Part shown: positions 1 to 64,000 of the stretch, piece by piece | Numbering within the stretch: the stretch's first letter is position 1 | Layout of the letters: the number at the start of each line of letters is the position of its first letter | Notes under the pieces: generated by a model | Databases searched by the model: none | What the model saw: only the letters and a program-made list of their open reading frames with translations | What the model was told of the DNA's origin: nothing | Translations under genes and position numbers: made by a program | Source: an uncultured Chloroflexia bacterium | GTDB lineage: Bacteria; Chloroflexota; Anaerolineae; JAAYZQ01 | DNA length: 64,000 nucleotides | NCBI GenBank assembly: GCA_963700285.1 | Contig: CAVOXA010000015.1 | Coordinates: 160,001 to 224,000 of the forward strand | Direction: 5' to 3'

Positions 1-1155
1 CTTGTCACGTCTGACAGCATGATGCCACTGGTGCCGGGAACCGTGATTGGCGAGCGCTTACGGATAGTGGGAGTGCTGGATGACGAGGAAGACGAGATCC
101 TTTATCTAGCTCACGATCTGCTTCGATGCTGGCAGTGTGGTTTCCAGGACAATGAGCCTGACGATACCTTCTGCGCCCAATGCGGCGCGTCTCTGGATCG
201 CGAGGCGCGGGTGCGCCTGCTGGAGGTCCAGAGCAAGGAGGCCGAGCCATCCGGCGGCGAGGCTGTGGCTGCCCGGCTCAGCTACGAAGGACGCCATTTT
301 CTTCTTCTGGCAGAGCCAGATGCGGCGATTGAGGTGGAATCGGGATCCAGTGCTCCAGGTGTGCCCCAGAGTGTTCGGCTCGTGGTGGGGCAGTACTCTG
401 ATGCTGGCCGGGTTCGCGAGCTGGATGAGGATAGCCTGCTGGCCCTGACCCTGGCTCCCACCTACGAATCGCGGACCGGCCCGGTGTTGGGCCTCTTTGC
501 TGTGGCTGACGGAATGGGGGGCCACGAGGGCGGCGAAGTCGCTAGCAAAGTGGCATTGCAGGTACTGGCCGATGTGGTGTTGCGCAGTATTGTGCTGCCG
601 GCACTGGCGGATGAAGATCTTCTGGAGGAGGAGATCATTGCCCGCCTGAGTCAGGCGACTGTGAGTGCCAATGACGCTGTGTACCTGGCCCGCCAGAAGC
701 GGGGAAACGACATGGGGACGACCTTGACCACAGCTCTGGTCAGGGATGACCGGCTCTTCTTGGCCCATGTGGGCGATTGCCGTGCTTATCGATGGGGAGC
801 TGACGGCCTCCAGCAGCTAACCACCGACCATTCGCTGGTGGCCAGCATGATTGCCAGCGGCCAGGCTGCGCCTGAAGAGATCTATACCCATCCCCACCGC
901 AGCGTCATCTATCGCTGCGTCGGCGACCAGCCAGTGGTGGAGGTTGATACGGACGTCGTGTCCCTTGTCCCAGGTGACCGGATCCTTGTCTGCTGTGATG
1001 GCCTGTGGGAGATGGTGCGCGACGAAGGCATCAGAGATGTCATGATGCAGGAAGCTGATCCCCAGGCTGCCTGCGAGATGCTGGTGAATCATGCCAATGT
1101 AGCAGGCGGTGATGACAACATCAGCGTCATCATCGTACAGATCAAGGGTGCATAA
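1..1155 (+). CDS. PP2C-family Ser/Thr phosphatase with N-terminal zinc ribbon (possibly 5'-truncated by the window)
   Basis: Motifs ADGMGGH, HVGDCRAY, CCDGLW and GGDDN; CWQCG...CAQCG ribbon. The frame is open from position 1; first ATG at 19. Confidence 0.92.
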   Translation, partial: LVTSDSMMPLVPGTVIGERLRIVGVLDDEEDEILYLAHDLLRCWQCGFQDNEPDDTFCAQCGASLDREARVRLLEVQSKEAEPSGGEAVAARLSYEGRHFLLLAEPDAAIEVESGSSAPGVPQSVRLVVGQYSDAGRVRELDEDSLLALTLAPTYESRTGPVLGLFAVADGMGGHEGGEVASKVALQVLADVVLRSIVLPALADEDLLEEEIIARLSQATVSANDAVYLARQKRGNDMGTTLTTALVRDDRLFLAHVGDCRAYRWGADGLQQLTTDHSLVASMIASGQAAPEEIYTHPHRSVIYRCVGDQPVVEVDTDVVSLVPGDRILVCCDGLWEMVRDEGIRDVMMQEADPQAACEMLVNHANVAGGDDNISVIIVQIKGA

Positions 1156-1302
1156 GATGGATGCCTGGGCGACCTTGAGTGGGGGGACAATGCTCGCCGG
1201 CCCTTCAGATCCAGCAATCGCCCCGGTATTGTGAATAGAACGACCGTGCGGTTCGCACGTATAGGATAAGCCATGATAATGGCCAATGTAAGGAGGGATG
1301 AT

Positions 1303-2556
1303 ATGGCCAACGATTTGACTCTGACCTGCCGGCTCAACAAGGCCTATCTGCCGGTTATGAACACCCAGCAGCTAGTGTACGTGCTCATCGATGCGGTACC
1401 GGGCGCGAGCATGGCGCAGGTCCAGATGCCACTTAACCTCAGCTTGGTGCTGGACAAGAGTGGCTCGATGCAAGGAAAAAAGATCCAGAACTTGCGAGAG
1501 GCGGCCAAGCTGGTGGTGGATCGCCTGGGACCGCAAGATACCATCTCCATCGTCGCCTTTAGCGACCGAAAGTATCTGATCGCCACCAGCCAGCCGATCA
1601 CAGACAAGGGAGCACTCAAAACAAAGATTGACCGGATCCGCGATGGTGGCGGAACTGCTATCTCTGGCGGCATGAATCAGGGACTGACCGAGTTGGGCAA
1701 GGCCGCATCCCCTGATCGAATCAGCCGGATGCTGCTCTTGACAGACGGTCAGACCTTTGGCGACGAGAAAACGTGCAAACAGCTGGCCCAAAAAGCTGGC
1801 GACCAGGGCATCCTGGTCAATGCACTGGGCCTGGGTGACGATTGGAACGAGGATCTATTGGATGACATCGCCGCAGCCAGCGGTGGCGTGGCCGACTTTA
1901 TTGATTCGCCCAACAAGATTGTCACCTTTTTTGAGCAGGCTGTCCAGTCCATGCAGGACAGCGTGGTGCAGAACGCGCAGATGGTTCTGCGTCTGGCCAG
2001 CGGCGTCACACCCCGCCAGGTTTGGCAGGTCCTGCCCCTGATCTCGAACTTGGGCTACCGCCCTCTGTCGGATCGCGATGTGCAGGTCGCCCTCGGCGAG
2101 ATGGAGAAAGGCCAGCCACGTAGCTTGCTGGTAGAGCTGCTGGTTGGCCCCCGGCCTGCTGGCACCTATCGTGTTGCCCAGACGGAGGTCAGCTATGACG
2201 TACCCGGCTTGAAGCTTTCCGGCGAAAGGGTCAAGTCCGACATCCTGCTCAGCTTCACAGCCAATGCTGCTGAAGCCAAGGACTATGAGCCTGAAGTAAT
2301 GAACATCGTCGAGAAGGTGACGGCCTTCAAGCTCCAAACCCGGGCGCTGGAAGAGGCCAAGATGGGCAACATAGCCGGCGCCAGCCAGAAGCTCCGTGCT
2401 GCTGCCACCCGCCTATTGGAGATAGGCGAAGACGATCTGGCACAGTCGGCGCTAGAAGAGGCCGAGAACCTGGAGACGAGCGGCCAGATGTCTTCTCATG
2501 GTACCAAAAAACTGCGCTACGAGACGCGCAAGCTGACGCAGCGCCTGAGTCCCTGA
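1303..2556 (+). CDS. von Willebrand factor A domain protein
   Basis: MIDAS DKSGS, GGTA, LLTDG; AGGAGG RBS before ATG 1303; helical C-terminal tail. Confidence 0.92.
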   Translation: MANDLTLTCRLNKAYLPVMNTQQLVYVLIDAVPGASMAQVQMPLNLSLVLDKSGSMQGKKIQNLREAAKLVVDRLGPQDTISIVAFSDRKYLIATSQPITDKGALKTKIDRIRDGGGTAISGGMNQGLTELGKAASPDRISRMLLLTDGQTFGDEKTCKQLAQKAGDQGILVNALGLGDDWNEDLLDDIAAASGGVADFIDSPNKIVTFFEQAVQSMQDSVVQNAQMVLRLASGVTPRQVWQVLPLISNLGYRPLSDRDVQVALGEMEKGQPRSLLVELLVGPRPAGTYRVAQTEVSYDVPGLKLSGERVKSDILLSFTANAAEAKDYEPEVMNIVEKVTAFKLQTRALEEAKMGNIAGASQKLRAAATRLLEIGEDDLAQSALEEAENLETSGQMSSHGTKKLRYETRKLTQRLSP

Positions 2557-2669
2557 ATGCCAGGGATTGTGGCATCCTCTGCTGCATGAATGTCAGATCA
2601 GAGGGGTAGGAAGTACCAACAAGCGTCTTTTTGTTTAGCATGTACGACCGAAGAAGGAGGAACCGAATC

Positions 2670-3674
2670 ATGCCAACATGCCCAAACTGTGGAAATGAAA
2701 CTGCAGCAGGTGCTATTTTCTGCGACCAGTGCGGAACGCAGATCCCGGCGTCCGGGTCTGCTGTTCCAGAGGCGCCACCCGCCCCGGCCGGTGGCAGCAT
2801 AATCTGTCCCGCCTGCGGCGCGGGCAACGTGCCGGGCGAGGCCTTTTGCGACTTTTGCGGCTCTCCCCTGGATGCGCCAGTACCGGCAGTCGTAGAGGCA
2901 CCCATGCCGGCGCCCGCCGAGGTTGAGGTAGCAGCCGATGCTGTACCTGACGAAGATCAATCCATATGTCCAGCCTGTGGGGCTGAGGTCCAGCCTGGAG
3001 AGGCCTTTTGCGCCAATTGCGGGGCATCGCTTGTCGAGCCCATACAGGCGCCAGAGGCAGGAGATGTGGTAGAACCGCCAGCCGAGGGAGTGCCCCTCGC
3101 CGCCGATGGGCAGGTTCCTGAGGCACGAGAAGCGATAGAGCCTGTCGCTGAGGAAGTACCTGAGGTGCGAGAGGTCGTGGTTGAGGAATCAGCTCCGCCA
3201 CCGCCTGCCCCAGAGCTGGTTGCCGCGCCCACCTGTCCGGCCTGTGGCGTGGAAATCGTCGCTGGTGACAAGTTCTGCAGTAACTGTGGGGCAGTGTTGC
3301 AGGCTGTGGCTGAGCCAGCAGTGGCTGAGGTAGCACCGCTGCCTTCACCTTCCGCCGGCCCGCGTTTGGTGGTCGTTGCGTCCGGGGCTGAGATCCCACT
3401 TCCGACTGCTGATGAGATACTGATTGGCCGTGAGGACCCGGTGAGCGGCGTCTTCCCCCAGGTGGATCTGACACCCCATGGTGGTGAGGAGGGAGGGGTT
3501 TCTCGCAGGCACGCGCGGCTGATTGTCAAAGGTCTCAACTACTCTGTCGAGGATTTGGACAGTACCAACTATACCTTCGTCAACAAGCAAAAGCTGGCGC
3601 CCGGAATCAGCCATCCGGTTCGTGATGGTGATGAGATCCGCTGCGGTCGCGTGACGCTGGTCCTGAGAACCTGA
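2670..3674 (+). CDS. FHA-domain protein with four N-terminal double zinc ribbons
   Basis: Four CPxCG-x9-FCxxCG units separated by Pro/Glu/Ala linkers; FHA motifs IGR, VSRRHA, STN; AAGGAGG RBS. Confidence 0.92.
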   Translation: MPTCPNCGNETAAGAIFCDQCGTQIPASGSAVPEAPPAPAGGSIICPACGAGNVPGEAFCDFCGSPLDAPVPAVVEAPMPAPAEVEVAADAVPDEDQSICPACGAEVQPGEAFCANCGASLVEPIQAPEAGDVVEPPAEGVPLAADGQVPEAREAIEPVAEEVPEVREVVVEESAPPPPAPELVAAPTCPACGVEIVAGDKFCSNCGAVLQAVAEPAVAEVAPLPSPSAGPRLVVVASGAEIPLPTADEILIGREDPVSGVFPQVDLTPHGGEEGGVSRRHARLIVKGLNYSVEDLDSTNYTFVNKQKLAPGISHPVRDGDEIRCGRVTLVLRT

Positions 3675-3757
3675 TACCAGGTACGGGGGATTGGAGATTG
3701 CAGAGATGATGTGCATCGCAATGCCTAGTTTCTGTTCTCCAGTCTCCCAGTTGCCTT

Positions 3758-5635
3758 ATGCAACATTGTCGTGAACTGGTGTGCGGCCATCTCAACAGGC
3801 CGAGTGCTCGCTTCTGTGAAAAGTGTGGGCAGCCGCTGCGCGGTCAAAGTGATCGCCCGGCGGATGCCTGGTCCGCCTTGCCTTCAGGACACCTGATGCG
3901 GGGTGGCACCTATCGTATCCTTGAGCCGCTGGGCAAAGGAGGGATGGGCGCGCTCTATCTGGCGGCCGATACAGGTGCCTTTGACCGGAAGTGTGTGGTC
4001 AAGGAACTCCTAGACTACTACGATCCCACAAACCCCGACGAAGCCCAACTGGCCCAGGATCGCTTTGAAACTGAGGCTCGCCTGCTGGCTGAACTGAGCC
4101 ATCCTGGAATTCCACGTATCTATAGCTTTTTCTCCGAGGCTGGGCGTCACTATATCGTAATGGAATATATCCAAGGGGAGACACTGGAGCGCGCGGTGAC
4201 TCACGTCGATCCTCTTGGGTTCACCATCGCGGCACACCAACTTTCCGCTGAGACGGCTGTGCGCCACGCTATCCGAATCTGCCGGGTTCTGGAGTATCTG
4301 GCCAACCAGCCAATACCCGTAGTGCACCACGACATCAAGCCTGCAAATCTCATCGTGGACCGAACCAGTGGAGAGGTGAGGCTGGTGGACTTTGGTACCG
4401 CCCAAACCCGCACCCGCTGGGCCACCCAGGCCCGACTGGACCAACAACCCTCGATGCTTTTTGGCACCCCCGGATATGCGGCGCCGGAGCAATACCGGGG
4501 CAGCTCAGAGCCACGATCGGATGTCTATGCTCTGGCTGCCACCCTGTATCACATTCTGACCGACGACGATCCTGGCGAGCATCCTTTTCAGTTCACCAAC
4601 ATGGGAGGCCTGCCCGCTTCGCTGGCTGACGCCCTGGGCCGAGCCCTGCGTCCAGAGGTGCAGCGGCGCAGTACTGCATTGGAGTTTCGGCATGCGTTGG
4701 CAGGTTGGTTCATTCCCGATGAAGCTGCCCAACCCTTCGTTTTTCGCTCAGGAGCCGTAGCCCATACCACAGAGGAACTGGTTCTTCTCTGCGATCGGTA
4801 TTGGCCCGAAGCCCGACTGCACCTGAGCGACGGAGATTTTGACCAGTGGTTCCGTACTCGCAATCGACACGACCTCGTGGCGAAAGCCAGGTCGGCAAAG
4901 CTCGAGAGGAACGCCGACGCTGCGCTGGAGGTGTTTCTGAGGCGCCTGAATCCACGCTTGGCGGCGCCAAGCCTCGTCATCGAGCCACTGAACCTGGATT
5001 TTGGACGGATAACCCGCAGTGGAGCCGTTCCGCGCCATCTACGGGTGTGCAATGAGGGCAGGGGCTATGCTCAGGCGAGCCTGAGTACCCCGGTGCCCTG
5101 GATACTCATCGAGCGATCTCGGGTAGGATGTCTGTCGGGCACAGAAATCTCCGTAGAGGTTCAACTTGACGCCACAGCGTTGTCTTTGCAGAGAGATCAC
5201 CAGACTGTCATCGCCTGTACGCCAGATCGTGGCGCAAGAATCTCCATTTCGGTTGTGGCCGAGTTGAATTTGGTCCGGGAGGCGCTGCGGCGGATCGCTG
5301 CGGCTTTCACGGCGGTAGCTCACCTGGCCGTTAGAGGAGCCCGGCGCGGGTGGGGGTTTTGGATGCGAACCTTTCGCAGCCTGCTCCGGTCCCGCTATGG
5401 GCTGTGGATCCTGGGGGCCGAGGCTGTGATACTGGCTGCGGCGATGGTGGCTCTGTGGTGGATCTGGCCTGACTCTTCGCCTGCCTTGGACGACTTGGCT
5501 CGGGCTCTGATCCTGATCGTACCGCTATCGCTGCTGGTCGTCTATCTGCTGCCAGCGATCGCCTTCGTCGCCGGATTTGTCGTCTGGGAGGTCGTCCGGG
5601 GCATGGCGGGCTGGGCGAGGGCCGCCACGCGCTGA
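3758..5635 (+). CDS. Hanks-type Ser/Thr kinase with zinc ribbon, Ig/BACON-like region and C-terminal TM helices
   Basis: LGKGGMG, VVKE, HHDIKPAN, DFG, GTPGYAAPE, SDVY; two hydrophobic C-terminal segments. Confidence 0.92.
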   Translation: MQHCRELVCGHLNRPSARFCEKCGQPLRGQSDRPADAWSALPSGHLMRGGTYRILEPLGKGGMGALYLAADTGAFDRKCVVKELLDYYDPTNPDEAQLAQDRFETEARLLAELSHPGIPRIYSFFSEAGRHYIVMEYIQGETLERAVTHVDPLGFTIAAHQLSAETAVRHAIRICRVLEYLANQPIPVVHHDIKPANLIVDRTSGEVRLVDFGTAQTRTRWATQARLDQQPSMLFGTPGYAAPEQYRGSSEPRSDVYALAATLYHILTDDDPGEHPFQFTNMGGLPASLADALGRALRPEVQRRSTALEFRHALAGWFIPDEAAQPFVFRSGAVAHTTEELVLLCDRYWPEARLHLSDGDFDQWFRTRNRHDLVAKARSAKLERNADAALEVFLRRLNPRLAAPSLVIEPLNLDFGRITRSGAVPRHLRVCNEGRGYAQASLSTPVPWILIERSRVGCLSGTEISVEVQLDATALSLQRDHQTVIACTPDRGARISISVVAELNLVREALRRIAAAFTAVAHLAVRGARRGWGFWMRTFRSLLRSRYGLWILGAEAVILAAAMVALWWIWPDSSPALDDLARALILIVPLSLLVVYLLPAIAFVAGFVVWEVVRGMAGWARAATR

Positions 5636-5754
5636 ACATCTAGCCATGAGGGCATTTACCTGGCAGCCATGATACAAGACTAGTAGGCCTTCCGGAGCCT
5701 GCCAGTCTTTCGTTTGTCAATCCTTGTGAATGCAACGAGAAAATCCAGATCTAG

Positions 5755-5783
5755 TTGACATCACCCCGAGCCTGTGGTATACT
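5755..5783 (+). promoter_or_regulatory. sigma70-type promoter of the fdrA operon
   Basis: TTGACA-17 bp-TATACT with an extended -10 TG. Confidence 0.75.
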
Positions 5784-6084
5784 TGGCTTCGTTCGTAACC
5801 TGGTGAGCATGTTGATTCAGCTTCCTCGCGGTTCGTGTGTTGACGACCCAGCGATATGGTGCTGAGCCTGTTGTCGTTTGATTGTCCTCTGCCCATTTTG
5901 CTGTCGGATCCAATGCCTCTGTGGCTCGAATGCGGGCCCCTTTGCGGTAGGTGATTAGACTAACCCTCGAGCTTCGGGGTACCTGGTACTGGTTTCCGGG
6001 TCGACATACAACTGATGGAACACTGCGCCCCCTGAGACACGGAAGAATCAACCAATGGCGCAGAACCAGATTGTGGGAGTACCC

Positions 6085-7827
6085 ATGGCACTTACGAAAT
6101 CGGAAATCCGGTCGGGGGCCTACTATGACTCTGTGGTGCTCATGCAATTGCAGCGCTCTCTGGCTGCCCTCCCTGGCGTCCTTGATGCCGGCGTGGTGAT
6201 GGGTACCGAGGCCAACCAAGAGATCCTGGCCCAAACTGGCCTGTTGACAGCGGAAGGTCTGGCCGGGGCGGCCGATGATTTGGTGATTGTGGTCAAGGCT
6301 GAGACTGAAGCTGAGGCTGAGGCGGCTCTGGGACAGGTGGACGAACTCCTGGCGGTGCGGAGGGGCGGTGTCGAGCAGGACTACTGTCCCAGGAGCCTGG
6401 AAGCGGCAGCCGAAATGAGGCCCGACGCTCAATGGGTGCTGATATCCGTCCCGGGTCGCTATGCTGCCGGGGTGGCCCGCCAGGCCCTGCGCCTGGGCAA
6501 GAACGTGTTCCTCTATAGCGACAACGTTTCTCTGGCCGATGAAGTCGCCCTCAAACAGACTGCCGCCGAATGCGGTCGCCTGGTGATGGGGCCGGACTGC
6601 GGTACGGCCATTGTCAACGGCGTGGGACTTGGTTTTGCCAATCGGGTGCGCCGGGGCTCAATCGGCTTGGTCGCTGCCTCGGGAACCGGTCTGCAGCAGG
6701 TCAGCGCCCGCATCCACCAGTTGGGAGGTGGCATCAGCCATGCCCTGGGTACTGGTGGGCGGGACCTCTCCGAATCTGTCGGGGCGGTGACAGCTTGTCA
6801 GGGCCTGGATCTCCTCATTCGTGATCCTGAGACCCGCGTGATTGTACTTGTCTCCAAACCTCCAGCACCCCAGGTGGCCAGTGAACTGTTGGATGTTGCC
6901 CGTTCCTCGGACAAGCCAGTCGTGGTGGACTTTGTTGGCTACTCCCCCTCTGTGCGTGAGTCGGACAACTTGCGCTTTGCTACCACCTTTGATGAGGCGG
7001 CTGAACTCGCCGTGCGCCTGGCGACGGAGGACGATGTGGGTGCTGGCCCGAAGCCGCACGGGACCGCAGTACCCACAGTGGCTGGACTGGATCGTTTCGC
7101 ACCAGGACAGCGCTATCTACGAGGGCTGTTTTCCGGTGGCAGCTTGGCCTACGAGGCCCTGCTTCTGCTGCAGGACTATGCTCCGGGGATCTTTTCTAAC
7201 GTTCCTTTGGAAAAGGATTTTGGCTTGTCCAACCCCATGGTCAGCCAGGCACATACCATGGTCGACCTGGGTGAAGATGAATTCACTGTCGGCCGTCTAC
7301 ACCCAATGATGGACCATGATCTCCGCATCCGACGGCTCCAGCAGGAAGCGCAGGATCCAGAGGTTGCTGTAATCCTACTCGACGTCGTACTGGGCTATGG
7401 GGCTCACCCGGATCCGGCTGGTGAGATTGCACCGGCTATTGCCCAAGCGCGCTCTGATGCGGCCGAAGTTGGCCGGTACCTCGAGGTGGTCGCCGTCGTT
7501 GTCGGTACCGACGAGGATCCGCAGGATATGGATACCCAGATCCAGCAACTAGAAGCGGCAGGTGCCTGGGTGGAGACCAGTAACGATACTGCCGTCCGCT
7601 ACGTTGGTCGCCTGATCCAGGCTCTTGCTCCGAAATCTAGAATCCTGAATCCTAAATCGGTAGACTTGGCTGTGCTTCACCAACCTCTGGGCGCCATCAA
7701 TGTTGGAGTGGAGTCGTTTGCCGAAAGCCTGCAGGCCCAAGGTGCGCCCGTCATCCAGGTGGACTGGCGGCCGCCGGCCGGCGGAAACGAGAAATTGATG
7801 GCGATTCTCGAACGGATGCGGGGCTAG
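6085..7827 (+). CDS. fdrA: Acyl-CoA synthetase-like FdrA (AllF family)
   Basis: YYDSVVLM, MGPDCGTA, ASGTG, GTGGRDL, DLGEDEFTVGRLHPMMD and C-terminal VDWRPPAGG. Confidence 0.92.
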   Translation: MALTKSEIRSGAYYDSVVLMQLQRSLAALPGVLDAGVVMGTEANQEILAQTGLLTAEGLAGAADDLVIVVKAETEAEAEAALGQVDELLAVRRGGVEQDYCPRSLEAAAEMRPDAQWVLISVPGRYAAGVARQALRLGKNVFLYSDNVSLADEVALKQTAAECGRLVMGPDCGTAIVNGVGLGFANRVRRGSIGLVAASGTGLQQVSARIHQLGGGISHALGTGGRDLSESVGAVTACQGLDLLIRDPETRVIVLVSKPPAPQVASELLDVARSSDKPVVVDFVGYSPSVRESDNLRFATTFDEAAELAVRLATEDDVGAGPKPHGTAVPTVAGLDRFAPGQRYLRGLFSGGSLAYEALLLLQDYAPGIFSNVPLEKDFGLSNPMVSQAHTMVDLGEDEFTVGRLHPMMDHDLRIRRLQQEAQDPEVAVILLDVVLGYGAHPDPAGEIAPAIAQARSDAAEVGRYLEVVAVVVGTDEDPQDMDTQIQQLEAAGAWVETSNDTAVRYVGRLIQALAPKSRILNPKSVDLAVLHQPLGAINVGVESFAESLQAQGAPVIQVDWRPPAGGNEKLMAILERMRG

Positions 7828-7829
7828 CA

Positions 7830-8150
7830 GTGAGGCGAGTGGGCTTTACTCAGCCGATGCGAAGAGTTGGTCCGGCAGCAGAGGCAGCAGGTACGGCTCT
7901 TGCAGTTTGTGGTATCATCACGCTGGCAACGCCTGTCTGGGCCGGCCCCAGCCATATGTCGTCGGCCGGCAGCAACTGGGTCAATGTCCTGCTGGTTCCA
8001 CTGACCGCGAGTGGCATGGATGGTGTTGGCAGGGTCTGTGCCGCTGCTCGTCGCATTGGATCAGCCTCGAGAGGGGGCGAAAGAGCAGATCAAATCACGC
8101 TCACCGAGAGCGTCTTCCCATAGCCATTACTAGTTGTACGGAGTCTGATA
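7830..8150 (+). other. Possible small membrane protein, frameshifted near 8010
   Basis: Hydrophobic stretch ...WVNVLLVPLTA continues in another frame as VAWMVLAGSVPLLVALDQ. No family recognised. Confidence 0.25.
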
Positions 8151-8235
8151 CAAGATCTTGTGGAGTGGACGTATGCGCCAGCTCCAATATTCATTCCCGA
8201 CTATCGATCTAGTCCCGTAGGAAAGGTATGCAAGC

Positions 8236-9504
8236 ATGGATATCGAGAAGGCCAATGCACAAGCAACCGAACGAATGATGGAATCCCGCCCGGTTCTGGT
8301 GGGGATGGGCAGGGCCATTGACGTGGTGCCCGGCATGCGCGAGAATCTGCTACTGCACGCAGGTCCGCCCCTGACCCTTCGGTCGGAACCTCAGGGCAAA
8401 GCCTGGGATCGCGCTTCTGGGCCGATGCGAGGCGCCATCACGGGAGCCCTGATCTTTGAGGGCAAAGCCAAAGGCGAAGACGATGCTCAAACCCTGATCG
8501 AATCGGGCGAGATTGAGCTGGAACCCTGCCATCACCATCAGGCTGTGGGGCCCATGGCTGGTGTGACCTGCCCTTCCATGTCGGTGTATATCCTGGAGAA
8601 CAAGACCTACGGGAACAAGTCCTACTCTAACCTTAACGAGGGCTATGGCAGGGTACTGCGCTACGGCGCCTATAGCGAGGAAGTGCTGGACCGCCTGCAC
8701 TGGATGGAGGAGGTGATGGCCCCGGTTCTGACCGGCGCTATCGAGGCCAGTGGCGGGATCGACATCCGTGCCCTGCTGGCCGAAGCCCTGCACATGGGCG
8801 ATGAGGGGCACAATCGCAACAAGGCCGGTTCGATTTTGTTCACGACCAAGCTTGCGCCTTTCATTGCCAGGGCTGCACCCAACGCTGATGTGGCAGCCGA
8901 CGTTCTGCGCGCTTTGGGCGACAATGCGCTGAGCGTCCTGAATCCGGTGATGGCCGCCTGTAAGGGGATGGCCGATGCCGCGCATGGCGTTGAGGGTAGT
9001 ACCATCGTAAGCACCATGGCTCGCAACGGCACCGATTTTGGCATTCGCGTCAGCGGCCTGGGAGATCGCTGGTTCACGGCCCCGGTCGCGGTACCAGAGG
9101 GCCTCTACTTTCCAGGTTTCACGGCTGAGGATGCCAGCGGTGACATCGGCGACAGTGTGATCACCGAGACTGCCGGCATTGGCGGATTTGCCATGGCTTC
9201 CGCGCCGGCCATCGTCACCTTTGTCAGTGGCACGCCGCGGGATGCCCTGAATGCCACCCTGGAAATGTACGAAATCTGCAGCGCCGAGCACAAGTACTTT
9301 AGCATGCCCCCCCTCGACTTTCGCGGAACGCCGACCGGCATCGACGTCCGTAAGGTCGTGGAGACAGGCATTACGCCCCGAGTCAACACTGGAATTGCCC
9401 ACAAAGATGCTGGCGTCGGTCAAGTCGGCGCCGGGCTGGTACGCCCACCGATGGCCATGTTTGAGGAGGCGTTGGTGGCTTTTGCACAAGAATACGGATA
9501 CTAG
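8236..9504 (+). CDS. ylbE: DUF1116 / YlbE-YahG family protein (AllG-like)
   Basis: LLHAGPP, PCHHHQAVGPMAG, LHMGDEGHNRN, MARNG, GDIGDS, NTGIAHK, GQVGAG. Confidence 0.9.
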   Translation: MDIEKANAQATERMMESRPVLVGMGRAIDVVPGMRENLLLHAGPPLTLRSEPQGKAWDRASGPMRGAITGALIFEGKAKGEDDAQTLIESGEIELEPCHHHQAVGPMAGVTCPSMSVYILENKTYGNKSYSNLNEGYGRVLRYGAYSEEVLDRLHWMEEVMAPVLTGAIEASGGIDIRALLAEALHMGDEGHNRNKAGSILFTTKLAPFIARAAPNADVAADVLRALGDNALSVLNPVMAACKGMADAAHGVEGSTIVSTMARNGTDFGIRVSGLGDRWFTAPVAVPEGLYFPGFTAEDASGDIGDSVITETAGIGGFAMASAPAIVTFVSGTPRDALNATLEMYEICSAEHKYFSMPPLDFRGTPTGIDVRKVVETGITPRVNTGIAHKDAGVGQVGAGLVRPPMAMFEEALVAFAQEYGY

Positions 9505-9520
9505 ATACTGGAGGGAGACA

Positions 9521-11194
9521 ATGGACCGCGATCAATTCATCAAAACCATGGCTGATGCCAAGTTGTACGACCTGACCCAGGGGTGCAGTATCTTTACGCC
9601 GCCCTGGCCTGGAGAGAAGGCGCTGGAAGTACACTTTTTCAAGCGCGTCACGGGTGCTTATGGCGGTGGGCTGGGTGCCAATGGCCAACTGCTCAATTGG
9701 AGCAACACGGTCGGCACTCACTTGGTGGGCGAAACCGCTTTTCATTCGAAGGGCAGGGCCATGGCGGACATCACCTTGGAAGATGTTTGTGGCCAGGGTG
9801 TTGTCGTAGACATCTCTGACGCGGTATCTGACTACAGTCTGTATACGCCCGAGATGGTCATGGAGCGGGCCACGGTCAAAAAGGGTGACATCCTCATCAT
9901 CAATACAGGCTACCATCGCTACTCTTGGGATCAACCGGATGTCCACAATCCAGAGGCCCAGGGTGGTGTCGAGTCCAAGGAATTCGGCTTCCTCGTGCGC
10001 CATCCGGGCCCCTCGCCTGACTTTTTCAAGTGGGCGCTGGAAATGGAGCTCAAAGTAGTAGGCGTGGATTGTGGGTGTGTTGAACATCCCATGAATACTG
10101 CCATCCGCTACATGCATGCGAACGAGTTCCAAAAGGCCGAAGCGAAACTGGTGCGTGACCATGGCAAGACGTGGGACGAGATGTTCCCTCCCGAGGAGTA
10201 CTATGAGCTGACTCACGTCACCATGCCCAAGGCTCACCTGCTCCTGGCAGAATCGATCGTGGGCGACATCCAAAAGTTGAACAATCAACGGGCCTGGATC
10301 ATGATCCCACCCATTCCCTACATGGAGGTCGAGACCTCGTGGTCCCGTGCTTGTGCCCTCCAGGCACCTGAGGGCATGGACGAAGAAGAATTCTTCCAGG
10401 TCATGGATTCGGCCGAGATGCTGGATCTCACAGTACCCTTTAGCGTCCAGACACCCCAGTGGGCCAACTATGTGCCACTCACCGTCACCTATACCAAGCG
10501 GGTTGGTGGGCAGAACTTTGGTATGGGCCGTAATGGCTCCATTTGCAATGCCAGCATCCACTTGGGCACCCACATGGATGGAGAAAAGCACTTTTGGCCG
10601 GCTGGCCGGACCATTGGCGAGGTCCCCCTGGAGGAATGGGTTGGTCCTGGCGTGATCGCTGATATTTCGCAACTGGTCAGCGACGCTAGTGTGTACACTC
10701 CCGGGATGATCGAAAGCGTGGTCGACGTCCGCGAGGGTGACATCCTCATCATCAAGACCGGCTGGAGCAAGTATGGCTGGTACAGCCCCGATTCGGACGA
10801 GTTCCGCTACATGATCAAGCACCCCGGCCCCTCTCCTGATTTTTCGGAATGGTGCGTGGGCAAAAAGATAAAGTGGCTTGGTGTTGATGCCGTCAGTCAG
10901 GATCATCCAATGAACACCATCCAGCGCGTCTGGCATCCCAAGACTTTTGAAGAGGCCAACCGCAAACTGATTCAAGATTTCGGCAAGGATTGGGACGAGA
11001 TGTTCCCGCTGGACCACTACTACCAGGATACACATCTGAACCTCTTCCCCGAAAAGATCGTCCACGCTGAAAATCTGGGGGGCGACATTGGAACCACGCC
11101 CAGCGGCCGGTACTATATTGGCTGCTACTTGCAGAAAGGGATGGAGATTGCCTCCATGTGGGGGCGCTTTATTGCCTTCAAAGAAAAGGAATAG
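9521..11194 (+). CDS. Tandem two-domain cyclase-family (kynurenine formamidase-like) metal amidohydrolase
   Basis: Two internally homologous halves, each with GDILII and HPGP; HLGTHMD in the second half; GGAGGG RBS before ATG 9521. Confidence 0.88.
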   Translation: MDRDQFIKTMADAKLYDLTQGCSIFTPPWPGEKALEVHFFKRVTGAYGGGLGANGQLLNWSNTVGTHLVGETAFHSKGRAMADITLEDVCGQGVVVDISDAVSDYSLYTPEMVMERATVKKGDILIINTGYHRYSWDQPDVHNPEAQGGVESKEFGFLVRHPGPSPDFFKWALEMELKVVGVDCGCVEHPMNTAIRYMHANEFQKAEAKLVRDHGKTWDEMFPPEEYYELTHVTMPKAHLLLAESIVGDIQKLNNQRAWIMIPPIPYMEVETSWSRACALQAPEGMDEEEFFQVMDSAEMLDLTVPFSVQTPQWANYVPLTVTYTKRVGGQNFGMGRNGSICNASIHLGTHMDGEKHFWPAGRTIGEVPLEEWVGPGVIADISQLVSDASVYTPGMIESVVDVREGDILIIKTGWSKYGWYSPDSDEFRYMIKHPGPSPDFSEWCVGKKIKWLGVDAVSQDHPMNTIQRVWHPKTFEEANRKLIQDFGKDWDEMFPLDHYYQDTHLNLFPEKIVHAENLGGDIGTTPSGRYYIGCYLQKGMEIASMWGRFIAFKEKE

Positions 11195-11217
11195 AAATTG
11201 GATAGTGGAGGAACTCT

Positions 11218-12096
11218 ATGAAACCGGCTCCTTTCAAATACTATGCACCGGCCACGGTTGAAGAGGCCCTGGCGCGACTGTCCGAACATGGCTGGGATGC
11301 CAAGGTGCTGGCCGGCGGACAGAGTCTGATTCCGATGATGAACTTTCGCCTGGCTCAGCCGGCTGTTCTCGTCGACTTGAACAATATCCCTGAACTGTCT
11401 TACGTCCGCCCTCTCAGAGATGGCGGCTTGCTCGTGGGGGCCATGACCCGCCAGCAGCAGCTAGAACGCGATCCATTGGTCGCCGAGCGAGCACCCATGA
11501 TCCACGCCGCGATGCCAAAAATCGCCTACTCCCAGATCCGCAGTCGAGGTACCATCGGCGGCAGCATTGCCCATGCCGACCCCTCAGCCGAACTGGTGGC
11601 GGCCAGCGTGGCCCTCAAGGGACGCTTTCGGCTCCGTCGAGGGGCCACGGAGCGCTGGGTGCCGGCCAATGAGTTCTTTGTCGGGCTCTTTACGACAGTT
11701 TTGGAACCGGACGAGCTGCTGTTGGAGGTAGCATTGCCACCTATGCCCAAGCGCACTGGATGGTCTTTCCTGGAAGTGGCCCGGCGCCACCACGATTTCG
11801 CTCTGGTGGGGGCTGCTGCCGTCGTGACCCTAGACAGGAAGGGACAATGCGAGGAGACCCGCCTGGTATACTTTAGCGTCGGCGATGGTCCCGTGGAGGC
11901 GCACCAGGCGGCAGACGTACTGAGAGGTCAAGAACCCACTCCGAAGATTATCCAGGTGGCCGCTGAGACTGCTGGTGACGCTGATCTCGATCCCAACAGT
12001 GACATTAACGCCTCGGCCGAATATCGCCGGCACCTGGCCAAGGTTCTGGGCCGGCGCGCTCTCACAGAAGCTTTTGAGCGAGTCAGTCAGGGTTAG
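11218..12096 (+). CDS. Molybdenum hydroxylase FAD-binding subunit (CoxM/XdhB family)
   Basis: MKPAPFKY, LAGGQSL, IRSRGTIGGS, HADPSAE. Confidence 0.92.
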   Translation: MKPAPFKYYAPATVEEALARLSEHGWDAKVLAGGQSLIPMMNFRLAQPAVLVDLNNIPELSYVRPLRDGGLLVGAMTRQQQLERDPLVAERAPMIHAAMPKIAYSQIRSRGTIGGSIAHADPSAELVAASVALKGRFRLRRGATERWVPANEFFVGLFTTVLEPDELLLEVALPPMPKRTGWSFLEVARRHHDFALVGAAAVVTLDRKGQCEETRLVYFSVGDGPVEAHQAADVLRGQEPTPKIIQVAAETAGDADLDPNSDINASAEYRRHLAKVLGRRALTEAFERVSQG

Positions 12097-12160
12097 ATAT
12101 GGGCCTGACAGGGCGGATGCTGCACATCCGTCGACAAGCGCGTCGGGTTTGGAGGTTAGA

Positions 12161-12638
12161 ATGAGCGATCTGACGACTGTTTCCATTGACGTAAACGGCA
12201 CCTTCTATGAACGCGCGGTCGAGCCACGCCTGTCTGCTCAGCGATTTCCTGCGCCACGAACTGGGTCTGACCGGCACGCATGTCGGTTGCGAGCATGGGG
12301 TATGTGGCGCTTGTACCGTGTTGTTCGATGGTCAACCGGTCCGCTCCTGTTTGATGTTCGCTGTGCAGGCCAATGGCCATCAGGTCACGACTGTCGAAGG
12401 GCTGGGTACCCCGGAAAACTTGCACCCCATTCAGGAGGCATTCCGGGAAAGCCATGGCGCACAATGTGGCTTCTGTACGCCAGGCTTTCTGCTGACCCTG
12501 GTACCCTTTCTGGAGGACAATCCTGATCCCACCGAGCAAGAGATCCGCGAGGCATTAGCCGGGAACCTCTGCCGTTGTACCGGCTACCAGCACATTGTTG
12601 ATGCCGTCCAACTCGCAGCACAAAAGATGAGGGCATGA
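12161..12638 (+). CDS. (2Fe-2S) subunit (CoxS family), apparent +1 frameshift near 12232
   Basis: GCEHGVCGAC, QCGFCTPG, NLCRCTGY. The N-terminus MSDLTTVSIDVNG...EPRL lies in another frame after a GGAGG RBS. Confidence 0.88.
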
Positions 12639-12743
12639 TACGTGATATGCGACGTGTGATGTATTCCAACTATCCATCCTCATGGTTGGTGCGTCCTGTA
12701 CCTCACGAGTCACGCATCGCGGTGCACATATAGGAGTCGAACC

Positions 12744-15086
12744 GTGACGAAAAAGTACGTTGGCCAGCGCATGACCCGAACCGAAGATCCAAAGCTCCTA
12801 ACCGGGCAAGCCCTGTTTGTGGACGATGTCCAAGTGCCTGGGATGTTGCACGCGGCTTTCTTGCGCAGTGACTATGCCCATGCCCGCCTGAAGAGCCTGG
12901 ACGTGGCCGCTGCACGGGAGCGTCCTGGTGTGGTGGCTGTCTTTACTGCTGAGGATATGGGCGCCGCTTGGCGACCCAGTCCTCCTAACGTGTCACCTCC
13001 ACCTGGCATGCCGGGCGTTACCTTTTTTTCACGCACGCCGGTGCCCCTCGTGAAGGACAAGGTCAGGCACGCAGGAGAGGCGCTGGCTTTGGTTATCGCT
13101 GAGAGCCGCTACATTGCTGAGGATGCTGTCGAAGACATTTGGGCCGACCTGGAGCCACTGGGTGCTGTGGTGGACCTGGAAACGGCCCTGGATCCCGGCG
13201 CGACCCTCGTCCACGAAGACTTGGAATCCAACTTGGCCGCCCACCTCATCCAGGAGAAGGGGGACTATGAGGCGGCTCGGAAGCAGGCTGACGTGGTCGT
13301 CAAGCGACGTATCACCATCGACCGCGGTGCGGCTGGGGCCATGGAGAACAGGGGCATCGTTGCCCACTGGGAGCCAAAGAGTGAGCACCTGACGTTGTGG
13401 GATACAACCCAGGCTCCCATCCCCATCCGCAACGGTCTGGCAGCACTGTTTGGCCTGGCGGCACCCCAGGTACGGGTCATCGCTCCCTTTGTCGGCGGTG
13501 GTTTTGGGCCCAAGATCATGTTGTACTATCCCGAGGAAGTCGTCCTCACCTGGGCGACGATGCAATTGGGCAAACCCATCAAGTGGATCGAAGATCGCCG
13601 GGAGAACTTTTTCGCTACCACTCAGGAACGCGGCCAGGTCCACTATGCCGAGATAGCGGTCACCAAAGAAGGGCGCGTATTGGGGATTCGCCATGACTTT
13701 GTTCACGACACGGGTGCCTACAACCCCTATGGCTTGACGATTCCCCTCAATACACAAAGTCATTCCATGGGCGCCTATGACATCGCCAACTACTATTCCG
13801 AGCTCAAGGTTGTCTTTACCAACAAGACAATTGTCACGCCGGTACGCGGAGCTGGACGGCCACAGGGCATCTTTCTGGCGGAGCGATTGATGGACCTTGC
13901 TGCCAAAGAACTGGGTATGGACAGGCTCGAGATCCGGAAAAAGAACCTCATCCCACCTGACGCCTTCCCCTACGAGCACAAGATCATTGACCAGGCATTT
14001 GCTCCGCTGATGTATGACAGCGGGAACTATGCAGCCACGCTGGAAAAAGCAGCCGCCATGATCGGCTACGAAAAGTTCCTGCAAGAGGAGCAACCTCGAC
14101 TCCGGGCCGAGGGTAAGCACGTAGGTCTCGGCATTGTGCCCTTTGTCGAAACGTCGGGCGTTGGGCCCTACGAGGGTGCCCGGGTCACCGTCGAGACCGA
14201 TGGCCGGGTGAGCGTTGCCACGGGGGTTGGTACGCAGGGACAGGGCCACTTTACCTCTTTTGCCCAGATCGTAGGCGACCAACTGGGTGTGAGCCCGCGC
14301 AAGGTGCGCGTGGTGACGGGTGATACGTCCGAATTCCACTGGGGAACAGGTACCTTTGCCTGTCGGGGCGCTGTCGTCGCAGGCAATGCCATCAACGCAG
14401 CGGCGTTGTCAGTCCGGAAAAAGGTCCTTGCCCACGCCAGCAAGGTGCTGGAAACACCCGAGGAGGAGCTAGAGTTGGTGGATGGCCTGGTCCGAGTGGC
14501 TGATCTGCCGCAGCAGTCAATCAGTCTGGGTGAACTGGCAGCGATGGCCAATCCGCTGCGGGGTGCGGTTGAGCCAGGAACCGAGCCTGGCCTGGAGGCT
14601 ACTGACTACTTTGGCCCCCGCTATGGCGCTGTGGCCAACGGCGCCCACGCCCTGATTCTCGAGGTCGATCCAGAGACGATGATGATCGAGATTAAGCGCT
14701 ATGTGACTGTCGAGGATTGTGGTACGATACTGAATCCCCTGATCGTGGACGGCCAGATCCATGGCGGTGTGGCCCTGGGCATAGCCAACTCTTATTACGA
14801 GCAGCTCATCTATGATGACAACGGGCAGCTTCTCAACGCCTCGCTGGCTGATTATCTGATCCCCACGGCTACTGAGATCCCGAGGATCGAGATCGGGCAC
14901 GAGAATACGCCCACGCCGCTCAACCCCATTGGCAACAAAGGTGTTGGTGAAGGCGGCGCTATCCCCGTGCCGTCCGCATTTGCCCAAGCCATTGAGGACG
15001 CACTGGCCGACTATGGCTTGGAAGTGCTTGAGATGCCGTTAAGTCCCAATCGGCTGTTCGAATTGCTCTATCAACGTGATGCGTAA
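12744..15086 (+). CDS. Molybdopterin-binding large subunit (CoxL form II-like / XDH family)
   Basis: VGGGFGPK, PVRGAGRPQ, QGQGH, GQIHGG, KGVGEG. Confidence 0.92.
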   Translation: MTKKYVGQRMTRTEDPKLLTGQALFVDDVQVPGMLHAAFLRSDYAHARLKSLDVAAARERPGVVAVFTAEDMGAAWRPSPPNVSPPPGMPGVTFFSRTPVPLVKDKVRHAGEALALVIAESRYIAEDAVEDIWADLEPLGAVVDLETALDPGATLVHEDLESNLAAHLIQEKGDYEAARKQADVVVKRRITIDRGAAGAMENRGIVAHWEPKSEHLTLWDTTQAPIPIRNGLAALFGLAAPQVRVIAPFVGGGFGPKIMLYYPEEVVLTWATMQLGKPIKWIEDRRENFFATTQERGQVHYAEIAVTKEGRVLGIRHDFVHDTGAYNPYGLTIPLNTQSHSMGAYDIANYYSELKVVFTNKTIVTPVRGAGRPQGIFLAERLMDLAAKELGMDRLEIRKKNLIPPDAFPYEHKIIDQAFAPLMYDSGNYAATLEKAAAMIGYEKFLQEEQPRLRAEGKHVGLGIVPFVETSGVGPYEGARVTVETDGRVSVATGVGTQGQGHFTSFAQIVGDQLGVSPRKVRVVTGDTSEFHWGTGTFACRGAVVAGNAINAAALSVRKKVLAHASKVLETPEEELELVDGLVRVADLPQQSISLGELAAMANPLRGAVEPGTEPGLEATDYFGPRYGAVANGAHALILEVDPETMMIEIKRYVTVEDCGTILNPLIVDGQIHGGVALGIANSYYEQLIYDDNGQLLNASLADYLIPTATEIPRIEIGHENTPTPLNPIGNKGVGEGGAIPVPSAFAQAIEDALADYGLEVLEMPLSPNRLFELLYQRDA

Positions 15087-15159
15087 GATGTGAGGCACGT
15101 GGGTGATGGCCGGCTGCCCGCGTGACGTCACACAATTGGACATGGGAGGACAGATTGCT

Positions 15160-15822
15160 ATGAAGCTGGATGGTGAGTATGTCTTTGACGGCCCACGAGA
15201 GGCCGTTTGGGAGTTGGTGCGAGACCCGGAAGTGTTGGTCACCGCGCTGCCCGGTACTCAAAGCCTGGAACAGGTCGGCGAGAACGAGTACGTGGGCAAG
15301 ATGCATGTCCGGATCGGGCCGGTGTCCGGTGTCTTTGATGGCAAGATTGTTGTCTCGGATGAGGTGCCGCCCGAGAGCTATACCTTGGCGGTGGATGGCC
15401 GGGGTGCACCTGGCTTTGCCAATGGAACAGGGCATGTGCAATTGTTCGAGCGGGATGATGGTAAAACCCTCATGCAATACGAGGGCGACATGCAGGTTGG
15501 CGGCCGGCTTGCCAATGTCGGCCAGCGGTTGATCGACTCTGCCAGCAAGAGTATGATCCAGCAAGGGCTGGAATCGCTGAACAATGCCCTGCAGGCTCGC
15601 ATGGTGGCCGAGGCCGAGGGCACGGATGTTGAATACGTGCCGCCCACCGAAGCCGAGTTCGCCGCGGCTGTGGCCAAAGATATGGCTGGCGAGATGATGC
15701 CATCCCCTCGGGTGATAGGTATCATCGTTGCCGCGGTCGTTGCCATCCTCATCGCTATGGTGTGGCTGGGTACCAGAAAGAGGACCGAATGGGAATCACT
15801 GAGTGATGGGCTCACTGAGTGA
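15160..15822 (+). CDS. coxG: CoxG/SRPBCC-family protein with C-terminal membrane anchor
   Basis: PREAVW..DPEVL..LPG, VGGRLANVGQRLI; C-terminal hydrophobic helix. Confidence 0.85.
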   Translation: MKLDGEYVFDGPREAVWELVRDPEVLVTALPGTQSLEQVGENEYVGKMHVRIGPVSGVFDGKIVVSDEVPPESYTLAVDGRGAPGFANGTGHVQLFERDDGKTLMQYEGDMQVGGRLANVGQRLIDSASKSMIQQGLESLNNALQARMVAEAEGTDVEYVPPTEAEFAAAVAKDMAGEMMPSPRVIGIIVAAVVAILIAMVWLGTRKRTEWESLSDGLTE

Positions 15823-16079
15823 AGGCGCAACCAGAGGTGGCGAGGTCACTTTGGCGGATCGCCGCAGCGGACTCGGAAAGGACTGGCGGAACGATAGCAT
15901 AGGTATCGATCGGTTTCGCGCTCAGCCCGCTGCGGGGCTCTGAAAGGGGGAGTGCTTATCGCCAACTGGGTCGTACCGAGGCTGAATCGGAGATGTGATC
16001 TGGCTTGCTATGACGGTTGATGGTAGCCGGCTCGCAAAATCTCTGTTGTCGCGAAATCAGCGTAAATTTCCACGTAAGG

Positions 16080-16108
16080 TTGACAAGCTGCCCATGATTG
16101 TGTACAAT
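16080..16108 (+). promoter_or_regulatory. sigma70-type promoter of the ABC transporter operon
   Basis: TTGACA-17 bp-TACAAT. Confidence 0.7.
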
Positions 16109-16216
16109 TGAAAGTGTTTCAGACCAAGGGCGACACTGACTTCAGCAACAGCGAGACTCCGGCAATAGATTTCCGTATCTGTAAGCCGATCCCGAAAGCC
16201 AGACAGAGAGGAGGAC

Positions 16217-17501
16217 ATGGCAATGACTATCAAATTCTTTGGCAAGCAGGGCATTACAGTACTCAGGGTGGTCGTGATCTCTCTGATGTTGGTTGCGGTG
16301 GCGATAGGATTGACCATGTGTTCGCCATCACAGCCGGCTGATGAGGCTCCTGAAGGCGAAAAGGAGAAGGCCACGCTGGCCATTGAGCATTTCAGCATCA
16401 TCGAAGGGACGACCTGGTCTGGAGCCCACGATCGTGCAGGGAAGCGTATCGCTGAGAAATACCCAAACGTGGACTATGTTTACAGAGAGGAAGTGGGACC
16501 TGACGCCGCAGTTCCCTATGCAGAAGAGTTGATCGCTGACGGGGCCAGCGTGGTCGTCGGAAACGCAGAGTTCATGGGGTTGCCCTTGGCGGATATTGCT
16601 GACAAGTACCCCGATGTCTACTTTGTGTCCATCATTGCCAGCGATCTCACGACAAAGAGGAACTTTATCAGGCTGTTTCCCCGGCAATATCAGGCTCTCT
16701 ACCTCGAAGGGCTTATTGCTGGGGCGCTGACCGAGACAGGCAACATAGGGATTGTCTCAGCATTCCCATCTGGGCAGGTTGCCAGGCGGCAGAATGGCTT
16801 CTACCTTGGGGTGCAGGATGCGGCAGAAATGCTTGGCAAGGACATCACCGTGTACGTCAAGTACGTCGGTGACTGGTACCTGCCCGCGGAAGAGCGGGAC
16901 ATTGCCAAGACCTTGGTGAGCCAGTATAACGTCGATGTCTTGACTCAGCAGACCGATTCTGGATCTCCACTGGACGTCGCCCAAGAGGAGGGCATTTGGT
17001 TCATTGGGAAGGACATGGACATCGTCGGCTTTTACGGCTGGTCGGATACTAACACTGTCGCTGTGTCCTTTGACACGCGATGGGAAGTCCTCTACGAGAA
17101 GGTCGTACAAGACTGGCTGGCCGGCGAACAGAATCCGGAAACGGTCCTGTATCTGGGCATGGACGACACAATGACGCTGGCTGACGGTACAGTGGTCCCA
17201 ACCGTCGATATCATGAACGACAACAAGGTAGGTATCGACGCCATAAGCCCAGCCGCACGGCCCATGATTCCGGACGAGATCGTTGATCTCGTCGAGAAAA
17301 GGCGAGATCAGATGCTAAAGGGCGAGTGGGATCCCTTTGAGGAGCACGCGTTTGTGAGCAATGGGACTGGTTTTGCTCTGGAGAACCTGCCGATTCCCGC
17401 CTGCGGGGACTGAGGTCAAGCCAGCCGGTGAGATGCCGACGAGCGAGTGGCTGCTTGCCGAGTTCAACTTTGACCTGGAAGGCATGAAAATCCTGGAGTG
17501 A
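16217..17501 (+). CDS. BMP-family ABC transporter substrate-binding protein (frameshift near 17401)
   Basis: N-terminal signal/TM; WSGAHD, LEGLIAG, VGDWY, QQTDS. The C-terminal tail GTEVKPAGEMPTSEWLL..KILE* is in another frame and ends at 17501. Confidence 0.85.
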
Positions 17502-17553
17502 GGCAGCCTTTGGTGTCTCTTTTGCCCTTGCTGGTGTATGATAGTCTCTGCTA

Positions 17554-17617
17554 GCCAGGCGATATGAGGCTCCCGTCCCCAGGGGGAAACTCCCGGGGCG
17601 GGAGCCTCATGCCTGGC
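17554..17617 (+). terminator. Long stem-loop after the SBP gene (terminator or mRNA stabiliser)
   Basis: GCCAGGC..ATGAGGCTCCCG..GAAA loop..CGGGAGCCTCAT GCCTGGC; no clear U tract. Confidence 0.65.
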
Positions 17618-17791
17618 AACAGGTTCTTCTCAAGTCCTTCCGCTAGTATGATTCTTCTTGAACCAAGGTTTCATACCCATGTAGGTCCTTTTTCTCTGAT
17701 CGGCGAGATTCGGACCTGGCTCGGAGTATAGGGTGATCTTGATCGGAAAATCTCAACAAAAGAGACGGGTGTCATAATGCTCCTGGAAGGG

Positions 17792-19327
17792 ATGAAGCAC
17801 GGACGAGACGGTTCTGGAGGCGAGGGGAATCACAAAGAGATTCCCGGGAGTCGTCGCCAATGAGAATATCGATCTCGACATCAGAGCGGGTGAGATCCAC
17901 GCAGTCCTTGGGGAGAATGGCGCCGGCAAGACGACCCTGATGAATGTCCTGTTTGGGTTGCTGCAACCCGACGAAGGCGAGATCTATGTCGCTGGCAAGA
18001 GAGTCAAGTTCCGATCGCCTCTGGATGCCATCGACGCTCGGGATTGGGATGGTCCATCAGCACCGGAAGCTGGTAGCAGCTCATACGGTGATCGAGAACA
18101 TCATCCTCGGTCACCCCAGGGCCGGGAAAATCCTGAATCTAAAACGGGCGGAGCAGGAGGTGGAGGAACTCTGTGAGAGGTATGGGTTCAGCGTAGACCT
18201 CAGGGCAAAGGTCTGGCAGCTTGCCGAAGGCGAGAAGCAGATGGTGGAGATCCTAAAAACCCTCTATCGCGGCGCCAAGATCCTTATCCTGGATGAGCCA
18301 ACATCGGCCCTGACGCCCTACGAAACCGAGATGCTCTTGGCTTCCATCAATGCCATGGCCCAAGATGAGCTAGCCATGATCCCGTTTATCACGCACAAAC
18401 TGCCCATTGTGCTGGCAATCAGCGAAAGGGTAACCGTCCTGAGGCGCGGGAAGGTCACGGCTCGCCTGAAGACGGGGAGCGCAACGGAGCAGAGCCTGGC
18501 CCGGGAGATGGTGGGACGTGAAGTCATTTTCCGGATCGAGCGGACAGAGGTAGAGGCGGGCGATCCCATCCTCCGGGTAAAAGATCTGTCCACCCGCAGC
18601 GACAGGGGTTTTCTGGCCCTAGAAGATGTTTCGTTCTCCATTCGTGAGGGCGAGATCTTTGGGATTGCGGGTGTCTCGGGCAATGGTCAACAGGAGTTGG
18701 CTGAGGTTCTTGCAGGTCTTCGAAAACCGGAGGGGGGCGAGGTCACTCTGGGAGGCAAAGACATCACCCAGTCTTCCAGCCTGGAAAGATGGAGGCTTGG
18801 TGTGGGATACATCCCATCTGAGCGCATCGACTGTGGGTTCCATCGCTGCTTTCTCCCTGGTGGAGAATATCGCGATGAACTATTACTTTGATGGTGACTA
18901 TACCCGGCGAGGTCTTGTAGACTATGGGAGCATACGCAAGCTCACCGAAGAGATTGTCTCTGAGTACAGCGTGGCCACCCCAACCACAGAAACAAAAGCC
19001 AAGAACCTCTCCGGAGGGAATCTCCAGAAGCTTATCCTGGGACGTGTGCTCTCCCGCCGACCTCGCTTGTTGATCGCCAGTCTGCCGACCCAGGGCCTGG
19101 ATGTCGGGGCGACAGAGTTCGTTCGGAATAAGCTCATAGAGGCCAAGATGGAAAAAGCTGGTATTCTGCTGATCTCCGAGGACCTCGATGAGGTCCTGTC
19201 GTTGAGCGATTGGGTGGCTCCGATTTACGAAGGAAAGTTCATGGGCATCATTCCGGGAGAGACGGCCCAACGGGAGAACATCGGGGCTATGATGGCGGGC
19301 TTGCAGTTGAAGGGACAGGAGACATGA
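17792..19327 (+). CDS. Sugar/nucleoside (CUT2-type) ABC ATPase with two ABC domains; frameshifts near 17795, 18038 and 18832
   Basis: [29 protein letters not shown] and ISEDLDE distributed over different frames. Confidence 0.88.
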
Positions 19328-19333
19328 GGATCG

Positions 19334-20461
19334 GTGCCTACTGAACTCAAGCTCGAGAAGCGGCTGGCTCTCACCGGCTGGAACGCAGCCGTGATTTCGT
19401 TCTTCGCCATAGTCTTGGCCCTCGTGCTATTTGGCCTGATCTTCATGCTGGCAGGGATCAACCCGTTGATTGCCTATCAGGAGATCTTTTCCTATCGCAT
19501 TTGCCAACGCTTTTGGCCTGCCGCTGACGATCAACCGTTTCATGTTCCTGTTGCTGTGTACCTGTGCATTTATCATCCCTTTCAGAGCCGGGCTCTGGAA
19601 TATCGGGATGACTGGGCAGCTCTACGGTGGTGCATTGGGAGCATTTGCCGTTCTGTTTGCCTTTGGCGCCAGGCAGGCAAATAGCTTCAGCCTTTCCCCC
19701 ACCATCCTCATCCCCCTGATGCTGATCGCGGCAGCCCTGGGCGGTGCAGTGCTTGGAGCGATTGCCGGGTTTCTAAAGGGCAGGTTCGACATCAACGAGA
19801 TCGTGGTGACCATGATGTTGAACTTTATCATGTTCTGGTTGGTGGCATTCATGATCAAAGAAGGGGGCCCTTTCATGAATCCCGGCGGGAGGGGTGAAAG
19901 CTTTGAGTTGCCCCCTTCTGCGTACGCGCCGTTGATCGTGAATATCCCTTTCACGGTCTTTCTCGCACTCGGGCTTGCCGTGTTGTTGTACTTTGTGTTT
20001 GCCAGGACCAAGATCGGGTATCAGATCAAGGCTTACGGTCACAGCCCGGCCGCGGCCAGATACGCTGGAATTAGTTCAATCAGGATACCACTCCTGGTCT
20101 TTGTTCTGGGCGGTGCTCTGGCTGGCCTGGCTGGGTATCACTATTTCGCTGCGGTTCCCGGCGTCTACAAGATCGCCAGAAACTATGGGTTTTTTGGCGA
20201 TCTGGCTTTCTATGGGATCATCTGTGGACTTGATTTCCCTCGGCAACCCGCTGGCAGCGATTCCGGTGGCGCTGCTTTTCGGAGGGCTTGTCCATAGGCG
20301 GCAGGTTCGCTCAAGGGAAACTCAACATGGGCTTTGGCGTGGATTATGCCCTGCTCGGCGTCTTGATGATTACACTCGTCGCCTTTCAATTCTTTTACCG
20401 CTACAAGATTGTGCTGGGTAAAGACAGGGGAGAAGAGGCCGATGTGGGAGTTCATCGCTAG
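19334..20461 (+). CDS. ABC transporter permease 1 (frameshifts near 19496, 20228, 20292)
   Basis: AGLWNIGMTGQ, INEIVVTMMLN, AARYAGI; multiple TM segments. Confidence 0.85.
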
Positions 20462-21319
20462 AAGTCTGGAAGCCTCAACGATTTTCACCTTTGCCGCTCT
20501 CGGCGAACTCATCGACCAGCGCTCGGGCATTCTGAACGTTGGGATCGAGGGTGTGATGCTTTTTGGCGCCACCCTGGGTTTCATCGCTGCCCAATCCACC
20601 GGCAGCTATTGGGTTGGCTTCCTGGTGGGAATTGCCATCGGAGGCCTGCTCGGCCTTCTCCACGGCTTCTTTTCCATCACGTTGGGGGTCGACCAGGTTG
20701 TCAGCGGGATGGGCATCTGGATCCTCGGCTTTGGCCTGACCACCTACATCGGCAATCCCTTACACCGGCCCTCTGGGGATGCCGAGGATCCCCACCATCT
20801 TGGGTCTTTCCCCCTTCTTCTATCTCGGAATCGCGCTGGTGGTTCGTCACGTGGTTCGTGCTCTCCAAGACGAGCCTGGGGCTGAGGATAAGATCGGTGG
20901 GCGAGAATCCATCGGTTGCGGAAGTCTCTGGTATAAACGTCGCCAGAATCCGCTATCTCTGTGTGACGATCGGCGGAATGCTCATGGGTCTGGCGGGTGC
21001 GATCTATTCTCTGGATTACAACCCGGTCTGGAACTATAACTTTCTCATGGGTTGGGGGTTCATCGCCCTGGCGCTGGTCTTTTTCTCCATGTGGAACCCA
21101 TTCATCCTGCTCGGCGGGTCCTTGCTCTTTGGGACTCTGTGGCAGCTTTCGCTCAATCCGCAGCTTGTACTGCCCGGCTTCATGTCCAGATACCTCTGGA
21201 GGACGGTTCCCTTTGTCACGACCTTCGGGGTTTTGCTGGTCATGTCAACCAAGTGGTTCAGGACCCGGTGGGGCGCAGCAAAACCTGAGGCGCTCGGAAC
21301 TCCCTACGTCAAGCAGTGA
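20442..21319 (+). CDS. ABC transporter permease 2 (frameshifts near 20760 and 20846)
   Basis: ALGELIDQRSGILNVGIEG, GLRIRSVGENP, GFIALA, PEALGTPY. Confidence 0.85.
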
Positions 21320-21382
21320 GTGCAGCGTCCCGAAAGTTTTGGCGTTCTTTGCCAAAGACTGATGGGGAGCCACCTGGCGCCA

Positions 21383-21423
21383 AGGGGCGGTTGGTTTGAC
21401 CGCCCCTCCTACATTGATATAAT
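21383..21423 (+). promoter_or_regulatory. Inverted repeat overlapping a putative sigma70 promoter
   Basis: AGGGGCGGT-7-ACCGCCCCT hairpin overlapping TTGACC-16 bp-TATAAT. Confidence 0.55.
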
Positions 21424-21459
21424 AATGGTTGTCCAATCTTGTGCTGTAGCGAGGGAGCC

Positions 21460-22488
21460 ATGCAGACTGCGAGGCTGGGCAAGACTGAACTGTGGGTATC
21501 CAGGGTGGGATTTGGCGGCATTCCCATTCAGCGTTTGACTGAGGCGCAGGCAATCCGCGTGGTACATACCAGCCTGGACCTGGGTGTTACCCTTCTTGAC
21601 ACGGCCAATGGCTACACGACCAGTGAAGAGCGCATCGGCAAAGCATTGGCCGCCATGCCGGGACAGCGGCAGCAGGTCGTCATCGCGACCAAAACGGGAG
21701 CACGAGACGCCAACGGGGCTCAGGAACATCTGGATCTGAGTCTGAAGCGGCTGCAAATAGAGGCCATCGACCTATGGCAGTTCCACAACGTCAGTACGCT
21801 CGAGGCGTACGAAAAGGTGCTTGGGCCAGGCGGAGCGATGGAAACGGCGCGGCGGGCCCAGGAAGCGGGCAAGATCCGCCACATTGGCATCACCAGCCAC
21901 TCGATGGACATGGCCCTGAAAGCTGTATCTTCAGGCTACTTTGAGACGATCCAATTCCCCTTTAACTTTGTCACGAACGAGGCCGCGGAGCGATTGGTCC
22001 CCTTGGCCAGGGAGCATGATCTGGGCTTCATCGCCATGAAACCTTTTGCTGGCGGATTGCTGGATGACGCCAACCTGGCACTCAAGTACCTGCTGCAGTT
22101 CGAGGGCGTCGTACCTGACCCAGGTATCGAGGTAGTTGAGGAGATCGAAGAGATCGCCGGCGTCGTCTCTGGGTCGTGGGCTCTCTCAGTCCAGGAGCAG
22201 CGCAAGATGGAGCGCATCCGTGACGAGGCCGGTACGCGCTTTTGTCGTCGCTGTGGCTACTGTGAACCCTGCGAGCAGGGTGTACGCATTTCCCTGGTTA
22301 TGAACCTGCGAAGCGCTATGCAGCGTTTCCCAGCCGACAGATTGAGTGCTGGGCCGCTCGCCGATGCCGTGGAAGGCGCCAGACATTGTATTGAGTGCGG
22401 CGAGTGCGAAGAGAAATGCCCGTATCACCTGCCAATCCGTGAGATGATCTGGGAAAATCTCGAGTATTACGATAGCGTGGTATCTTGA
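21460..22488 (+). CDS. Aldo/keto reductase with C-terminal 4Fe-4S dicluster
   Basis: GFGGIPI, DTANGY, IATK, AMKP; CRRCGYCEPC and CIECGECEEKCP. Confidence 0.92.
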   Translation: MQTARLGKTELWVSRVGFGGIPIQRLTEAQAIRVVHTSLDLGVTLLDTANGYTTSEERIGKALAAMPGQRQQVVIATKTGARDANGAQEHLDLSLKRLQIEAIDLWQFHNVSTLEAYEKVLGPGGAMETARRAQEAGKIRHIGITSHSMDMALKAVSSGYFETIQFPFNFVTNEAAERLVPLAREHDLGFIAMKPFAGGLLDDANLALKYLLQFEGVVPDPGIEVVEEIEEIAGVVSGSWALSVQEQRKMERIRDEAGTRFCRRCGYCEPCEQGVRISLVMNLRSAMQRFPADRLSAGPLADAVEGARHCIECGECEEKCPYHLPIREMIWENLEYYDSVVS

Positions 22489-22543
22489 GGTAGAAGCCCG
22501 TATGGGCCTGCCTTTGTCTCAACCTTTGTGAAGGAGCGTAGCC

Positions 22544-23422
22544 ATGAAACTTATCGATCTGACTATTCCTCTGGGCATTGGTACACCGCCGTGGCCCACC
22601 TATGAGCCGTTGCAGGTCAAGTATTTCAAGCGGTTGGCCCCCAACGGGGCCAATGGCCAGTTGCTCACCCATTCGAACCACCTAGGTACGCACCTGGATG
22701 GTGAGATTCACTTTTACACCCCCGGCAAGGACATCGCCCAGTTGGAGCTGAACGATTTCTTGGTAGGTCCGGGCGTTGTCGTGGATCTCTCCGATGCCAC
22801 CGGCGATTACCAGATCTATACCTCAGAGATGATCGAGGAGCGTGTAGAGGTCCGGGATGGCGACATCCTTATCATCCATACCGGTTACCACCACTTTGGC
22901 TGGGACATGCCCCATGCCGACGAAGTCCGCTACATGGTCCAGCACTCTGGTCCAGACCGGGAGTTCACCGAATGGGCCAAGGAGAAAAAGATCAAGTGGA
23001 TCGGAGTTGACTGTGGCAGTGCCGACCATCCCATGAATACCATCATTCGCGACTGGATGCCCCGCCAGGCCGCCGAGGCCGACAGGGTTTTCCAGGATAT
23101 GTACGGCGCGACCCTGGCCGAGCGCTTTACGCCAGACAAGTACCAGTTGATGCACCTGGAGATGTTCCCCGACCATATCATTCATGCCGAGTGCGTCGGT
23201 GGGGAGATCGACCTGCTGGTCAACCGGCGGGCCACCATCGGCTTCTTCCCTTGGCGCTTTGTCGACGGAGAGTCCTGCATCGGTCGCTGCGTGGCCATGG
23301 TCGACGATGACGAGTACGAGGAGCTGATGGCCCGCAAGGCGGAACTGCCCCAGACCCGCTTCGGCGATTGCTATGATCCGGAGCACGTGGAGCGGATCAA
23401 GCGGTTGACCAAGCGCTTCTAG
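22544..23422 (+). CDS. Cyclase-family metal amidohydrolase
   Basis: HLGTHLDG, GDILIIHTG, GVDCGSADHP; similar to both halves of 9521..11194. Confidence 0.9.
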   Translation: MKLIDLTIPLGIGTPPWPTYEPLQVKYFKRLAPNGANGQLLTHSNHLGTHLDGEIHFYTPGKDIAQLELNDFLVGPGVVVDLSDATGDYQIYTSEMIEERVEVRDGDILIIHTGYHHFGWDMPHADEVRYMVQHSGPDREFTEWAKEKKIKWIGVDCGSADHPMNTIIRDWMPRQAAEADRVFQDMYGATLAERFTPDKYQLMHLEMFPDHIIHAECVGGEIDLLVNRRATIGFFPWRFVDGESCIGRCVAMVDDDEYEELMARKAELPQTRFGDCYDPEHVERIKRLTKRF

Positions 23423-23460
23423 CAGTGGCCGCGATGTGCCGAACATGCGCATGTCAGCGG

Positions 23461-23523
23461 TGACGGAGGACGAGGGACGCATGCAAGACCAGGAAATGGC
23501 CCTTCGTCCCTCGTCCTCCGTCA
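23461..23523. repeat. Perfect 19-bp inverted repeat built from heptamers
   Basis: TGACGGAGGACGAGGGACG ... CGTCCCTCGTCCTCCGTCA with a 25-nt loop. Confidence 0.85.
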
Positions 23524-23583
23524 GTCATACCCTGATCGTAACGTATCGTCCAAAGCGACGTTGATTTGTGAGGAGATAGCTTG

Positions 23584-24792
23584 ATGCAACCACTAGAAGG
23601 TATCCGTGTGCTGGACCTGACCCGAATTCTGGCCGGGCCCTACTGTACCATGATGTTGGGCGACCTGGGGGCGGACGTAATCAAGGTAGAGCAACCTGGC
23701 CGGGGCGACGATTCACGAAGTTGGGGACCGCCGTTTGTGGGTGAGTCCTGCGGGCCTTTTCCTGGTGAGGCAGCCTACTTTTTGGCCGCCAACCGGAACA
23801 AACGTGGAATTACGGTCAATCTCAAGGCGCCAGAAGGGCGGGAGATCGTACGCCAGCTGGCGCGTGCCTCGGATGTGCTGGTGGAGAATTTCCGCGGCGG
23901 TACCCTGGAACGGATGGGGCTGGGCTACGAGGATCTGCGAGGTCTGAATCTACGCCTTGTCTACTGTTCTATCAGTGGCTATGGCCGTACTGGCCCTTAC
24001 GCTGATCGGCCCGGCTACGATTTCATCATCCAGGCTGAAGGCGGGATGATGGGTATCACCGGGCCCGAGGAGGGGCAGCCGTATCGGGTTGGGATCCCTA
24101 TCGTGGACATTGCGACTGGTATGTTTGCGAGTACGGCCATTTTGGCCGCGCTCCGGGCCCGCGATTTGACGGGGGAAGGACAGTACGTGGATATGTCCCT
24201 CCTGGATTCACAGGTGGCGGTGCTGACCAACGTGGCATCCAACTATCTGGTTGGGGGGCAGGGTCCGCGGCGGCTGGGCAATGCACACCCCAACATCACG
24301 CCCTACGAGGCTTTTCGCGCACGGGACAAGTGGTTTGCCCTGGCTGCGGGCAATGAACGGCAATGGGCCATCCTGTGCAACGTTATCGACCGGCCAGAGT
24401 TGAAGGACGATCCTCGTTTTGTCGACAACAGTAGCCGGGTGGCGAACCGGGCAGTGCTACGCGAGGTGCTTGATGGCGCCTTTGCAGCACGTGACGCTGC
24501 CGAGTGGCTGGCCGAGTTCCGCAGCGCCGGGCTCCCTTGCGGGCCGATCAATTCGGTTCCGGAGGTCTTTCAGCATCCCCAGGCCGAAGCTCGGTCGTTC
24601 GTGCTGGAGGCTGAGCACCCGACTGCCGGTACGGTACGGTTTCCCGGATTCCCCTATAAACTCTCCGCGACCCCTGCGGCCATACGCCGGCCACCCCCAC
24701 GGTTGGGCGAGCACACGGAAGAGGTGCTGCAGGATCTGCTGGGCTATGCTGCCGAGGAGGTGTCGGCCCTCCGAGAACGCGAGGTTGTGTAG
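23584..24792 (+). CDS. CaiB/BaiF (class III) CoA-transferase
   Basis: PLEGIRVLDLTRILAGP, NRNKR, DVLVENFR, SISGYG, PPPRLGEHT. Confidence 0.93.
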   Translation: MQPLEGIRVLDLTRILAGPYCTMMLGDLGADVIKVEQPGRGDDSRSWGPPFVGESCGPFPGEAAYFLAANRNKRGITVNLKAPEGREIVRQLARASDVLVENFRGGTLERMGLGYEDLRGLNLRLVYCSISGYGRTGPYADRPGYDFIIQAEGGMMGITGPEEGQPYRVGIPIVDIATGMFASTAILAALRARDLTGEGQYVDMSLLDSQVAVLTNVASNYLVGGQGPRRLGNAHPNITPYEAFRARDKWFALAAGNERQWAILCNVIDRPELKDDPRFVDNSSRVANRAVLREVLDGAFAARDAAEWLAEFRSAGLPCGPINSVPEVFQHPQAEARSFVLEAEHPTAGTVRFPGFPYKLSATPAAIRRPPPRLGEHTEEVLQDLLGYAAEEVSALREREVV

Positions 24793-24857
24793 AGACGAGC
24801 GCATCTGGGAATCTGTACAGACCCTTCTAGTGCGTACAGAGTAAGGAGGTGACTGAG

Positions 24858-25751
24858 GTGTTTGCCAGGCCTGGTTTGCCCAGCTTTGACTATGTTCGAC
24901 CGGGCACAGCCGATGAGGTGACCGGCCTCTTGCAGGAGCACGGTGAGGCCGCGCGGCTATTGATGGGCGGTACCGACCTGTTCCCTGGCTTGCGGGATGG
25001 CGCATTCCGTCCCAAGGTAGTCGTGGACGTCAAGGGCTTGCCCGGCATGGGCGACATCTTGTTCGACAGGGAAACAGGGCTGACCGTCGGAGCGGCCGTG
25101 ACGATGAACGCTTTGGCCAACCACCCAGACGTGCAGGTGCATTATCCGCTGCTGGCCGAGGCGGCCGGAACGGTAGCGTCTTATCAGATACGCAACCGAG
25201 CTACCCTCGGTGGCAACCTGTGCAATGCTTCTCCTTGCGCTGACACATCTCCGGCAACGCTTGTATTGGAGGCTCACTTTGGCCTGTACGGTCCCAGTGG
25301 GCAGAGGACTGTCCCCGCCGGCGAGTTCTTTGTCGGGCCAGGCCAGACAGTGCTCCAGCCTGGCGAGCTGATGACGGCCATCCGCTTCCCACCCCTGCCA
25401 GCCGGTGCAGCGGGCCGCTACCTCAAGCTGGGCCGCTGCAAGTCAGGTGACCTTGCCCTCGTCGGCGTGGCCATCCTCGGTTACCCTGACGGGACGCGTT
25501 CCGGATACAAGCATCGCCTTGGGCTGGGCTCGGTCGCACCGACGCCGTTGCGGGTGGAGGAAGCAGAAGATATCCTAGCCGTGGCGCCCCCGGGAGAAGA
25601 TGCCTTTGTCCTGGCCGCCGAGAGGGCGATGGGGGTCGCTTCCCCCATTAGCGACGTCCGCGGCGGCGCGAGCTACCAGAAGGCCATGGTGCGCGCGCTC
25701 ACGCTGCGCGGCTTGCGAGATGTCTGGAAGCAGATGAAGGAGGGAGAGTGA
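24858..25751 (+). CDS. Xanthine dehydrogenase-family FAD subunit
   Basis: GGTDL, QIRNRATLGGN, ASPCAD, PISDVRG; AAGGAGG RBS (alternative start 24849). Confidence 0.92.
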   Translation: MFARPGLPSFDYVRPGTADEVTGLLQEHGEAARLLMGGTDLFPGLRDGAFRPKVVVDVKGLPGMGDILFDRETGLTVGAAVTMNALANHPDVQVHYPLLAEAAGTVASYQIRNRATLGGNLCNASPCADTSPATLVLEAHFGLYGPSGQRTVPAGEFFVGPGQTVLQPGELMTAIRFPPLPAGAAGRYLKLGRCKSGDLALVGVAILGYPDGTRSGYKHRLGLGSVAPTPLRVEEAEDILAVAPPGEDAFVLAAERAMGVASPISDVRGGASYQKAMVRALTLRGLRDVWKQMKEGE

Positions 25752-25752
25752 C

Positions 25753-26226
25753 GTGGCTACACACGCAATCACCCTGACGGTGAACGGCGCCAAGGAGCGC
25801 CTGGACGTCCCCTCTAACATGACCCTGCTGCAAATGCTTCGGGAGAAACTGGCCCTCACCGGCACCAAGAATGGCTGCGAGGCTGGGGAGTGTGGGGCCT
25901 GTACCGTGTTGCTGGACGGCGAACCGGTAAACTCGTGCATGGTGCTGGCTGTTGAAGCCGATGGCCGGGAGGTCTTGACGGTAGAAGGGCTGGCCCCGGA
26001 GGGGGGATTGAGACCTTTGCAGGAGGCATTTGTGGAGCACAACGCTGTACAGTGTGGCTTCTGCACGCCAGGAATGCTGATGTCGGCGACCGCATTGCTG
26101 GAGCGGAATCCAGAGCCAACTGAGCAAGAGATCAGAGAGGCGCTGGTCGGCAACCTGTGCCGCTGCACGGGCTATGTACGTATTGTCGACGCCGTTCAGG
26201 CAGCAGTGAGCAGAGGAGGTGCGTAG
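25753..26226 (+). CDS. (2Fe-2S) subunit of the second Mo hydroxylase
   Basis: GCEAGECGAC, QCGFCTPG, NLCRCTGY. Confidence 0.93.
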   Translation: MATHAITLTVNGAKERLDVPSNMTLLQMLREKLALTGTKNGCEAGECGACTVLLDGEPVNSCMVLAVEADGREVLTVEGLAPEGGLRPLQEAFVEHNAVQCGFCTPGMLMSATALLERNPEPTEQEIREALVGNLCRCTGYVRIVDAVQAAVSRGGA

Positions 26227-26227
26227 A

Positions 26228-28585
26228 ATGGCCAATCTTGCCTCTGAGGGGTTCACTTCTGAGCCCGTTGGCAAAAGTGTGCCGCGCATCGATGCCTACG
26301 AAAAGGTCACTGGGTCGGCAGTGTTTTCCGATGACCTGCAGTTTGGTCCTGGGCTCTACTATGGGCGTCTGGTCCGGAGTCCTCACGCCCATGCTCTGAT
26401 CAAGGACATCAACGTAAACAAAGCCCTGGAGATGCCCGGCGTCAAGGCCGTCGTTACAGGGGAGGATGTACCCAACAATATCGGTCTGTACCTCATCGAC
26501 CGGCCCATCTTTGCCCGGGGCCGCGTCCGTTACGTCGGCGAACCCGTCGCCGGAGTTGTAGCCACCAGCGAGGAGATAGCCCACGAGGCGGTCCAACTCG
26601 TCGAGGTGGAATACGAGGAACTGCCAGCCGTATTTGACCCGATACGGGGCGCTCAGCCTGATGCGCCTTTGCTCCACCCAAACTTGGGCGAGTACGAGGT
26701 CGCCAACTTTATCTTTCCTAACCCAGGTACCAACATTTCGGAGCATTTCAAGCTACGCCGTGGGGATGTGGAAGCGGCATGGTCCCGATGCGCGGCCGTC
26801 GTGGAGGGGACCTTCCATTTGCCCCAGATCCAGCACGTGCCTATCGAACCCCATGTTGCTGTGAGTCACTGGGAGGGATCTGGGGAGGTCACCTTGTGGA
26901 CCTGCTCCCAGTCGCCCTTTGCTCAGCGCGATTTGGTGGCTCAGAGTCTAGGCATCCCCCACGGCAACCTGCGGGTGGTGGCGCCCTACGTCGGCGGTGG
27001 CTTTGGCGGCAAGGCCGGCATTTCTATGGAGGTCTGCGCGGTGGTTATGGCCCGGGCAGTCAAGGGGCATCCGGTCAAGCTGCGCATGACGCGCGAGGAG
27101 GAGTTCATCGGCACGTCGGTGCGCCAGAGCCTGGTAGCTCAGACCAAGATCGGCTGCGACGCTGAGGGCAACCTGCTGGCCATGGAGACCCAGTATTACT
27201 TTGGCGGTGGAGCCTACAACGACTATGGTGTCAACGTCGCCCGAGCAGCAGGCTACTCGTGTACCGGTCCCTACTTGATCCCTAATGTCAAGGGTGATTC
27301 CTACTGCGTTTACACGAATCAACCCATCGGCAGCGCCATGCGCGGCTTTGGTATGCCCGAGATCCATTGGGGCATCGAGCAGATCATAGACCAGCTTGCC
27401 GAAAAGATCGCGATGGATCCCGCCGAGTTCCGGCGGCGCAATTGCGTCAAGACCGATGCCACCATCCTGACCGGTATGAAGATGCCGCCCATTGACCTGG
27501 TGGCCTGCATCGACAAGGCTACCGAGGCAGTCAACTGGGGCAGGACAGAGGCTGCCTCTGCTCCGCACAAGGTACGCGGCAAAGGCCTGGCCATCATGTG
27601 GAAAGCTCCAGCCATGCCGCCCAATCCCGGCAGCGCCGCCATCATTCACTTTAACGAGAACGCCACGGTCAATGTCTTGATCGGCGCCCAGGACCTGGGC
27701 CAGGGCGCCTTCACCGTCCTGGCCCAGATGGCGGCCCAAGCTCTGGGTGTGCCATACGAATGGGTGAGTGTCTCCGTACCGGTGGATACCAAGTACAGCC
27801 CCTACGAATGGCAGACGGTTGCCAGCCGTATCACCTGGTCCACCGGCAATGCGGTGCGGTCGGCGGCCCTAGATGCCCGACGGCAGATCCTGGAGGTCGT
27901 GGCCAAGCACTGGGGCGAAACCCCAGAAGATCTGGATATCAAGGATGGTGTGGTCTTTTCCTACCGGTCCGAGGAGGAGCAGCCACTTCAGAACATGGTC
28001 GTCTACGGGCTGCCCAACGAGGGCTTTGAGGGTTGGAAGGGAGGCCCCATCGTCGGTCAGGGGAAATTCATGCCCACCTATGTCACTAATCTTGATTTCG
28101 AGACTGGTCAGGGCACCCGTGCTGTCGTACACTATACCGTCGGCGCCCAGGCGGTTGATCTGGAGGTTGACACCGAGACCGGGGAGATCGACGTGCTCAA
28201 GATCGCCAGCGTGTACGATGTGGGCAAGGCCATCAACCCCGATCTGATCCTGACCCAGATCGAGGGTGGGGCAGTGCATGGCATGAGTTCGGCTTATGAG
28301 GCGCTCCATTTTGACGAAAAGGGGCGGCCTCTGAACCCGAATATGGTCGACTACCGTATCGCCACGGCCATGGATACTCCCGGCGAGATCCACGGCGACT
28401 TTGTCGAGACGCCGTTGGAGGATGGCCCCTGGGGCGCTCGGGGCGTGGGCGAACACGTGATGGTCCAGACCGCGCCGGCCATGGCCAATGCCATCTACGA
28501 TGCGCTGGGTATTCGCTTCAGCGAACTACCACTTTCGGCGGAGAAGGTCTTTTTGGCTTTGCAGGACCTACCTGCAGAGAGCTAG
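26228..28585 (+). CDS. Xanthine dehydrogenase-family molybdopterin-binding subunit
   Basis: VGGGFGGK, AMRGFG, DLGQG, TVASR, QIEGG, RGVGE. Confidence 0.93.
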   Translation: MANLASEGFTSEPVGKSVPRIDAYEKVTGSAVFSDDLQFGPGLYYGRLVRSPHAHALIKDINVNKALEMPGVKAVVTGEDVPNNIGLYLIDRPIFARGRVRYVGEPVAGVVATSEEIAHEAVQLVEVEYEELPAVFDPIRGAQPDAPLLHPNLGEYEVANFIFPNPGTNISEHFKLRRGDVEAAWSRCAAVVEGTFHLPQIQHVPIEPHVAVSHWEGSGEVTLWTCSQSPFAQRDLVAQSLGIPHGNLRVVAPYVGGGFGGKAGISMEVCAVVMARAVKGHPVKLRMTREEEFIGTSVRQSLVAQTKIGCDAEGNLLAMETQYYFGGGAYNDYGVNVARAAGYSCTGPYLIPNVKGDSYCVYTNQPIGSAMRGFGMPEIHWGIEQIIDQLAEKIAMDPAEFRRRNCVKTDATILTGMKMPPIDLVACIDKATEAVNWGRTEAASAPHKVRGKGLAIMWKAPAMPPNPGSAAIIHFNENATVNVLIGAQDLGQGAFTVLAQMAAQALGVPYEWVSVSVPVDTKYSPYEWQTVASRITWSTGNAVRSAALDARRQILEVVAKHWGETPEDLDIKDGVVFSYRSEEEQPLQNMVVYGLPNEGFEGWKGGPIVGQGKFMPTYVTNLDFETGQGTRAVVHYTVGAQAVDLEVDTETGEIDVLKIASVYDVGKAINPDLILTQIEGGAVHGMSSAYEALHFDEKGRPLNPNMVDYRIATAMDTPGEIHGDFVETPLEDGPWGARGVGEHVMVQTAPAMANAIYDALGIRFSELPLSAEKVFLALQDLPAES

Positions 28586-29543
28586 ACATCCACAGGAACC
28601 CTGTCAGGGTATCTGCCCCAGAGGTGTGACCATGGGACAGGACGTTCGTCGCAGTGTTCACGAGTTGATCTTCTCTGCCTTTTGCCAATGCATCCAGTAG
28701 ATGATGCCAGGCAGCGCTGCATTCTCCCTCTGCTGCTGCCCTGAGAAAAGCCGCAGAGAGTATTGTGGTCCGAGGTGCAGCCATCTCGATGATCTCATAA
28801 CAGAGGCGGCGGGGAGTAGGGTGGGCTAGCCAGGCCCAGAGCATGAACCCGATCAGAAAATCATCGCCAGCTGGCGTGAGGCCACTCCCCAGCCCCGCCA
28901 GTTGCGTGGCACCCTCTCGCAGTGAAGTCGTGTCCCCCTTCCACCCGATTTGTAGAGCTTCTGCGCCAGCCAGGGCTGACGCGAGAAAGGCGAGAGCGAG
29001 GTCCTGTCGTAAGGGATCCGATGGAGCCCCTTGTACCCCACCTCGCATTTCGCTCCTTCTGGTCTGCAGTCCGCCCGACTCGGACAGCCCCATCGTCAAG
29101 AGCGTGAGCAGGCTACCTTGGGGGTTTTTGGACAGGGCGATAGATTGCAGGAGGGCAAGCCGCTGCGTGATAACCCGCTGATAGACCCTAAGGCGCTCCC
29201 AGAGGGCCCGGGGCTCCCAGACCCTGGCTTCGCTCAGGGCGATGACCAACTCGCCAACTTGCAGGTGCCTCCCGGTCAAATGGGCTGGCATCCCCGGCTT
29301 GACAGCGGCAAAAACGCCTTGCTCGCCGTCGATCACGATGTTGAGTGGCCCATCGCCGATCTGAGGCAACACCAGAGTGGCCACGGTACCGTCGGAGGTC
29401 ACCAGACTGCAAGCTCGATCAAATACAGCCAACACCCGGGTGACGAGCGTCTCCCCCTCGATCTGCTCCCATACCCGGCGGCTAATGGAGCGGGCTCGCA
29501 GATCCGCTTTCTGCGGTTCGATTACAGCGTGACTTTTAGGCAA
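28518..29543 (-). CDS. DUF2877 / YlbF family protein (AllH-like)
   Basis: LAGLGSGLTPAGDDFLIG, TTILS, GHTSGADTLTG. Confidence 0.88.
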   Translation of the reverse strand: MPKSHAVIEPQKADLRARSISRRVWEQIEGETLVTRVLAVFDRACSLVTSDGTVATLVLPQIGDGPLNIVIDGEQGVFAAVKPGMPAHLTGRHLQVGELVIALSEARVWEPRALWERLRVYQRVITQRLALLQSIALSKNPQGSLLTLLTMGLSESGGLQTRRSEMRGGVQGAPSDPLRQDLALAFLASALAGAEALQIGWKGDTTSLREGATQLAGLGSGLTPAGDDFLIGFMLWAWLAHPTPRRLCYEIIEMAAPRTTILSAAFLRAAAEGECSAAWHHLLDALAKGREDQLVNTATNVLSHGHTSGADTLTGFLWMSSSLQVGPAKPKRPSPPKVVVR

Positions 29544-29584
29544 GCACGCTCATCTCCGGGACCGTCCCCCGAGCGGGATCCGAC

Positions 29585-30088
29585 TCACCATCTCCCTGTG
29601 TGAATCCTTGCCGGATCATATTGGGTACGGGCCTCTTTCTCCTCGCCCGGGTAGCCGAGAGATAGCAGGCTCAACACTCCGATATCGTCAGGGATGCCCA
29701 ATGCATCGCGGACGGCTTGTTCTCGCTCTGGCCGGAAGTGGCTGCCAAGCCACACGCCCCCTAGCCCCATCCCAGCCGCTGCAATCAGGATATTTTCGGT
29801 TGCCGCCGAGCAGTCCTGGACCCACCAGGCGGAGATAGATGGGTCGCCGCACACAGCGATGGCCAATGATGCGTTGGCCAGCATCTTGCCAAAGGGGTGA
29901 GCGTCCGCCAGGGCCTTCAAGTCTGCCTTGTCCGTCACCACCACAAAATGCCACGGCTTCTGGTTCGATGCCGATGGCGCAGCCATGCCCGCTTCCAGCA
30001 GACTCTTTTTCTCTGCCTCGCCTACCGGTTCGCCCGTGTACACGCGGATGCTCCGCCGGGCAAAGATGATCTTGAGTCGATCGTCCAT
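29585..30088 (-). CDS. Nitroreductase family protein
   Basis: RRSIR, APSASNQKPWHF, DCSAATENILIAA, LGYP; GAGGAG RBS. Confidence 0.92.
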   Translation of the reverse strand: MDDRLKIIFARRSIRVYTGEPVGEAEKKSLLEAGMAAPSASNQKPWHFVVVTDKADLKALADAHPFGKMLANASLAIAVCGDPSISAWWVQDCSAATENILIAAAGMGLGGVWLGSHFRPEREQAVRDALGIPDDIGVLSLLSLGYPGEEKEARTQYDPARIHTGRW

Positions 30089-30271
30089 GTGTGTCTCCTC
30101 TTGTGTGTTTGTAGAACAACCCTGCTTTTCCTGGGATCCCAAAGTACTGGACAGCAAGAAGCCCAGCTCTTCCCAGTATACGACAGTGGCAGAAAAAGTG
30201 CAAGCGTCCCCTGTAGCCATAGCCACGACTGGTCCGAACTGAGGGCGCGCAGCGAACTCGTTCACCACCGC

Positions 30272-30300
30272 TTGCAATCACCTGCGCCCTGTGGTATAGT
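30272..30300 (+). promoter_or_regulatory. sigma70-type promoter
   Basis: TTGCAA-17 bp-TATAGT with an extended -10. Confidence 0.6.
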
Positions 30301-30355
30301 GAACCTGAGCGAATCTGAGCGCGTCATTCTCTGCGGGCTCCGCGTGATCCGATCA

Positions 30356-30955
30356 ATGAACGTCAGCTACGAACAGACGGCCAGCGCTTATGCGGCCCAC
30401 CGCCACACACATGGGGGCGTATCTTGCGTGCTGTGCAATTGGGATGGGTTAGGCCCAGGCGTCAGGGTGCTCGAAGTGGGTTGCGGAACCGGTAACTATA
30501 TCCGGGCCCTGAGCAAGTGCCAAAGTTGGGACGCCTACGGCCTGGATCCCTCAGCCGCCATGCTGGTCCAGGCGAGGACTGAACCGGAACCTGTGTCCCT
30601 GATTCTGAGCCGCGCCGAACAGATGACCTTCGCTGCTGATACATTTGACCTGATCTTTTCCGTTGATGTGATTCATCATGTCGACGACAAGGCAGCTTTC
30701 TATGCCGGGGTGGCGCGGGGATTGCGTCCTGGCGGTCAAGTGTGCACTGTAACCGACTCGGCTGATATCATCCGCCGCCGAGAAGTGTTGTCTGGATACT
30801 TTCCCGAGACCGTTGATCGGGAGTTGGCTCGCTATCCGCGTATCAGCCAGCTCGAGGCATAGCAGGCGGGACTGGAACGCTTGGAGAGAGACGTCGCCCG
30901 CGGCCCGGTCCCGGGCGTGTCGTGCTATGCTTGTGTGTGGGGACGCAAAAGGTGA
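30356..30955 (+). pseudogene. Class I SAM methyltransferase with in-frame TAG at 30860-30862
   Basis: VLEVGCGTG, GLDPS, FDLIFS. The frame continues after the TAG (QAGLERLERDVARG...WGRKR*) to 30955. Confidence 0.65.
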
Positions 30956-31096
30956 TAGAGGCGCAGTACCACCGGCGGGTCGGTGTGGCAATGTACAGGG
31001 TTGGGTCCGGAACCGGAACCAAAGGGTAACTCTGCGGAAGCGGGAAACCCAGCCCACCCGCATTCTCAAGTTCGTCAGCCTAGCCAGGAGGATATC

Positions 31097-34000
31097 GTGC
31101 CCGAGCAGAGTACAGTCCACATGGAATTCCACGTGTCCCGTCAGGCGCGGGATCGCTACCAGTTCGAGGATTCGCTGTTTGCTTTGAGCGGCAACGTTGT
31201 CTTTGCCAATCTGCACGGTGCTCGAATCTTTGCTCAGAGGATGAACGATAGGCGCGATCTCGTCAGTTTCCCCGAGCAAGCGGTCAGGGCTGGACAGATC
31301 AATGCGATGGGCCTTATTGACGAGATCTTGCACCTTACCATCCAGCAGTATCGCGAGCAAAAGAATCCCGATGCCATGGCCAAAGCGCTGGATTGGCTTT
31401 ACGGGCACCTGGGTGACGTGGCGGTCAACGACGCCCTATACAGTTTTGCCGACGAGTTCCCTCCCCTTGCCGTCTACCGGCGTGAGGTCAGCCTGGAAGA
31501 CTATATCGAGGGCAAGACCGCAGGCGTCCCCCACCGTCAGATCCTGCTGGAAGAGATGCTGATGCTGTGGCTGGCCAATGCCAACCCGGCCTTCGGCCCG
31601 TTTCGGGAACTGTTCGACGACTCCGACTTGGTCAGGGAAACAGCCTATCGTCACATCCTGACCAGCTTGCACGATTACTTTGACACACAACCGCGTTTTG
31701 GTCCTGACCAACAGAATCTGATTGATATGCTGCGCGCACCAGCCCTGGCACATCCGTACTCCCTCTCCGCCCAACTGGAATTCGTCCGCCAAGAATGGAG
31801 TTCCCTCCTGGGCAGCTACTTTTATCGCCTTCTCGGCGGTTTGGACTTGATCGCTGAGGAGGAGAAGGCTATTTTTGTGGGTCCCGGCCCTGCCCTGGTA
31901 TACGAATATGGCGAACTGGAATTTGAACCGGAGCGTTTCAGCCCTGACCTCGACTGGATGCCCAGCTTGGTGCTGATGGCCAAGAATACCTACGTCTGGC
32001 TTGATCAGCTCTCACGGAAACACGAGCGTCCCATCAGCCGCCTGGACGAGATCCCCGACGAGGAGCTGGATGCTCTGGCTCGATGGGGCTTCACCGGGTT
32101 GTGGTTGATCGGGCTCTGGGAGCGCAGCCCGGCGTCACGCAAAGTGAAGCAGCTCTGTGGAAACCCGGAGGCCGTCGCTTCTGCTTACTCTGTGTACGAC
32201 TACCAGATCGCTGCTGACCTGGGGGGCGAAGCGGCCTATAATAATCTGCGAGAGCGTGCCTGGCAGCGGGGCATCCGCATGGCCAGTGACATGGTACCCA
32301 ACCACGTTGGGATCTATTCTCGCTGGCTGGTAGAGCATCCGGACTGGTTTATCTCGCTGGATCATAGCCCCTTCCCCTCTTATAGCTTCAATGGGCCGGA
32401 CCTGTCCGACGACGAACGAGTCGGCATCTATCTCGAAGATCACTATTACGACCGGAGTGACGCGGCGGTGGCCTTTAAGCGGGTCGATCGCTTGACAGGG
32501 AGTGAGAAATACATCTACCACGGCAATGATGGTACCAGCATGCCCTGGAACGATACTGCCCAGTTGAACTACCTTGACCTCGAGGTACGTGAGGCGGTCA
32601 TCCAGACCATCTTGCACGTCGCGCGTCTCTCGCCTGTGATCCGCTTTGACGCTGCGATGACCCTGACCAAGCGTCATTTTCAACGCCTTTGGTTCCCTGA
32701 GCCAGGTACAGGAGGCGCTATTCCCACACGCGCCGAACATAGCATGACCAAAGCTGCTTTCAATGCCGCCATGCCTGTCGAGTTCTGGCGCGAGGTTGTG
32801 GACCGCGTTGCCGCCGAGGCTCCCGACACCCTGCTTCTGGCCGAGGCGTTTTGGCTAATGGAGGGCTTTTTTGTCCGAACCTTGGGCATGCACCGGGTTT
32901 ATAACAGCGCTTTCATGAACATGTTGCGCGACGAGGACAATGCGAAATATCGCTCGGTGATGAAGAACACGCTTGAATTTGACCCCGAGATCCTCAAGCG
33001 TTTTGTAAGCTTTATGAACAACCCCGACGAAGAAACCACCGTGGCCCAGTTTGGCAAGGGGGACAAGTATTTTGGCATCTGTACCTTGCTGGCCACCTTG
33101 CCAGGCCTGCCCATGTTCGGCCACGGCCAGATCGAGGGCCTTGCTGAAAAGTACGGGATGGAGTATCAGCGGGCCTACTGGGACGAGCAGCCCGACGAGT
33201 ACTTGATAGCACGACACGAGCGGGAGATCTTTCCGCTTTTGCACCGTCGCTATCTTTTTGCCGAGGTTGAGGATTTTGCGCTCTATGATTTCGCGTCTGC
33301 GGAAGGCTGGGTCAACGAGGATGTGTTCGCCTATTCCAACCGCTCTGGTGATCAGCGAGCCCTGGTTGTCTACCATAACCGATTCGCCACGGCCCAGGGG
33401 TGGGTCCAAACCTCGGCGCCTTATTCCATCCGGGCCAGTGATAGCGACGATCGGGTCCTTGTCCAGAAAACGTTGGGGGAAGGGCTTGGCCTGCGTCCAA
33501 ACGAGGGGTTGTACTACGCTTTTCGAGACTCCACCACCGGCCTCGAATACATCCGCAATGGCCAGGAGTTGTGCGAGAGGGGTATGTTTGTGGCGCTTGA
33601 TGCCTACAAGTGTCACGTATTCCTCGACTGGCGAGAAGTTCAGGACGATGAGTCGCGCCAGCTTGCCCACCTCGCCGCATACTTGGACGGGCGTGGGGTA
33701 CCCAGTATCGAGGAGGCACTCCAAGAGGTCTTTGTGCAGCCAGTCCTCACCCCCTTCAGGAAGTTGGTCAACGCTGAGACCTTTCGCCAGCTTATGGTTG
33801 CCCGAGTGACCAAGCCTGGTGGGCAGATCGACCCTGAACTTCTGGCGGAGATCGAGCGCCGGATACTGGACTTGCTTGGTGCGATCAGGGCATTCAATGC
33901 CGTTGATGGCGAACAAACCACAAGTGCCTCTGATACCGCAGATACCGCTGTTGTCGCCCTCGAAACAGACATCGCGAGGGGGATTCGTTCCAAGCTAGAG

Positions 34001-34663
34001 GCCATTCTTCAACTGCCGGTTCTGGCTGCCCGCTACTCTCTGCCCGGGTCCCGAAAATACAAAGCTGCTGTCGAGGCGCTGGGTGCGCAATTGGATGACG
34101 ATCTGGCAGTTTGGGGTACGTTGTTCTCCTGGCTTTTTGCTCATGCTTTGGGGGAGGTCGTTGATGGCGCCGCGCCCGAGGCTCTGAGCCGGAGCTGGAT
34201 AGATGAGTGGCTGCTTGGCAAGCTTGTGGCTGTGACCCTTCGGGACTTTTCGGACCGGGGCCTCTCAGACAGCGGCGTGGCCTTGGACGAGGGAGCGGTC
34301 CAGCGAGTGGTTGGGATGGTCAAGATCCTCATCAGCCATTGCCTCTGGTTTGAAGCTGAGGGCCCCCAGAACCGGCGGGCCTACCAGAGCTTGGTATCCT
34401 GGCTGAGGGACACGGAGGTCCAGCGGTTCCTCCAGGTAAACCGCTATGGAGGCGCATTGTGGTTCAACAAGGAGGCTTTTGAGCAATTCCTGGGGTGGAT
34501 GCTGACAGTGGCCGTGGTCGAGATCAGCGCCCAGCCCAATGGCACGAACGCAAAAGTCGCGCAGGGGATCGTTGATTGCTACGACCTGTTGAGCGAACTC
34601 CGACAGGCTGCGGATGCGTCCGAGTATCAGATATCCGGTCTCCTGGAGGCCGCCCAGGGCTGA
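31097..34663 (+). CDS. Large GH13 alpha-amylase-family glycoside hydrolase
   Basis: DMVPNH, IRFDAAM, LLAEAFW, NNPDE; AGGAG RBS before GTG 31097. Confidence 0.9.
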   Translation: MPEQSTVHMEFHVSRQARDRYQFEDSLFALSGNVVFANLHGARIFAQRMNDRRDLVSFPEQAVRAGQINAMGLIDEILHLTIQQYREQKNPDAMAKALDWLYGHLGDVAVNDALYSFADEFPPLAVYRREVSLEDYIEGKTAGVPHRQILLEEMLMLWLANANPAFGPFRELFDDSDLVRETAYRHILTSLHDYFDTQPRFGPDQQNLIDMLRAPALAHPYSLSAQLEFVRQEWSSLLGSYFYRLLGGLDLIAEEEKAIFVGPGPALVYEYGELEFEPERFSPDLDWMPSLVLMAKNTYVWLDQLSRKHERPISRLDEIPDEELDALARWGFTGLWLIGLWERSPASRKVKQLCGNPEAVASAYSVYDYQIAADLGGEAAYNNLRERAWQRGIRMASDMVPNHVGIYSRWLVEHPDWFISLDHSPFPSYSFNGPDLSDDERVGIYLEDHYYDRSDAAVAFKRVDRLTGSEKYIYHGNDGTSMPWNDTAQLNYLDLEVREAVIQTILHVARLSPVIRFDAAMTLTKRHFQRLWFPEPGTGGAIPTRAEHSMTKAAFNAAMPVEFWREVVDRVAAEAPDTLLLAEAFWLMEGFFVRTLGMHRVYNSAFMNMLRDEDNAKYRSVMKNTLEFDPEILKRFVSFMNNPDEETTVAQFGKGDKYFGICTLLATLPGLPMFGHGQIEGLAEKYGMEYQRAYWDEQPDEYLIARHEREIFPLLHRRYLFAEVEDFALYDFASAEGWVNEDVFAYSNRSGDQRALVVYHNRFATAQGWVQTSAPYSIRASDSDDRVLVQKTLGEGLGLRPNEGLYYAFRDSTTGLEYIRNGQELCERGMFVALDAYKCHVFLDWREVQDDESRQLAHLAAYLDGRGVPSIEEALQEVFVQPVLTPFRKLVNAETFRQLMVARVTKPGGQIDPELLAEIERRILDLLGAIRAFNAVDGEQTTSASDTADTAVVALETDIARGIRSKLEAILQLPVLAARYSLPGSRKYKAAVEALGAQLDDDLAVWGTLFSWLFAHALGEVVDGAAPEALSRSWIDEWLLGKLVAVTLRDFSDRGLSDSGVALDEGAVQRVVGMVKILISHCLWFEAEGPQNRRAYQSLVSWLRDTEVQRFLQVNRYGGALWFNKEAFEQFLGWMLTVAVVEISAQPNGTNAKVAQGIVDCYDLLSELRQAADASEYQISGLLEAAQG

Positions 34664-34749
34664 TCAGTCTTGGAGCCGCGCGACGCAGTCAGTCTTTGTC
34701 ATGAGCTTGGCGATCTTGCCAGGCATAACAATCAGGAGGAGTCAATAGA

Positions 34750-35223
34750 ATGCAAAATATCGTTCCGGGCCACAGACCAGATAACGATGCGGGCTATTTG
34801 GAGATGATGACAGCTGTGATATTCATGGGGGGCCTAAACCGGCAGGTGGTCATGTCAAAATGGGATGGCTTTCTAGCCGCCTTTGAGGGTTTTGACGTGG
34901 GCAAAGTGGCCGATTTCACCGATGTCGATGTCGAACGCCTGAGTTCTGACACGCGTATCGTGCGCTACAAGGCCAAGATCCGCGCTGTAGTGGCCAATGC
35001 TGGAGAGATGCGCGCGATTGCGGGGGAGCACGGTTCCTTTGGTGCCTGGCTACAGGGTATCATCTCTGATGGAGGTGTTGACCGCACGTCCGTAGAACTG
35101 GCCAAGCGCTTCAAGTATATGAGTGAGGCATCCTCAGAACGCTACCTGTATGCTGTCGGCGAGGACATAGGAGAGGTAGACGAAAAAGTGCGCCGGAAAT
35201 ACGGTACGTCTGACACAGCCTAG
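34750..35223 (+). CDS. DNA-3-methyladenine glycosylase I (Tag)-like protein
   Basis: YLEMMTAVIFMGGL, KWDGFLAAFEGFD, IVRYKAKIRAVVANA. Confidence 0.75.
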   Translation: MQNIVPGHRPDNDAGYLEMMTAVIFMGGLNRQVVMSKWDGFLAAFEGFDVGKVADFTDVDVERLSSDTRIVRYKAKIRAVVANAGEMRAIAGEHGSFGAWLQGIISDGGVDRTSVELAKRFKYMSEASSERYLYAVGEDIGEVDEKVRRKYGTSDTA

Positions 35224-35259
35224 AGCCTGGCTGAACACTGGCTCGAAACCTGTTTTCCC

Positions 35260-36741
35260 CTATGGCGTCGCCCCTCCACTGGGAATTAGGTCCAGCATCC
35301 GCCCCTGAGCATCAAACCACCCGCAGGGGCAGTCGTCAGGTTCCTGCTTGCTTTGCCCTCCGGCTATCAGGGGCAGAAAACTGCGGTGTCTGGCCTGGAG
35401 CGCATCTGAAATGACGGGTACTTTGTCGGAAGGATCTTGCGACTCGTGAGCGCCAGAGGTCGCAGAAGGAGACCAGGCAGGGCCCGCCATTCGCAGGGGT
35501 ATCCACTGCCCGCCAGAAGCTGGCCCAATGACTTTTAGGTAGATGATCTCCAAACTCATCTGCGCGTCGTATATCTGCTGCAAAATGCTCGGCGGGCAAT
35601 TGCCCTGCACAAAGCAGTCGTTGTAGGCGATGCCCGTGGGCAAGATATACTCTGGCGTTGCCAGGTCCAACGGATCTGCTGTCAAGGGTAGGTACTGGGC
35701 CCCAGGGGCCCGATCGGCATCCCTCCAAGCTGTCCCTAGCGGAAACGCTGCAGAGAATGTCAGGTCAGCGGCTAGATCCAACCCACATGATAGGCGGTAG
35801 GTTCCCGCAGAGGGGCGGTTGGCATTCACATAGGGTGGCGCGCCATGGCTGTCGGTATAGGGGTCGCCCGGCATGGCCGGAAATCTGACGAGGAAGTAGT
35901 TGGCTTCAGCAGGCACGGCAAGTGAAACTCTGCCGTCGCGCCACCCGTACGCCCCCGACATCTGGCTCATCAAAGGCCGAAAGACGCCGATGTTCCCGGG
36001 GCCGATATAGGACTGGAAGGTTCCTTGCTGGCTACCCAATACCTGAACCTGAGCAGACGGGTCGAGCGTAAGGGTGAACACCCCTGTGAGTGGATAGAGA
36101 TCTGTTCTATCTATCCAAATGCGGCAGCCATTGTTGGCCGGGATCCGCAGCCCCTCTGCGCTTAGCGGCAGAGCCTGTCCCCCGTAGCCGTAAATGTCTA
36201 TGGGATAGCGCTTGGGCTCTTTGCTGCTCGTGGAGGGCTGGCGAGTACCCACGTTGGTGACAAACAGGTTCCTGACCTCTGAAGTGACCTCTATACCGCC
36301 CTCGGCATAGACTCTCAGTGTGGAGGCTGGCACGGTGCTGCTCATGTGGTCATAGTGCGGCATCTGGCCCAGGCAGCCAAAGGAGGTGAACCGGTTGTTG
36401 GGATTGGTGGGTTGCCTTACCAGACGCGGGTAGAGCTTGACCCTCACAGTGACTTGATTCCCAACCCGAGTACCAGATTCGTAGACTACGATGCCTGTCC
36501 CATCATCGGAGGAGATGATTGTCCCTTGTAGGTAGGCGTCAGGCACCTGTCCGACCAACTCTACGACGCTTATCGCCCGGGGCTCCAGCCAATTGGGCGT
36601 CGCTACGGTGCTGTCCTGAGCCCGTGATACAGTTGTTGTGAAACCCAAGAGTATCGTAGCTGCTGATAGGAGCAACAGTCCCTTGACGAGCCCTTTGACA
36701 TACCCACCCCTGGTGCTCTTTGTGTACATTTGTCCGCCCAT
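35260..36741 (-). CDS. Secreted hypothetical protein with FLPLI motif and C-terminal CPCGWFD
   Basis: Signal peptide (LLLLSAATILLG...SRA); long ORF; no family recognised. Confidence 0.75.
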   Translation of the reverse strand: MGGQMYTKSTRGGYVKGLVKGLLLLSAATILLGFTTTVSRAQDSTVATPNWLEPRAISVVELVGQVPDAYLQGTIISSDDGTGIVVYESGTRVGNQVTVRVKLYPRLVRQPTNPNNRFTSFGCLGQMPHYDHMSSTVPASTLRVYAEGGIEVTSEVRNLFVTNVGTRQPSTSSKEPKRYPIDIYGYGGQALPLSAEGLRIPANNGCRIWIDRTDLYPLTGVFTLTLDPSAQVQVLGSQQGTFQSYIGPGNIGVFRPLMSQMSGAYGWRDGRVSLAVPAEANYFLVRFPAMPGDPYTDSHGAPPYVNANRPSAGTYRLSCGLDLAADLTFSAAFPLGTAWRDADRAPGAQYLPLTADPLDLATPEYILPTGIAYNDCFVQGNCPPSILQQIYDAQMSLEIIYLKVIGPASGGQWIPLRMAGPAWSPSATSGAHESQDPSDKVPVISDALQARHRSFLPLIAGGQSKQEPDDCPCGWFDAQGRMLDLIPSGGATP

Positions 36742-36946
36742 TCTTGTGCGCAGTCCTCCCGCTCGAACAAACCCCTGGTTTTGTCAGGCACTTTTGCTGT
36801 CTGGTACCCTCGCGCCAGCAGTTGGACTAGGTTGATGATTGCGGTTTTATCTGAAGTGTGGTATGTGTTGCGAGGCTGTGCACGTATTTTACACCATCTC
36901 CTGAGACAGTGTCAAGAATTGATCCGGAAGAAAACGGGTACCAAGA

Positions 36947-38035
36947 TTATGCCTGGGAAATCATCTGCTGGATACGCTCCCTCAATGTACCGGCGAACCG
37001 GTCTGGCGCCAGTTCTTCCAGGCGACGGCGCTGCCCTTCTAGCAGCCTGTTGCGAACTGCTTTGTCTCGCAAGAGTACCTCGATCAGTTCAGCAATCAGG
37101 TCGTATCGTTTGCTGCTGACCAATACCCCGGCCCCACCCAGGGCGTAGGGCACGCCGGTCGAGCGATAGGCGATCACGGGCAGTTCGAAGGCCATCGCTT
37201 CGACCAGCGGAATGCAGAATCCCTCGTGCTCGCTCAGGCACAGGAATAGATCTGAGACCTGATAGTAGCCGCCTAGGCCCTCTCGCGAACCGATGCCGCC
37301 CGGCAGGTGTACGTGCTCTTCCAGGCCCAATGCTGCTGCGATAGATTCCAGTTCCAAACGGTAGCCTGGGGCATTCGCCTCCGAGCCAACCAGAATGAGG
37401 CGCGAGTGAGGGTTGATCAGGCAATGATAGGCACCAAAGGCCCGGATCAGATCGTCCTGTCGCTTGTTGGGTACCAGCCGCCCCACGAACAGCAGATTGA
37501 CAGCACCGTCGTTGTACCGGGCTACGACCGCTTGTCCAGCCGGGCTCTCTGCTGAAGCCCGCAGGGCATCAAAGGTAATAGAGTAGGGCAGAATCTCCAC
37601 GTGGCGGAATCCCAATTCCAGCATCTCCTGACGGTTGTATTCTGAAGCGGCCAGCGCAAAAGGCGCATCCTTGAACAGCGCCAGTTCCTGCCGCCCCTGT
37701 TCCAATTGGTCAGCCATGGGATCGTTGTAGCCGCGCAGAAAACAAGCTGGGGTTACATTGTGATAGTAGGGTACGATTCGGTCTGGCAGTTGAGACACAA
37801 AATCGGTAAGCGGCGAGCCAACAGAGTAATGAAAGATAGCCCAGTTGTCTGTGTCACCGGGATAGCGCCGATAGTCCTTGCCTGCGTCTCTCAAACGACG
37901 ATCTCGGAACTGGGAATAGACCTGGGAATCATACCCCCAGCCGCGCAATAGCTCGCGGATGCGAGTTGCTTGGTTGCCCAGTGCATCACCATACATGAAT
38001 CCGGTCATGAACTGGTGGATGGTTTTCGGGTTCAT
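36947..38035 (-). CDS. Glycosyltransferase family 4
   Basis: GDALGN, YYHNVTP, FVGRLVPNK, SEHEGFCIPLVEAM (alternative start 38071). Confidence 0.92.
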   Translation of the reverse strand: MNPKTIHQFMTGFMYGDALGNQATRIRELLRGWGYDSQVYSQFRDRRLRDAGKDYRRYPGDTDNWAIFHYSVGSPLTDFVSQLPDRIVPYYHNVTPACFLRGYNDPMADQLEQGRQELALFKDAPFALAASEYNRQEMLELGFRHVEILPYSITFDALRASAESPAGQAVVARYNDGAVNLLFVGRLVPNKRQDDLIRAFGAYHCLINPHSRLILVGSEANAPGYRLELESIAAALGLEEHVHLPGGIGSREGLGGYYQVSDLFLCLSEHEGFCIPLVEAMAFELPVIAYRSTGVPYALGGAGVLVSSKRYDLIAELIEVLLRDKAVRNRLLEGQRRRLEELAPDRFAGTLRERIQQMISQA

Positions 38036-38057
38036 CACCTGGCAGACTCTGACCGAC

Positions 38058-38525
38058 TCATTCCTGACCATCCTCCAGCTCGGTCAGGCGGGCGCGCAGG
38101 TCGCGTACCTCTGCCTCCAGGTCTTGGACCATCACAGCCAATGCCTGTGCTGTTTGCTCATTGAAGCGTACCTGCCGCGCTTCGAAGCGATTCAGGTAAA
38201 AGAGTACCAGTTCGTGGACGGCTGCCCTGAGGCGGTGCACCATCCCACCCACCAGCGCCAGCCGTGTTTCGGTCAGATCCAGTTCCGTACCCACCTTGTC
38301 GGCGTCAAAGCCTACCTGTACGACGGCCTCGTATAGATCCCGGCTGAACACTGCATCTGCCGGTAGAGGGTGGAGGCCTTTGGCATAGGCTTCATAGTCA
38401 AGGCCCTGCGCTTGCGCCTCTTCCTGCCGTACCTGGCTGCGGACCCGGATCTCCTGCTCAATTGCTTTGGAATCAATGTCCTCCCCTTCGATCTGAAAGC
38501 CAGTCGCCGCATCAGCTTCTGTCAT
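38058..38525 (-). CDS. Small coiled-coil protein of the glycan locus
   Basis: Helical ORF translationally coupled to its neighbours; N- and C-terminal similarity to 39621..40130. Confidence 0.75.
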   Translation of the reverse strand: MTEADAATGFQIEGEDIDSKAIEQEIRVRSQVRQEEAQAQGLDYEAYAKGLHPLPADAVFSRDLYEAVVQVGFDADKVGTELDLTETRLALVGGMVHRLRAAVHELVLFYLNRFEARQVRFNEQTAQALAVMVQDLEAEVRDLRARLTELEDGQE

Positions 38526-39624
38526 GGATCTGCTCCTCTCCTGGGAGTGGGACATCCAGGTGGGCCAAGATTTCCCGCAGCTCGGCCTCAACGTGAATGG
38601 GGGCAAAGTCCTGAAGCCGCTCCTGCTGCCGGGCTATGATCTGCGCCCGCAGTGCGTCATCAGACGTAAGCAGGTGGGCCATCTCGGCCACCTCTTCGCA
38701 GCCCAGATGGGTGTAGAGGACGCCCGAATTGCCCAAAGTCAGGGGAACCGCGGCTGCCTTACGGGCCAGAATCGGTACGCCAAAGTGCATGCTCTCCAGG
38801 AGCGGTACACAGAAACCCTCGTGATAGCTGGCCTGCAAGTAGAGGTCCGCGGCCTGATAGTAGGCCTGAAGTTTCGGGGGCAAGACCAATCCAGTGAAGG
38901 TCACGCCGTCCTGCAAGCCGAGAGTCTCCACCAATGCGTCGAGTTGCGCATCATAGGCCGGCAGATACCGCGGACCAACCAGGTACAGGTGAGATTCGGG
39001 ATTGATCCCCCGATGATAGGTGTAAAAGATGCGGATGATGTCCTCAATTGCCTTGTTCGGTACGATGCGTCCCACAGACAAAAAGTTGATGCCTCCGCGG
39101 CTACGCAATTGATCAGACAGGGGTTGGTTTGCCGGCGGATCCTCGAACAGCTCTTCCCGCATGAAGAGGGGCATCACCGCAGTACTCTCCGGAACAAAGC
39201 CCGATTGCACCAATTCCTGCCGGTTGTAACCCGAGTCGCCTATGGCCAGTTCACACTCGGTCAGGCTGGGAAGGATGCGGCGACCCACGTCGCATAAAAG
39301 TTCCTGCTCTTGATCCCAACCTCGAAAATAGAGCGCCGGTGTGATGTTGTGGTAGGAGAAAACGCGCCGGCCCCGGGTAGCCTGGAAGTAGCGTACGTTG
39401 GGGCTGTACAGTGCATAGTGGTAGATCAGCACGTGGTCGGGCTCGTGCAGGTAAGCTGCGTATTCATGATCCCGGCGAGCGTGGGCGCCCATCTGGGGGG
39501 CGACATGCTGGGCGTACATCGCGGTCTCAAGGCCCCAGGCCCGCAGCCGCTTATCAATCTCAATCACGTGGTTGCTGATGGCGTCGCCAGGGATGAGGCC
39601 ATAGCAGATCTGGTGTATCTTTAT
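38512..39624 (-). CDS. Glycosyltransferase family 4
   Basis: IHQICYGLIPGDAISNH, YHNITP, VGRIVPNK, HEGFCVPLLESM. The apparent start codon is ATA at 39624. Confidence 0.9.
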   Translation of the reverse strand: MKIHQICYGLIPGDAISNHVIEIDKRLRAWGLETAMYAQHVAPQMGAHARRDHEYAAYLHEPDHVLIYHYALYSPNVRYFQATRGRRVFSYHNITPALYFRGWDQEQELLCDVGRRILPSLTECELAIGDSGYNRQELVQSGFVPESTAVMPLFMREELFEDPPANQPLSDQLRSRGGINFLSVGRIVPNKAIEDIIRIFYTYHRGINPESHLYLVGPRYLPAYDAQLDALVETLGLQDGVTFTGLVLPPKLQAYYQAADLYLQASYHEGFCVPLLESMHFGVPILARKAAAVPLTLGNSGVLYTHLGCEEVAEMAHLLTSDDALRAQIIARQQERLQDFAPIHVEAELREILAHLDVPLPGEEQIHDRS

Positions 39625-40130
39625 GATCCACCTCCTGCGCCCTCACGGGCTAGGCGATCCTCTAGTTCGGCTACCCGCTTTTCCAACTGACGCAGGCGGT
39701 CGGCATCCAGTTCGTGCCACTGCACCAGATCGCCGATGATGCTGGCTACTCGTGTGTTTACGTCGCTTTGCTGCTGTAGGATGGGGCGCACATACCATTT
39801 GGTCGACATCCAGTTCCAAAAGCGCCGGACCCATACAATGATCGGGCCCACCAGGGGCGCATTGGAAGAGAATGCAGGCTCGCGCAAATGTCCTTCAGAG
39901 ATCAATGCTACCAGAGCGCCAAGCAGGCTTGGAAACCCAGGCAAATCCAGTTTCCTCGCGGTATCATAACGCTCGGGTCGCAATACCTCGGGGCCTAGGC
40001 TCGCCGGATCCGGGCCGTAGGCGTCTTGGATTCGGCGTTGGGCTACCTGCTGACGCACCTTCTGTACAATCGCCTCGCCATCGAGAGCCGGGTCACGGAT
40101 TTCAATGACGGGGCCTGGTTTGTCAGTCAT
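39621..40130 (-). CDS. Small coiled-coil protein of the glycan locus
   Basis: PLVGPIIVWVRRFWNWMSTKWYVRP..QQ module followed by heptad repeats. Confidence 0.78.
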   Translation of the reverse strand: MTDKPGPVIEIRDPALDGEAIVQKVRQQVAQRRIQDAYGPDPASLGPEVLRPERYDTARKLDLPGFPSLLGALVALISEGHLREPAFSSNAPLVGPIIVWVRRFWNWMSTKWYVRPILQQQSDVNTRVASIIGDLVQWHELDADRLRQLEKRVAELEDRLAREGAGGGS

Positions 40131-40893
40131 CGTGGCCTTTCTCCTCGATCCGTGCCATCCGTGCCTCCAGATCGGCCAGCAGGGGCAATATCTCCTGCAA
40201 AGCCTTGACCAGGTCACGATTCAGGGCGACCTGACGCTCCAGCGTAGGGTCTAGGTAGGGCTCGCGGAGATGCGAGGTGAGATTGCGCCGTACCCAGGTG
40301 ATGAGCGGGCCCACCAGGGGGGCTTTGGAATGAACGCGGTAGTTGCGTAGCATCACATCGGACTGGCGCTCTGCCACGTTGAGCCGGGCGGTCAAAGCTG
40401 CGATCTGCGGTGTGTTGGACATGGTCGGCATCGCGGACTGTCTCTGTACGTCAGCCATGGTCATCTCCATCTTGGATTCGCCAGGTAGGAAACCCCGCCT
40501 ACTGCCTTCCGCAACCTCCGCCGGCGAAAGCAGGTCCCGCAGGGCTTTGTCCATCAAATCCAGCAATCCATCGTCGTTGGGTACCACATAGATTCTTTCC
40601 GGTTCGCAATCTTGCACCTCCGCCAAGGCAGCTTGGTCTGATGGGGTGCGTACCAGGCAGAGATCGGCGTAGGGCAACCAGTCAGCAGCTTCCAGATCTG
40701 GTCCATGACGGAGGTCTGCCACGACCAAGCCCCGGGTCAGGTGTTTGATGGCATTATGACCAGTACAAAAGACATACAGATCGGCGTCGAAAGGGATCTG
40801 ATCCGAGTGCGTAACGACATCGCCTCTTTGCCGGTATTGATCGATCAGGGATGTGGGATGCGCCGATGGAGGAGAGACAACGTGTATTCTCAC
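40123..40893 (-). CDS. Hypothetical protein: degenerate GT-like N-terminus plus shared C-terminal helical module
   Basis: Coupled ORF; PLVGPLITWVRR..YLDP..RQVALN plus coiled coil. Confidence 0.72.
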   Translation of the reverse strand: MRIHVVSPPSAHPTSLIDQYRQRGDVVTHSDQIPFDADLYVFCTGHNAIKHLTRGLVVADLRHGPDLEAADWLPYADLCLVRTPSDQAALAEVQDCEPERIYVVPNDDGLLDLMDKALRDLLSPAEVAEGSRRGFLPGESKMEMTMADVQRQSAMPTMSNTPQIAALTARLNVAERQSDVMLRNYRVHSKAPLVGPLITWVRRNLTSHLREPYLDPTLERQVALNRDLVKALQEILPLLADLEARMARIEEKGHDD

Positions 40894-42143
40894 AATCGCT
40901 CTTGCTCCTCCCGCTGCCGCCGGCGTAGAACGCGCAGGTAGATCCCTTCCACCCTGTCGGTGATGCGCTGCACGGTATAGCGACGCAGCACCTTTTCGCG
41001 GCCTCTGGTCCCCATCTTGCGCGCCAGGTCAGGATCGGCGATGAGTTGCGAGAGGCAGGCCGCCAGGTCGGCGGCGTCACCCGGCGCGGCCAACAATCCA
41101 TCCTGGCCATTAGCGATGACGGACGACACAGCCCGGGTCCGGGCCCCGATGACCGGTTTGCCCATGATCCACGCCTCCAGGAAGACGATGCCGAATGCCT
41201 CCCCAACTGAGGGCAATACCAGACAATCACAGGCACGCAGCGCGGCCAGCTTCTCTTTGTCCGAAATAGCGTCGCGGGTGTAAAGTCCAGCCAAGCCCTG
41301 GTACTGGGGCCAGAGATTCCGTGAGTAGTCGGTTTCCGGGCCGACGGCCAGAAACTGCACATCGTATTGCTGATCTCGGAGGCTGGCGAAGGCATCCAGC
41401 GCCACATCCAAGCCCTTGTAATCTGATTTTCTCCCGAGAAAGAGCATCACAAAGCCCTTGGCATCCAGACCCAATTCGCTGCGTGCCGCTGCTCTGTCAA
41501 GTTTGAGCCCGTTCTCGTAGGCTTCGGGACGTAAACCATTTCCACTCACACTGACACGCCCGGGATCCAAGCCCAGACCCATCAGCAGCTCTCGTTCGGC
41601 AGAGGTCACAGCGATGACATGATCTGATCCGAACAAGGCATCCCGCTGAAAACCGATGTTGTAGGTGTATTCCTGCTCAGCGTGGAGATGGGGTGTGATG
41701 ACGACAGGGACATCCAGCCACCTTGCTGCCCAGTAGCCATAGACCACGTGACTATAAACCAGGCAGCTCAGGTGAATGAGATCGTATTGTCGCCCCGTTT
41801 TCATCATGGCCCAAAACATACCCAGTGAGATGGGCCCACCGCCGACGAAAATAAAGGGCTCGTAGCGACGCGAACGGGTGCGCCAATAGTTGCGCTGACC
41901 GTAGTGCAGCATCTCCCATACCCAGTTCCTGCGCTGCATGGAGCGGTAGCGGTGAACTTGGACGCCGCTCAAACAGTCGGACGGCGGCAGCTGGTTCTTC
42001 CAGGTGTAAAAGTCAAGCGCTCGGCTGGTGAGGACGTCTACCTGGTGTCCGCGTTGGACAAGCTCTTCTGATAGATCAGCAATGTACTTTTCTGCCCCGC
42101 CAATGGCCGGCGGATAGCGCTGGGTGACGTGCAGCAAACGCAT
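40890..42143 (-). CDS. Glycosyltransferase family 4
   Basis: YPPAIGGAE, FLGRKSDYKG, EAFGIVFLEAW. Confidence 0.92.
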   Translation of the reverse strand: MRLLHVTQRYPPAIGGAEKYIADLSEELVQRGHQVDVLTSRALDFYTWKNQLPPSDCLSGVQVHRYRSMQRRNWVWEMLHYGQRNYWRTRSRRYEPFIFVGGGPISLGMFWAMMKTGRQYDLIHLSCLVYSHVVYGYWAARWLDVPVVITPHLHAEQEYTYNIGFQRDALFGSDHVIAVTSAERELLMGLGLDPGRVSVSGNGLRPEAYENGLKLDRAAARSELGLDAKGFVMLFLGRKSDYKGLDVALDAFASLRDQQYDVQFLAVGPETDYSRNLWPQYQGLAGLYTRDAISDKEKLAALRACDCLVLPSVGEAFGIVFLEAWIMGKPVIGARTRAVSSVIANGQDGLLAAPGDAADLAACLSQLIADPDLARKMGTRGREKVLRRYTVQRITDRVEGIYLRVLRRRQREEQERL

Positions 42144-42153
42144 GGCGCTCTGC

Positions 42154-43506
42154 CTACAGCCTGCTGTCGGCTGAGTCTGACCCACCAGCATCATCCCTGG
42201 CGGCCGACTCACCCTGAAGGAATGTCATCTCCTGGGCCAGTGTCTCTACTGCGTGGAGCAGGACGGCGTTGATTTGATTCTGCTGCTCGACGATAGGATC
42301 GATATACCAGCGCAACAAGCGGCGGGTAAGTTTCTGGAGGATGGCCGTAATCTTGGGCCCAAGGCCCGGTGGCCACTCGGGCCAGGCAATGGGCTGGTGC
42401 GGTTCAACACGCCCGTCCAACCTGTACAGGGTGAGGAATAGCCTATGGCTCTCGGTTGTTGTCGCCGCGCTACTATGGGTGGAAGGCGCACCCGGAGTGA
42501 ACCAGGCATCGAGGATCTCTTTGACTCTATCAGATGAAGGTGCGCCGGCCTCTGCGTACCAGGCGCGGCGGAGCTGGCTTAGCATCTCGGCAAGCAAGGT
42601 CTGTGACCTGGCTCGAGATCCCACACCCAGCCGGCTGCGCCATTCCGCCAGGTTGTCCACCTCACGCATTGTCTTCAAGTAAACCCAGCGCAGAACCTGT
42701 CGGTTCAGGGACGGCCCTGTGCGCAAGAAATCGAGTTCGGCTGGCAGGAACTCTTGAAGCAAGCGCTCGGCGGACCAATGCTTGCATACAAATCGTACCC
42801 GTCCCGCCTCCAGGCCCAAGATGCGGCTTATTTCCGTTGCCCGGCTGGTTGAGGACTCGTGGTGGATGGCCACAGCCTCCGGTGTCAGGACGACACGGTA
42901 TCCCGCGGCCCGGGCCCGGTAGCTCATGTCGGGATCTTCATAGTCGATAGGGAAGAATCTTTCGTCTTCGTAGCCAATCTGCTCCAGCACCTGGCGGGTG
43001 ATGGCCAGCGATGCCCCGGTGATAAAGTCCACATCGTCAGAGACGTCCCACTGGCCCTCGTCTGGTTCGTGCCAGCCGATATGGTAGGTGTAGCCCCGGG
43101 GAGCTTCAATGCGTCCTCCTGCGAACTGGATCGTGCCATCGGGGTAGAGAAGCTTGGCCCCCGCGATTCCGATGGTAGGGTCTGATTGCATCGTGCGAAC
43201 CAGATGCTCCATCCAGTCAGGATAGGGCTCAACGTCCGCGTTAATCAGCACACAGATGTCACCTTGAGCAGCTCGCAGACCTACATTATTGCCCCCCGCA
43301 ACCCCGAGGTTCTGTTCGGTGCGTATGAGTTGGACCTCGGCAAAATCCCGCTCGACGATCTCGGCCATCCGATCCGGCGAATGATTGTCCACGACGATGG
43401 TCTCGATGGCAGGATAGGTCTGCTTCTGCAGCGCCCGTAAACAGGTTTCGATGTAGGGCTCGCCGCCCCACCCCAGGATGATGACAGAAGCAAGGAGATC
43501 AGTCAC
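42154..43506 (-). CDS. Glycosyltransferase family 2 with C-terminal helical module
   Basis: VVDNHS, NLGVAGGNN, INAD, ITGASL, YEDPD. Confidence 0.92.
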   Translation of the reverse strand: MTDLLASVIILGWGGEPYIETCLRALQKQTYPAIETIVVDNHSPDRMAEIVERDFAEVQLIRTEQNLGVAGGNNVGLRAAQGDICVLINADVEPYPDWMEHLVRTMQSDPTIGIAGAKLLYPDGTIQFAGGRIEAPRGYTYHIGWHEPDEGQWDVSDDVDFITGASLAITRQVLEQIGYEDERFFPIDYEDPDMSYRARAAGYRVVLTPEAVAIHHESSTSRATEISRILGLEAGRVRFVCKHWSAERLLQEFLPAELDFLRTGPSLNRQVLRWVYLKTMREVDNLAEWRSRLGVGSRARSQTLLAEMLSQLRRAWYAEAGAPSSDRVKEILDAWFTPGAPSTHSSAATTTESHRLFLTLYRLDGRVEPHQPIAWPEWPPGLGPKITAILQKLTRRLLRWYIDPIVEQQNQINAVLLHAVETLAQEMTFLQGESAARDDAGGSDSADSRL

Positions 43507-44878
43507 TGGTGTCCTCCCGGCTGTCTATCCGCTCAGCGCGAGCCATGGCTTCGGCCAGAGTGGTGAGTTCCCGGACGTTCTCGGCAATATCCAGGGCCTG
43601 CCTCTGCAAGCGCTGCTCCATGGTCTGCTCCATGGTCTGCAGGTAGTTGACCAGTTGTGCATTGAATACGCTCTGCTGGTGGGCCATGGGACGCACGTAC
43701 CATTTGGTCGCTACGCTGTTCCACAGGCCCCGGAAGGCCACGATCAACCACCCCAAAACCGGTACCTGGGAGGTGAAAGGTTGTTCCTGAATCGTCTGGT
43801 GTTCCCATAGCCTGTGCAACTGGCGAGCTAGCGTGTCCTCTTCAGGTGTGGCACTACCTCCGGCAGCTATGTCAGGTGAGCCCATCCTGATCAATGACCC
43901 CTGGGCTGCTGCGCGCAGGTCGGTTAGCAACCCAACCAGCGCATCGGCCTCGTCGGAGGAGCTACCCCGAAAGGCCAGGATGTCGCGCAGCCCCACCAGG
44001 TTGTTGAGATACGCACGGCGGGCGGCCATTAGTTCTTCACAGCGGTCCATGGATGCCACCCAGTCCAGTTCTGCAGGGCCAAACTCGTTCGTCAGCTTGT
44101 CCAGGGTCCGGTGCTTGAACAGGAAGCGGAGACGTCCTTGGTTCAAAGCTTGCTTCCGTTCGTAGCTCAGAGCGTCGGTCGTGGTGGATTCGTGGTGCGT
44201 CACGACGGCCGCGGGCTGGTAGACAACCCGATAGCCAGCCATCCTCGCCCGGAAGCACCAGTCCACATCTTCGTAGTAAGCTGGATAGAACTCTTTGTCC
44301 AGGGAGCCGATCTTTGCCAGGGCTCCCCGGCTGATGGCCAGCGCTGCACCGGTGACAAACTCGACATCGGTAACTTTGCCCGATGGATCAGTTCCCTGTC
44401 CGAGTGCGTTCTCATCCCCGGCATGTCGAGCGATGTGACCCGTTTCGCCGCGTGGGCCGTACAGGTAGCCGCCAGCATGCTGTACCGTGCCGTCCGGGTA
44501 AAGGAGCTTGCAGCCTGCAATGCCGATGTTGGCATCAGAAAAGGTGGTAGCCAACGACGCTAGCCAGCCAGGATGAACCACAGTGTCCTGATTGAGAAGG
44601 ACTACAAAATCGATGCCGGTTTCTTGGGGCAACCCAGCTACAGCTTCCAGCGCCGCATTATTACCTGCAGCAAAGCCCAGGTTGCGATCATTGCGGAGAA
44701 GCTTCACCTCAGGATATTTGTCTGCCACCAACTCGGGTGAGCCATCCGTCGATCCGTTGTCCACGACCATTGCTCCAAAGTTGGCATAGTCCTGTGCCAG
44801 TACGGCATCCAGACAGGCTTCCAGGTACTCCCGGCCGTTCCAGGCCAGGATGATAACTGTCGCTCTTGCTGCGCTCAT
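43499..44878 (-). CDS. Glycosyltransferase family 2 with C-terminal helical module
   Basis: VVDNGSTDGS, NLGFAAGNN, LNQD, YYEDVDWC. Confidence 0.92.
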   Translation of the reverse strand: MSAARATVIILAWNGREYLEACLDAVLAQDYANFGAMVVDNGSTDGSPELVADKYPEVKLLRNDRNLGFAAGNNAALEAVAGLPQETGIDFVVLLNQDTVVHPGWLASLATTFSDANIGIAGCKLLYPDGTVQHAGGYLYGPRGETGHIARHAGDENALGQGTDPSGKVTDVEFVTGAALAISRGALAKIGSLDKEFYPAYYEDVDWCFRARMAGYRVVYQPAAVVTHHESTTTDALSYERKQALNQGRLRFLFKHRTLDKLTNEFGPAELDWVASMDRCEELMAARRAYLNNLVGLRDILAFRGSSSDEADALVGLLTDLRAAAQGSLIRMGSPDIAAGGSATPEEDTLARQLHRLWEHQTIQEQPFTSQVPVLGWLIVAFRGLWNSVATKWYVRPMAHQQSVFNAQLVNYLQTMEQTMEQRLQRQALDIAENVRELTTLAEAMARAERIDSREDTSD

Positions 44879-46308
44879 GACAGACCCACCCTTTTCCGCC
44901 ATAGCTCTGTCTGGCGCATCAGTCGCATCAAACGGCCTTGTTCATAACCATCTACCAGGGCCCGCAACCGGGCGATTTCTACATCGCGCTGTACTACTTT
45001 CTCCTGTAGTGTGGTTTGGGTGTCCTCTAGCTGTGCGCGGACATTGGACAGCCGATCTGCCGCACGATAGGGCTGGCGACAAAACTCGATCAAGGGTTGG
45101 GCTGCAAGCTCCCAGGTTCGTTCAGCCCGAGCCTGGGTGAACTGGTCTTGCCAGGCAGCCCGCGGCCGTTCTAACACGGCCTGGATGGCATCCGCAACGC
45201 CTGCGTCATCTCCATAGTCGACAACCGCTCCCAGCCCATGGGCCTCCACGACATCGCTGATGGCGTCGCCCCTTGTGACCACCATGGGCAGCCCGGACCA
45301 GATGTAATCCAGTACCCGGCTTCGAAAGGCCATCCGGGTTTCCGCGGTATCAGGGTGCAGGGAAAGCCCCACATCGGCTTCCAGAAGTACGGCGGGCCAG
45401 TCCTGGTAAGGTATCCAGTCGCCAAAAAAGACATGTTGGCCTGTGAGTCCCAGTTCGTCAGCCAGGGCCATGGTCTGCGCTCGAATTGGCATGTCGGGTA
45501 CGGCTGGATTGGGATGGCGCGTGCCGGGGAAAACGAGCCGGAGAGGTTGGCCTTTTGCTGCCAACCTGTGCGCAGCCCTGACAGCCGTCAGAGGGTCGAG
45601 CCACTGCCAGAGGCCACCACCCCAGACGACGATGGGATCCTCTGGGCCAATGCCCGGCCACATATCGCGCAATACAGCCCTCGATGCCTGGGGTGGCTCT
45701 TGCGGCAGGCCAAAGGGTACAACGTCGATCAGCCTGCGCAGGCTGGGGTCATCGGTATATGTGAGCGGGTTGACTCGCCCGTGCTGCTCGAGCATGCCCA
45801 TCCACCAGTCTCGCTGCCGCTCGCTTGCACAGATAAAGAAATCGCCAGCCTGGCACTGTCGTTGCAGGACTCTCAGCCGCTCATCGTGGCGGCTGGCTTG
45901 GACATCAATGGGCTCTCCAGCCCACAAGGCGAGGGTCTCTAGCGTGTGAGGATCATAGCCGTCAATCACCAGGGGCACTCCCAATGTTGCCATCTGCGGG
46001 AAATCGGCCAGCGTGTCGCCGCAAGCAACAATGACATCGACCTGGGTAGCCACAGGCAACAGTGATTCCCACCGGCTGCGCTGATAGGGCCACCAATCGA
46101 GGTTCCTGCCGGGTGCCGGGCTCCCGCCAGCCTCAATGGGCTCAGGTCCCTCGACTTGGCCCCTGTCAACCACGGCCGGCACAGCCAACGTCAATTGAGA
46201 GCTCCGGGCCAGGACCCGGGCCAGTTCAAAATACCGGATACCCGGCCCCGCCATGCGAGTATCTACCATCTCGTGGCTGATTACGAGTACACGTGATCCA
46301 CGCTTCAT
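44875..46308 (-). CDS. Glycosyltransferase family 4-like (paralogue of 46305..47705)
   Basis: MAGPGIRYFE, WGGGLWQWLDP, AFRSRVLDYIW. Confidence 0.88.
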   Translation of the reverse strand: MKRGSRVLVISHEMVDTRMAGPGIRYFELARVLARSSQLTLAVPAVVDRGQVEGPEPIEAGGSPAPGRNLDWWPYQRSRWESLLPVATQVDVIVACGDTLADFPQMATLGVPLVIDGYDPHTLETLALWAGEPIDVQASRHDERLRVLQRQCQAGDFFICASERQRDWWMGMLEQHGRVNPLTYTDDPSLRRLIDVVPFGLPQEPPQASRAVLRDMWPGIGPEDPIVVWGGGLWQWLDPLTAVRAAHRLAAKGQPLRLVFPGTRHPNPAVPDMPIRAQTMALADELGLTGQHVFFGDWIPYQDWPAVLLEADVGLSLHPDTAETRMAFRSRVLDYIWSGLPMVVTRGDAISDVVEAHGLGAVVDYGDDAGVADAIQAVLERPRAAWQDQFTQARAERTWELAAQPLIEFCRQPYRAADRLSNVRAQLEDTQTTLQEKVVQRDVEIARLRALVDGYEQGRLMRLMRQTELWRKRVGLS

Positions 46309-47705
46309 ACGCCCAGCTTCTCCCGCCAGCGGCCCAGTTTTTTCATAAGGCGGATAAAGTGCCCTTGTTCATAGCCGCGCACGAGCGCCGTCAATCGTTC
46401 TATCTCGGCCTGTTGCCGTGCCCTCTCACGCTGCTCCTGCGCTGAGAAGATCATGTGGCCGGGCCCTGCTGTTGCGGTCTGAAATGCTCCGCTGCCTGCT
46501 TCCCGGTCAGCGGCAAAGTGCGGTTGCTCGCAGAAGCGGGCAATTGGCTCACAGACCTTTTCCCACGTAAGACCTGGGCGCACCTGCTCGAACCGTTCAC
46601 GGTAGACTTCCCGAAGGTTCGGGGTTTCCAGCAAACGAGCGATGGCGGTGGCAATGGCCCGGTCGTCGCCGGGTGGCACAACTGTGCCCAGATTGTGGTT
46701 TGTGACCAGTTCACTGGTCGTGTCTCCCCCGGTGACAACCATCGGAAGTCCGGCCCAAATGTAATCCAGCATGCGCGTACGGAAGGCGAAATGAGTCTCC
46801 AACGTATCAAAGTGCATCGAGGCGCCAATGTCAGCTTCCAGCAGAAAGCTGGGCCACTGTTGGTAGGGGACCCAGTCGCCAAAGAACGTTACCTTGCCGG
46901 TCAGGCCCAGCCGGTCGCTCAGATCCAAGGTCTGCTTGAGCATGGGCATTTCGGCAATGATCGGGTTAGGATGGCGGGTTCCAGGGAATACCAAACGCAG
47001 GTTGGGGTGATCCACGGACACCCGTGCAACGGCGCGCACAAGACTGAGCGGATCGAGCCATTGCCACAGCCCTCCCCCCCACAACACGACCTGGTCTGGT
47101 GGGTTGATGCCCGGTATCACCCCCTTCATGACCGGCCCGGTGTGTTCAGGCTTGCATGACGGCATTCCGAAAGGGACAATGTCGATGAGTGGATGGAGAG
47201 TTCCGTCAACGCCATACGTATCAGGGTTTATGCGGCCAAGGACATTCAAAACTCCCAGCCAGTAATCTCTCTGGCGTTGGTTGGCGCAAAAGAAAAAATC
47301 TCCTGAGAGCCCTACCTGCCGCGTGATTTCCAGTTTGATACTGAAGCTGGCCATTTGATGTTCTGGGGGTTGATCCGAAAACTGGTGGAGTGTCTCAAAA
47401 CTATACGTATTGGCCGCTTCCAGGATCAGGGGTTTGCCACAGCTTGCCAACTTTGGGAAATCCTCAAACAGGTTGCCGTCAAATAAGAGCACTTCCGCCT
47501 GGGCGATGGCTGGTTCGATGGAGCTCCACTGTTTGCGACAATAGATGCAAGTGGCGAATCCCTCACCAGGCAGACTGTGGTCAGGCGTCGCCAGGGTCAC
47601 ATCCAGCCTGTTGGCCAGGGCTCGGGCCATTTCCCAGTAGCGCAGGCCAGACCCAGCCATGCAGTCATCTACGACGTCATTGCTGATGAGAAGCAGTCGG
47701 GTCAT
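46305..47705 (-). CDS. Glycosyltransferase family 4-like
   Basis: MAGSGLRYWE, WGGGLWQWLDP, AFRTRMLDYIW. Confidence 0.88.
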   Translation of the reverse strand: MTRLLLISNDVVDDCMAGSGLRYWEMARALANRLDVTLATPDHSLPGEGFATCIYCRKQWSSIEPAIAQAEVLLFDGNLFEDFPKLASCGKPLILEAANTYSFETLHQFSDQPPEHQMASFSIKLEITRQVGLSGDFFFCANQRQRDYWLGVLNVLGRINPDTYGVDGTLHPLIDIVPFGMPSCKPEHTGPVMKGVIPGINPPDQVVLWGGGLWQWLDPLSLVRAVARVSVDHPNLRLVFPGTRHPNPIIAEMPMLKQTLDLSDRLGLTGKVTFFGDWVPYQQWPSFLLEADIGASMHFDTLETHFAFRTRMLDYIWAGLPMVVTGGDTTSELVTNHNLGTVVPPGDDRAIATAIARLLETPNLREVYRERFEQVRPGLTWEKVCEPIARFCEQPHFAADREAGSGAFQTATAGPGHMIFSAQEQRERARQQAEIERLTALVRGYEQGHFIRLMKKLGRWREKLGV

Positions 47706-49009
47706 TGCCCAGGCTCACCTTCGCCGGTCTGGGATTTCCTCAGTGGGCGATTGGCCTGGGACTCGTCAAGGAAGCCTGTCGGACCCATACGCCAAGAGGA
47801 TGGTATGAGAAAGCTGCCGTATCTCTCTTGGATAGCACTGTTGGGGCGTACGCGAAAGGTGTATGCCTGGTGGTGATAGTCGTAGGGGTGGACACCGTCA
47901 TAGTCGTACAAACAAACGGAGGCTAGGTATGTTCCCTCCAGGAGGGGCAGGTTTTGGATGACATAGTCCATATAGCCTTCCCCTTCAATTGCTTCAAGCT
48001 CTACGCCAGAAAACACCGAGTTTGGCCCACTAATATGAAAACCGTTGGCGTGATAAAGAGCAAATCCAAACTGGGGCCTCTCAATGCGCTGTTTGGCGTC
48101 AAAGTGCATGCGGACAACGAATGGTTCATCCGTCTTGAATGATCTATGTGGCTGCCCCTGTCCGTCCAGGAGCTGGACGCGCACAATCTCCGCCTCTCGA
48201 CGCGACCCCCAGCGCCACGAAGAGTCGTCTTGCATCCCTTGTTCGGCATCTTGCAGACTGCTTCCATCGGCCGCCTGGATACGAGCGACGTACTGCTCGA
48301 GGACGTGGCCCACAGCGCCCTGAGCCTCTATACTACTACCATCCAGCCAGATTGCCCGGCTACAAAGATTGCGCACCATGTCCAGGTTATGAGTTACCAG
48401 GATGATGGTGGTACCCCGGCGTTTCATTTCGTTGATCTTGTCCAGGCAACGGAGTTGAAACGCCTGGTCGCCCACTGCCAGGACCTCATCCACCAGGAGG
48501 ATGTCGGGTTTTACGTGGATGGCGATGGAAAAACCAAGGCGCATATACATACCCGACGAATAGTGCTTGACAGGTACGTCGATGAAACGTTGCATCTCGG
48601 AGAACTCGAGGATGTCATCGAATATTGCGCTCGTCTCCGCCTTGCTGAATCCAAGGATCGAGCCGTTGAGATAGATGTTTTCCCGGCCAGTCAGATCTGG
48701 ATGAAAGCCGGCGCCCAGTTCCAGCAGAGCAGAAACCCTACCATTCACTGTGATCTGCCCAGACGAGGGCTCTATGATGCGGGAAATGAGTTTGAGGAGG
48801 GTGCTCTTGCCCGCACCGTTGGCGCCGATGATACCGAGCATCTCTCCGGATTCGACGTCAAAACTCACGTCCTGGAGCGCCCAGTATTTCTCCTTCGATG
48901 GATCTCGCCTGAGACGGATTACCTTCAGGAACAGTTCCTGGAAGGAACGCGGGCGTTCCAGATGCAGCGTGAACTGTTTGGATACTCTGTCAAACCGGAC
49001 GACGGTCAT
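47702..49009 (-). CDS. wzt: Wzt polysaccharide ABC exporter ATPase with C-terminal carbohydrate-binding domain
   Basis: GANGAGKS, LELGAGFHPDLTGREN, YSSGMYMRLGF, VDEVLAVGD; beta-rich C-terminus. Confidence 0.93.
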   Translation of the reverse strand: MTVVRFDRVSKQFTLHLERPRSFQELFLKVIRLRRDPSKEKYWALQDVSFDVESGEMLGIIGANGAGKSTLLKLISRIIEPSSGQITVNGRVSALLELGAGFHPDLTGRENIYLNGSILGFSKAETSAIFDDILEFSEMQRFIDVPVKHYSSGMYMRLGFSIAIHVKPDILLVDEVLAVGDQAFQLRCLDKINEMKRRGTTIILVTHNLDMVRNLCSRAIWLDGSSIEAQGAVGHVLEQYVARIQAADGSSLQDAEQGMQDDSSWRWGSRREAEIVRVQLLDGQGQPHRSFKTDEPFVVRMHFDAKQRIERPQFGFALYHANGFHISGPNSVFSGVELEAIEGEGYMDYVIQNLPLLEGTYLASVCLYDYDGVHPYDYHHQAYTFRVRPNSAIQERYGSFLIPSSWRMGPTGFLDESQANRPLRKSQTGEGEPGQ

Positions 49010-49701
49010 GTTCTCTCATCCTCCAAAATGGCCTGCGCAATATACCAGAGAAAGATGCCCAGAACAATGACATAGGTCACAGCTAGGCCGGCATAGAAGC
49101 CCTTGGTGCCCAGAAAATAGGGCCGGCCCTCTGCCATCCTTGCCAGCAACAAGTCAACCTTATCACGGGTGCGGAGGGAGTAGAAGGTGCGGAATTTGAG
49201 ATTGCCGCTCACTGCCTGGCCATTCAGGGTTGCGCTGGCCCCTTCCAAGCTGGAATCGGGGTCATAGTGGGCGGTGACTGCATCCCCCGGTGAGGACTGG
49301 GGCGATTCCAGAGAGAAGGTAAAAGTACGTCCGGCCGAGTCCACGATGGGCGGAAACTCGAGACCATACGGCACCTCCTTCTGTATGTCGCCGGTGCGAA
49401 ACTCGCCAACTGCCAGGGTGTTGGGTCCAGCGGGTTCAGCTTGCAGCCGAAGGGTGGTCGCCTGGGTGTTCTGCACCGAGGCCGGATCCAGCGTCACTTC
49501 GATGCGGTGCAGACCAGGAAACGGCGCAATGAACTGTTGGCCTACCTCTACGGAGCCAGCTATCTCCGGGGATCGGCTGTCCCCAGAGATGTTTCCCCAG
49601 GGGGGGACCGACAGGCGATCCAGAGCGGTTATCACAATGAGCGCCAGGACAATCAGCCACACCACGGTTGATCCCAGGAGAAAAAGACGGCGTCCTGTCA
49701 C
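49006..49701 (-). CDS. Membrane protein with two TM helices and an extracellular beta domain
   Basis: Hydrophobic helices at both ends; coupled to its neighbours. Confidence 0.75.
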   Translation of the reverse strand: MTGRRLFLLGSTVVWLIVLALIVITALDRLSVPPWGNISGDSRSPEIAGSVEVGQQFIAPFPGLHRIEVTLDPASVQNTQATTLRLQAEPAGPNTLAVGEFRTGDIQKEVPYGLEFPPIVDSAGRTFTFSLESPQSSPGDAVTAHYDPDSSLEGASATLNGQAVSGNLKFRTFYSLRTRDKVDLLLARMAEGRPYFLGTKGFYAGLAVTYVIVLGIFLWYIAQAILEDERT

Positions 49702-51245
49702 GGGTCTTGACCTCCCTCCACGGCCTCACTCTGCCGGTACAGGGTCAGCCATAGCGCCTCCTGCGTCACGGAAGGCGCAGGCCGTTGGCTTGTGAAATCG
49801 CGGACGGGTTGGTAGGCAGTCCGAAACCAAGCGCTTTCAGCGATCCCGGCAAAAGAGTCCCTGTGCAGCAGAACATATTCTGGCAGGTAGGCCCGAATGG
49901 TCCAGGCGGCCGAATCCTGATAAGTAGTGGCGGAGGTGAACTGGCGTGCTACTTGTGGCTGGATAAGCCCGGCAAAGTCGACGATGGGACGCTGAGCATA
50001 GTAGCCGATGATACCCACCTCCAACGCTCCGATACTGGCCCCTGGTGGTGTGTGTTCTTGGATCCATTGGCCGATCTCATGGTACACCTCGTACCTGGGA
50101 TCGGAATGCCAACTGGTCCTAATCACATCCGTCAGCAATGGTACGAGCAGTGCCACCAGGAGCAGCCCGGTCGAGAACATCACAAGAGACCGGGATAGTC
50201 TTGCCCGTGCCAGCATGTTGAGCAGCGTGACCGTCCCCTCAGCCACCAGTACCACAAATGCTGGTACCAAGGGAGCATAGTACCAGAAATAGCGGCTGAC
50301 GCCCAAAAGGGTATAGGCCAGGAAGTAGAGTGCAGTCCATGCCAGGAGTGGTATCCAGTGTCTCCTCTTTCTCAATATCCAGTATAGACCCACCAGGGCC
50401 AGGATTGCATGCAGCCAGTAGAAGGGCTGGCGGCCATACTGGCCCACCAGATCCAGAAAGCCAGCTCCGAACCGCATGCTGGCGGCCATCTGCCCCTGCT
50501 GCTGTTTGGCCAGTAGTGTGATTGGCAAAGGTGAGCCAAAGTAGAGCCAGATTCCGGTATAGAAGGTCCCAACAAGAACAGCATACACGATCACGGATCG
50601 CCAGGGTATGGGCTGGCGACGAAAGAGATGAACTATCCCGAGTGCCACCGCCGCAATGACCCCGTCGGGACGGACCATGGCGGACAGAGCAAGCACAGCA
50701 GCCGAGAGCCCGGTGCGAGAACGATCGTAGGCCCACAGTCCACTCAGGATCAGCATTGTCGAAAACAGAGTCTCTGCACCAAAGGTCAGGAACAACAGGG
50801 GCCAGAGACAGAGTAGCAGCCCCGCAAGCATGCCGGTGGCTTTCTCACCCCGGCCCTGCCCCCATGCATACAGAATGAGCGCGCTCAGTACGAGGGATAG
50901 GGCGCTCAGGGCATTGCCAAGGCTTGGAAGATCTGTCCATGCCCAGCCCAGCCCAGCCAGCAGGACAGCATACAGAGGAGCTGTTGTACTCAGTGTCCTC
51001 TGCCCAACATTGTACACGAACCCGTTGCCAGCTAGCAGATTGCTGGCATAGCGAAAGGTGATATATGGGTCATCGTAGGCCCACCGGCCGAAAAGTGAGA
51101 GCAACAGCGCCAGCGTCAGTGCTGCCAGGGCCACGGCGACAGATTGCAGGCGGCGATCTGAGAGCTGCGCGGAAGTTCTGGATTGGCTTGCAGACAGCCA
51201 TTGCCGGTGAACAGCTTGTTGTCCAGGCTCGGATTTCGCGTCCAC
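49698..51245 (-). CDS. Polytopic membrane GT-C-like glycosyltransferase (ArnT/PMT/arabinofuranosyltransferase-like)
   Basis: YDDPYITFRYA..GNGFVYN after the first TM, VRPDG, many TMs, GIIGYY..DFAGL. Confidence 0.75.
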   Translation of the reverse strand: MDAKSEPGQQAVHRQWLSASQSRTSAQLSDRRLQSVAVALAALTLALLLSLFGRWAYDDPYITFRYASNLLAGNGFVYNVGQRTLSTTAPLYAVLLAGLGWAWTDLPSLGNALSALSLVLSALILYAWGQGRGEKATGMLAGLLLCLWPLLFLTFGAETLFSTMLILSGLWAYDRSRTGLSAAVLALSAMVRPDGVIAAVALGIVHLFRRQPIPWRSVIVYAVLVGTFYTGIWLYFGSPLPITLLAKQQQGQMAASMRFGAGFLDLVGQYGRQPFYWLHAILALVGLYWILRKRRHWIPLLAWTALYFLAYTLLGVSRYFWYYAPLVPAFVVLVAEGTVTLLNMLARARLSRSLVMFSTGLLLVALLVPLLTDVIRTSWHSDPRYEVYHEIGQWIQEHTPPGASIGALEVGIIGYYAQRPIVDFAGLIQPQVARQFTSATTYQDSAAWTIRAYLPEYVLLHRDSFAGIAESAWFRTAYQPVRDFTSQRPAPSVTQEALWLTLYRQSEAVEGGQDP

Positions 51246-51253
51246 AACCGACG

Positions 51254-51282
51254 ATTATAGCACTCTTGGGTCAACTCGCCAA
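51254..51282 (-). promoter_or_regulatory. Putative extended -10 promoter, nearly leaderless, for the glycan operon
   Basis: TTGGCG-17 bp-TATAAT with TG, about 8 nt upstream of GTG 51245. Confidence 0.5.
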
Positions 51283-51513
51283 ATGGCTAGAGCGTGTTTT
51301 CAGCGCACCGCCAGCGGTACAAAGATGAGATGCGCCGTCTTGCAGGTAAAAGACTGGGGTGGAATGTAAAAGCTGTCCCAGGTCAAGGGCTGGATCGTTA
51401 CTCTATAGTCAGTAAGGTAGGAGGTGTAGAAGAGGTCTGTACTGGTCGTCAGCAAGATGCTCGGCCTCGCTCACACCGGAAACGCCTGTAGCGCCTGCGT
51501 AGCACGGGTAAGT

Positions 51514-53058
51514 TCAAGGCGCCAACTCCACGTAGATGGGATTCCCTATTGAGATGGTATTGCCGGTAGGCGTGATATTCCTGCCGTACTTGTCGTACAC
51601 CCCATGAACACCAGCAGGCAGGTCGACTCTATGTGATTGCTCATCGGGCGCCCACAAGACCCATATCCGCCTTTCTGGCGCAGAAAATTCGTAACCGCGC
51701 AGTTCAGGGTATTGAACCACCAAACTACTGAAAGAAGCGCCAGCCAGTTCCTCGCTCAGAAAGCTCAGAGCATGATAGGCTGGCCCGGGTACTTGGCCAG
51801 CGTCTAGCATGCCGCCGTGCCGCCAGCCCGGGCCCTCAAACTGGTACCAGATTGTGCCCAGCAGGCCCTCTGCCCAGTTTCGGACAAACAACCAGACCAC
51901 ATAGTCTGCTTGGGTTTCATAGAAAGCAGCCTGTGGAGGATTACAGAGGGGATGGTTTGGATGACAAAGAAGTGAGCCTTCAGTGTGCATAAGCGGTTTG
52001 TCCACGCCATAGGCAGCCATAGCTTCGCGCAGGAAGTTGATCTTGCCCAGGACCACGCCGCCCCGGTCTTCCCAGGATGGGAAATGCTCATCCCATGGTA
52101 GCGAGCCGTCGTACAGCGCATAGCCGTGAAAGCTGACAACGTCAAAGTAGTTGCCACCCCCATTGCGCAAGATCCCCTCCAAGAACTTGGCTGGTTTGCA
52201 GTCCTTGCCCTGCGGTGGATGGGTGGGGTCGCAATCCAGCAGCAATCCACCGATGAGCACCTGGGCTTCGGGATCTGCGTCTTTGATGGCAGGATAGGCG
52301 ACCTTCAGCATCTCGGCATAGTAGCCGCCGCCATAGTAGGGGTCATTCTCATCACCCCAACAACCGAGTACGCTGTGCGGTTCTACCAGCCTGGGGTCAA
52401 CGTCCGGCTCGTTGCCCAACTCCCAATACTGGATGTTGTAGGGCTCCTGGCTGTAGCGCTTTACCAGAGAGGTGAGGAAGTGGGCGTACTCGTCCAGCGC
52501 ATCCTGTTTGATAGGGCCGCAGAAGGTTCCAGACACCTTCTGGGCCCATTCTGGCGTGAACTTGACCGCAGCAATGACCTGCATGCCTGCATCGGCCGCG
52601 TTTCTCAGGCTGGCTTCATCTACCGCCTGCCAGTTGTAGGCGGGTGGATCCGCGGACACCGGTTCTATCCTATCCCAGTGGAAGACATCGAAGCGCATCC
52701 AATGTACCCCGGCCTCTTTGGCCCAGTCCAGGCCATGCGCTTGATCGATCTGGTGCATCTGGGAGCCAATGACTGGTGGCTGCAAGGGGGGCTCCGGGGC
52801 AGCAACGACCGAGGAGGATCCGGCCACCGGCTTGGTGCGCATCTCCGGTATCGCGGTGGCGGTCATGCTAAGCGAAGCCTTTGCTAGGGCAGTGGGGTTC
52901 GGTGTCAGAGTTGCGCCTGGGCTCCGCCCTGGCAAAGGACTAGTAGGCAGTTGTGCGGAGGCGCTCCCCGCGCTAATTTCAGCAGAGGTAGCGAGCTCTC
53001 CCGCTTGTCCACAGCCAGCCAAGAGGCAAGTGAGGAGCAGTGCGACAAGGGCGAACAT
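51514..53058 (-). CDS. Lipoprotein clan GH-A glycoside hydrolase (GH5/GH39-like); start uncertain
   Basis: LAGC lipobox, P/T/S linker, WELGNEPD, SFHGY, MHTEG. Confidence 0.8.
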   Translation of the reverse strand: MFALVALLLTCLLAGCGQAGELATSAEISAGSASAQLPTSPLPGRSPGATLTPNPTALAKASLSMTATAIPEMRTKPVAGSSSVVAAPEPPLQPPVIGSQMHQIDQAHGLDWAKEAGVHWMRFDVFHWDRIEPVSADPPAYNWQAVDEASLRNAADAGMQVIAAVKFTPEWAQKVSGTFCGPIKQDALDEYAHFLTSLVKRYSQEPYNIQYWELGNEPDVDPRLVEPHSVLGCWGDENDPYYGGGYYAEMLKVAYPAIKDADPEAQVLIGGLLLDCDPTHPPQGKDCKPAKFLEGILRNGGGNYFDVVSFHGYALYDGSLPWDEHFPSWEDRGGVVLGKINFLREAMAAYGVDKPLMHTEGSLLCHPNHPLCNPPQAAFYETQADYVVWLFVRNWAEGLLGTIWYQFEGPGWRHGGMLDAGQVPGPAYHALSFLSEELAGASFSSLVVQYPELRGYEFSAPERRIWVLWAPDEQSHRVDLPAGVHGVYDKYGRNITPTGNTISIGNPIYVELAP

Positions 53059-53257
53059 CCAGTTTCCAGCCAGTGCCACTGTGTTGCGTGCTCGCCATGG
53101 CCATTTGTCCGTCTGACTTCTCAGAGACGGCAGATCGCAGTGGACCAGCAGGTCAGTGGCGATTCTGCGGTTCGTGCTGTCAGCTCTGTTGTCTCTTTGA
53201 GCAGAGCCCGTGTCTGCGCCCAATGCTGCGGCTCCCAGAGTCAGGAACCAGAAGGTC

Positions 53258-54757
53258 TCAAGGCGCCAACTCGACATAGATCGGGCTCTTTACCGTAACC
53301 TTTCCACCAACCGGTGCAACGGGCACGCCATACTTGTCGTACACCTTGTTCGCGCCTGCAGGCAGGGTGATGGGATGCGGTTGTTCATCAGGCGCCCACA
53401 GGACCCATATCCTCTTCCCCGGGGCAGAGAACTCGTAGGCCCGCAGGCCGGAATACCTGGTTACGGCTTTCTCGTACTTGGCCCCGTCCAGTTCCTGAGA
53501 CAGAAACTTGAGGGCATCGTAGGCTGGTTTGGATTGCTGATTCTCATCCAGCAGTCCGCTGTGTCGCCAGCCAGAACCCTCAAAGTGATACCAGATCGTC
53601 GCGTGCAGGCCTTGGGCCCAGTTGCGGACAAAAAGCCAGACGACATAATCCGCCTGCTGCTGGAAGAATTCCGGTTGTGGGGGATTGCAGAAGGGGCTGT
53701 TCTCATGACACAGCAGCCCTCCTTCGGTGTGCATTAAGGGTTTGTCCACGCCATAGGCGGACATGACCTCACGCAGAAAGTCAATCCTGCCCAGGACCGC
53801 GCCGCCCCGAGCTGCCCATGTGGGATAAAGCTCATCCCATTGGAGCGCGCCGTTGTACAGGTGATAGCCATGAAAGCTGACAATGTCAAAATAGTTCCCG
53901 CCCCCATTGCTCAAGATCCCCTCCAGGAACTTTGCTGGCTTGCAGTCCTGGCCCTGAGGTGGATGGGTGGGGTCGCAATCCAACAGCAATCCGCCGATGA
54001 GCACCTGGGCTCTTGGATCTGCGGCCTTGATGGCGGGATAAGCAGCCTTCAGCATCTCGGCATAGTAGCCCCCGCCGTAGTAGGGGTCCTGGAAATCTCC
54101 CCAACAACCAAAGATTTGTCGTGGCCCAACCCAGGCTGGGTCCACGTCGGGCTCATTGCCCAACTCCCAATAATGGATGTTGTAGGGCCCCTGGCTGTAA
54201 CGCTTGACCAATGCAGTAAGGAACTGGGCGTACTCGCCCAGCACATCCTGCCTGATAGGCCCACAGAAGGAGCCGGGTACCTTCTGGGCCCACGCTGGCG
54301 TGTACTTGATTGTCCCGATGATCTGCAGACCCTCATCAGCCGCATTTCTGAGGCTGACCTCGTCCACTGTTTGCCAGTCATAGGTAGATGTTCTCGTGGG
54401 CTGTATCCGGTCCCAATCAAAAGCAGGGAAGCGTACCCAATGCACGCCAGCATCGCCGGCTAGCCCCGCGTGCTGCGAACTGACGCTCTTCATCTCTGTC
54501 CCAAAGATGGGCGGAGGTAGAGGATAACTCCTAGCTATCAATGGCAGGTAGGCAGCATTCTCATTGGAAGCCGGTGCCACTCCAGGAGATATGTCAGGAT
54601 CGCCCGAGTAGATCGCCCGAGTTGCCTCTACGTTCACAGAAGCATGGCTTGTCAAGCCCATTGACCAAGCAGCCGCAAGCAGCCCCCCTGTCATGACTGC
54701 TGCCATTGCCAAAGAAACTACCTGTCTTCTGAATATCCCAGTTCGCCGCTGCATCAT
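53258..54757 (-). CDS. Secreted clan GH-A glycoside hydrolase, paralogue of 51514..53058
   Basis: Signal peptide, YLPLIAR motif, WELGNEPD, SFHGY, MHTEG. Confidence 0.85.
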   Translation of the reverse strand: MMQRRTGIFRRQVVSLAMAAVMTGGLLAAAWSMGLTSHASVNVEATRAIYSGDPDISPGVAPASNENAAYLPLIARSYPLPPPIFGTEMKSVSSQHAGLAGDAGVHWVRFPAFDWDRIQPTRTSTYDWQTVDEVSLRNAADEGLQIIGTIKYTPAWAQKVPGSFCGPIRQDVLGEYAQFLTALVKRYSQGPYNIHYWELGNEPDVDPAWVGPRQIFGCWGDFQDPYYGGGYYAEMLKAAYPAIKAADPRAQVLIGGLLLDCDPTHPPQGQDCKPAKFLEGILSNGGGNYFDIVSFHGYHLYNGALQWDELYPTWAARGGAVLGRIDFLREVMSAYGVDKPLMHTEGGLLCHENSPFCNPPQPEFFQQQADYVVWLFVRNWAQGLHATIWYHFEGSGWRHSGLLDENQQSKPAYDALKFLSQELDGAKYEKAVTRYSGLRAYEFSAPGKRIWVLWAPDEQPHPITLPAGANKVYDKYGVPVAPVGGKVTVKSPIYVELAP

Positions 54758-54980
54758 CCACCCCCTACCAGAGTAATAGGTATGCCTGATCGTCTCAAAC
54801 AAGGCCCCAGTATACCACAGCGACTGGAATACGCAAAAGGACCATCGGCGACTGCAGGACAAGTAGCGCCTCTCTTCCAAGGCACGTTGGGGCTGGCACA
54901 CAGGGGCAGGCGCATTTGCACTATGGCCGATTCTGTTTATGACAATCTAAAAGAGGCTCTTCCGCATTTTTCGTAAAAGC

Positions 54981-56116
54981 GTGACTGCTCAGGATGCGCG
55001 CCGTTGCCTCCACGACCTGGTCAGCAAAGGGGATCCGATGGCCGCTATCTTGGCCTCTGCCCTGGCCGTCCACCGACCGGATTCAAGGGAGAGGACTACC
55101 ATCTGGATGAGCGCCGTGACGGCAAGCCACACATTGTGCAGCGCTGGGTGCCAGATCCTGAAGTCTGGCCCAGGGCCAAGAAGGCTTGGGAGATGCGGGC
55201 TGCCGGTACCAGCTATGAAACCATCCTGGCCGAAACTCGCCTGTTCAAGACCAAGGGCTGCTTCAGCACCTTCTTTGCCAGAGATCTATCTTGGCAGATT
55301 GGTCTTTGGCGATGAACGCTACGAGGACTTTGTGCCGGCGCTGGTCGATCAGGATACGTGGGATGCGGTGCAGGCCCGTCGATACAAGCGGCCCAAACGA
55401 GGAGGAAAACACCCGGTGAAGAACGCCAAGCAGCAGGGCAGCCCCTACCTGCTATCGGGGGTGGCAGAATTTGGCTACTGCGGTGCGGTCATGGTAGGGG
55501 GAAAGGACAATGTCAACACCCGGCCGAATCCCTGGGTGTACTATCTCTGTGGACGCAAGAGACGAGAGGGCTACAGTTCCTGCGAGGGGCGAAAGACCGA
55601 CACGGAAGTCATCCATCAGACGGTGCTCGAGTACGTCCTCACCGAGGTCCTCACCGAGCCGGTCCTGCGGCGGACGCAGGAGCAGATCAATGAGGCCCTG
55701 GTCGAGGAGATACCCAACCTCGAAGAGGATCTGATGGCTACTCGTGCCGAGTTGCGTAGACTGGATCAGTCCATCGAGCGATTGCTGGATGCTATCGAAG
55801 CAGGTGACAGCCGCCGTGCCTGGCAACGGCTGGAAGAACGGGAGACCGAGCGGGACCTGATTGCTGCCCGCATCGCTGCCCTTGAGGTGCGGCAGAGTCA
55901 GGGCCAGATCCGGATCGACGATGCGGCTTTGAAGGCTCTTATCGAGGAGATGCGAGACGATTTGCTCAGTGAGGACGTGGCCGTTGCTCGCTCGATACTG
56001 AAGCAGTTGGTGGTCAAACTCAAGGTGAAAAATGAAGGGGAAACGCTCACTTGGACGCTCCCCCGCGTGACAGGTTTTTGGTCAGTGCTCCCAGGGAAAT
56101 CTGAATCCCTGTCGCC
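54981..56116 (+). pseudogene. Large serine recombinase relic lacking the catalytic N-terminal domain, frameshifted
   Basis: PPTGF.., EIYLG, ALVDQDTWDAVQ, YLLSG..GYCG, YYLC..C ribbon and coiled coil; no Y.R.S resolvase motif upstream. Confidence 0.8.
56085..56116 (-). mobile_element. Degenerate tRNA 3'-end fragment (att-site remnant)
   Basis: The minus strand reads GGCGACAGGGATTCAGATTTCCCTGGGAGCAC, resembling a T-arm plus acceptor strand, right at the recombinase C-terminus. Confidence 0.55.
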
Positions 56117-56151
56117 AACTTCCCATGATCTGAGTGGGAGTGAGGCCAGAA

Positions 56152-57270
56152 CTACCTCATTGCAAAAAAGAACCGGACCAGTTGGATCACTTGAGCCACC
56201 TCATAGTCGCTCAATTGGGGAAAGATGGGTAGCGACAGGATCTCGGAAGCGGCATTCTCGGCATTGGGACAGGACCCCTGCTCGTAGCCCAGATACGCGT
56301 AGGCCCCTTGATGGTGAACGCCCTGAGGATAGTGGACACCGGTCTTGACCCTGGCCCCGGCCAGATAGTCACGCAGCGCCTCCCTCCAGGGCGTTCGCAC
56401 CACGTACAGGTGATAGACGTGTTCCACGTCGCTGGGCACAGCTGGCAGCGCCAGATCCTCGAAACCGCCCAGACCGGCGTCGTAGCGGGCCGCCACCGCC
56501 CGGCGCCGCTGGCTCCAGGCGTCGAGGTGGGGCAGCTTGGCCCGTAGGATGGCGGCCTGGATCTCGTCCAGGCGACTGTTGGTACCCAACAGATCGTGCT
56601 GGTAGGTGCCCCGCTGACCGCCATGGCGCAGCACCCGAACCTTTTCGGCCAACACGGCGTCATCGGTGACAACGGCCCCCGCATCGCCATAGGCGCCCAG
56701 GTTCTTGCTGGGGTAGAAACTAAAGGCGGCCAGATCACCCAGTCCGCCAATGCGCTTGCCCTGGTAGCGAGCGCCGTGGGCTTGGGCTGCGTCCTCCAGT
56801 ACCAGGAGCTTGTGCCGCCGGGCGATCTCCAGGATGGGCTGCATGTCAGCCGGGCAGCCGTAGAGGTGTACGGGGATGACAGCCGCCGTTCGGGGTGTGA
56901 CGGCCGCCTCAACGGCCACCGGATCAAGGGTGTAGTACTTTGGGTCAATATCGGCAAAGACAGGTGTGGCGCCCACCAGAGAGACGGCCAGAGCCGTAAA
57001 GGCCGCCGTCAGTGCGGGGACGATTACCTCGTCGCCGGGGCCGACGCCAGCGGCCCTCAGGCCCAGGTGGAGGGCATCGGTACCATTTCCGACCCCCACG
57101 GCGTGGGCCACGCCGCAATAGCTGGCCCACGCTGCCTCGAATGCCTCGCCTTCCTCGCCCAGGATGAACCAGCCACGGCGCAGGACTCGCTCGATGGCCG
57201 TGTCGATTTCGGAGCGCAGGCGGCCATATTCCCGCCCCAGATCGCCCATAGGAATCGAGGATGGCATCAT
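56152..57270 (-). CDS. DegT/DnrJ/EryC1/StrS sugar aminotransferase
   Basis: VGNGTDAL, PVHLYG, EDAAQAHG, SFYPSKNLG, NSRLDEIQAA. Confidence 0.94.
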   Translation of the reverse strand: MMPSSIPMGDLGREYGRLRSEIDTAIERVLRRGWFILGEEGEAFEAAWASYCGVAHAVGVGNGTDALHLGLRAAGVGPGDEVIVPALTAAFTALAVSLVGATPVFADIDPKYYTLDPVAVEAAVTPRTAAVIPVHLYGCPADMQPILEIARRHKLLVLEDAAQAHGARYQGKRIGGLGDLAAFSFYPSKNLGAYGDAGAVVTDDAVLAEKVRVLRHGGQRGTYQHDLLGTNSRLDEIQAAILRAKLPHLDAWSQRRRAVAARYDAGLGGFEDLALPAVPSDVEHVYHLYVVRTPWREALRDYLAGARVKTGVHYPQGVHHQGAYAYLGYEQGSCPNAENAASEILSLPIFPQLSDYEVAQVIQLVRFFFAMR

Positions 57271-58349
57271 TCCGGATCCCAATAGTGCTGGTGGTGTGCT
57301 TGGTAGTAAGCGAGGCTCCGCCGCAGGCCCTCCTGCAGCGACACGCGGGGGCGCCAACCCAGCTTGCTGCGGATCTTGCGATAGTCGCCGTAATAGTCGC
57401 CGATGTCAATGCGCTTCCGGCTATCGGGCCAGGGCACCAGCCTGTAGCTGCCCTTCCCTGCTACCTCGACGAGAAGCTGGCCCAGGTGCAGCAAGTTGAT
57501 GGGCTCGTCGCCGCCCAGGTTATAGACCTGCCCGTTGGCCTGGTCGTCGACGGCAACGCGCAGAAGGGCATCGACCACGTCGTCCACGTGGTTAAAGTCG
57601 CGCACCTGGCGGCCATCGCCATAGATCGCCAGCTCCCCCCCCTCAACGACAATGCGCAACCACAGGCCCAGGAAGGTCTGCCGGGCATCACAGACGCGCA
57701 TCCGGGGGCCGTAGGTATTGGTCAAACGCAGAGATGTGGCCCGCACCCCATAGACATTGTTGTAGACAATGTGGTACCACTCGCCGGCCATCTTGTTAAT
57801 GCCATTCACGTCGGTGGGGTGCACCAGGTGGCGCTCGTCCACCGGCAAGTAGTCGGGCACACCATAGATCTGGCGCGTACCGGCAAAGACGACCTTTACG
57901 CCGGGGTTGTTGTAGCGGCACGATTCCAGGATGGAAAGCTGGCTGCGGCAGTTGATCTCCAGGTCGGTAAAGGGGTCGCGCATGCTGTCCAGGTGGCTGA
58001 CCTGGCCCGCCAGGTTAAAGAGATAATCCTGGCCCTGTACCAAATAGTCCATGCTGGATCGGTCGCGCACGTCGGCGATGTTGATCTGGACCTGGTCCCT
58101 GATGTCCTCCACGTTAAAGAGGTTACCGCCATACTCGGGGATGAGAGAGTCGACGATGAGCACCTCAGCGCCCAGTTTTACCAACCGCCAGGCCAGGTTG
58201 GAGCCGATGAAGCCCAGACCGCCGGTGACGAGCACCTTTTTCCCCTGAAATTGCTCCAGGTAGGCCACTCGCCCTGTCCCTTGCCAGGGGGCGCCTTGGC
58301 CCACAGCCCCACAGCCATTCTCGCGGGCGGCAACAGAACCGCTAGCCAT
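57267..58349 (-). CDS. NAD-dependent epimerase/dehydratase
   Basis: VTGGLGFIGS, NLAG, NGINK, RLTNTYGP, RDFNHVDD. Confidence 0.92.
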   Translation of the reverse strand: MASGSVAARENGCGAVGQGAPWQGTGRVAYLEQFQGKKVLVTGGLGFIGSNLAWRLVKLGAEVLIVDSLIPEYGGNLFNVEDIRDQVQINIADVRDRSSMDYLVQGQDYLFNLAGQVSHLDSMRDPFTDLEINCRSQLSILESCRYNNPGVKVVFAGTRQIYGVPDYLPVDERHLVHPTDVNGINKMAGEWYHIVYNNVYGVRATSLRLTNTYGPRMRVCDARQTFLGLWLRIVVEGGELAIYGDGRQVRDFNHVDDVVDALLRVAVDDQANGQVYNLGGDEPINLLHLGQLLVEVAGKGSYRLVPWPDSRKRIDIGDYYGDYRKIRSKLGWRPRVSLQEGLRRSLAYYQAHHQHYWDPE

Positions 58350-59122
58350 CAGATCTCACTCCCTGCTTGTCTCCGTCCGGTCAGTTGGGGCCAACGGAGT
58401 TCCCACCAGAGGGCCCAGAGCTGCTTTCCCGTACGCCAGATGCGCCGGAAGTTAAAGAATTGGCTCTTGCCGTAGGCGCGGTGGTAGTGGTGGACCGGCA
58501 CCTCGACGATGCGATAGCCTGCATCCTGAACCTTTTTCATCAACTCCACGCAGATGACGCCCGAGTCCGATTCCAGGCGGACCTGGTCAAAGACACTGCG
58601 GCGCATCAGGCGGAAATCGCAATCTACATCCCGCAGGCTGAGCCCAAAGGCCAGCTTTACGGTCCAGTGGTAGAGGCGCCCGATGAAGACCCGGTGCATC
58701 GGGTCGGAGCGGCTGATCTTGTAGCCGTTTACAAAATCCACCTGTGCGTTCCAGACCTCGTACAGTCGCGTCATTTCCTGGGGATCGTATTGGGCGTCTC
58801 CATCGGTATAGAAAACGAGATCCTTGGTGGCGCTACGAAAACCGGTGCGCAGCGCACCACCATAGCCCCGGTTCTGCTCGTGGTGGATGACGCGCAGTTC
58901 CGGGTAGCGGGCAGCCAACTCCTCCAGCACCGCAGCGGTATAATCGGCGCTTCCGTCGTTGATGACGATCACTTCATAGTCGTCTGTCAGCTCGCGCAGG
59001 GTCATCAAGGCCGTGAGAACCATGCTGGGAATGGTCCCACCGTCATTGTAGGCAGGAAAAAAGGCCGAGATACTTGGCTGTAATGGCCCGGTCTCTGCAC
59101 TTGTTGGCCGGTCGTCGGTCAT
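58349..59122 (-). CDS. GT2 polyprenol-phosphate glycosyltransferase (DPM/ArnC-like)
   Basis: FPAYND, INDGSAD, NRGYGGAL, TDGDAQ, DVDCDF. Confidence 0.9.
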   Translation of the reverse strand: MTDDRPTSAETGPLQPSISAFFPAYNDGGTIPSMVLTALMTLRELTDDYEVIVINDGSADYTAAVLEELAARYPELRVIHHEQNRGYGGALRTGFRSATKDLVFYTDGDAQYDPQEMTRLYEVWNAQVDFVNGYKISRSDPMHRVFIGRLYHWTVKLAFGLSLRDVDCDFRLMRRSVFDQVRLESDSGVICVELMKKVQDAGYRIVEVPVHHYHRAYGKSQFFNFRRIWRTGKQLWALWWELRWPQLTGRRQAGSEI

Positions 59123-59156
59123 GCCGTCTGTAGCTCCTGGGTACTTGTGCGGTGGT

Positions 59157-59246
59157 GTACCCCATCTGAAGGGCGTACCCTTTCTGAAGGGCGTACCCTT
59201 TCTGAAGGGCGTACCCTTTCTGAAGGGCGTACCCTTTCCCAAGGGC
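59157..59246. repeat. Tandem repeat, 5 x 18 bp (GTACCCTTTCTGAAGGGC)
   Basis: Three exact and two variant copies with no spacers; junctions form AAGGG-CGTA-CCCTT hairpins. Confidence 0.92.
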
Positions 59247-59284
59247 AAAGTCCCACCAAAAGGTGGAACCCCATATGTGGGGCG

Positions 59285-59313
59285 ATTATAGCACCGTTGG
59301 CAGGCAGCGTCAA
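59285..59313 (-). promoter_or_regulatory. sigma70 promoter for the GT2-epimerase-DegT operon
   Basis: TTGACG-17 bp-TATAAT with an extended -10 TG. Confidence 0.72.
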
Positions 59314-59350
59314 GGGCGGTGAACGCGGGAATTGGGGTGATCTATCGTCA

Positions 59351-59379
59351 TTGCCCCGCCTGCAGTTGTAGGGTATAAT
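59351..59379 (+). promoter_or_regulatory. Divergent sigma70 promoter for AKR-pfkB
   Basis: TTGCCC-17 bp-TATAAT. Confidence 0.6.
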
Positions 59380-59436
59380 TGGTACCCAATCGGATAGCGT
59401 TCAACATCTCTGACACTTGAAACAAGGGGGCAAACG

Positions 59437-60552
59437 ATGCAGCGACGTATATTGGGCCGCACGGGTCTAGGGGTTTCGATCCTCGGTTTGGGCGGATTCC
59501 ACCTATTAGAGATTAGTACTGCCGGCGCCCAGGCCATTCTGAACCGCTATTTGGATGCCGGCGGTAACTATGTAGAGACGGCTCCAGAATATGGTCACGG
59601 AGAATCGGAGCGCAAGATCGGGCCGGTTATGGCCCAGCGGCGCGACGAGTGCGTGCTGGCCACCAAGTGCCACGCCCGAGACCGAGACCCCGCCAGCCAG
59701 TTGATCGACCAGAGCTTGAGACACCTGCACACAGACTGTGTAGACATCCTGTTCATGCACCACGTCCAGACACCGGACGAGTTGGACCGCATCCTGGCGG
59801 GGGGTGGCGCCTTGCGGGCGGCAGAGGCGGCCCGCGACGCGGGCAAGACGCGCTTTATCGGGATCTCCAGCCATGGCAGCCCGGAGGTCATGATCGAGGC
59901 CCTCAGGCGCTATCCCTTTGACGTGATCATGACCGGTACTAACTACTATGACCGGTTCAACTTTCCCTTGATCGAAAAAGAACTGCTGCCCCTAGCCCTG
60001 AAGGAGGAGGCTGGCATCGTGGGCATGAAGGCCGTGGCCGATGGCTTCCTGTGGCGTTCCGCCGAACAAGCCTTCCGCTACGCCTGGAGCCTGCCCATCC
60101 ACGTCATGGCGGCGGGCGCCAATACGATGGACATGCTCGATCAAGACCTGGCCTACGCCGGGGCCTTTGAGCCGATGGCGGAAGAGGAGCAAGAACGCTG
60201 GTTCTTTGAGGCGCCCGAGCTTGGCACCTACGTTTGTCGCCTGTGTGACAAGTGCCTGCCCTGTCCCGAGGGCATTGACATCCCCCGCATCTTTGAGTTG
60301 GAGGGCTGGTACGACCGCCAGATGTGGGATGGGGTCGTACGCGACCCGGCGGACTATGCCCTTCGCGAGAGGCTACGCTTCTGGTTCCAGAACGAGGACC
60401 GAGCGCGGGCGGCCTACGCGGCGCTGCCGGTCAGGGCCGATGCCTGTACCGACTGCGGTGAGTGCGAGCCGCGCTGTCCCTACCATCTGCCCATCGTGGA
60501 CAAGCTGGGCCACAGCCATTACAAACTGACAGGCGCAGAAATAGGCGATTGA
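59437..60552 (+). CDS. Aldo/keto reductase with C-terminal 4Fe-4S dicluster
   Basis: LGLGG, ETAPEYG, LATK, GMKA; [10 protein letters not shown] and [12 protein letters not shown]. Confidence 0.92.
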
Positions 60553-61811
60553 TGATGACGGAAGTCATCGTGGCCGGCCATCTGTGCCTGGACATTTACC
60601 CAAAATTCGACTTCGACCAGGCCCAATCTGTGGCCCAACAAGCCCAGCTCGGGGCCGAACCAGCCCAATTTGGCCCCGAACTGGGTCGGGCTTTGGACAC
60701 GTACCTTGCACCTGGAAGATTGACCACAGTTGGTCCGGCGACCTTTTGCACAGGAGGAGCGGTCTCCAATGCCGGGATCAACCTCCACCGGCTGGGGATA
60801 CGCACCCAATTGATGGGCAAGATCGGTGACGATCTGCTGGGGCGGGCCATCCTGGACATGGTGAGCAGCTACAGCCCCGACCTGGCCCAGGGCATGATCA
60901 CCATGCCCGGCGAGGGCAGTTCTTACACGATCGTCATCGACCCACCTGGCATCGACCGCATATTCCTGCATGACCCGGGCGCCAACGACACCTTTGGCGC
61001 TGAAGACGTTCGCTACGAGTTGCTGGCTGGTGCCCAGCTCTTTCACTTTGGCTATCCGCCCCTGATGAGGCGCATGTACGCTGGCGAGGGGCAGGAACTG
61101 GTGAAGATATTCTAGAGGGCCAAGCAGACGGGGGTCACAACTTCCCTGGACCTGGCCATGCCCGATCCGGCCGGGGCCAGCGGCCAGGCCAATTGGCGGC
61201 TCATCCTGGCCCGTACCCTGCCCCAGGTGGACCTCTTTGTGCCCAGCGTCGAAGAGCTGCTGTTCATGCTGCATCGGGTGCGGTTCGACGAGCTCACGTC
61301 CAGCGTTGGCGCGGCAGGCATGCTGGAAGCCCTTACACCTGATGAGATCGTCGCTCTGGCCGATGAAGCTCTGGATATGGGGGCCAAGATGGTACTGCTA
61401 AAGATGGGTACCTTGGGCCTGTACTTGCGCACAGAGGCAGCGCTTTCTGACATTGGCCGTGGTGCGCCGTCAGGCTTGCCTGCTTGGGCCGGCCGTCAAC
61501 TGTGGGTTTCCTGCTATCAGCCAGACAGAGTAGCCTCGACTGTGGGCACAGGCGACGCGGCCATTGCCGGGTTCCTGGCAGCCCTGCTGCGGGGCGCTTC
61601 GCCCGGGCAGGCCCTCAATGTGGCCGCCGCGACGGGGGCCTGCTGTGTGGAAGAGCCCGGCGCTCTGGAGGGCGTACGCCCCTGGGGGGAGACGCTGGTC
61701 CGTGTGGAAGCTGGCTGGGCCCGCTTGCCGCTGGATCCGGCAGGTACCGGCTGGGTGTGGGATGGCCAGGATGGTGTCTGGCGGGGACCTGCTGATAGAG
61801 TGCAGGTCTAG
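60552..61811 (+). pseudogene. PfkB-family carbohydrate kinase with in-frame TAG at 61113-61115
   Basis: [25 protein letters not shown]; both halves are in the same frame. Confidence 0.82.
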
Positions 61812-61904
61812 CCCCAATCGTTTGGTCCACTCCCCGCCAAACGAAGACCTTATCGCCAAAGGCAGAGGTGGAGCTTTCGCCCGCTGTCTATCCTTCACAA
61901 GTCT

Positions 61905-61934
61905 TTGTAGTAAACAGTAGCCCTGTGGTATAAT
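61905..61934 (+). promoter_or_regulatory. Putative extended -10 promoter
   Basis: TTGTAG-18 bp-TATAAT with TG; the CCTGTGGTATA context also occurs at 5771 and 30288. Confidence 0.5.
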
Positions 61935-61963
61935 TCCCCAAAATTGGACCAAGTGAGTATAAT

Positions 61964-63846
61964 TTGAGTGTGAACGACATTTTGGACCGCATCCTGCCCA
62001 CCGTGACCAAGCCGGCGCGCTACACGGGCGGCGAATGGAATAGCGTGGTGAAGGATTGGGCCGCCTGCGACGTGCGCTGGGCGCTGGCCTTTCCCGACAC
62101 CTACGAGATCGGCATGTCGAACCTGGGCCTGGCCATCCTGTACGACCTGCTCAATCGCCAGGAGGATGTGCTGGCCGAGCGGGTCTATGCGCCCTGGGTG
62201 GACATGGAGGCCGCCATGCGCGCCGCCGGCATTGCCCCTCTTTAGCCTGGAGAGCCGCCGGCCCCTGGCCGAGTTTGACGTCATCGGCTTTAGCCTGCCC
62301 TACGAGCAGCTGTACACCAACCTGCTGAACATGCTCGACCTGGCCGGGCTGCCGGTCCTGGCCGCCGAGCGCGACGAGGGCCATCCCCTGGTCATCGCCG
62401 GCGGCGGGGCGACCTTCAACCCCGAGCCGATGGCCGACTTTGTCGATGCCTTTGTCCTGGGCGATGGCGAGGAGGTGGTCCTCGATATCACGGATGCCGT
62501 CCGCGAGGCCAAGCGCCAGGAGCTCAGCGCGGGAGGCCCTGCTGCGGCGGCTGGCCGAGATCCCGGGCGTGTACGTGCCCCGCTTCTACGAGGTGGCCTA
62601 CCACGCCGATGGGACCGTGGCCGAGGTGCAGGCCCACGGCGCCCGAGGCGCAGATGCCGGTGCGCAAGCGGATCGTGGCCACGCTGCCGCCGCCGGTCAC
62701 GCGCCCGCTGGTGCCCTTCGTCGACACGGTCCACAACCGGGCGGCCATCGAGATCCAGCGGGGCTGCACGCGGGGCTGCCGCTTCTGCCACGCGGGCATG
62801 GTCTACCGCCCCGTGCGCGAGCGGCCCGTGGACGAGGTCCTGGACGCCGTAGACGAGATCGTGGCCAACACCGGCTTTGAGGAGATTGCACTGCTGTCCC
62901 TCAGTTCCAGCGACTATAGCCAGATCGAGACGCTGGTGCGCGAGCTGGTGGCCCGCCACGGCGACCGGCACCTGTCCATCTCGCTGCCCAGCCTGCGCAT
63001 CGAGTCGGTGTCGGTGGACCTGATGGAGCAGTTGCAGGCCACGGGCCGGCGCTCCAGCTTTACCTTTGCCCCCGAGGCGGCCACCGAGCGGCTGCGGGGC
63101 GTCATCAACAAACCGATCGCCGACGAGGACCTGCTGGCCGTGGTCGAGGAGGTCTACAGCCGGGGGTGGAAGACGGTCAAGCTCTACTTCATGATCGGCC
63201 ACCCCACCCAGACGCTGGACGACGTGGCGGCCATCGTCGATCTGGCCGAGCAGGTGCGGGCCGTGGGCCGGCGGGTGCTTGGGCCGCAAGGCCCAGGTGA
63301 ACGTCAGCGTGTCGACATTGGTGCCCAAGCCCCACACGCCCTTCCAGTGGGTGCCCCTGGCCGCCGAGGACGAGGTCCGCGCCCAGCAGGACTATCTGAA
63401 GGAGCACCTGCGCGGGCCGGGCCTCAAGCTGAACTGGAACAACTACCAGGAGACGCTGCTGGAAGCGGTGCTGTCCCGGGGCGACCGGCGGCTGGGCGCG
63501 GTCATCCACCGTGCCTGGCAGTTGGGCGCCCGCTTTGACGGCTGGAGCGACCAGTTCAAGGTCGAGGCCTGGCGGCAGGCCTTCCGCGAGACGGACGTGG
63601 AGGTGGGCTTTTACGCCCGGCGGCACGCGATCCCTGGACGAGGTGTTCCCCTGGGATCACATCGACGCCGGGGTGACCAAGAGATACCTGGCCCGCGACT
63701 ACCAGGCTTCGCTGCGGGGTGAGACTCGCCTCGACTGCCGGGAGCAGTGCTACGCCTGCGGCATCCTGACCGCCTTCCGCGAGGAGCGGGCCGGGCTGCC
63801 CGCGGACGCCTGGGGCTGTCCGCCGATGAGCGTGACCCAGGGATGA
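61964..63846 (+). CDS. TIGR03960-family radical SAM protein (about five frameshifts)
   Basis: KPARYTGGE, FPDTYEIGMSNLG, EIQRGCTRGCRFC, TFAPEA, KLYFMIG and PKPHTPFQW across frames. Confidence 0.88.
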
Positions 63847-63859
63847 GGCATACTGACCG

Positions 63860-64000
63860 ATGACAGATCACGACACCGCAACAGCGGCTGCGCATCACGT
63901 TTGCCAAGGGCGAACCACTCAAGTACATCTCGCACCTGGACCTGGCGCGGACCTGGGAGCGGGTCTTTCGCCGGGCAGGGCTGCCGCTGGCCTATTCGCA
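63860..64000 (+). CDS. TIGR03936-family radical SAM-associated protein (partial)
   Basis: RLRITFAKGEPLKYISHLDL..RRAGLPLAYS; the usual partner of TIGR03960. Confidence 0.85.
   Translation, partial: MTDHDTATAAAHHVCQGRTTQVHLAPGPGADLGAGLSPGRAAAGLFA

Follow-up and report, generated by a model that had tools for sequence, protein, structure and literature searches.

In an uncultured Chloroflexota bacterium, a block of genes spanning 24 kb of a 64,000-nucleotide stretch of DNA (the window) probably encodes an oxidative pathway for degrading uracil and thymine; the ring's ureido half would be kept as carbamoyl phosphate and not released as urea. From comparative sequence analysis we put the probability of this reading at roughly 70%. 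The block, or island, contains every gene listed in the initial annotation: FdrA, DUF1116, the cyclases, two Mo hydroxylases, a BMP-type importer, an Fe-S aldo-keto reductase, a class III CoA-transferase and DUF2877 (Table 1). CoxG, which follows Mo hydroxylase 1, was missing from that list. DUF2877 (AllH) does close the block, with the refinement that it is encoded on the minus strand and converges on L2, the large subunit of Mo hydroxylase 2, whose end it overlaps by 68 bp; the orientation is the same in three related loci (L001, L003, and L015). The island is apparently a conserved catabolic block without earlier description, and no island-type route was described in the literature searched (mostly papers outside subscription, main texts only).

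Table 1. Features of the island and their positions in the window.
Feature	Position	Strand	Remarks
Sigma70-like site heading the fdrA-coxG unit (putative promoter)	5755..5783	+	11/12 consensus match
FdrA (AllF-like) subunit	6055..7827	+	PRK06091, 537 bits > cut-off 433
AllG/DUF1116 subunit	8236..9504	+	PF06545
Tandem cyclase-family metallohydrolase, predicted ring opener	9521..11194	+	PF04199 twice; start set from full-length relatives
Mo hydroxylase 1, FAD subunit (M)	11218..12096	+	PF00941/PF03450
Mo hydroxylase 1, 2Fe-2S subunit (S)	12161..12638	+	Frameshifted near 12240 in assembly
Mo hydroxylase 1, large subunit (L1), CoxL-like, predicted uracil/thymine hydroxylase	12744..15086	+	Loop PVRGAGR
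CoxG/SRPBCC accessory protein	15103..15822	+	PF06240
Sigma70-like site ahead of importer (putative promoter)	16080..16108	+	11/12 match
BMP-type ABC importer (binding protein, ATPase, two permeases)	16217..21319	+	Several likely assembly frameshifts
Sigma70-like site ahead of akr-cyc1-coat-Mo2 (putative promoter)	21396..21423	+	11/12 match
Aldo-keto reductase with 4Fe-4S domain, accessory	21439..22488	+	
Single cyclase-family metallohydrolase cyc1, predicted ring opener	22544..23422	+	PF04199
Class III CoA-transferase, dicarboxylate type	23581..24792	+	
Mo hydroxylase 2, predicted second pyrimidine hydroxylase	M 24849-25751, S 25753-26226, L 26219-28585	+	Loop SAMRGFG
AllH/DUF2877 subunit	28518..29543	-	PF11392

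The proposed pathway would run from uracil or thymine through (methyl)barbiturate and ureido(methyl)malonate to malonamate plus carbamoyl phosphate, and on to an acyl-CoA. The BMP ABC system would import the base or nucleoside, and Mo hydroxylase 1 and/or 2 would hydroxylate C6 with water, giving barbiturate or 5-methylbarbiturate. The ring would then be opened by cyc1 together with the catalytic C-domain of the tandem protein, replacing barbiturase. FdrA-AllG-AllH would use phosphate to split ureido(methyl)malonate into (methyl)malonamate and carbamoyl phosphate, which would be the E. coli oxalurate reaction one carbon longer, and a carbamate kinase encoded outside the island would make ATP from the carbamoyl phosphate. 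Finally, amide hydrolysis (the amidase being a gap in the host genome) and the CoA-transferase would yield (methyl)malonyl-CoA for decarboxylation. In Mo hydroxylases the inserted oxygen comes from water. The "oxygen-independent" label of the initial annotation fits this chemistry, but the same core also occurs in aerobic Actinomycetes.

Comparison of gene neighbourhoods showed that the island genes co-occur in other genomes, widely among relatives and well over chance, so the objection that they might not occur together elsewhere does not apply; the genomes counted are kin, and the counts overstate independence. The block merges two modules conserved in Chloroflexota (Mo hydroxylase, cyclase, and FdrA/AllG). 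Among 251 evenly sampled Actinomycetes, an AllG homologue was present in 62/68 genomes with a barbiturase-family gene and in 8/183 without one (both genes in 62, barbiturase family only in 6, AllG only in 8, neither in 175). Carbamate kinase adjoins barbiturase in 64/80 loci. All 35 isolate genomes picked from these 80 loci carry AllG, and 29 have an L1 homologue at most 20 kb from it on the same contig. An Embleya locus combines allG-fdrA-allH, an NCS2 permease, M1-S1-L1-coxG, a nitrilase, carbamate kinase and a true barbiturase. Cytosine deaminase genes are neighbours in Chloroflexota, Dormibacter-type (27/80), Actinomycete and haloarchaeal loci.

Trees of the Mo subunits (FastTree, SH supports only) placed barbiturase-linked members in the clades of both large subunits; they were built without the characterised Rhodococcus uracil/thymine dehydrogenase, and the label "uracil dehydrogenase" rests on the barbiturase linkage. 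L1 falls in a 33-row clade of 68 rows (SH 99) with barbiturase-linked Actinomycete enzymes, a clade that leaves out CoxL-like paralogues of similar identity. L2 falls in a 12-row clade (SH 100) that excludes E. coli XdhA/XdhD and the host's purine enzymes, and its barbiturase link comes from one genome (G843), in which the Mo2-like enzyme adjoins a true barbiturase (568.7 bits to 5HWE vs. 303.9 for the next), AllFGH and carbamate kinase. The two Mo enzymes look interchangeable and not sequential, because relatives carry either one alone: five genomes with cyc1, the tandem cyclase and Mo1 had no L2 match, and two with a Mo2-like enzyme had no L1 match. A search of plasmids with L2 returned only 36-39% matches, with no clear bearing.

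All three of the cyclase-family domains first counted are present, but the N-domain of the tandem protein is degenerate, the first His and Asp of its metal motif being replaced in 74/74 orthologues scored. These residues are kept in the tandem C-domain (79/79) and in cyc1 (80/80), and only these two domains look catalytic. The subfamily is distinct (best solved match E 3e-08; weak KynB matches for cyc1). Its spread was surveyed in Chloroflexota, Actinomycetota and haloarchaea, and it was nearly mutually exclusive with barbiturase: it occurred in 2/35 barbiturase genomes, and 34 cyclase-positive Chloroflexota included 31 with AllG and 2 with a Toblerone-family gene. The profile for the Toblerone-fold barbiturase (PF09663), which does find barbiturase in other genomes, gave 0 matches in the host genome. 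Among the island ORFs, none that might be a ureidomalonase was left without an assignment.

All three subunits of E. coli-type AllFGH are present. FdrA is 38% identical to E. coli AllF and 43% to YahF, sharing both of the FdrA motifs checked; AllG is 47% identical to E. coli AllG and 50% to YahG, and AllH 35% over 116 aa to E. coli AllH. Rows from the window stand apart from E. coli AllF and AllG in the trees, but the deep nodes there carry SH values of 50-87. In all of the 35 Actinomycetes with barbiturase, the best AllG match reaches 51-58%. The host genome encodes two carbamate kinase homologues, one of them above cut-off. At a later step of the pathway, the CoA-transferase would act on (methyl)malonate or its amide to activate it; homologues of this enzyme lie near 26/80 barbiturases. 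A Na+-type (methyl)malonyl-CoA decarboxylase set occurs in 14-15/80 cyc1 loci, and parts of it are present in the host genome. Searches of the host genome with queries for the module's nitrilase or amidase, GNAT-like protein, thiolase and cytosine deaminase found no orthologue. CoxG is found in 43/80 tandem-cyclase loci, while the aldo-keto reductase is not conserved (an orthologue in 1/80 cyc1 loci).

The BMP importer occurs in 24/80 tandem-cyclase loci and a UraA-like NCS2 permease in 17 others, never both. All 34 NCS2 permeases recovered from relatives' loci keep the equivalents of UraA S72/F73, E241, H245 and Y288-N291, residues with uracil-binding roles (PMC5539350). XanQ and UacT are without these UraA-type residues, and the haloarchaeal NCS2 adjoining a related cyclase is purine-type. 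Neither a UraA-type permease nor a cytosine deaminase was found in the window. Ala at the UraA-73 position may admit thymine. A uracil-vs.-thymine split between the two modules was considered, but both Chloroflexota NCS2 paralogues keep Phe at this position, which does not tell the modules apart.

Three sub-operons each headed by a sigma70-like site (5755, 16080, and 21396) receive modest support, because about 1.5 sites with 11/12 matches are expected per 19.4 kb in the host genome; the hexamers of the 5755 site are kept in a near relative (L100). Compared with intact relatives, five genes carry frameshifts: S1, bmp, and those for the ATPase and the two permeases. In the importer region the single extra bases are most likely assembly errors, because they are absent from run contigs (17399, in 3/4 runs; 17805, 19340, 19493, 20228, and 20288). 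Two RNA runs (X3 and X5) gave near-identical contigs across bmp; such contigs are not able to show transcription. That the island is a decaying relic, non-working in this strain, is very improbable: besides the frameshifts, the island is missing the nitrilase that relatives have between fdrA and allG (no relic of it was found in the 408-bp gap) and nmrA is some 10 kb upstream, but the run contigs without the extra bases are near-identical, the closest relative has all five genes intact, and every catalytic gene except S1 is intact.

The initial annotation proposed a purine-like substrate and an oxamate-like product. A purine or other bicyclic N-heterocycle would be hydroxylated twice, opened by the cyclases and passed as oxalurate to AllFGH, and this we consider improbable. 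Permease residues, trees and genome-wide searches led us to reject it as the main hypothesis, even though E. coli AllFGH acts on oxalurate (PMC11326118), L2 belongs to the xanthine dehydrogenase superfamily, and the BMP protein has an atrazine-binding protein as its best solved relative and is 33% identical to the BMP protein of the host's purine cluster. That cluster lies separately, on C1, and comprises ssnA-like and 8-oxoguanine deaminase genes, two XDH-family enzymes, a ygfK-like gene, transcarbamylases and carbamate kinase. Moreover, L2 scores under all curated purine xanthine dehydrogenase cut-offs (XdhA/XdhB/PucD; 541 < 780, 307 < 849, 415 < 784) and falls outside the clade of purine enzymes, relatives carry Mo1 or Mo2 alone, and the permease signatures are uracil-type. 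Neighbourhoods and trees together point to uracil and thymine as substrates and favour a malonamate-like product. A complete canonical allantoin pathway does not explain AllFGH either: in the host genome (89% complete) uricase was not found, and AllB, AllC and AllD matches were all under cut-off (AllD best 29%). The earlier statement that the window lacks allantoin, uricase, carbamate kinase and ygeW-type genes held for the 31 + 24 window ORFs scanned. ygeW, ygeX, ygeY, hyuA and ssnA, genes of the 2,8-dioxopurine pathway (bioRxiv 10.1101/2025.04.24.650524), are absent from the window and the ygeW model stayed below cut-off genome-wide, with ygfK-, ssnA-, hyuA- and ygeY-like genes elsewhere in the host genome. 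The reductive pyrimidine route was rejected as a host alternative (PreA model 189 < 335). The general scheme of the initial annotation, Mo hydroxylation and cyclase ring opening feeding an AllFGH-like enzyme, is likely.

Another monocyclic N-heterocycle or a modified pyrimidine (hydroxypyridine, 5-hydroxymethyl- or N-methyl-uracil, a pseudouridine-derived base), degraded by paralogues recruited from the uracil pathway, is about as improbable as a purine. The carbamoyltransferase requires an N-acyl-urea, which pyridines cannot give by established chemistry, and both Mo clades have barbiturase-linked members. Such a substrate would agree with the quinoline 2-oxidoreductase and 6-hydroxypseudooxynicotine dehydrogenase among L1's best solved relatives (the best being CoxL, 8UEM), with glutarate-type enzymes as nearest to the CoA-transferase (best solved relative succinate-hydroxymethylglutarate CoA-transferase), and with two Mo enzymes and two cyclases, which suggest more than one substrate. 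Somewhat less unlikely is a variant of the pyrimidine pathway in which one or both cyclases act on the already opened ring, hydrolysing ureidomalonate or malonamate and so covering the missing amidase step. A KynB-type Glu is present in both predicted active domains, a residue that may be a sign of linear-amide activity or of a binuclear site (PMC6117287); the host genome has no nitrilase/amidase orthologue among the searches above; and Dormibacter-type loci pair the cyclase with a Toblerone-family protein, a possible ring opener. However, a nitrilase adjoins the tandem cyclase in 31/80 loci, and the two Chloroflexota genomes with a Toblerone gene are without AllG yet retain the cyclase. Furthermore, two minimal clusters (L180 and L190), in genomes without the Toblerone family, hold Mo1, one cyclase, AllFGH and an amidase, and none of the other ORFs examined there is a candidate for ring opening.

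Beyond the preferred reading of uracil and thymine breakdown, a broader synthesis is possible, though we hold it only tentatively and think it somewhat more doubtful than not. The island would encode a complete undescribed oxygen-independent uracil and thymine pathway, in which two unrelated Mo lineages converged on C6 hydroxylation and two cyclase-fold barbiturase analogues, of which one is a pseudo-dimer having just one active site, serve barbiturate and 5-methylbarbiturate. Carbamoyl phosphate made by an AllFGH-type "malonamate carbamoyltransferase" would lead to ATP. Barbiturase-bearing Actinomycetes would usually end the pathway in this way too, so that the textbook urea route would be exceptional; as a hydrolytic stand-in for this ending there would be the group V Toblerone enzymes, which are substrate orphans. 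If the preferred reading is right, an ATP-conserving, oxygen-independent branch would be added to pyrimidine catabolism, with testable reactions for the cyclase subfamily, the XDH-like clade, the non-allantoin AllFGH homologues and the "form II CoxL" clade, often mislabelled CO dehydrogenase. We know of no enzyme assigned to 5-methylbarbiturate ring opening, for which the island would supply candidates. Outside enterobacteria, allFGHK is currently read as oxalurate use, e.g., in nitrifiers (PMC12625717), and it may often mean something else. Sediment Anaerolineae would also be seen to recycle nucleic-acid nitrogen.

Several known systems share parts of this design. The 2,8-dioxopurine pathway (ygeW-ygeX-ygeY-hyuA-ssnA) also breaks down nucleobases anaerobically via carbamoyl phosphate, but the island holds none of its genes. 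Mo hydroxylase 1 has the M-S-L-CoxG arrangement of aerobic CO dehydrogenase and form II CoxL-like proteins. The loop AYXCSFR marks form I CO dehydrogenase, in place of which L1 has PVRGAGR, with scores under the curated cut-offs (TIGR02416 543 < 991, NF040766 868 < 950); L2 likewise differs from purine xanthine dehydrogenases in score and clade. With isatin hydrolase, KynB and HpoH (PMC6117287), cyc1 and the tandem C-domain share PF04199 and the HxG[T/A]HxD metal motif, and isatin hydrolase offers a precedent for cyclic-amide opening. Unlike in those enzymes, the island motif ends in DGE instead of DxP, HPMNT is invariant and one domain is degenerate.

The E. coli AllF-AllG-AllH-AllK system (PMC11326118) has the three subunits in common with the island at the identities given above (partial for AllH), and acyl-urea phosphorolysis to carbamoyl phosphate is predicted for the island enzyme too. 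In contrast to E. coli, the island has no adjacent carbamate kinase, its allH is separate and convergent, and the host is without allB, allC and allD above cut-off. The island subunits are nearer to barbiturase-linked homologues, and slightly nearer to the uncharacterised YahF/YahG, than to AllFGH, and their predicted substrate is one carbon longer than oxalurate. The classical oxidative pyrimidine pathway consists of uracil/thymine dehydrogenase, barbiturase and ureidomalonase (PMC3758960); the island would share its Mo-dependent oxidation to barbiturate and hydrolytic opening to ureidomalonate, and both island Mo enzymes cluster with barbiturase-linked homologues. Cyclase-family proteins, however, take the place of barbiturase in the island, and AllFGH-like genes occupy the position of ureidomalonase, the enzyme that would release urea.

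Gene context in related genomes points to uracil or thymine breakdown as the predicted function of the 24-kb island running from fdrA to allH. Two gene sets recur around its cyclase-family (PF04199) genes, with counts that are lower bounds because many loci lie on short contigs. Near cyc1, the single-domain cyclase gene, the best 80 loci from a scan covering 29 of 64 parts held L2 (large subunit of the XDH-like enzyme Mo2; 49), AllG (48), FdrA (48), a GNAT-like gene (41), thiolase (35), an OB-fold protein (29) and an NCS2 permease (18), less often a carboxyltransferase (15, with a Na+-pump beta subunit in 14) and nitrilase (13), and cytosine deaminase-like genes in three. Near the tandem (two-domain) cyclase gene, the best 80 loci held, again as minima, AllG (68), M1 and L1 (FAD and large subunits of the CoxL-like enzyme Mo1; 61 and 50), FdrA (51), CoxG (43), NmrA (41, following the cyclase), nitrilase (31), BMP importer (24), CoA-transferase (19) and NCS2 (17), with no locus carrying both of the last-named transporter types, importer and permease. 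The window merges both modules around one FdrA/AllG/AllH set. Orthologues of cyc1 (at least 77% identity) occur in 8 of 300 Chloroflexota genomes, all eight with the tandem cyclase. The refuting outcome named in the initial annotation, a lack of co-occurrence elsewhere, does not apply, given the joint recurrence of cyc1, tandem cyclase, Mo enzymes and AllG/FdrA. The GNAT-like protein lies behind cyc1 in about half of loci, accompanies thiolase and OB-fold genes, and is absent from the host genome.

Every gene named in the initial annotation was recovered (Pfam scan of 31 ORFs, NCBIfam scan of 30), CoxG being additional. Closest relatives of the window are Chloroflexota/Anaerolineae MAGs; for the host genome, completeness is 89% and contamination 6.5%. 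Five genes are frameshifted relative to intact relatives: S1 (Mo1 2Fe-2S subunit), bmp (importer binding protein), and those for the importer's ATPase and its two permeases. Contigs from three of four sequencing runs compared lack the additional base at 17399, contigs from two lack that at 19493, and contigs from one lack those at 17805, 19340, 20228 and 20288. Since run contigs lack these bases, the frameshifts are probably assembly errors, on a basis that covers the 17399–20288 sites, with the S1 break outside informative contigs. Three sigma70-like sites (each an 11/12 match; chance expectation approximately 1.5 per equal length) split the block into three units. The remainder of the window (24 ORFs scanned) holds glycosyltransferase and other unrelated genes. 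A neighboring nitroreductase is probably not a pathway member, as it has a weak match in only 1 of 80 cyc1 loci.

Features of the island's surroundings, the wider host genome and one relative's locus, L015 (G000, host genome; C1 and C15, its contigs; the window spans G000:C15:160001-224000)
Feature	Coordinates	Strand	Remarks
nmrA	G000:C15:155730-156575		~10 kb upstream of fdrA, outside the window
PP2C-VWA-FHA-Ser/Thr kinase block	window 19-5635		Between nmrA and fdrA
allH		-	Convergent with L2
Nitroreductase gene	window 29585-30277	-	Upstream of allH, same strand
Glycosyltransferase/Wzt polysaccharide cluster	window 36947-59248	-	Long; unrelated to island
GNAT-like gene after cyc1 in a relative	L015:247-945		~230 aa; no Pfam hit
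Purine-type cluster (L167, L168)	G000:C1:1672000-1704000 (1.67-1.70 Mb)		Separate; ssnA-like, 8-oxoguanine deaminase, two XDH-family enzymes, ygfK-like, two BMP importers, carbamate kinase, two tandem AOTC-like transcarbamylases (31-32% to YgeW), two PLP enzymes

The initial annotation had proposed a purine-like substrate, hydroxylated by Mo enzymes and opened by cyclases. Two successive hydroxylations of a bicyclic ring are disfavored because relatives carry one Mo enzyme without the other. Among 34 cyclase-positive genomes chosen from 57 positives (300 Chloroflexota), five (G006, G051, G132, G148, G260) have cyc1, tandem cyclase and Mo1 with no L2 match at 1e-120, and in G228 and G252, where L1 has no match at 1e-140, a cyc1-like gene and AllFGH adjoin a Mo2-like enzyme (42%); Mo1 and Mo2 thus look interchangeable. 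Nor did phylogeny (all trees FastTree, SH support only) favor a purine-type enzyme. In the L1 tree (68 rows), L1 falls in a 33-row clade (SH 99) with barbiturase-linked and Dormibacter enzymes, and CoxL-like paralogues from other contexts (39-47% identity) fall outside. In the L2 tree (37 rows), a 12-row clade (SH 100) unites L2 with the barbiturase-linked enzyme of G843 and another whose neighbor is a cytosine deaminase-like gene, apart from E. coli XdhA/XdhD and the host purine enzymes. What the window adds is the combination, in a single block, of both cyclases with both Mo lineages, each lineage being connected to barbiturase through its tree.

A canonical allantoin pathway elsewhere, which could have explained AllFGH, was not found: genome-wide searches of the host found no uricase and no Toblerone-family (PF09663, the barbiturase family) gene, and all matches to AllB, AllC, AllD, YgeW and PreA were below cut-off. 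The host's separate purine-type cluster may be a variant 2,8-dioxopurine pathway. The host has two carbamate kinase homologues (one in an arginine deiminase operon, one in the purine cluster), and Na+-pump beta, biotin-carrier and carboxyltransferase genes. With these queries no host orthologue was found of the module amidase, GNAT-like protein, thiolase, cytosine deaminase or nitrilase (best 33%, versus about 50% among members).

Linkage to barbiturase favors the pyrimidine reading. In one Embleya record a true barbiturase (577 bits to structure 5HWE, versus 319 for the next match) occurs together with allG-fdrA-allH, NCS2, M1-S1-L1-coxG, nitrilase and carbamate kinase; G843 brings an L2-type enzyme together with AllFGH, carbamate kinase, a true barbiturase and a pair of GNAT-like genes. 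Of 80 barbiturase loci from a scan covering 20 of 64 parts, 64 have a carbamate kinase gene next to barbiturase, and 26 have a homologue of the window's CoA-transferase (31-47% identity) within 10 kb; an L1-type enzyme falls within that distance in three and an L2-type in none. AllG is present in all 35 isolate genomes chosen from these loci, and in 29 an L1 homologue lies within 20 kb of AllG on one contig; of the other six, three have the two on separate contigs and three have no L1 match at 1e-150. An even control sample of 251 Actinomycetes divided into 62 genomes that have the barbiturase family together with AllG, 6 in which the barbiturase family stands alone, 8 in which AllG does, and 175 that have neither (60/66 barbiturase-family genomes with AllG when the unpublished G755 and G946 are left out, n=249), counts inflated by kinship of genomes. 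Just two of those 35 isolate genomes with barbiturase carry a member of the window's cyclase subfamily (match of 41%), and among the 34 cyclase-positive Chloroflexota AllG is in 31 and a Toblerone gene in two, both lacking AllG. The Actinomycete supercluster (L289-L368, L371-L378, L399-L410) includes HydA/HydB, CoA-transferase, carboxyltransferase and AllFGH, with carbamate kinase immediately before barbiturase in most loci; this arrangement suggests carbamoyl phosphate, not urea, as the usual product.

Permeases give a further substrate clue. All 34 NCS2 proteins recovered at the cyclase loci match UraA at the positions equivalent to S72, F73, E241, H245 and Y288-N291, described as uracil-binding in PMC5539350. 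E. coli XanQ and UacT diverge at the H245 and E290 positions. The Actinomycete permeases L284 and L285 have Ala at the Phe73 position, which may reflect thymine transport, and Chloroflexota NCS2 have Phe. On haloarchaeal plasmids a 50%-identical cyclase adjoins a Mo hydroxylase with CoxG, with variable partners (cytosine deaminase, codB, CoA-transferase, thiolase/OB, urease genes); the adjacent NCS2 is purine-type, and their Mo enzyme is not part of the L1 clade (FastTree). Dormibacter-type loci (L184, L193-L272) group a related cyclase, M1-S1-L1 (L1 in 71/80), amidase (77/80), cytosine deaminase (27/80) and a Toblerone protein nearest Frankia 5HY0. AllG is missing from both genomes of this kind that were tested, so the Toblerone protein may substitute hydrolytically for AllFGH on ureidomalonate. 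One member of group V, the group of 5HY0, is reported as neither AtzD- nor Bar-like (PMC3758960).

The three cyclase-family domains of the initial annotation are present, with probably two active sites: cyc1 and the tandem C-domain retain the metal motif defined in PMC6117287, and the N-domain has lost the first His and the Asp in 74/74 orthologues scored. Isatin hydrolase sets a precedent for enzymes that open a cyclic amide. Whether a KynB-type Glu signals linear-amide activity is left undecided in PMC6117287. Both active domains have this Glu, which counts against a ring-opening role. On a Rhodococcus ruber plasmid (L085), Rieske oxygenases, a pair of nitrilases and a diverged DUF1116 gene accompany a cyclase of greater distance (40%), a context resembling a methylxanthine N-demethylation locus.

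We infer a route in which the base would be imported, uracil or thymine hydroxylated at C6, and the ring opened by the cyclases; AllFGH-type phosphorolysis would convert ureido(methyl)malonate to (methyl)malonamate and carbamoyl phosphate, carbamate kinase would yield ATP, and CoA activation and decarboxylation would follow. Ureidomalonate is oxalurate plus one CH2. Because of this relation, the E. coli AllFGH reaction (PMC11326118) would transfer directly to ureidomalonate. The nearest solved relative of the window CoA-transferase is a dicarboxylate CoA-transferase. That the two Mo enzymes and two cyclases divide uracil and thymine between them is a guess by analogy, paralleled by barbiturase plus HydA/HydB in Actinomycete clusters.

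Window FdrA is 38% identical to E. coli AllF and 43% to YahF, and AllG 47% to AllG and 50% to YahG; in trees with weak deep nodes the window rows stand apart from E. coli AllF/AllG. The E. coli K-12 yahE-yahF-yahG-yahI-yahJ genes (L369), whose uncharacterized Yah paralogues are slightly nearer than AllF/AllG to the window's FdrA/AllG and whose yahJ resembles cytosine deaminase (26%), possibly belong to a related acyl-urea pathway. No description of the route was found in the literature searched (few subscription papers, no supplements); in nitrifiers, allFGHK next to biuret genes was interpreted as oxalurate use (PMC12625717). The island would work like the classical oxidative pyrimidine pathway (PMC3758960), but with an AllFGH ending, and it fits membership of neither that pathway nor the E. 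coli AllFGH system.
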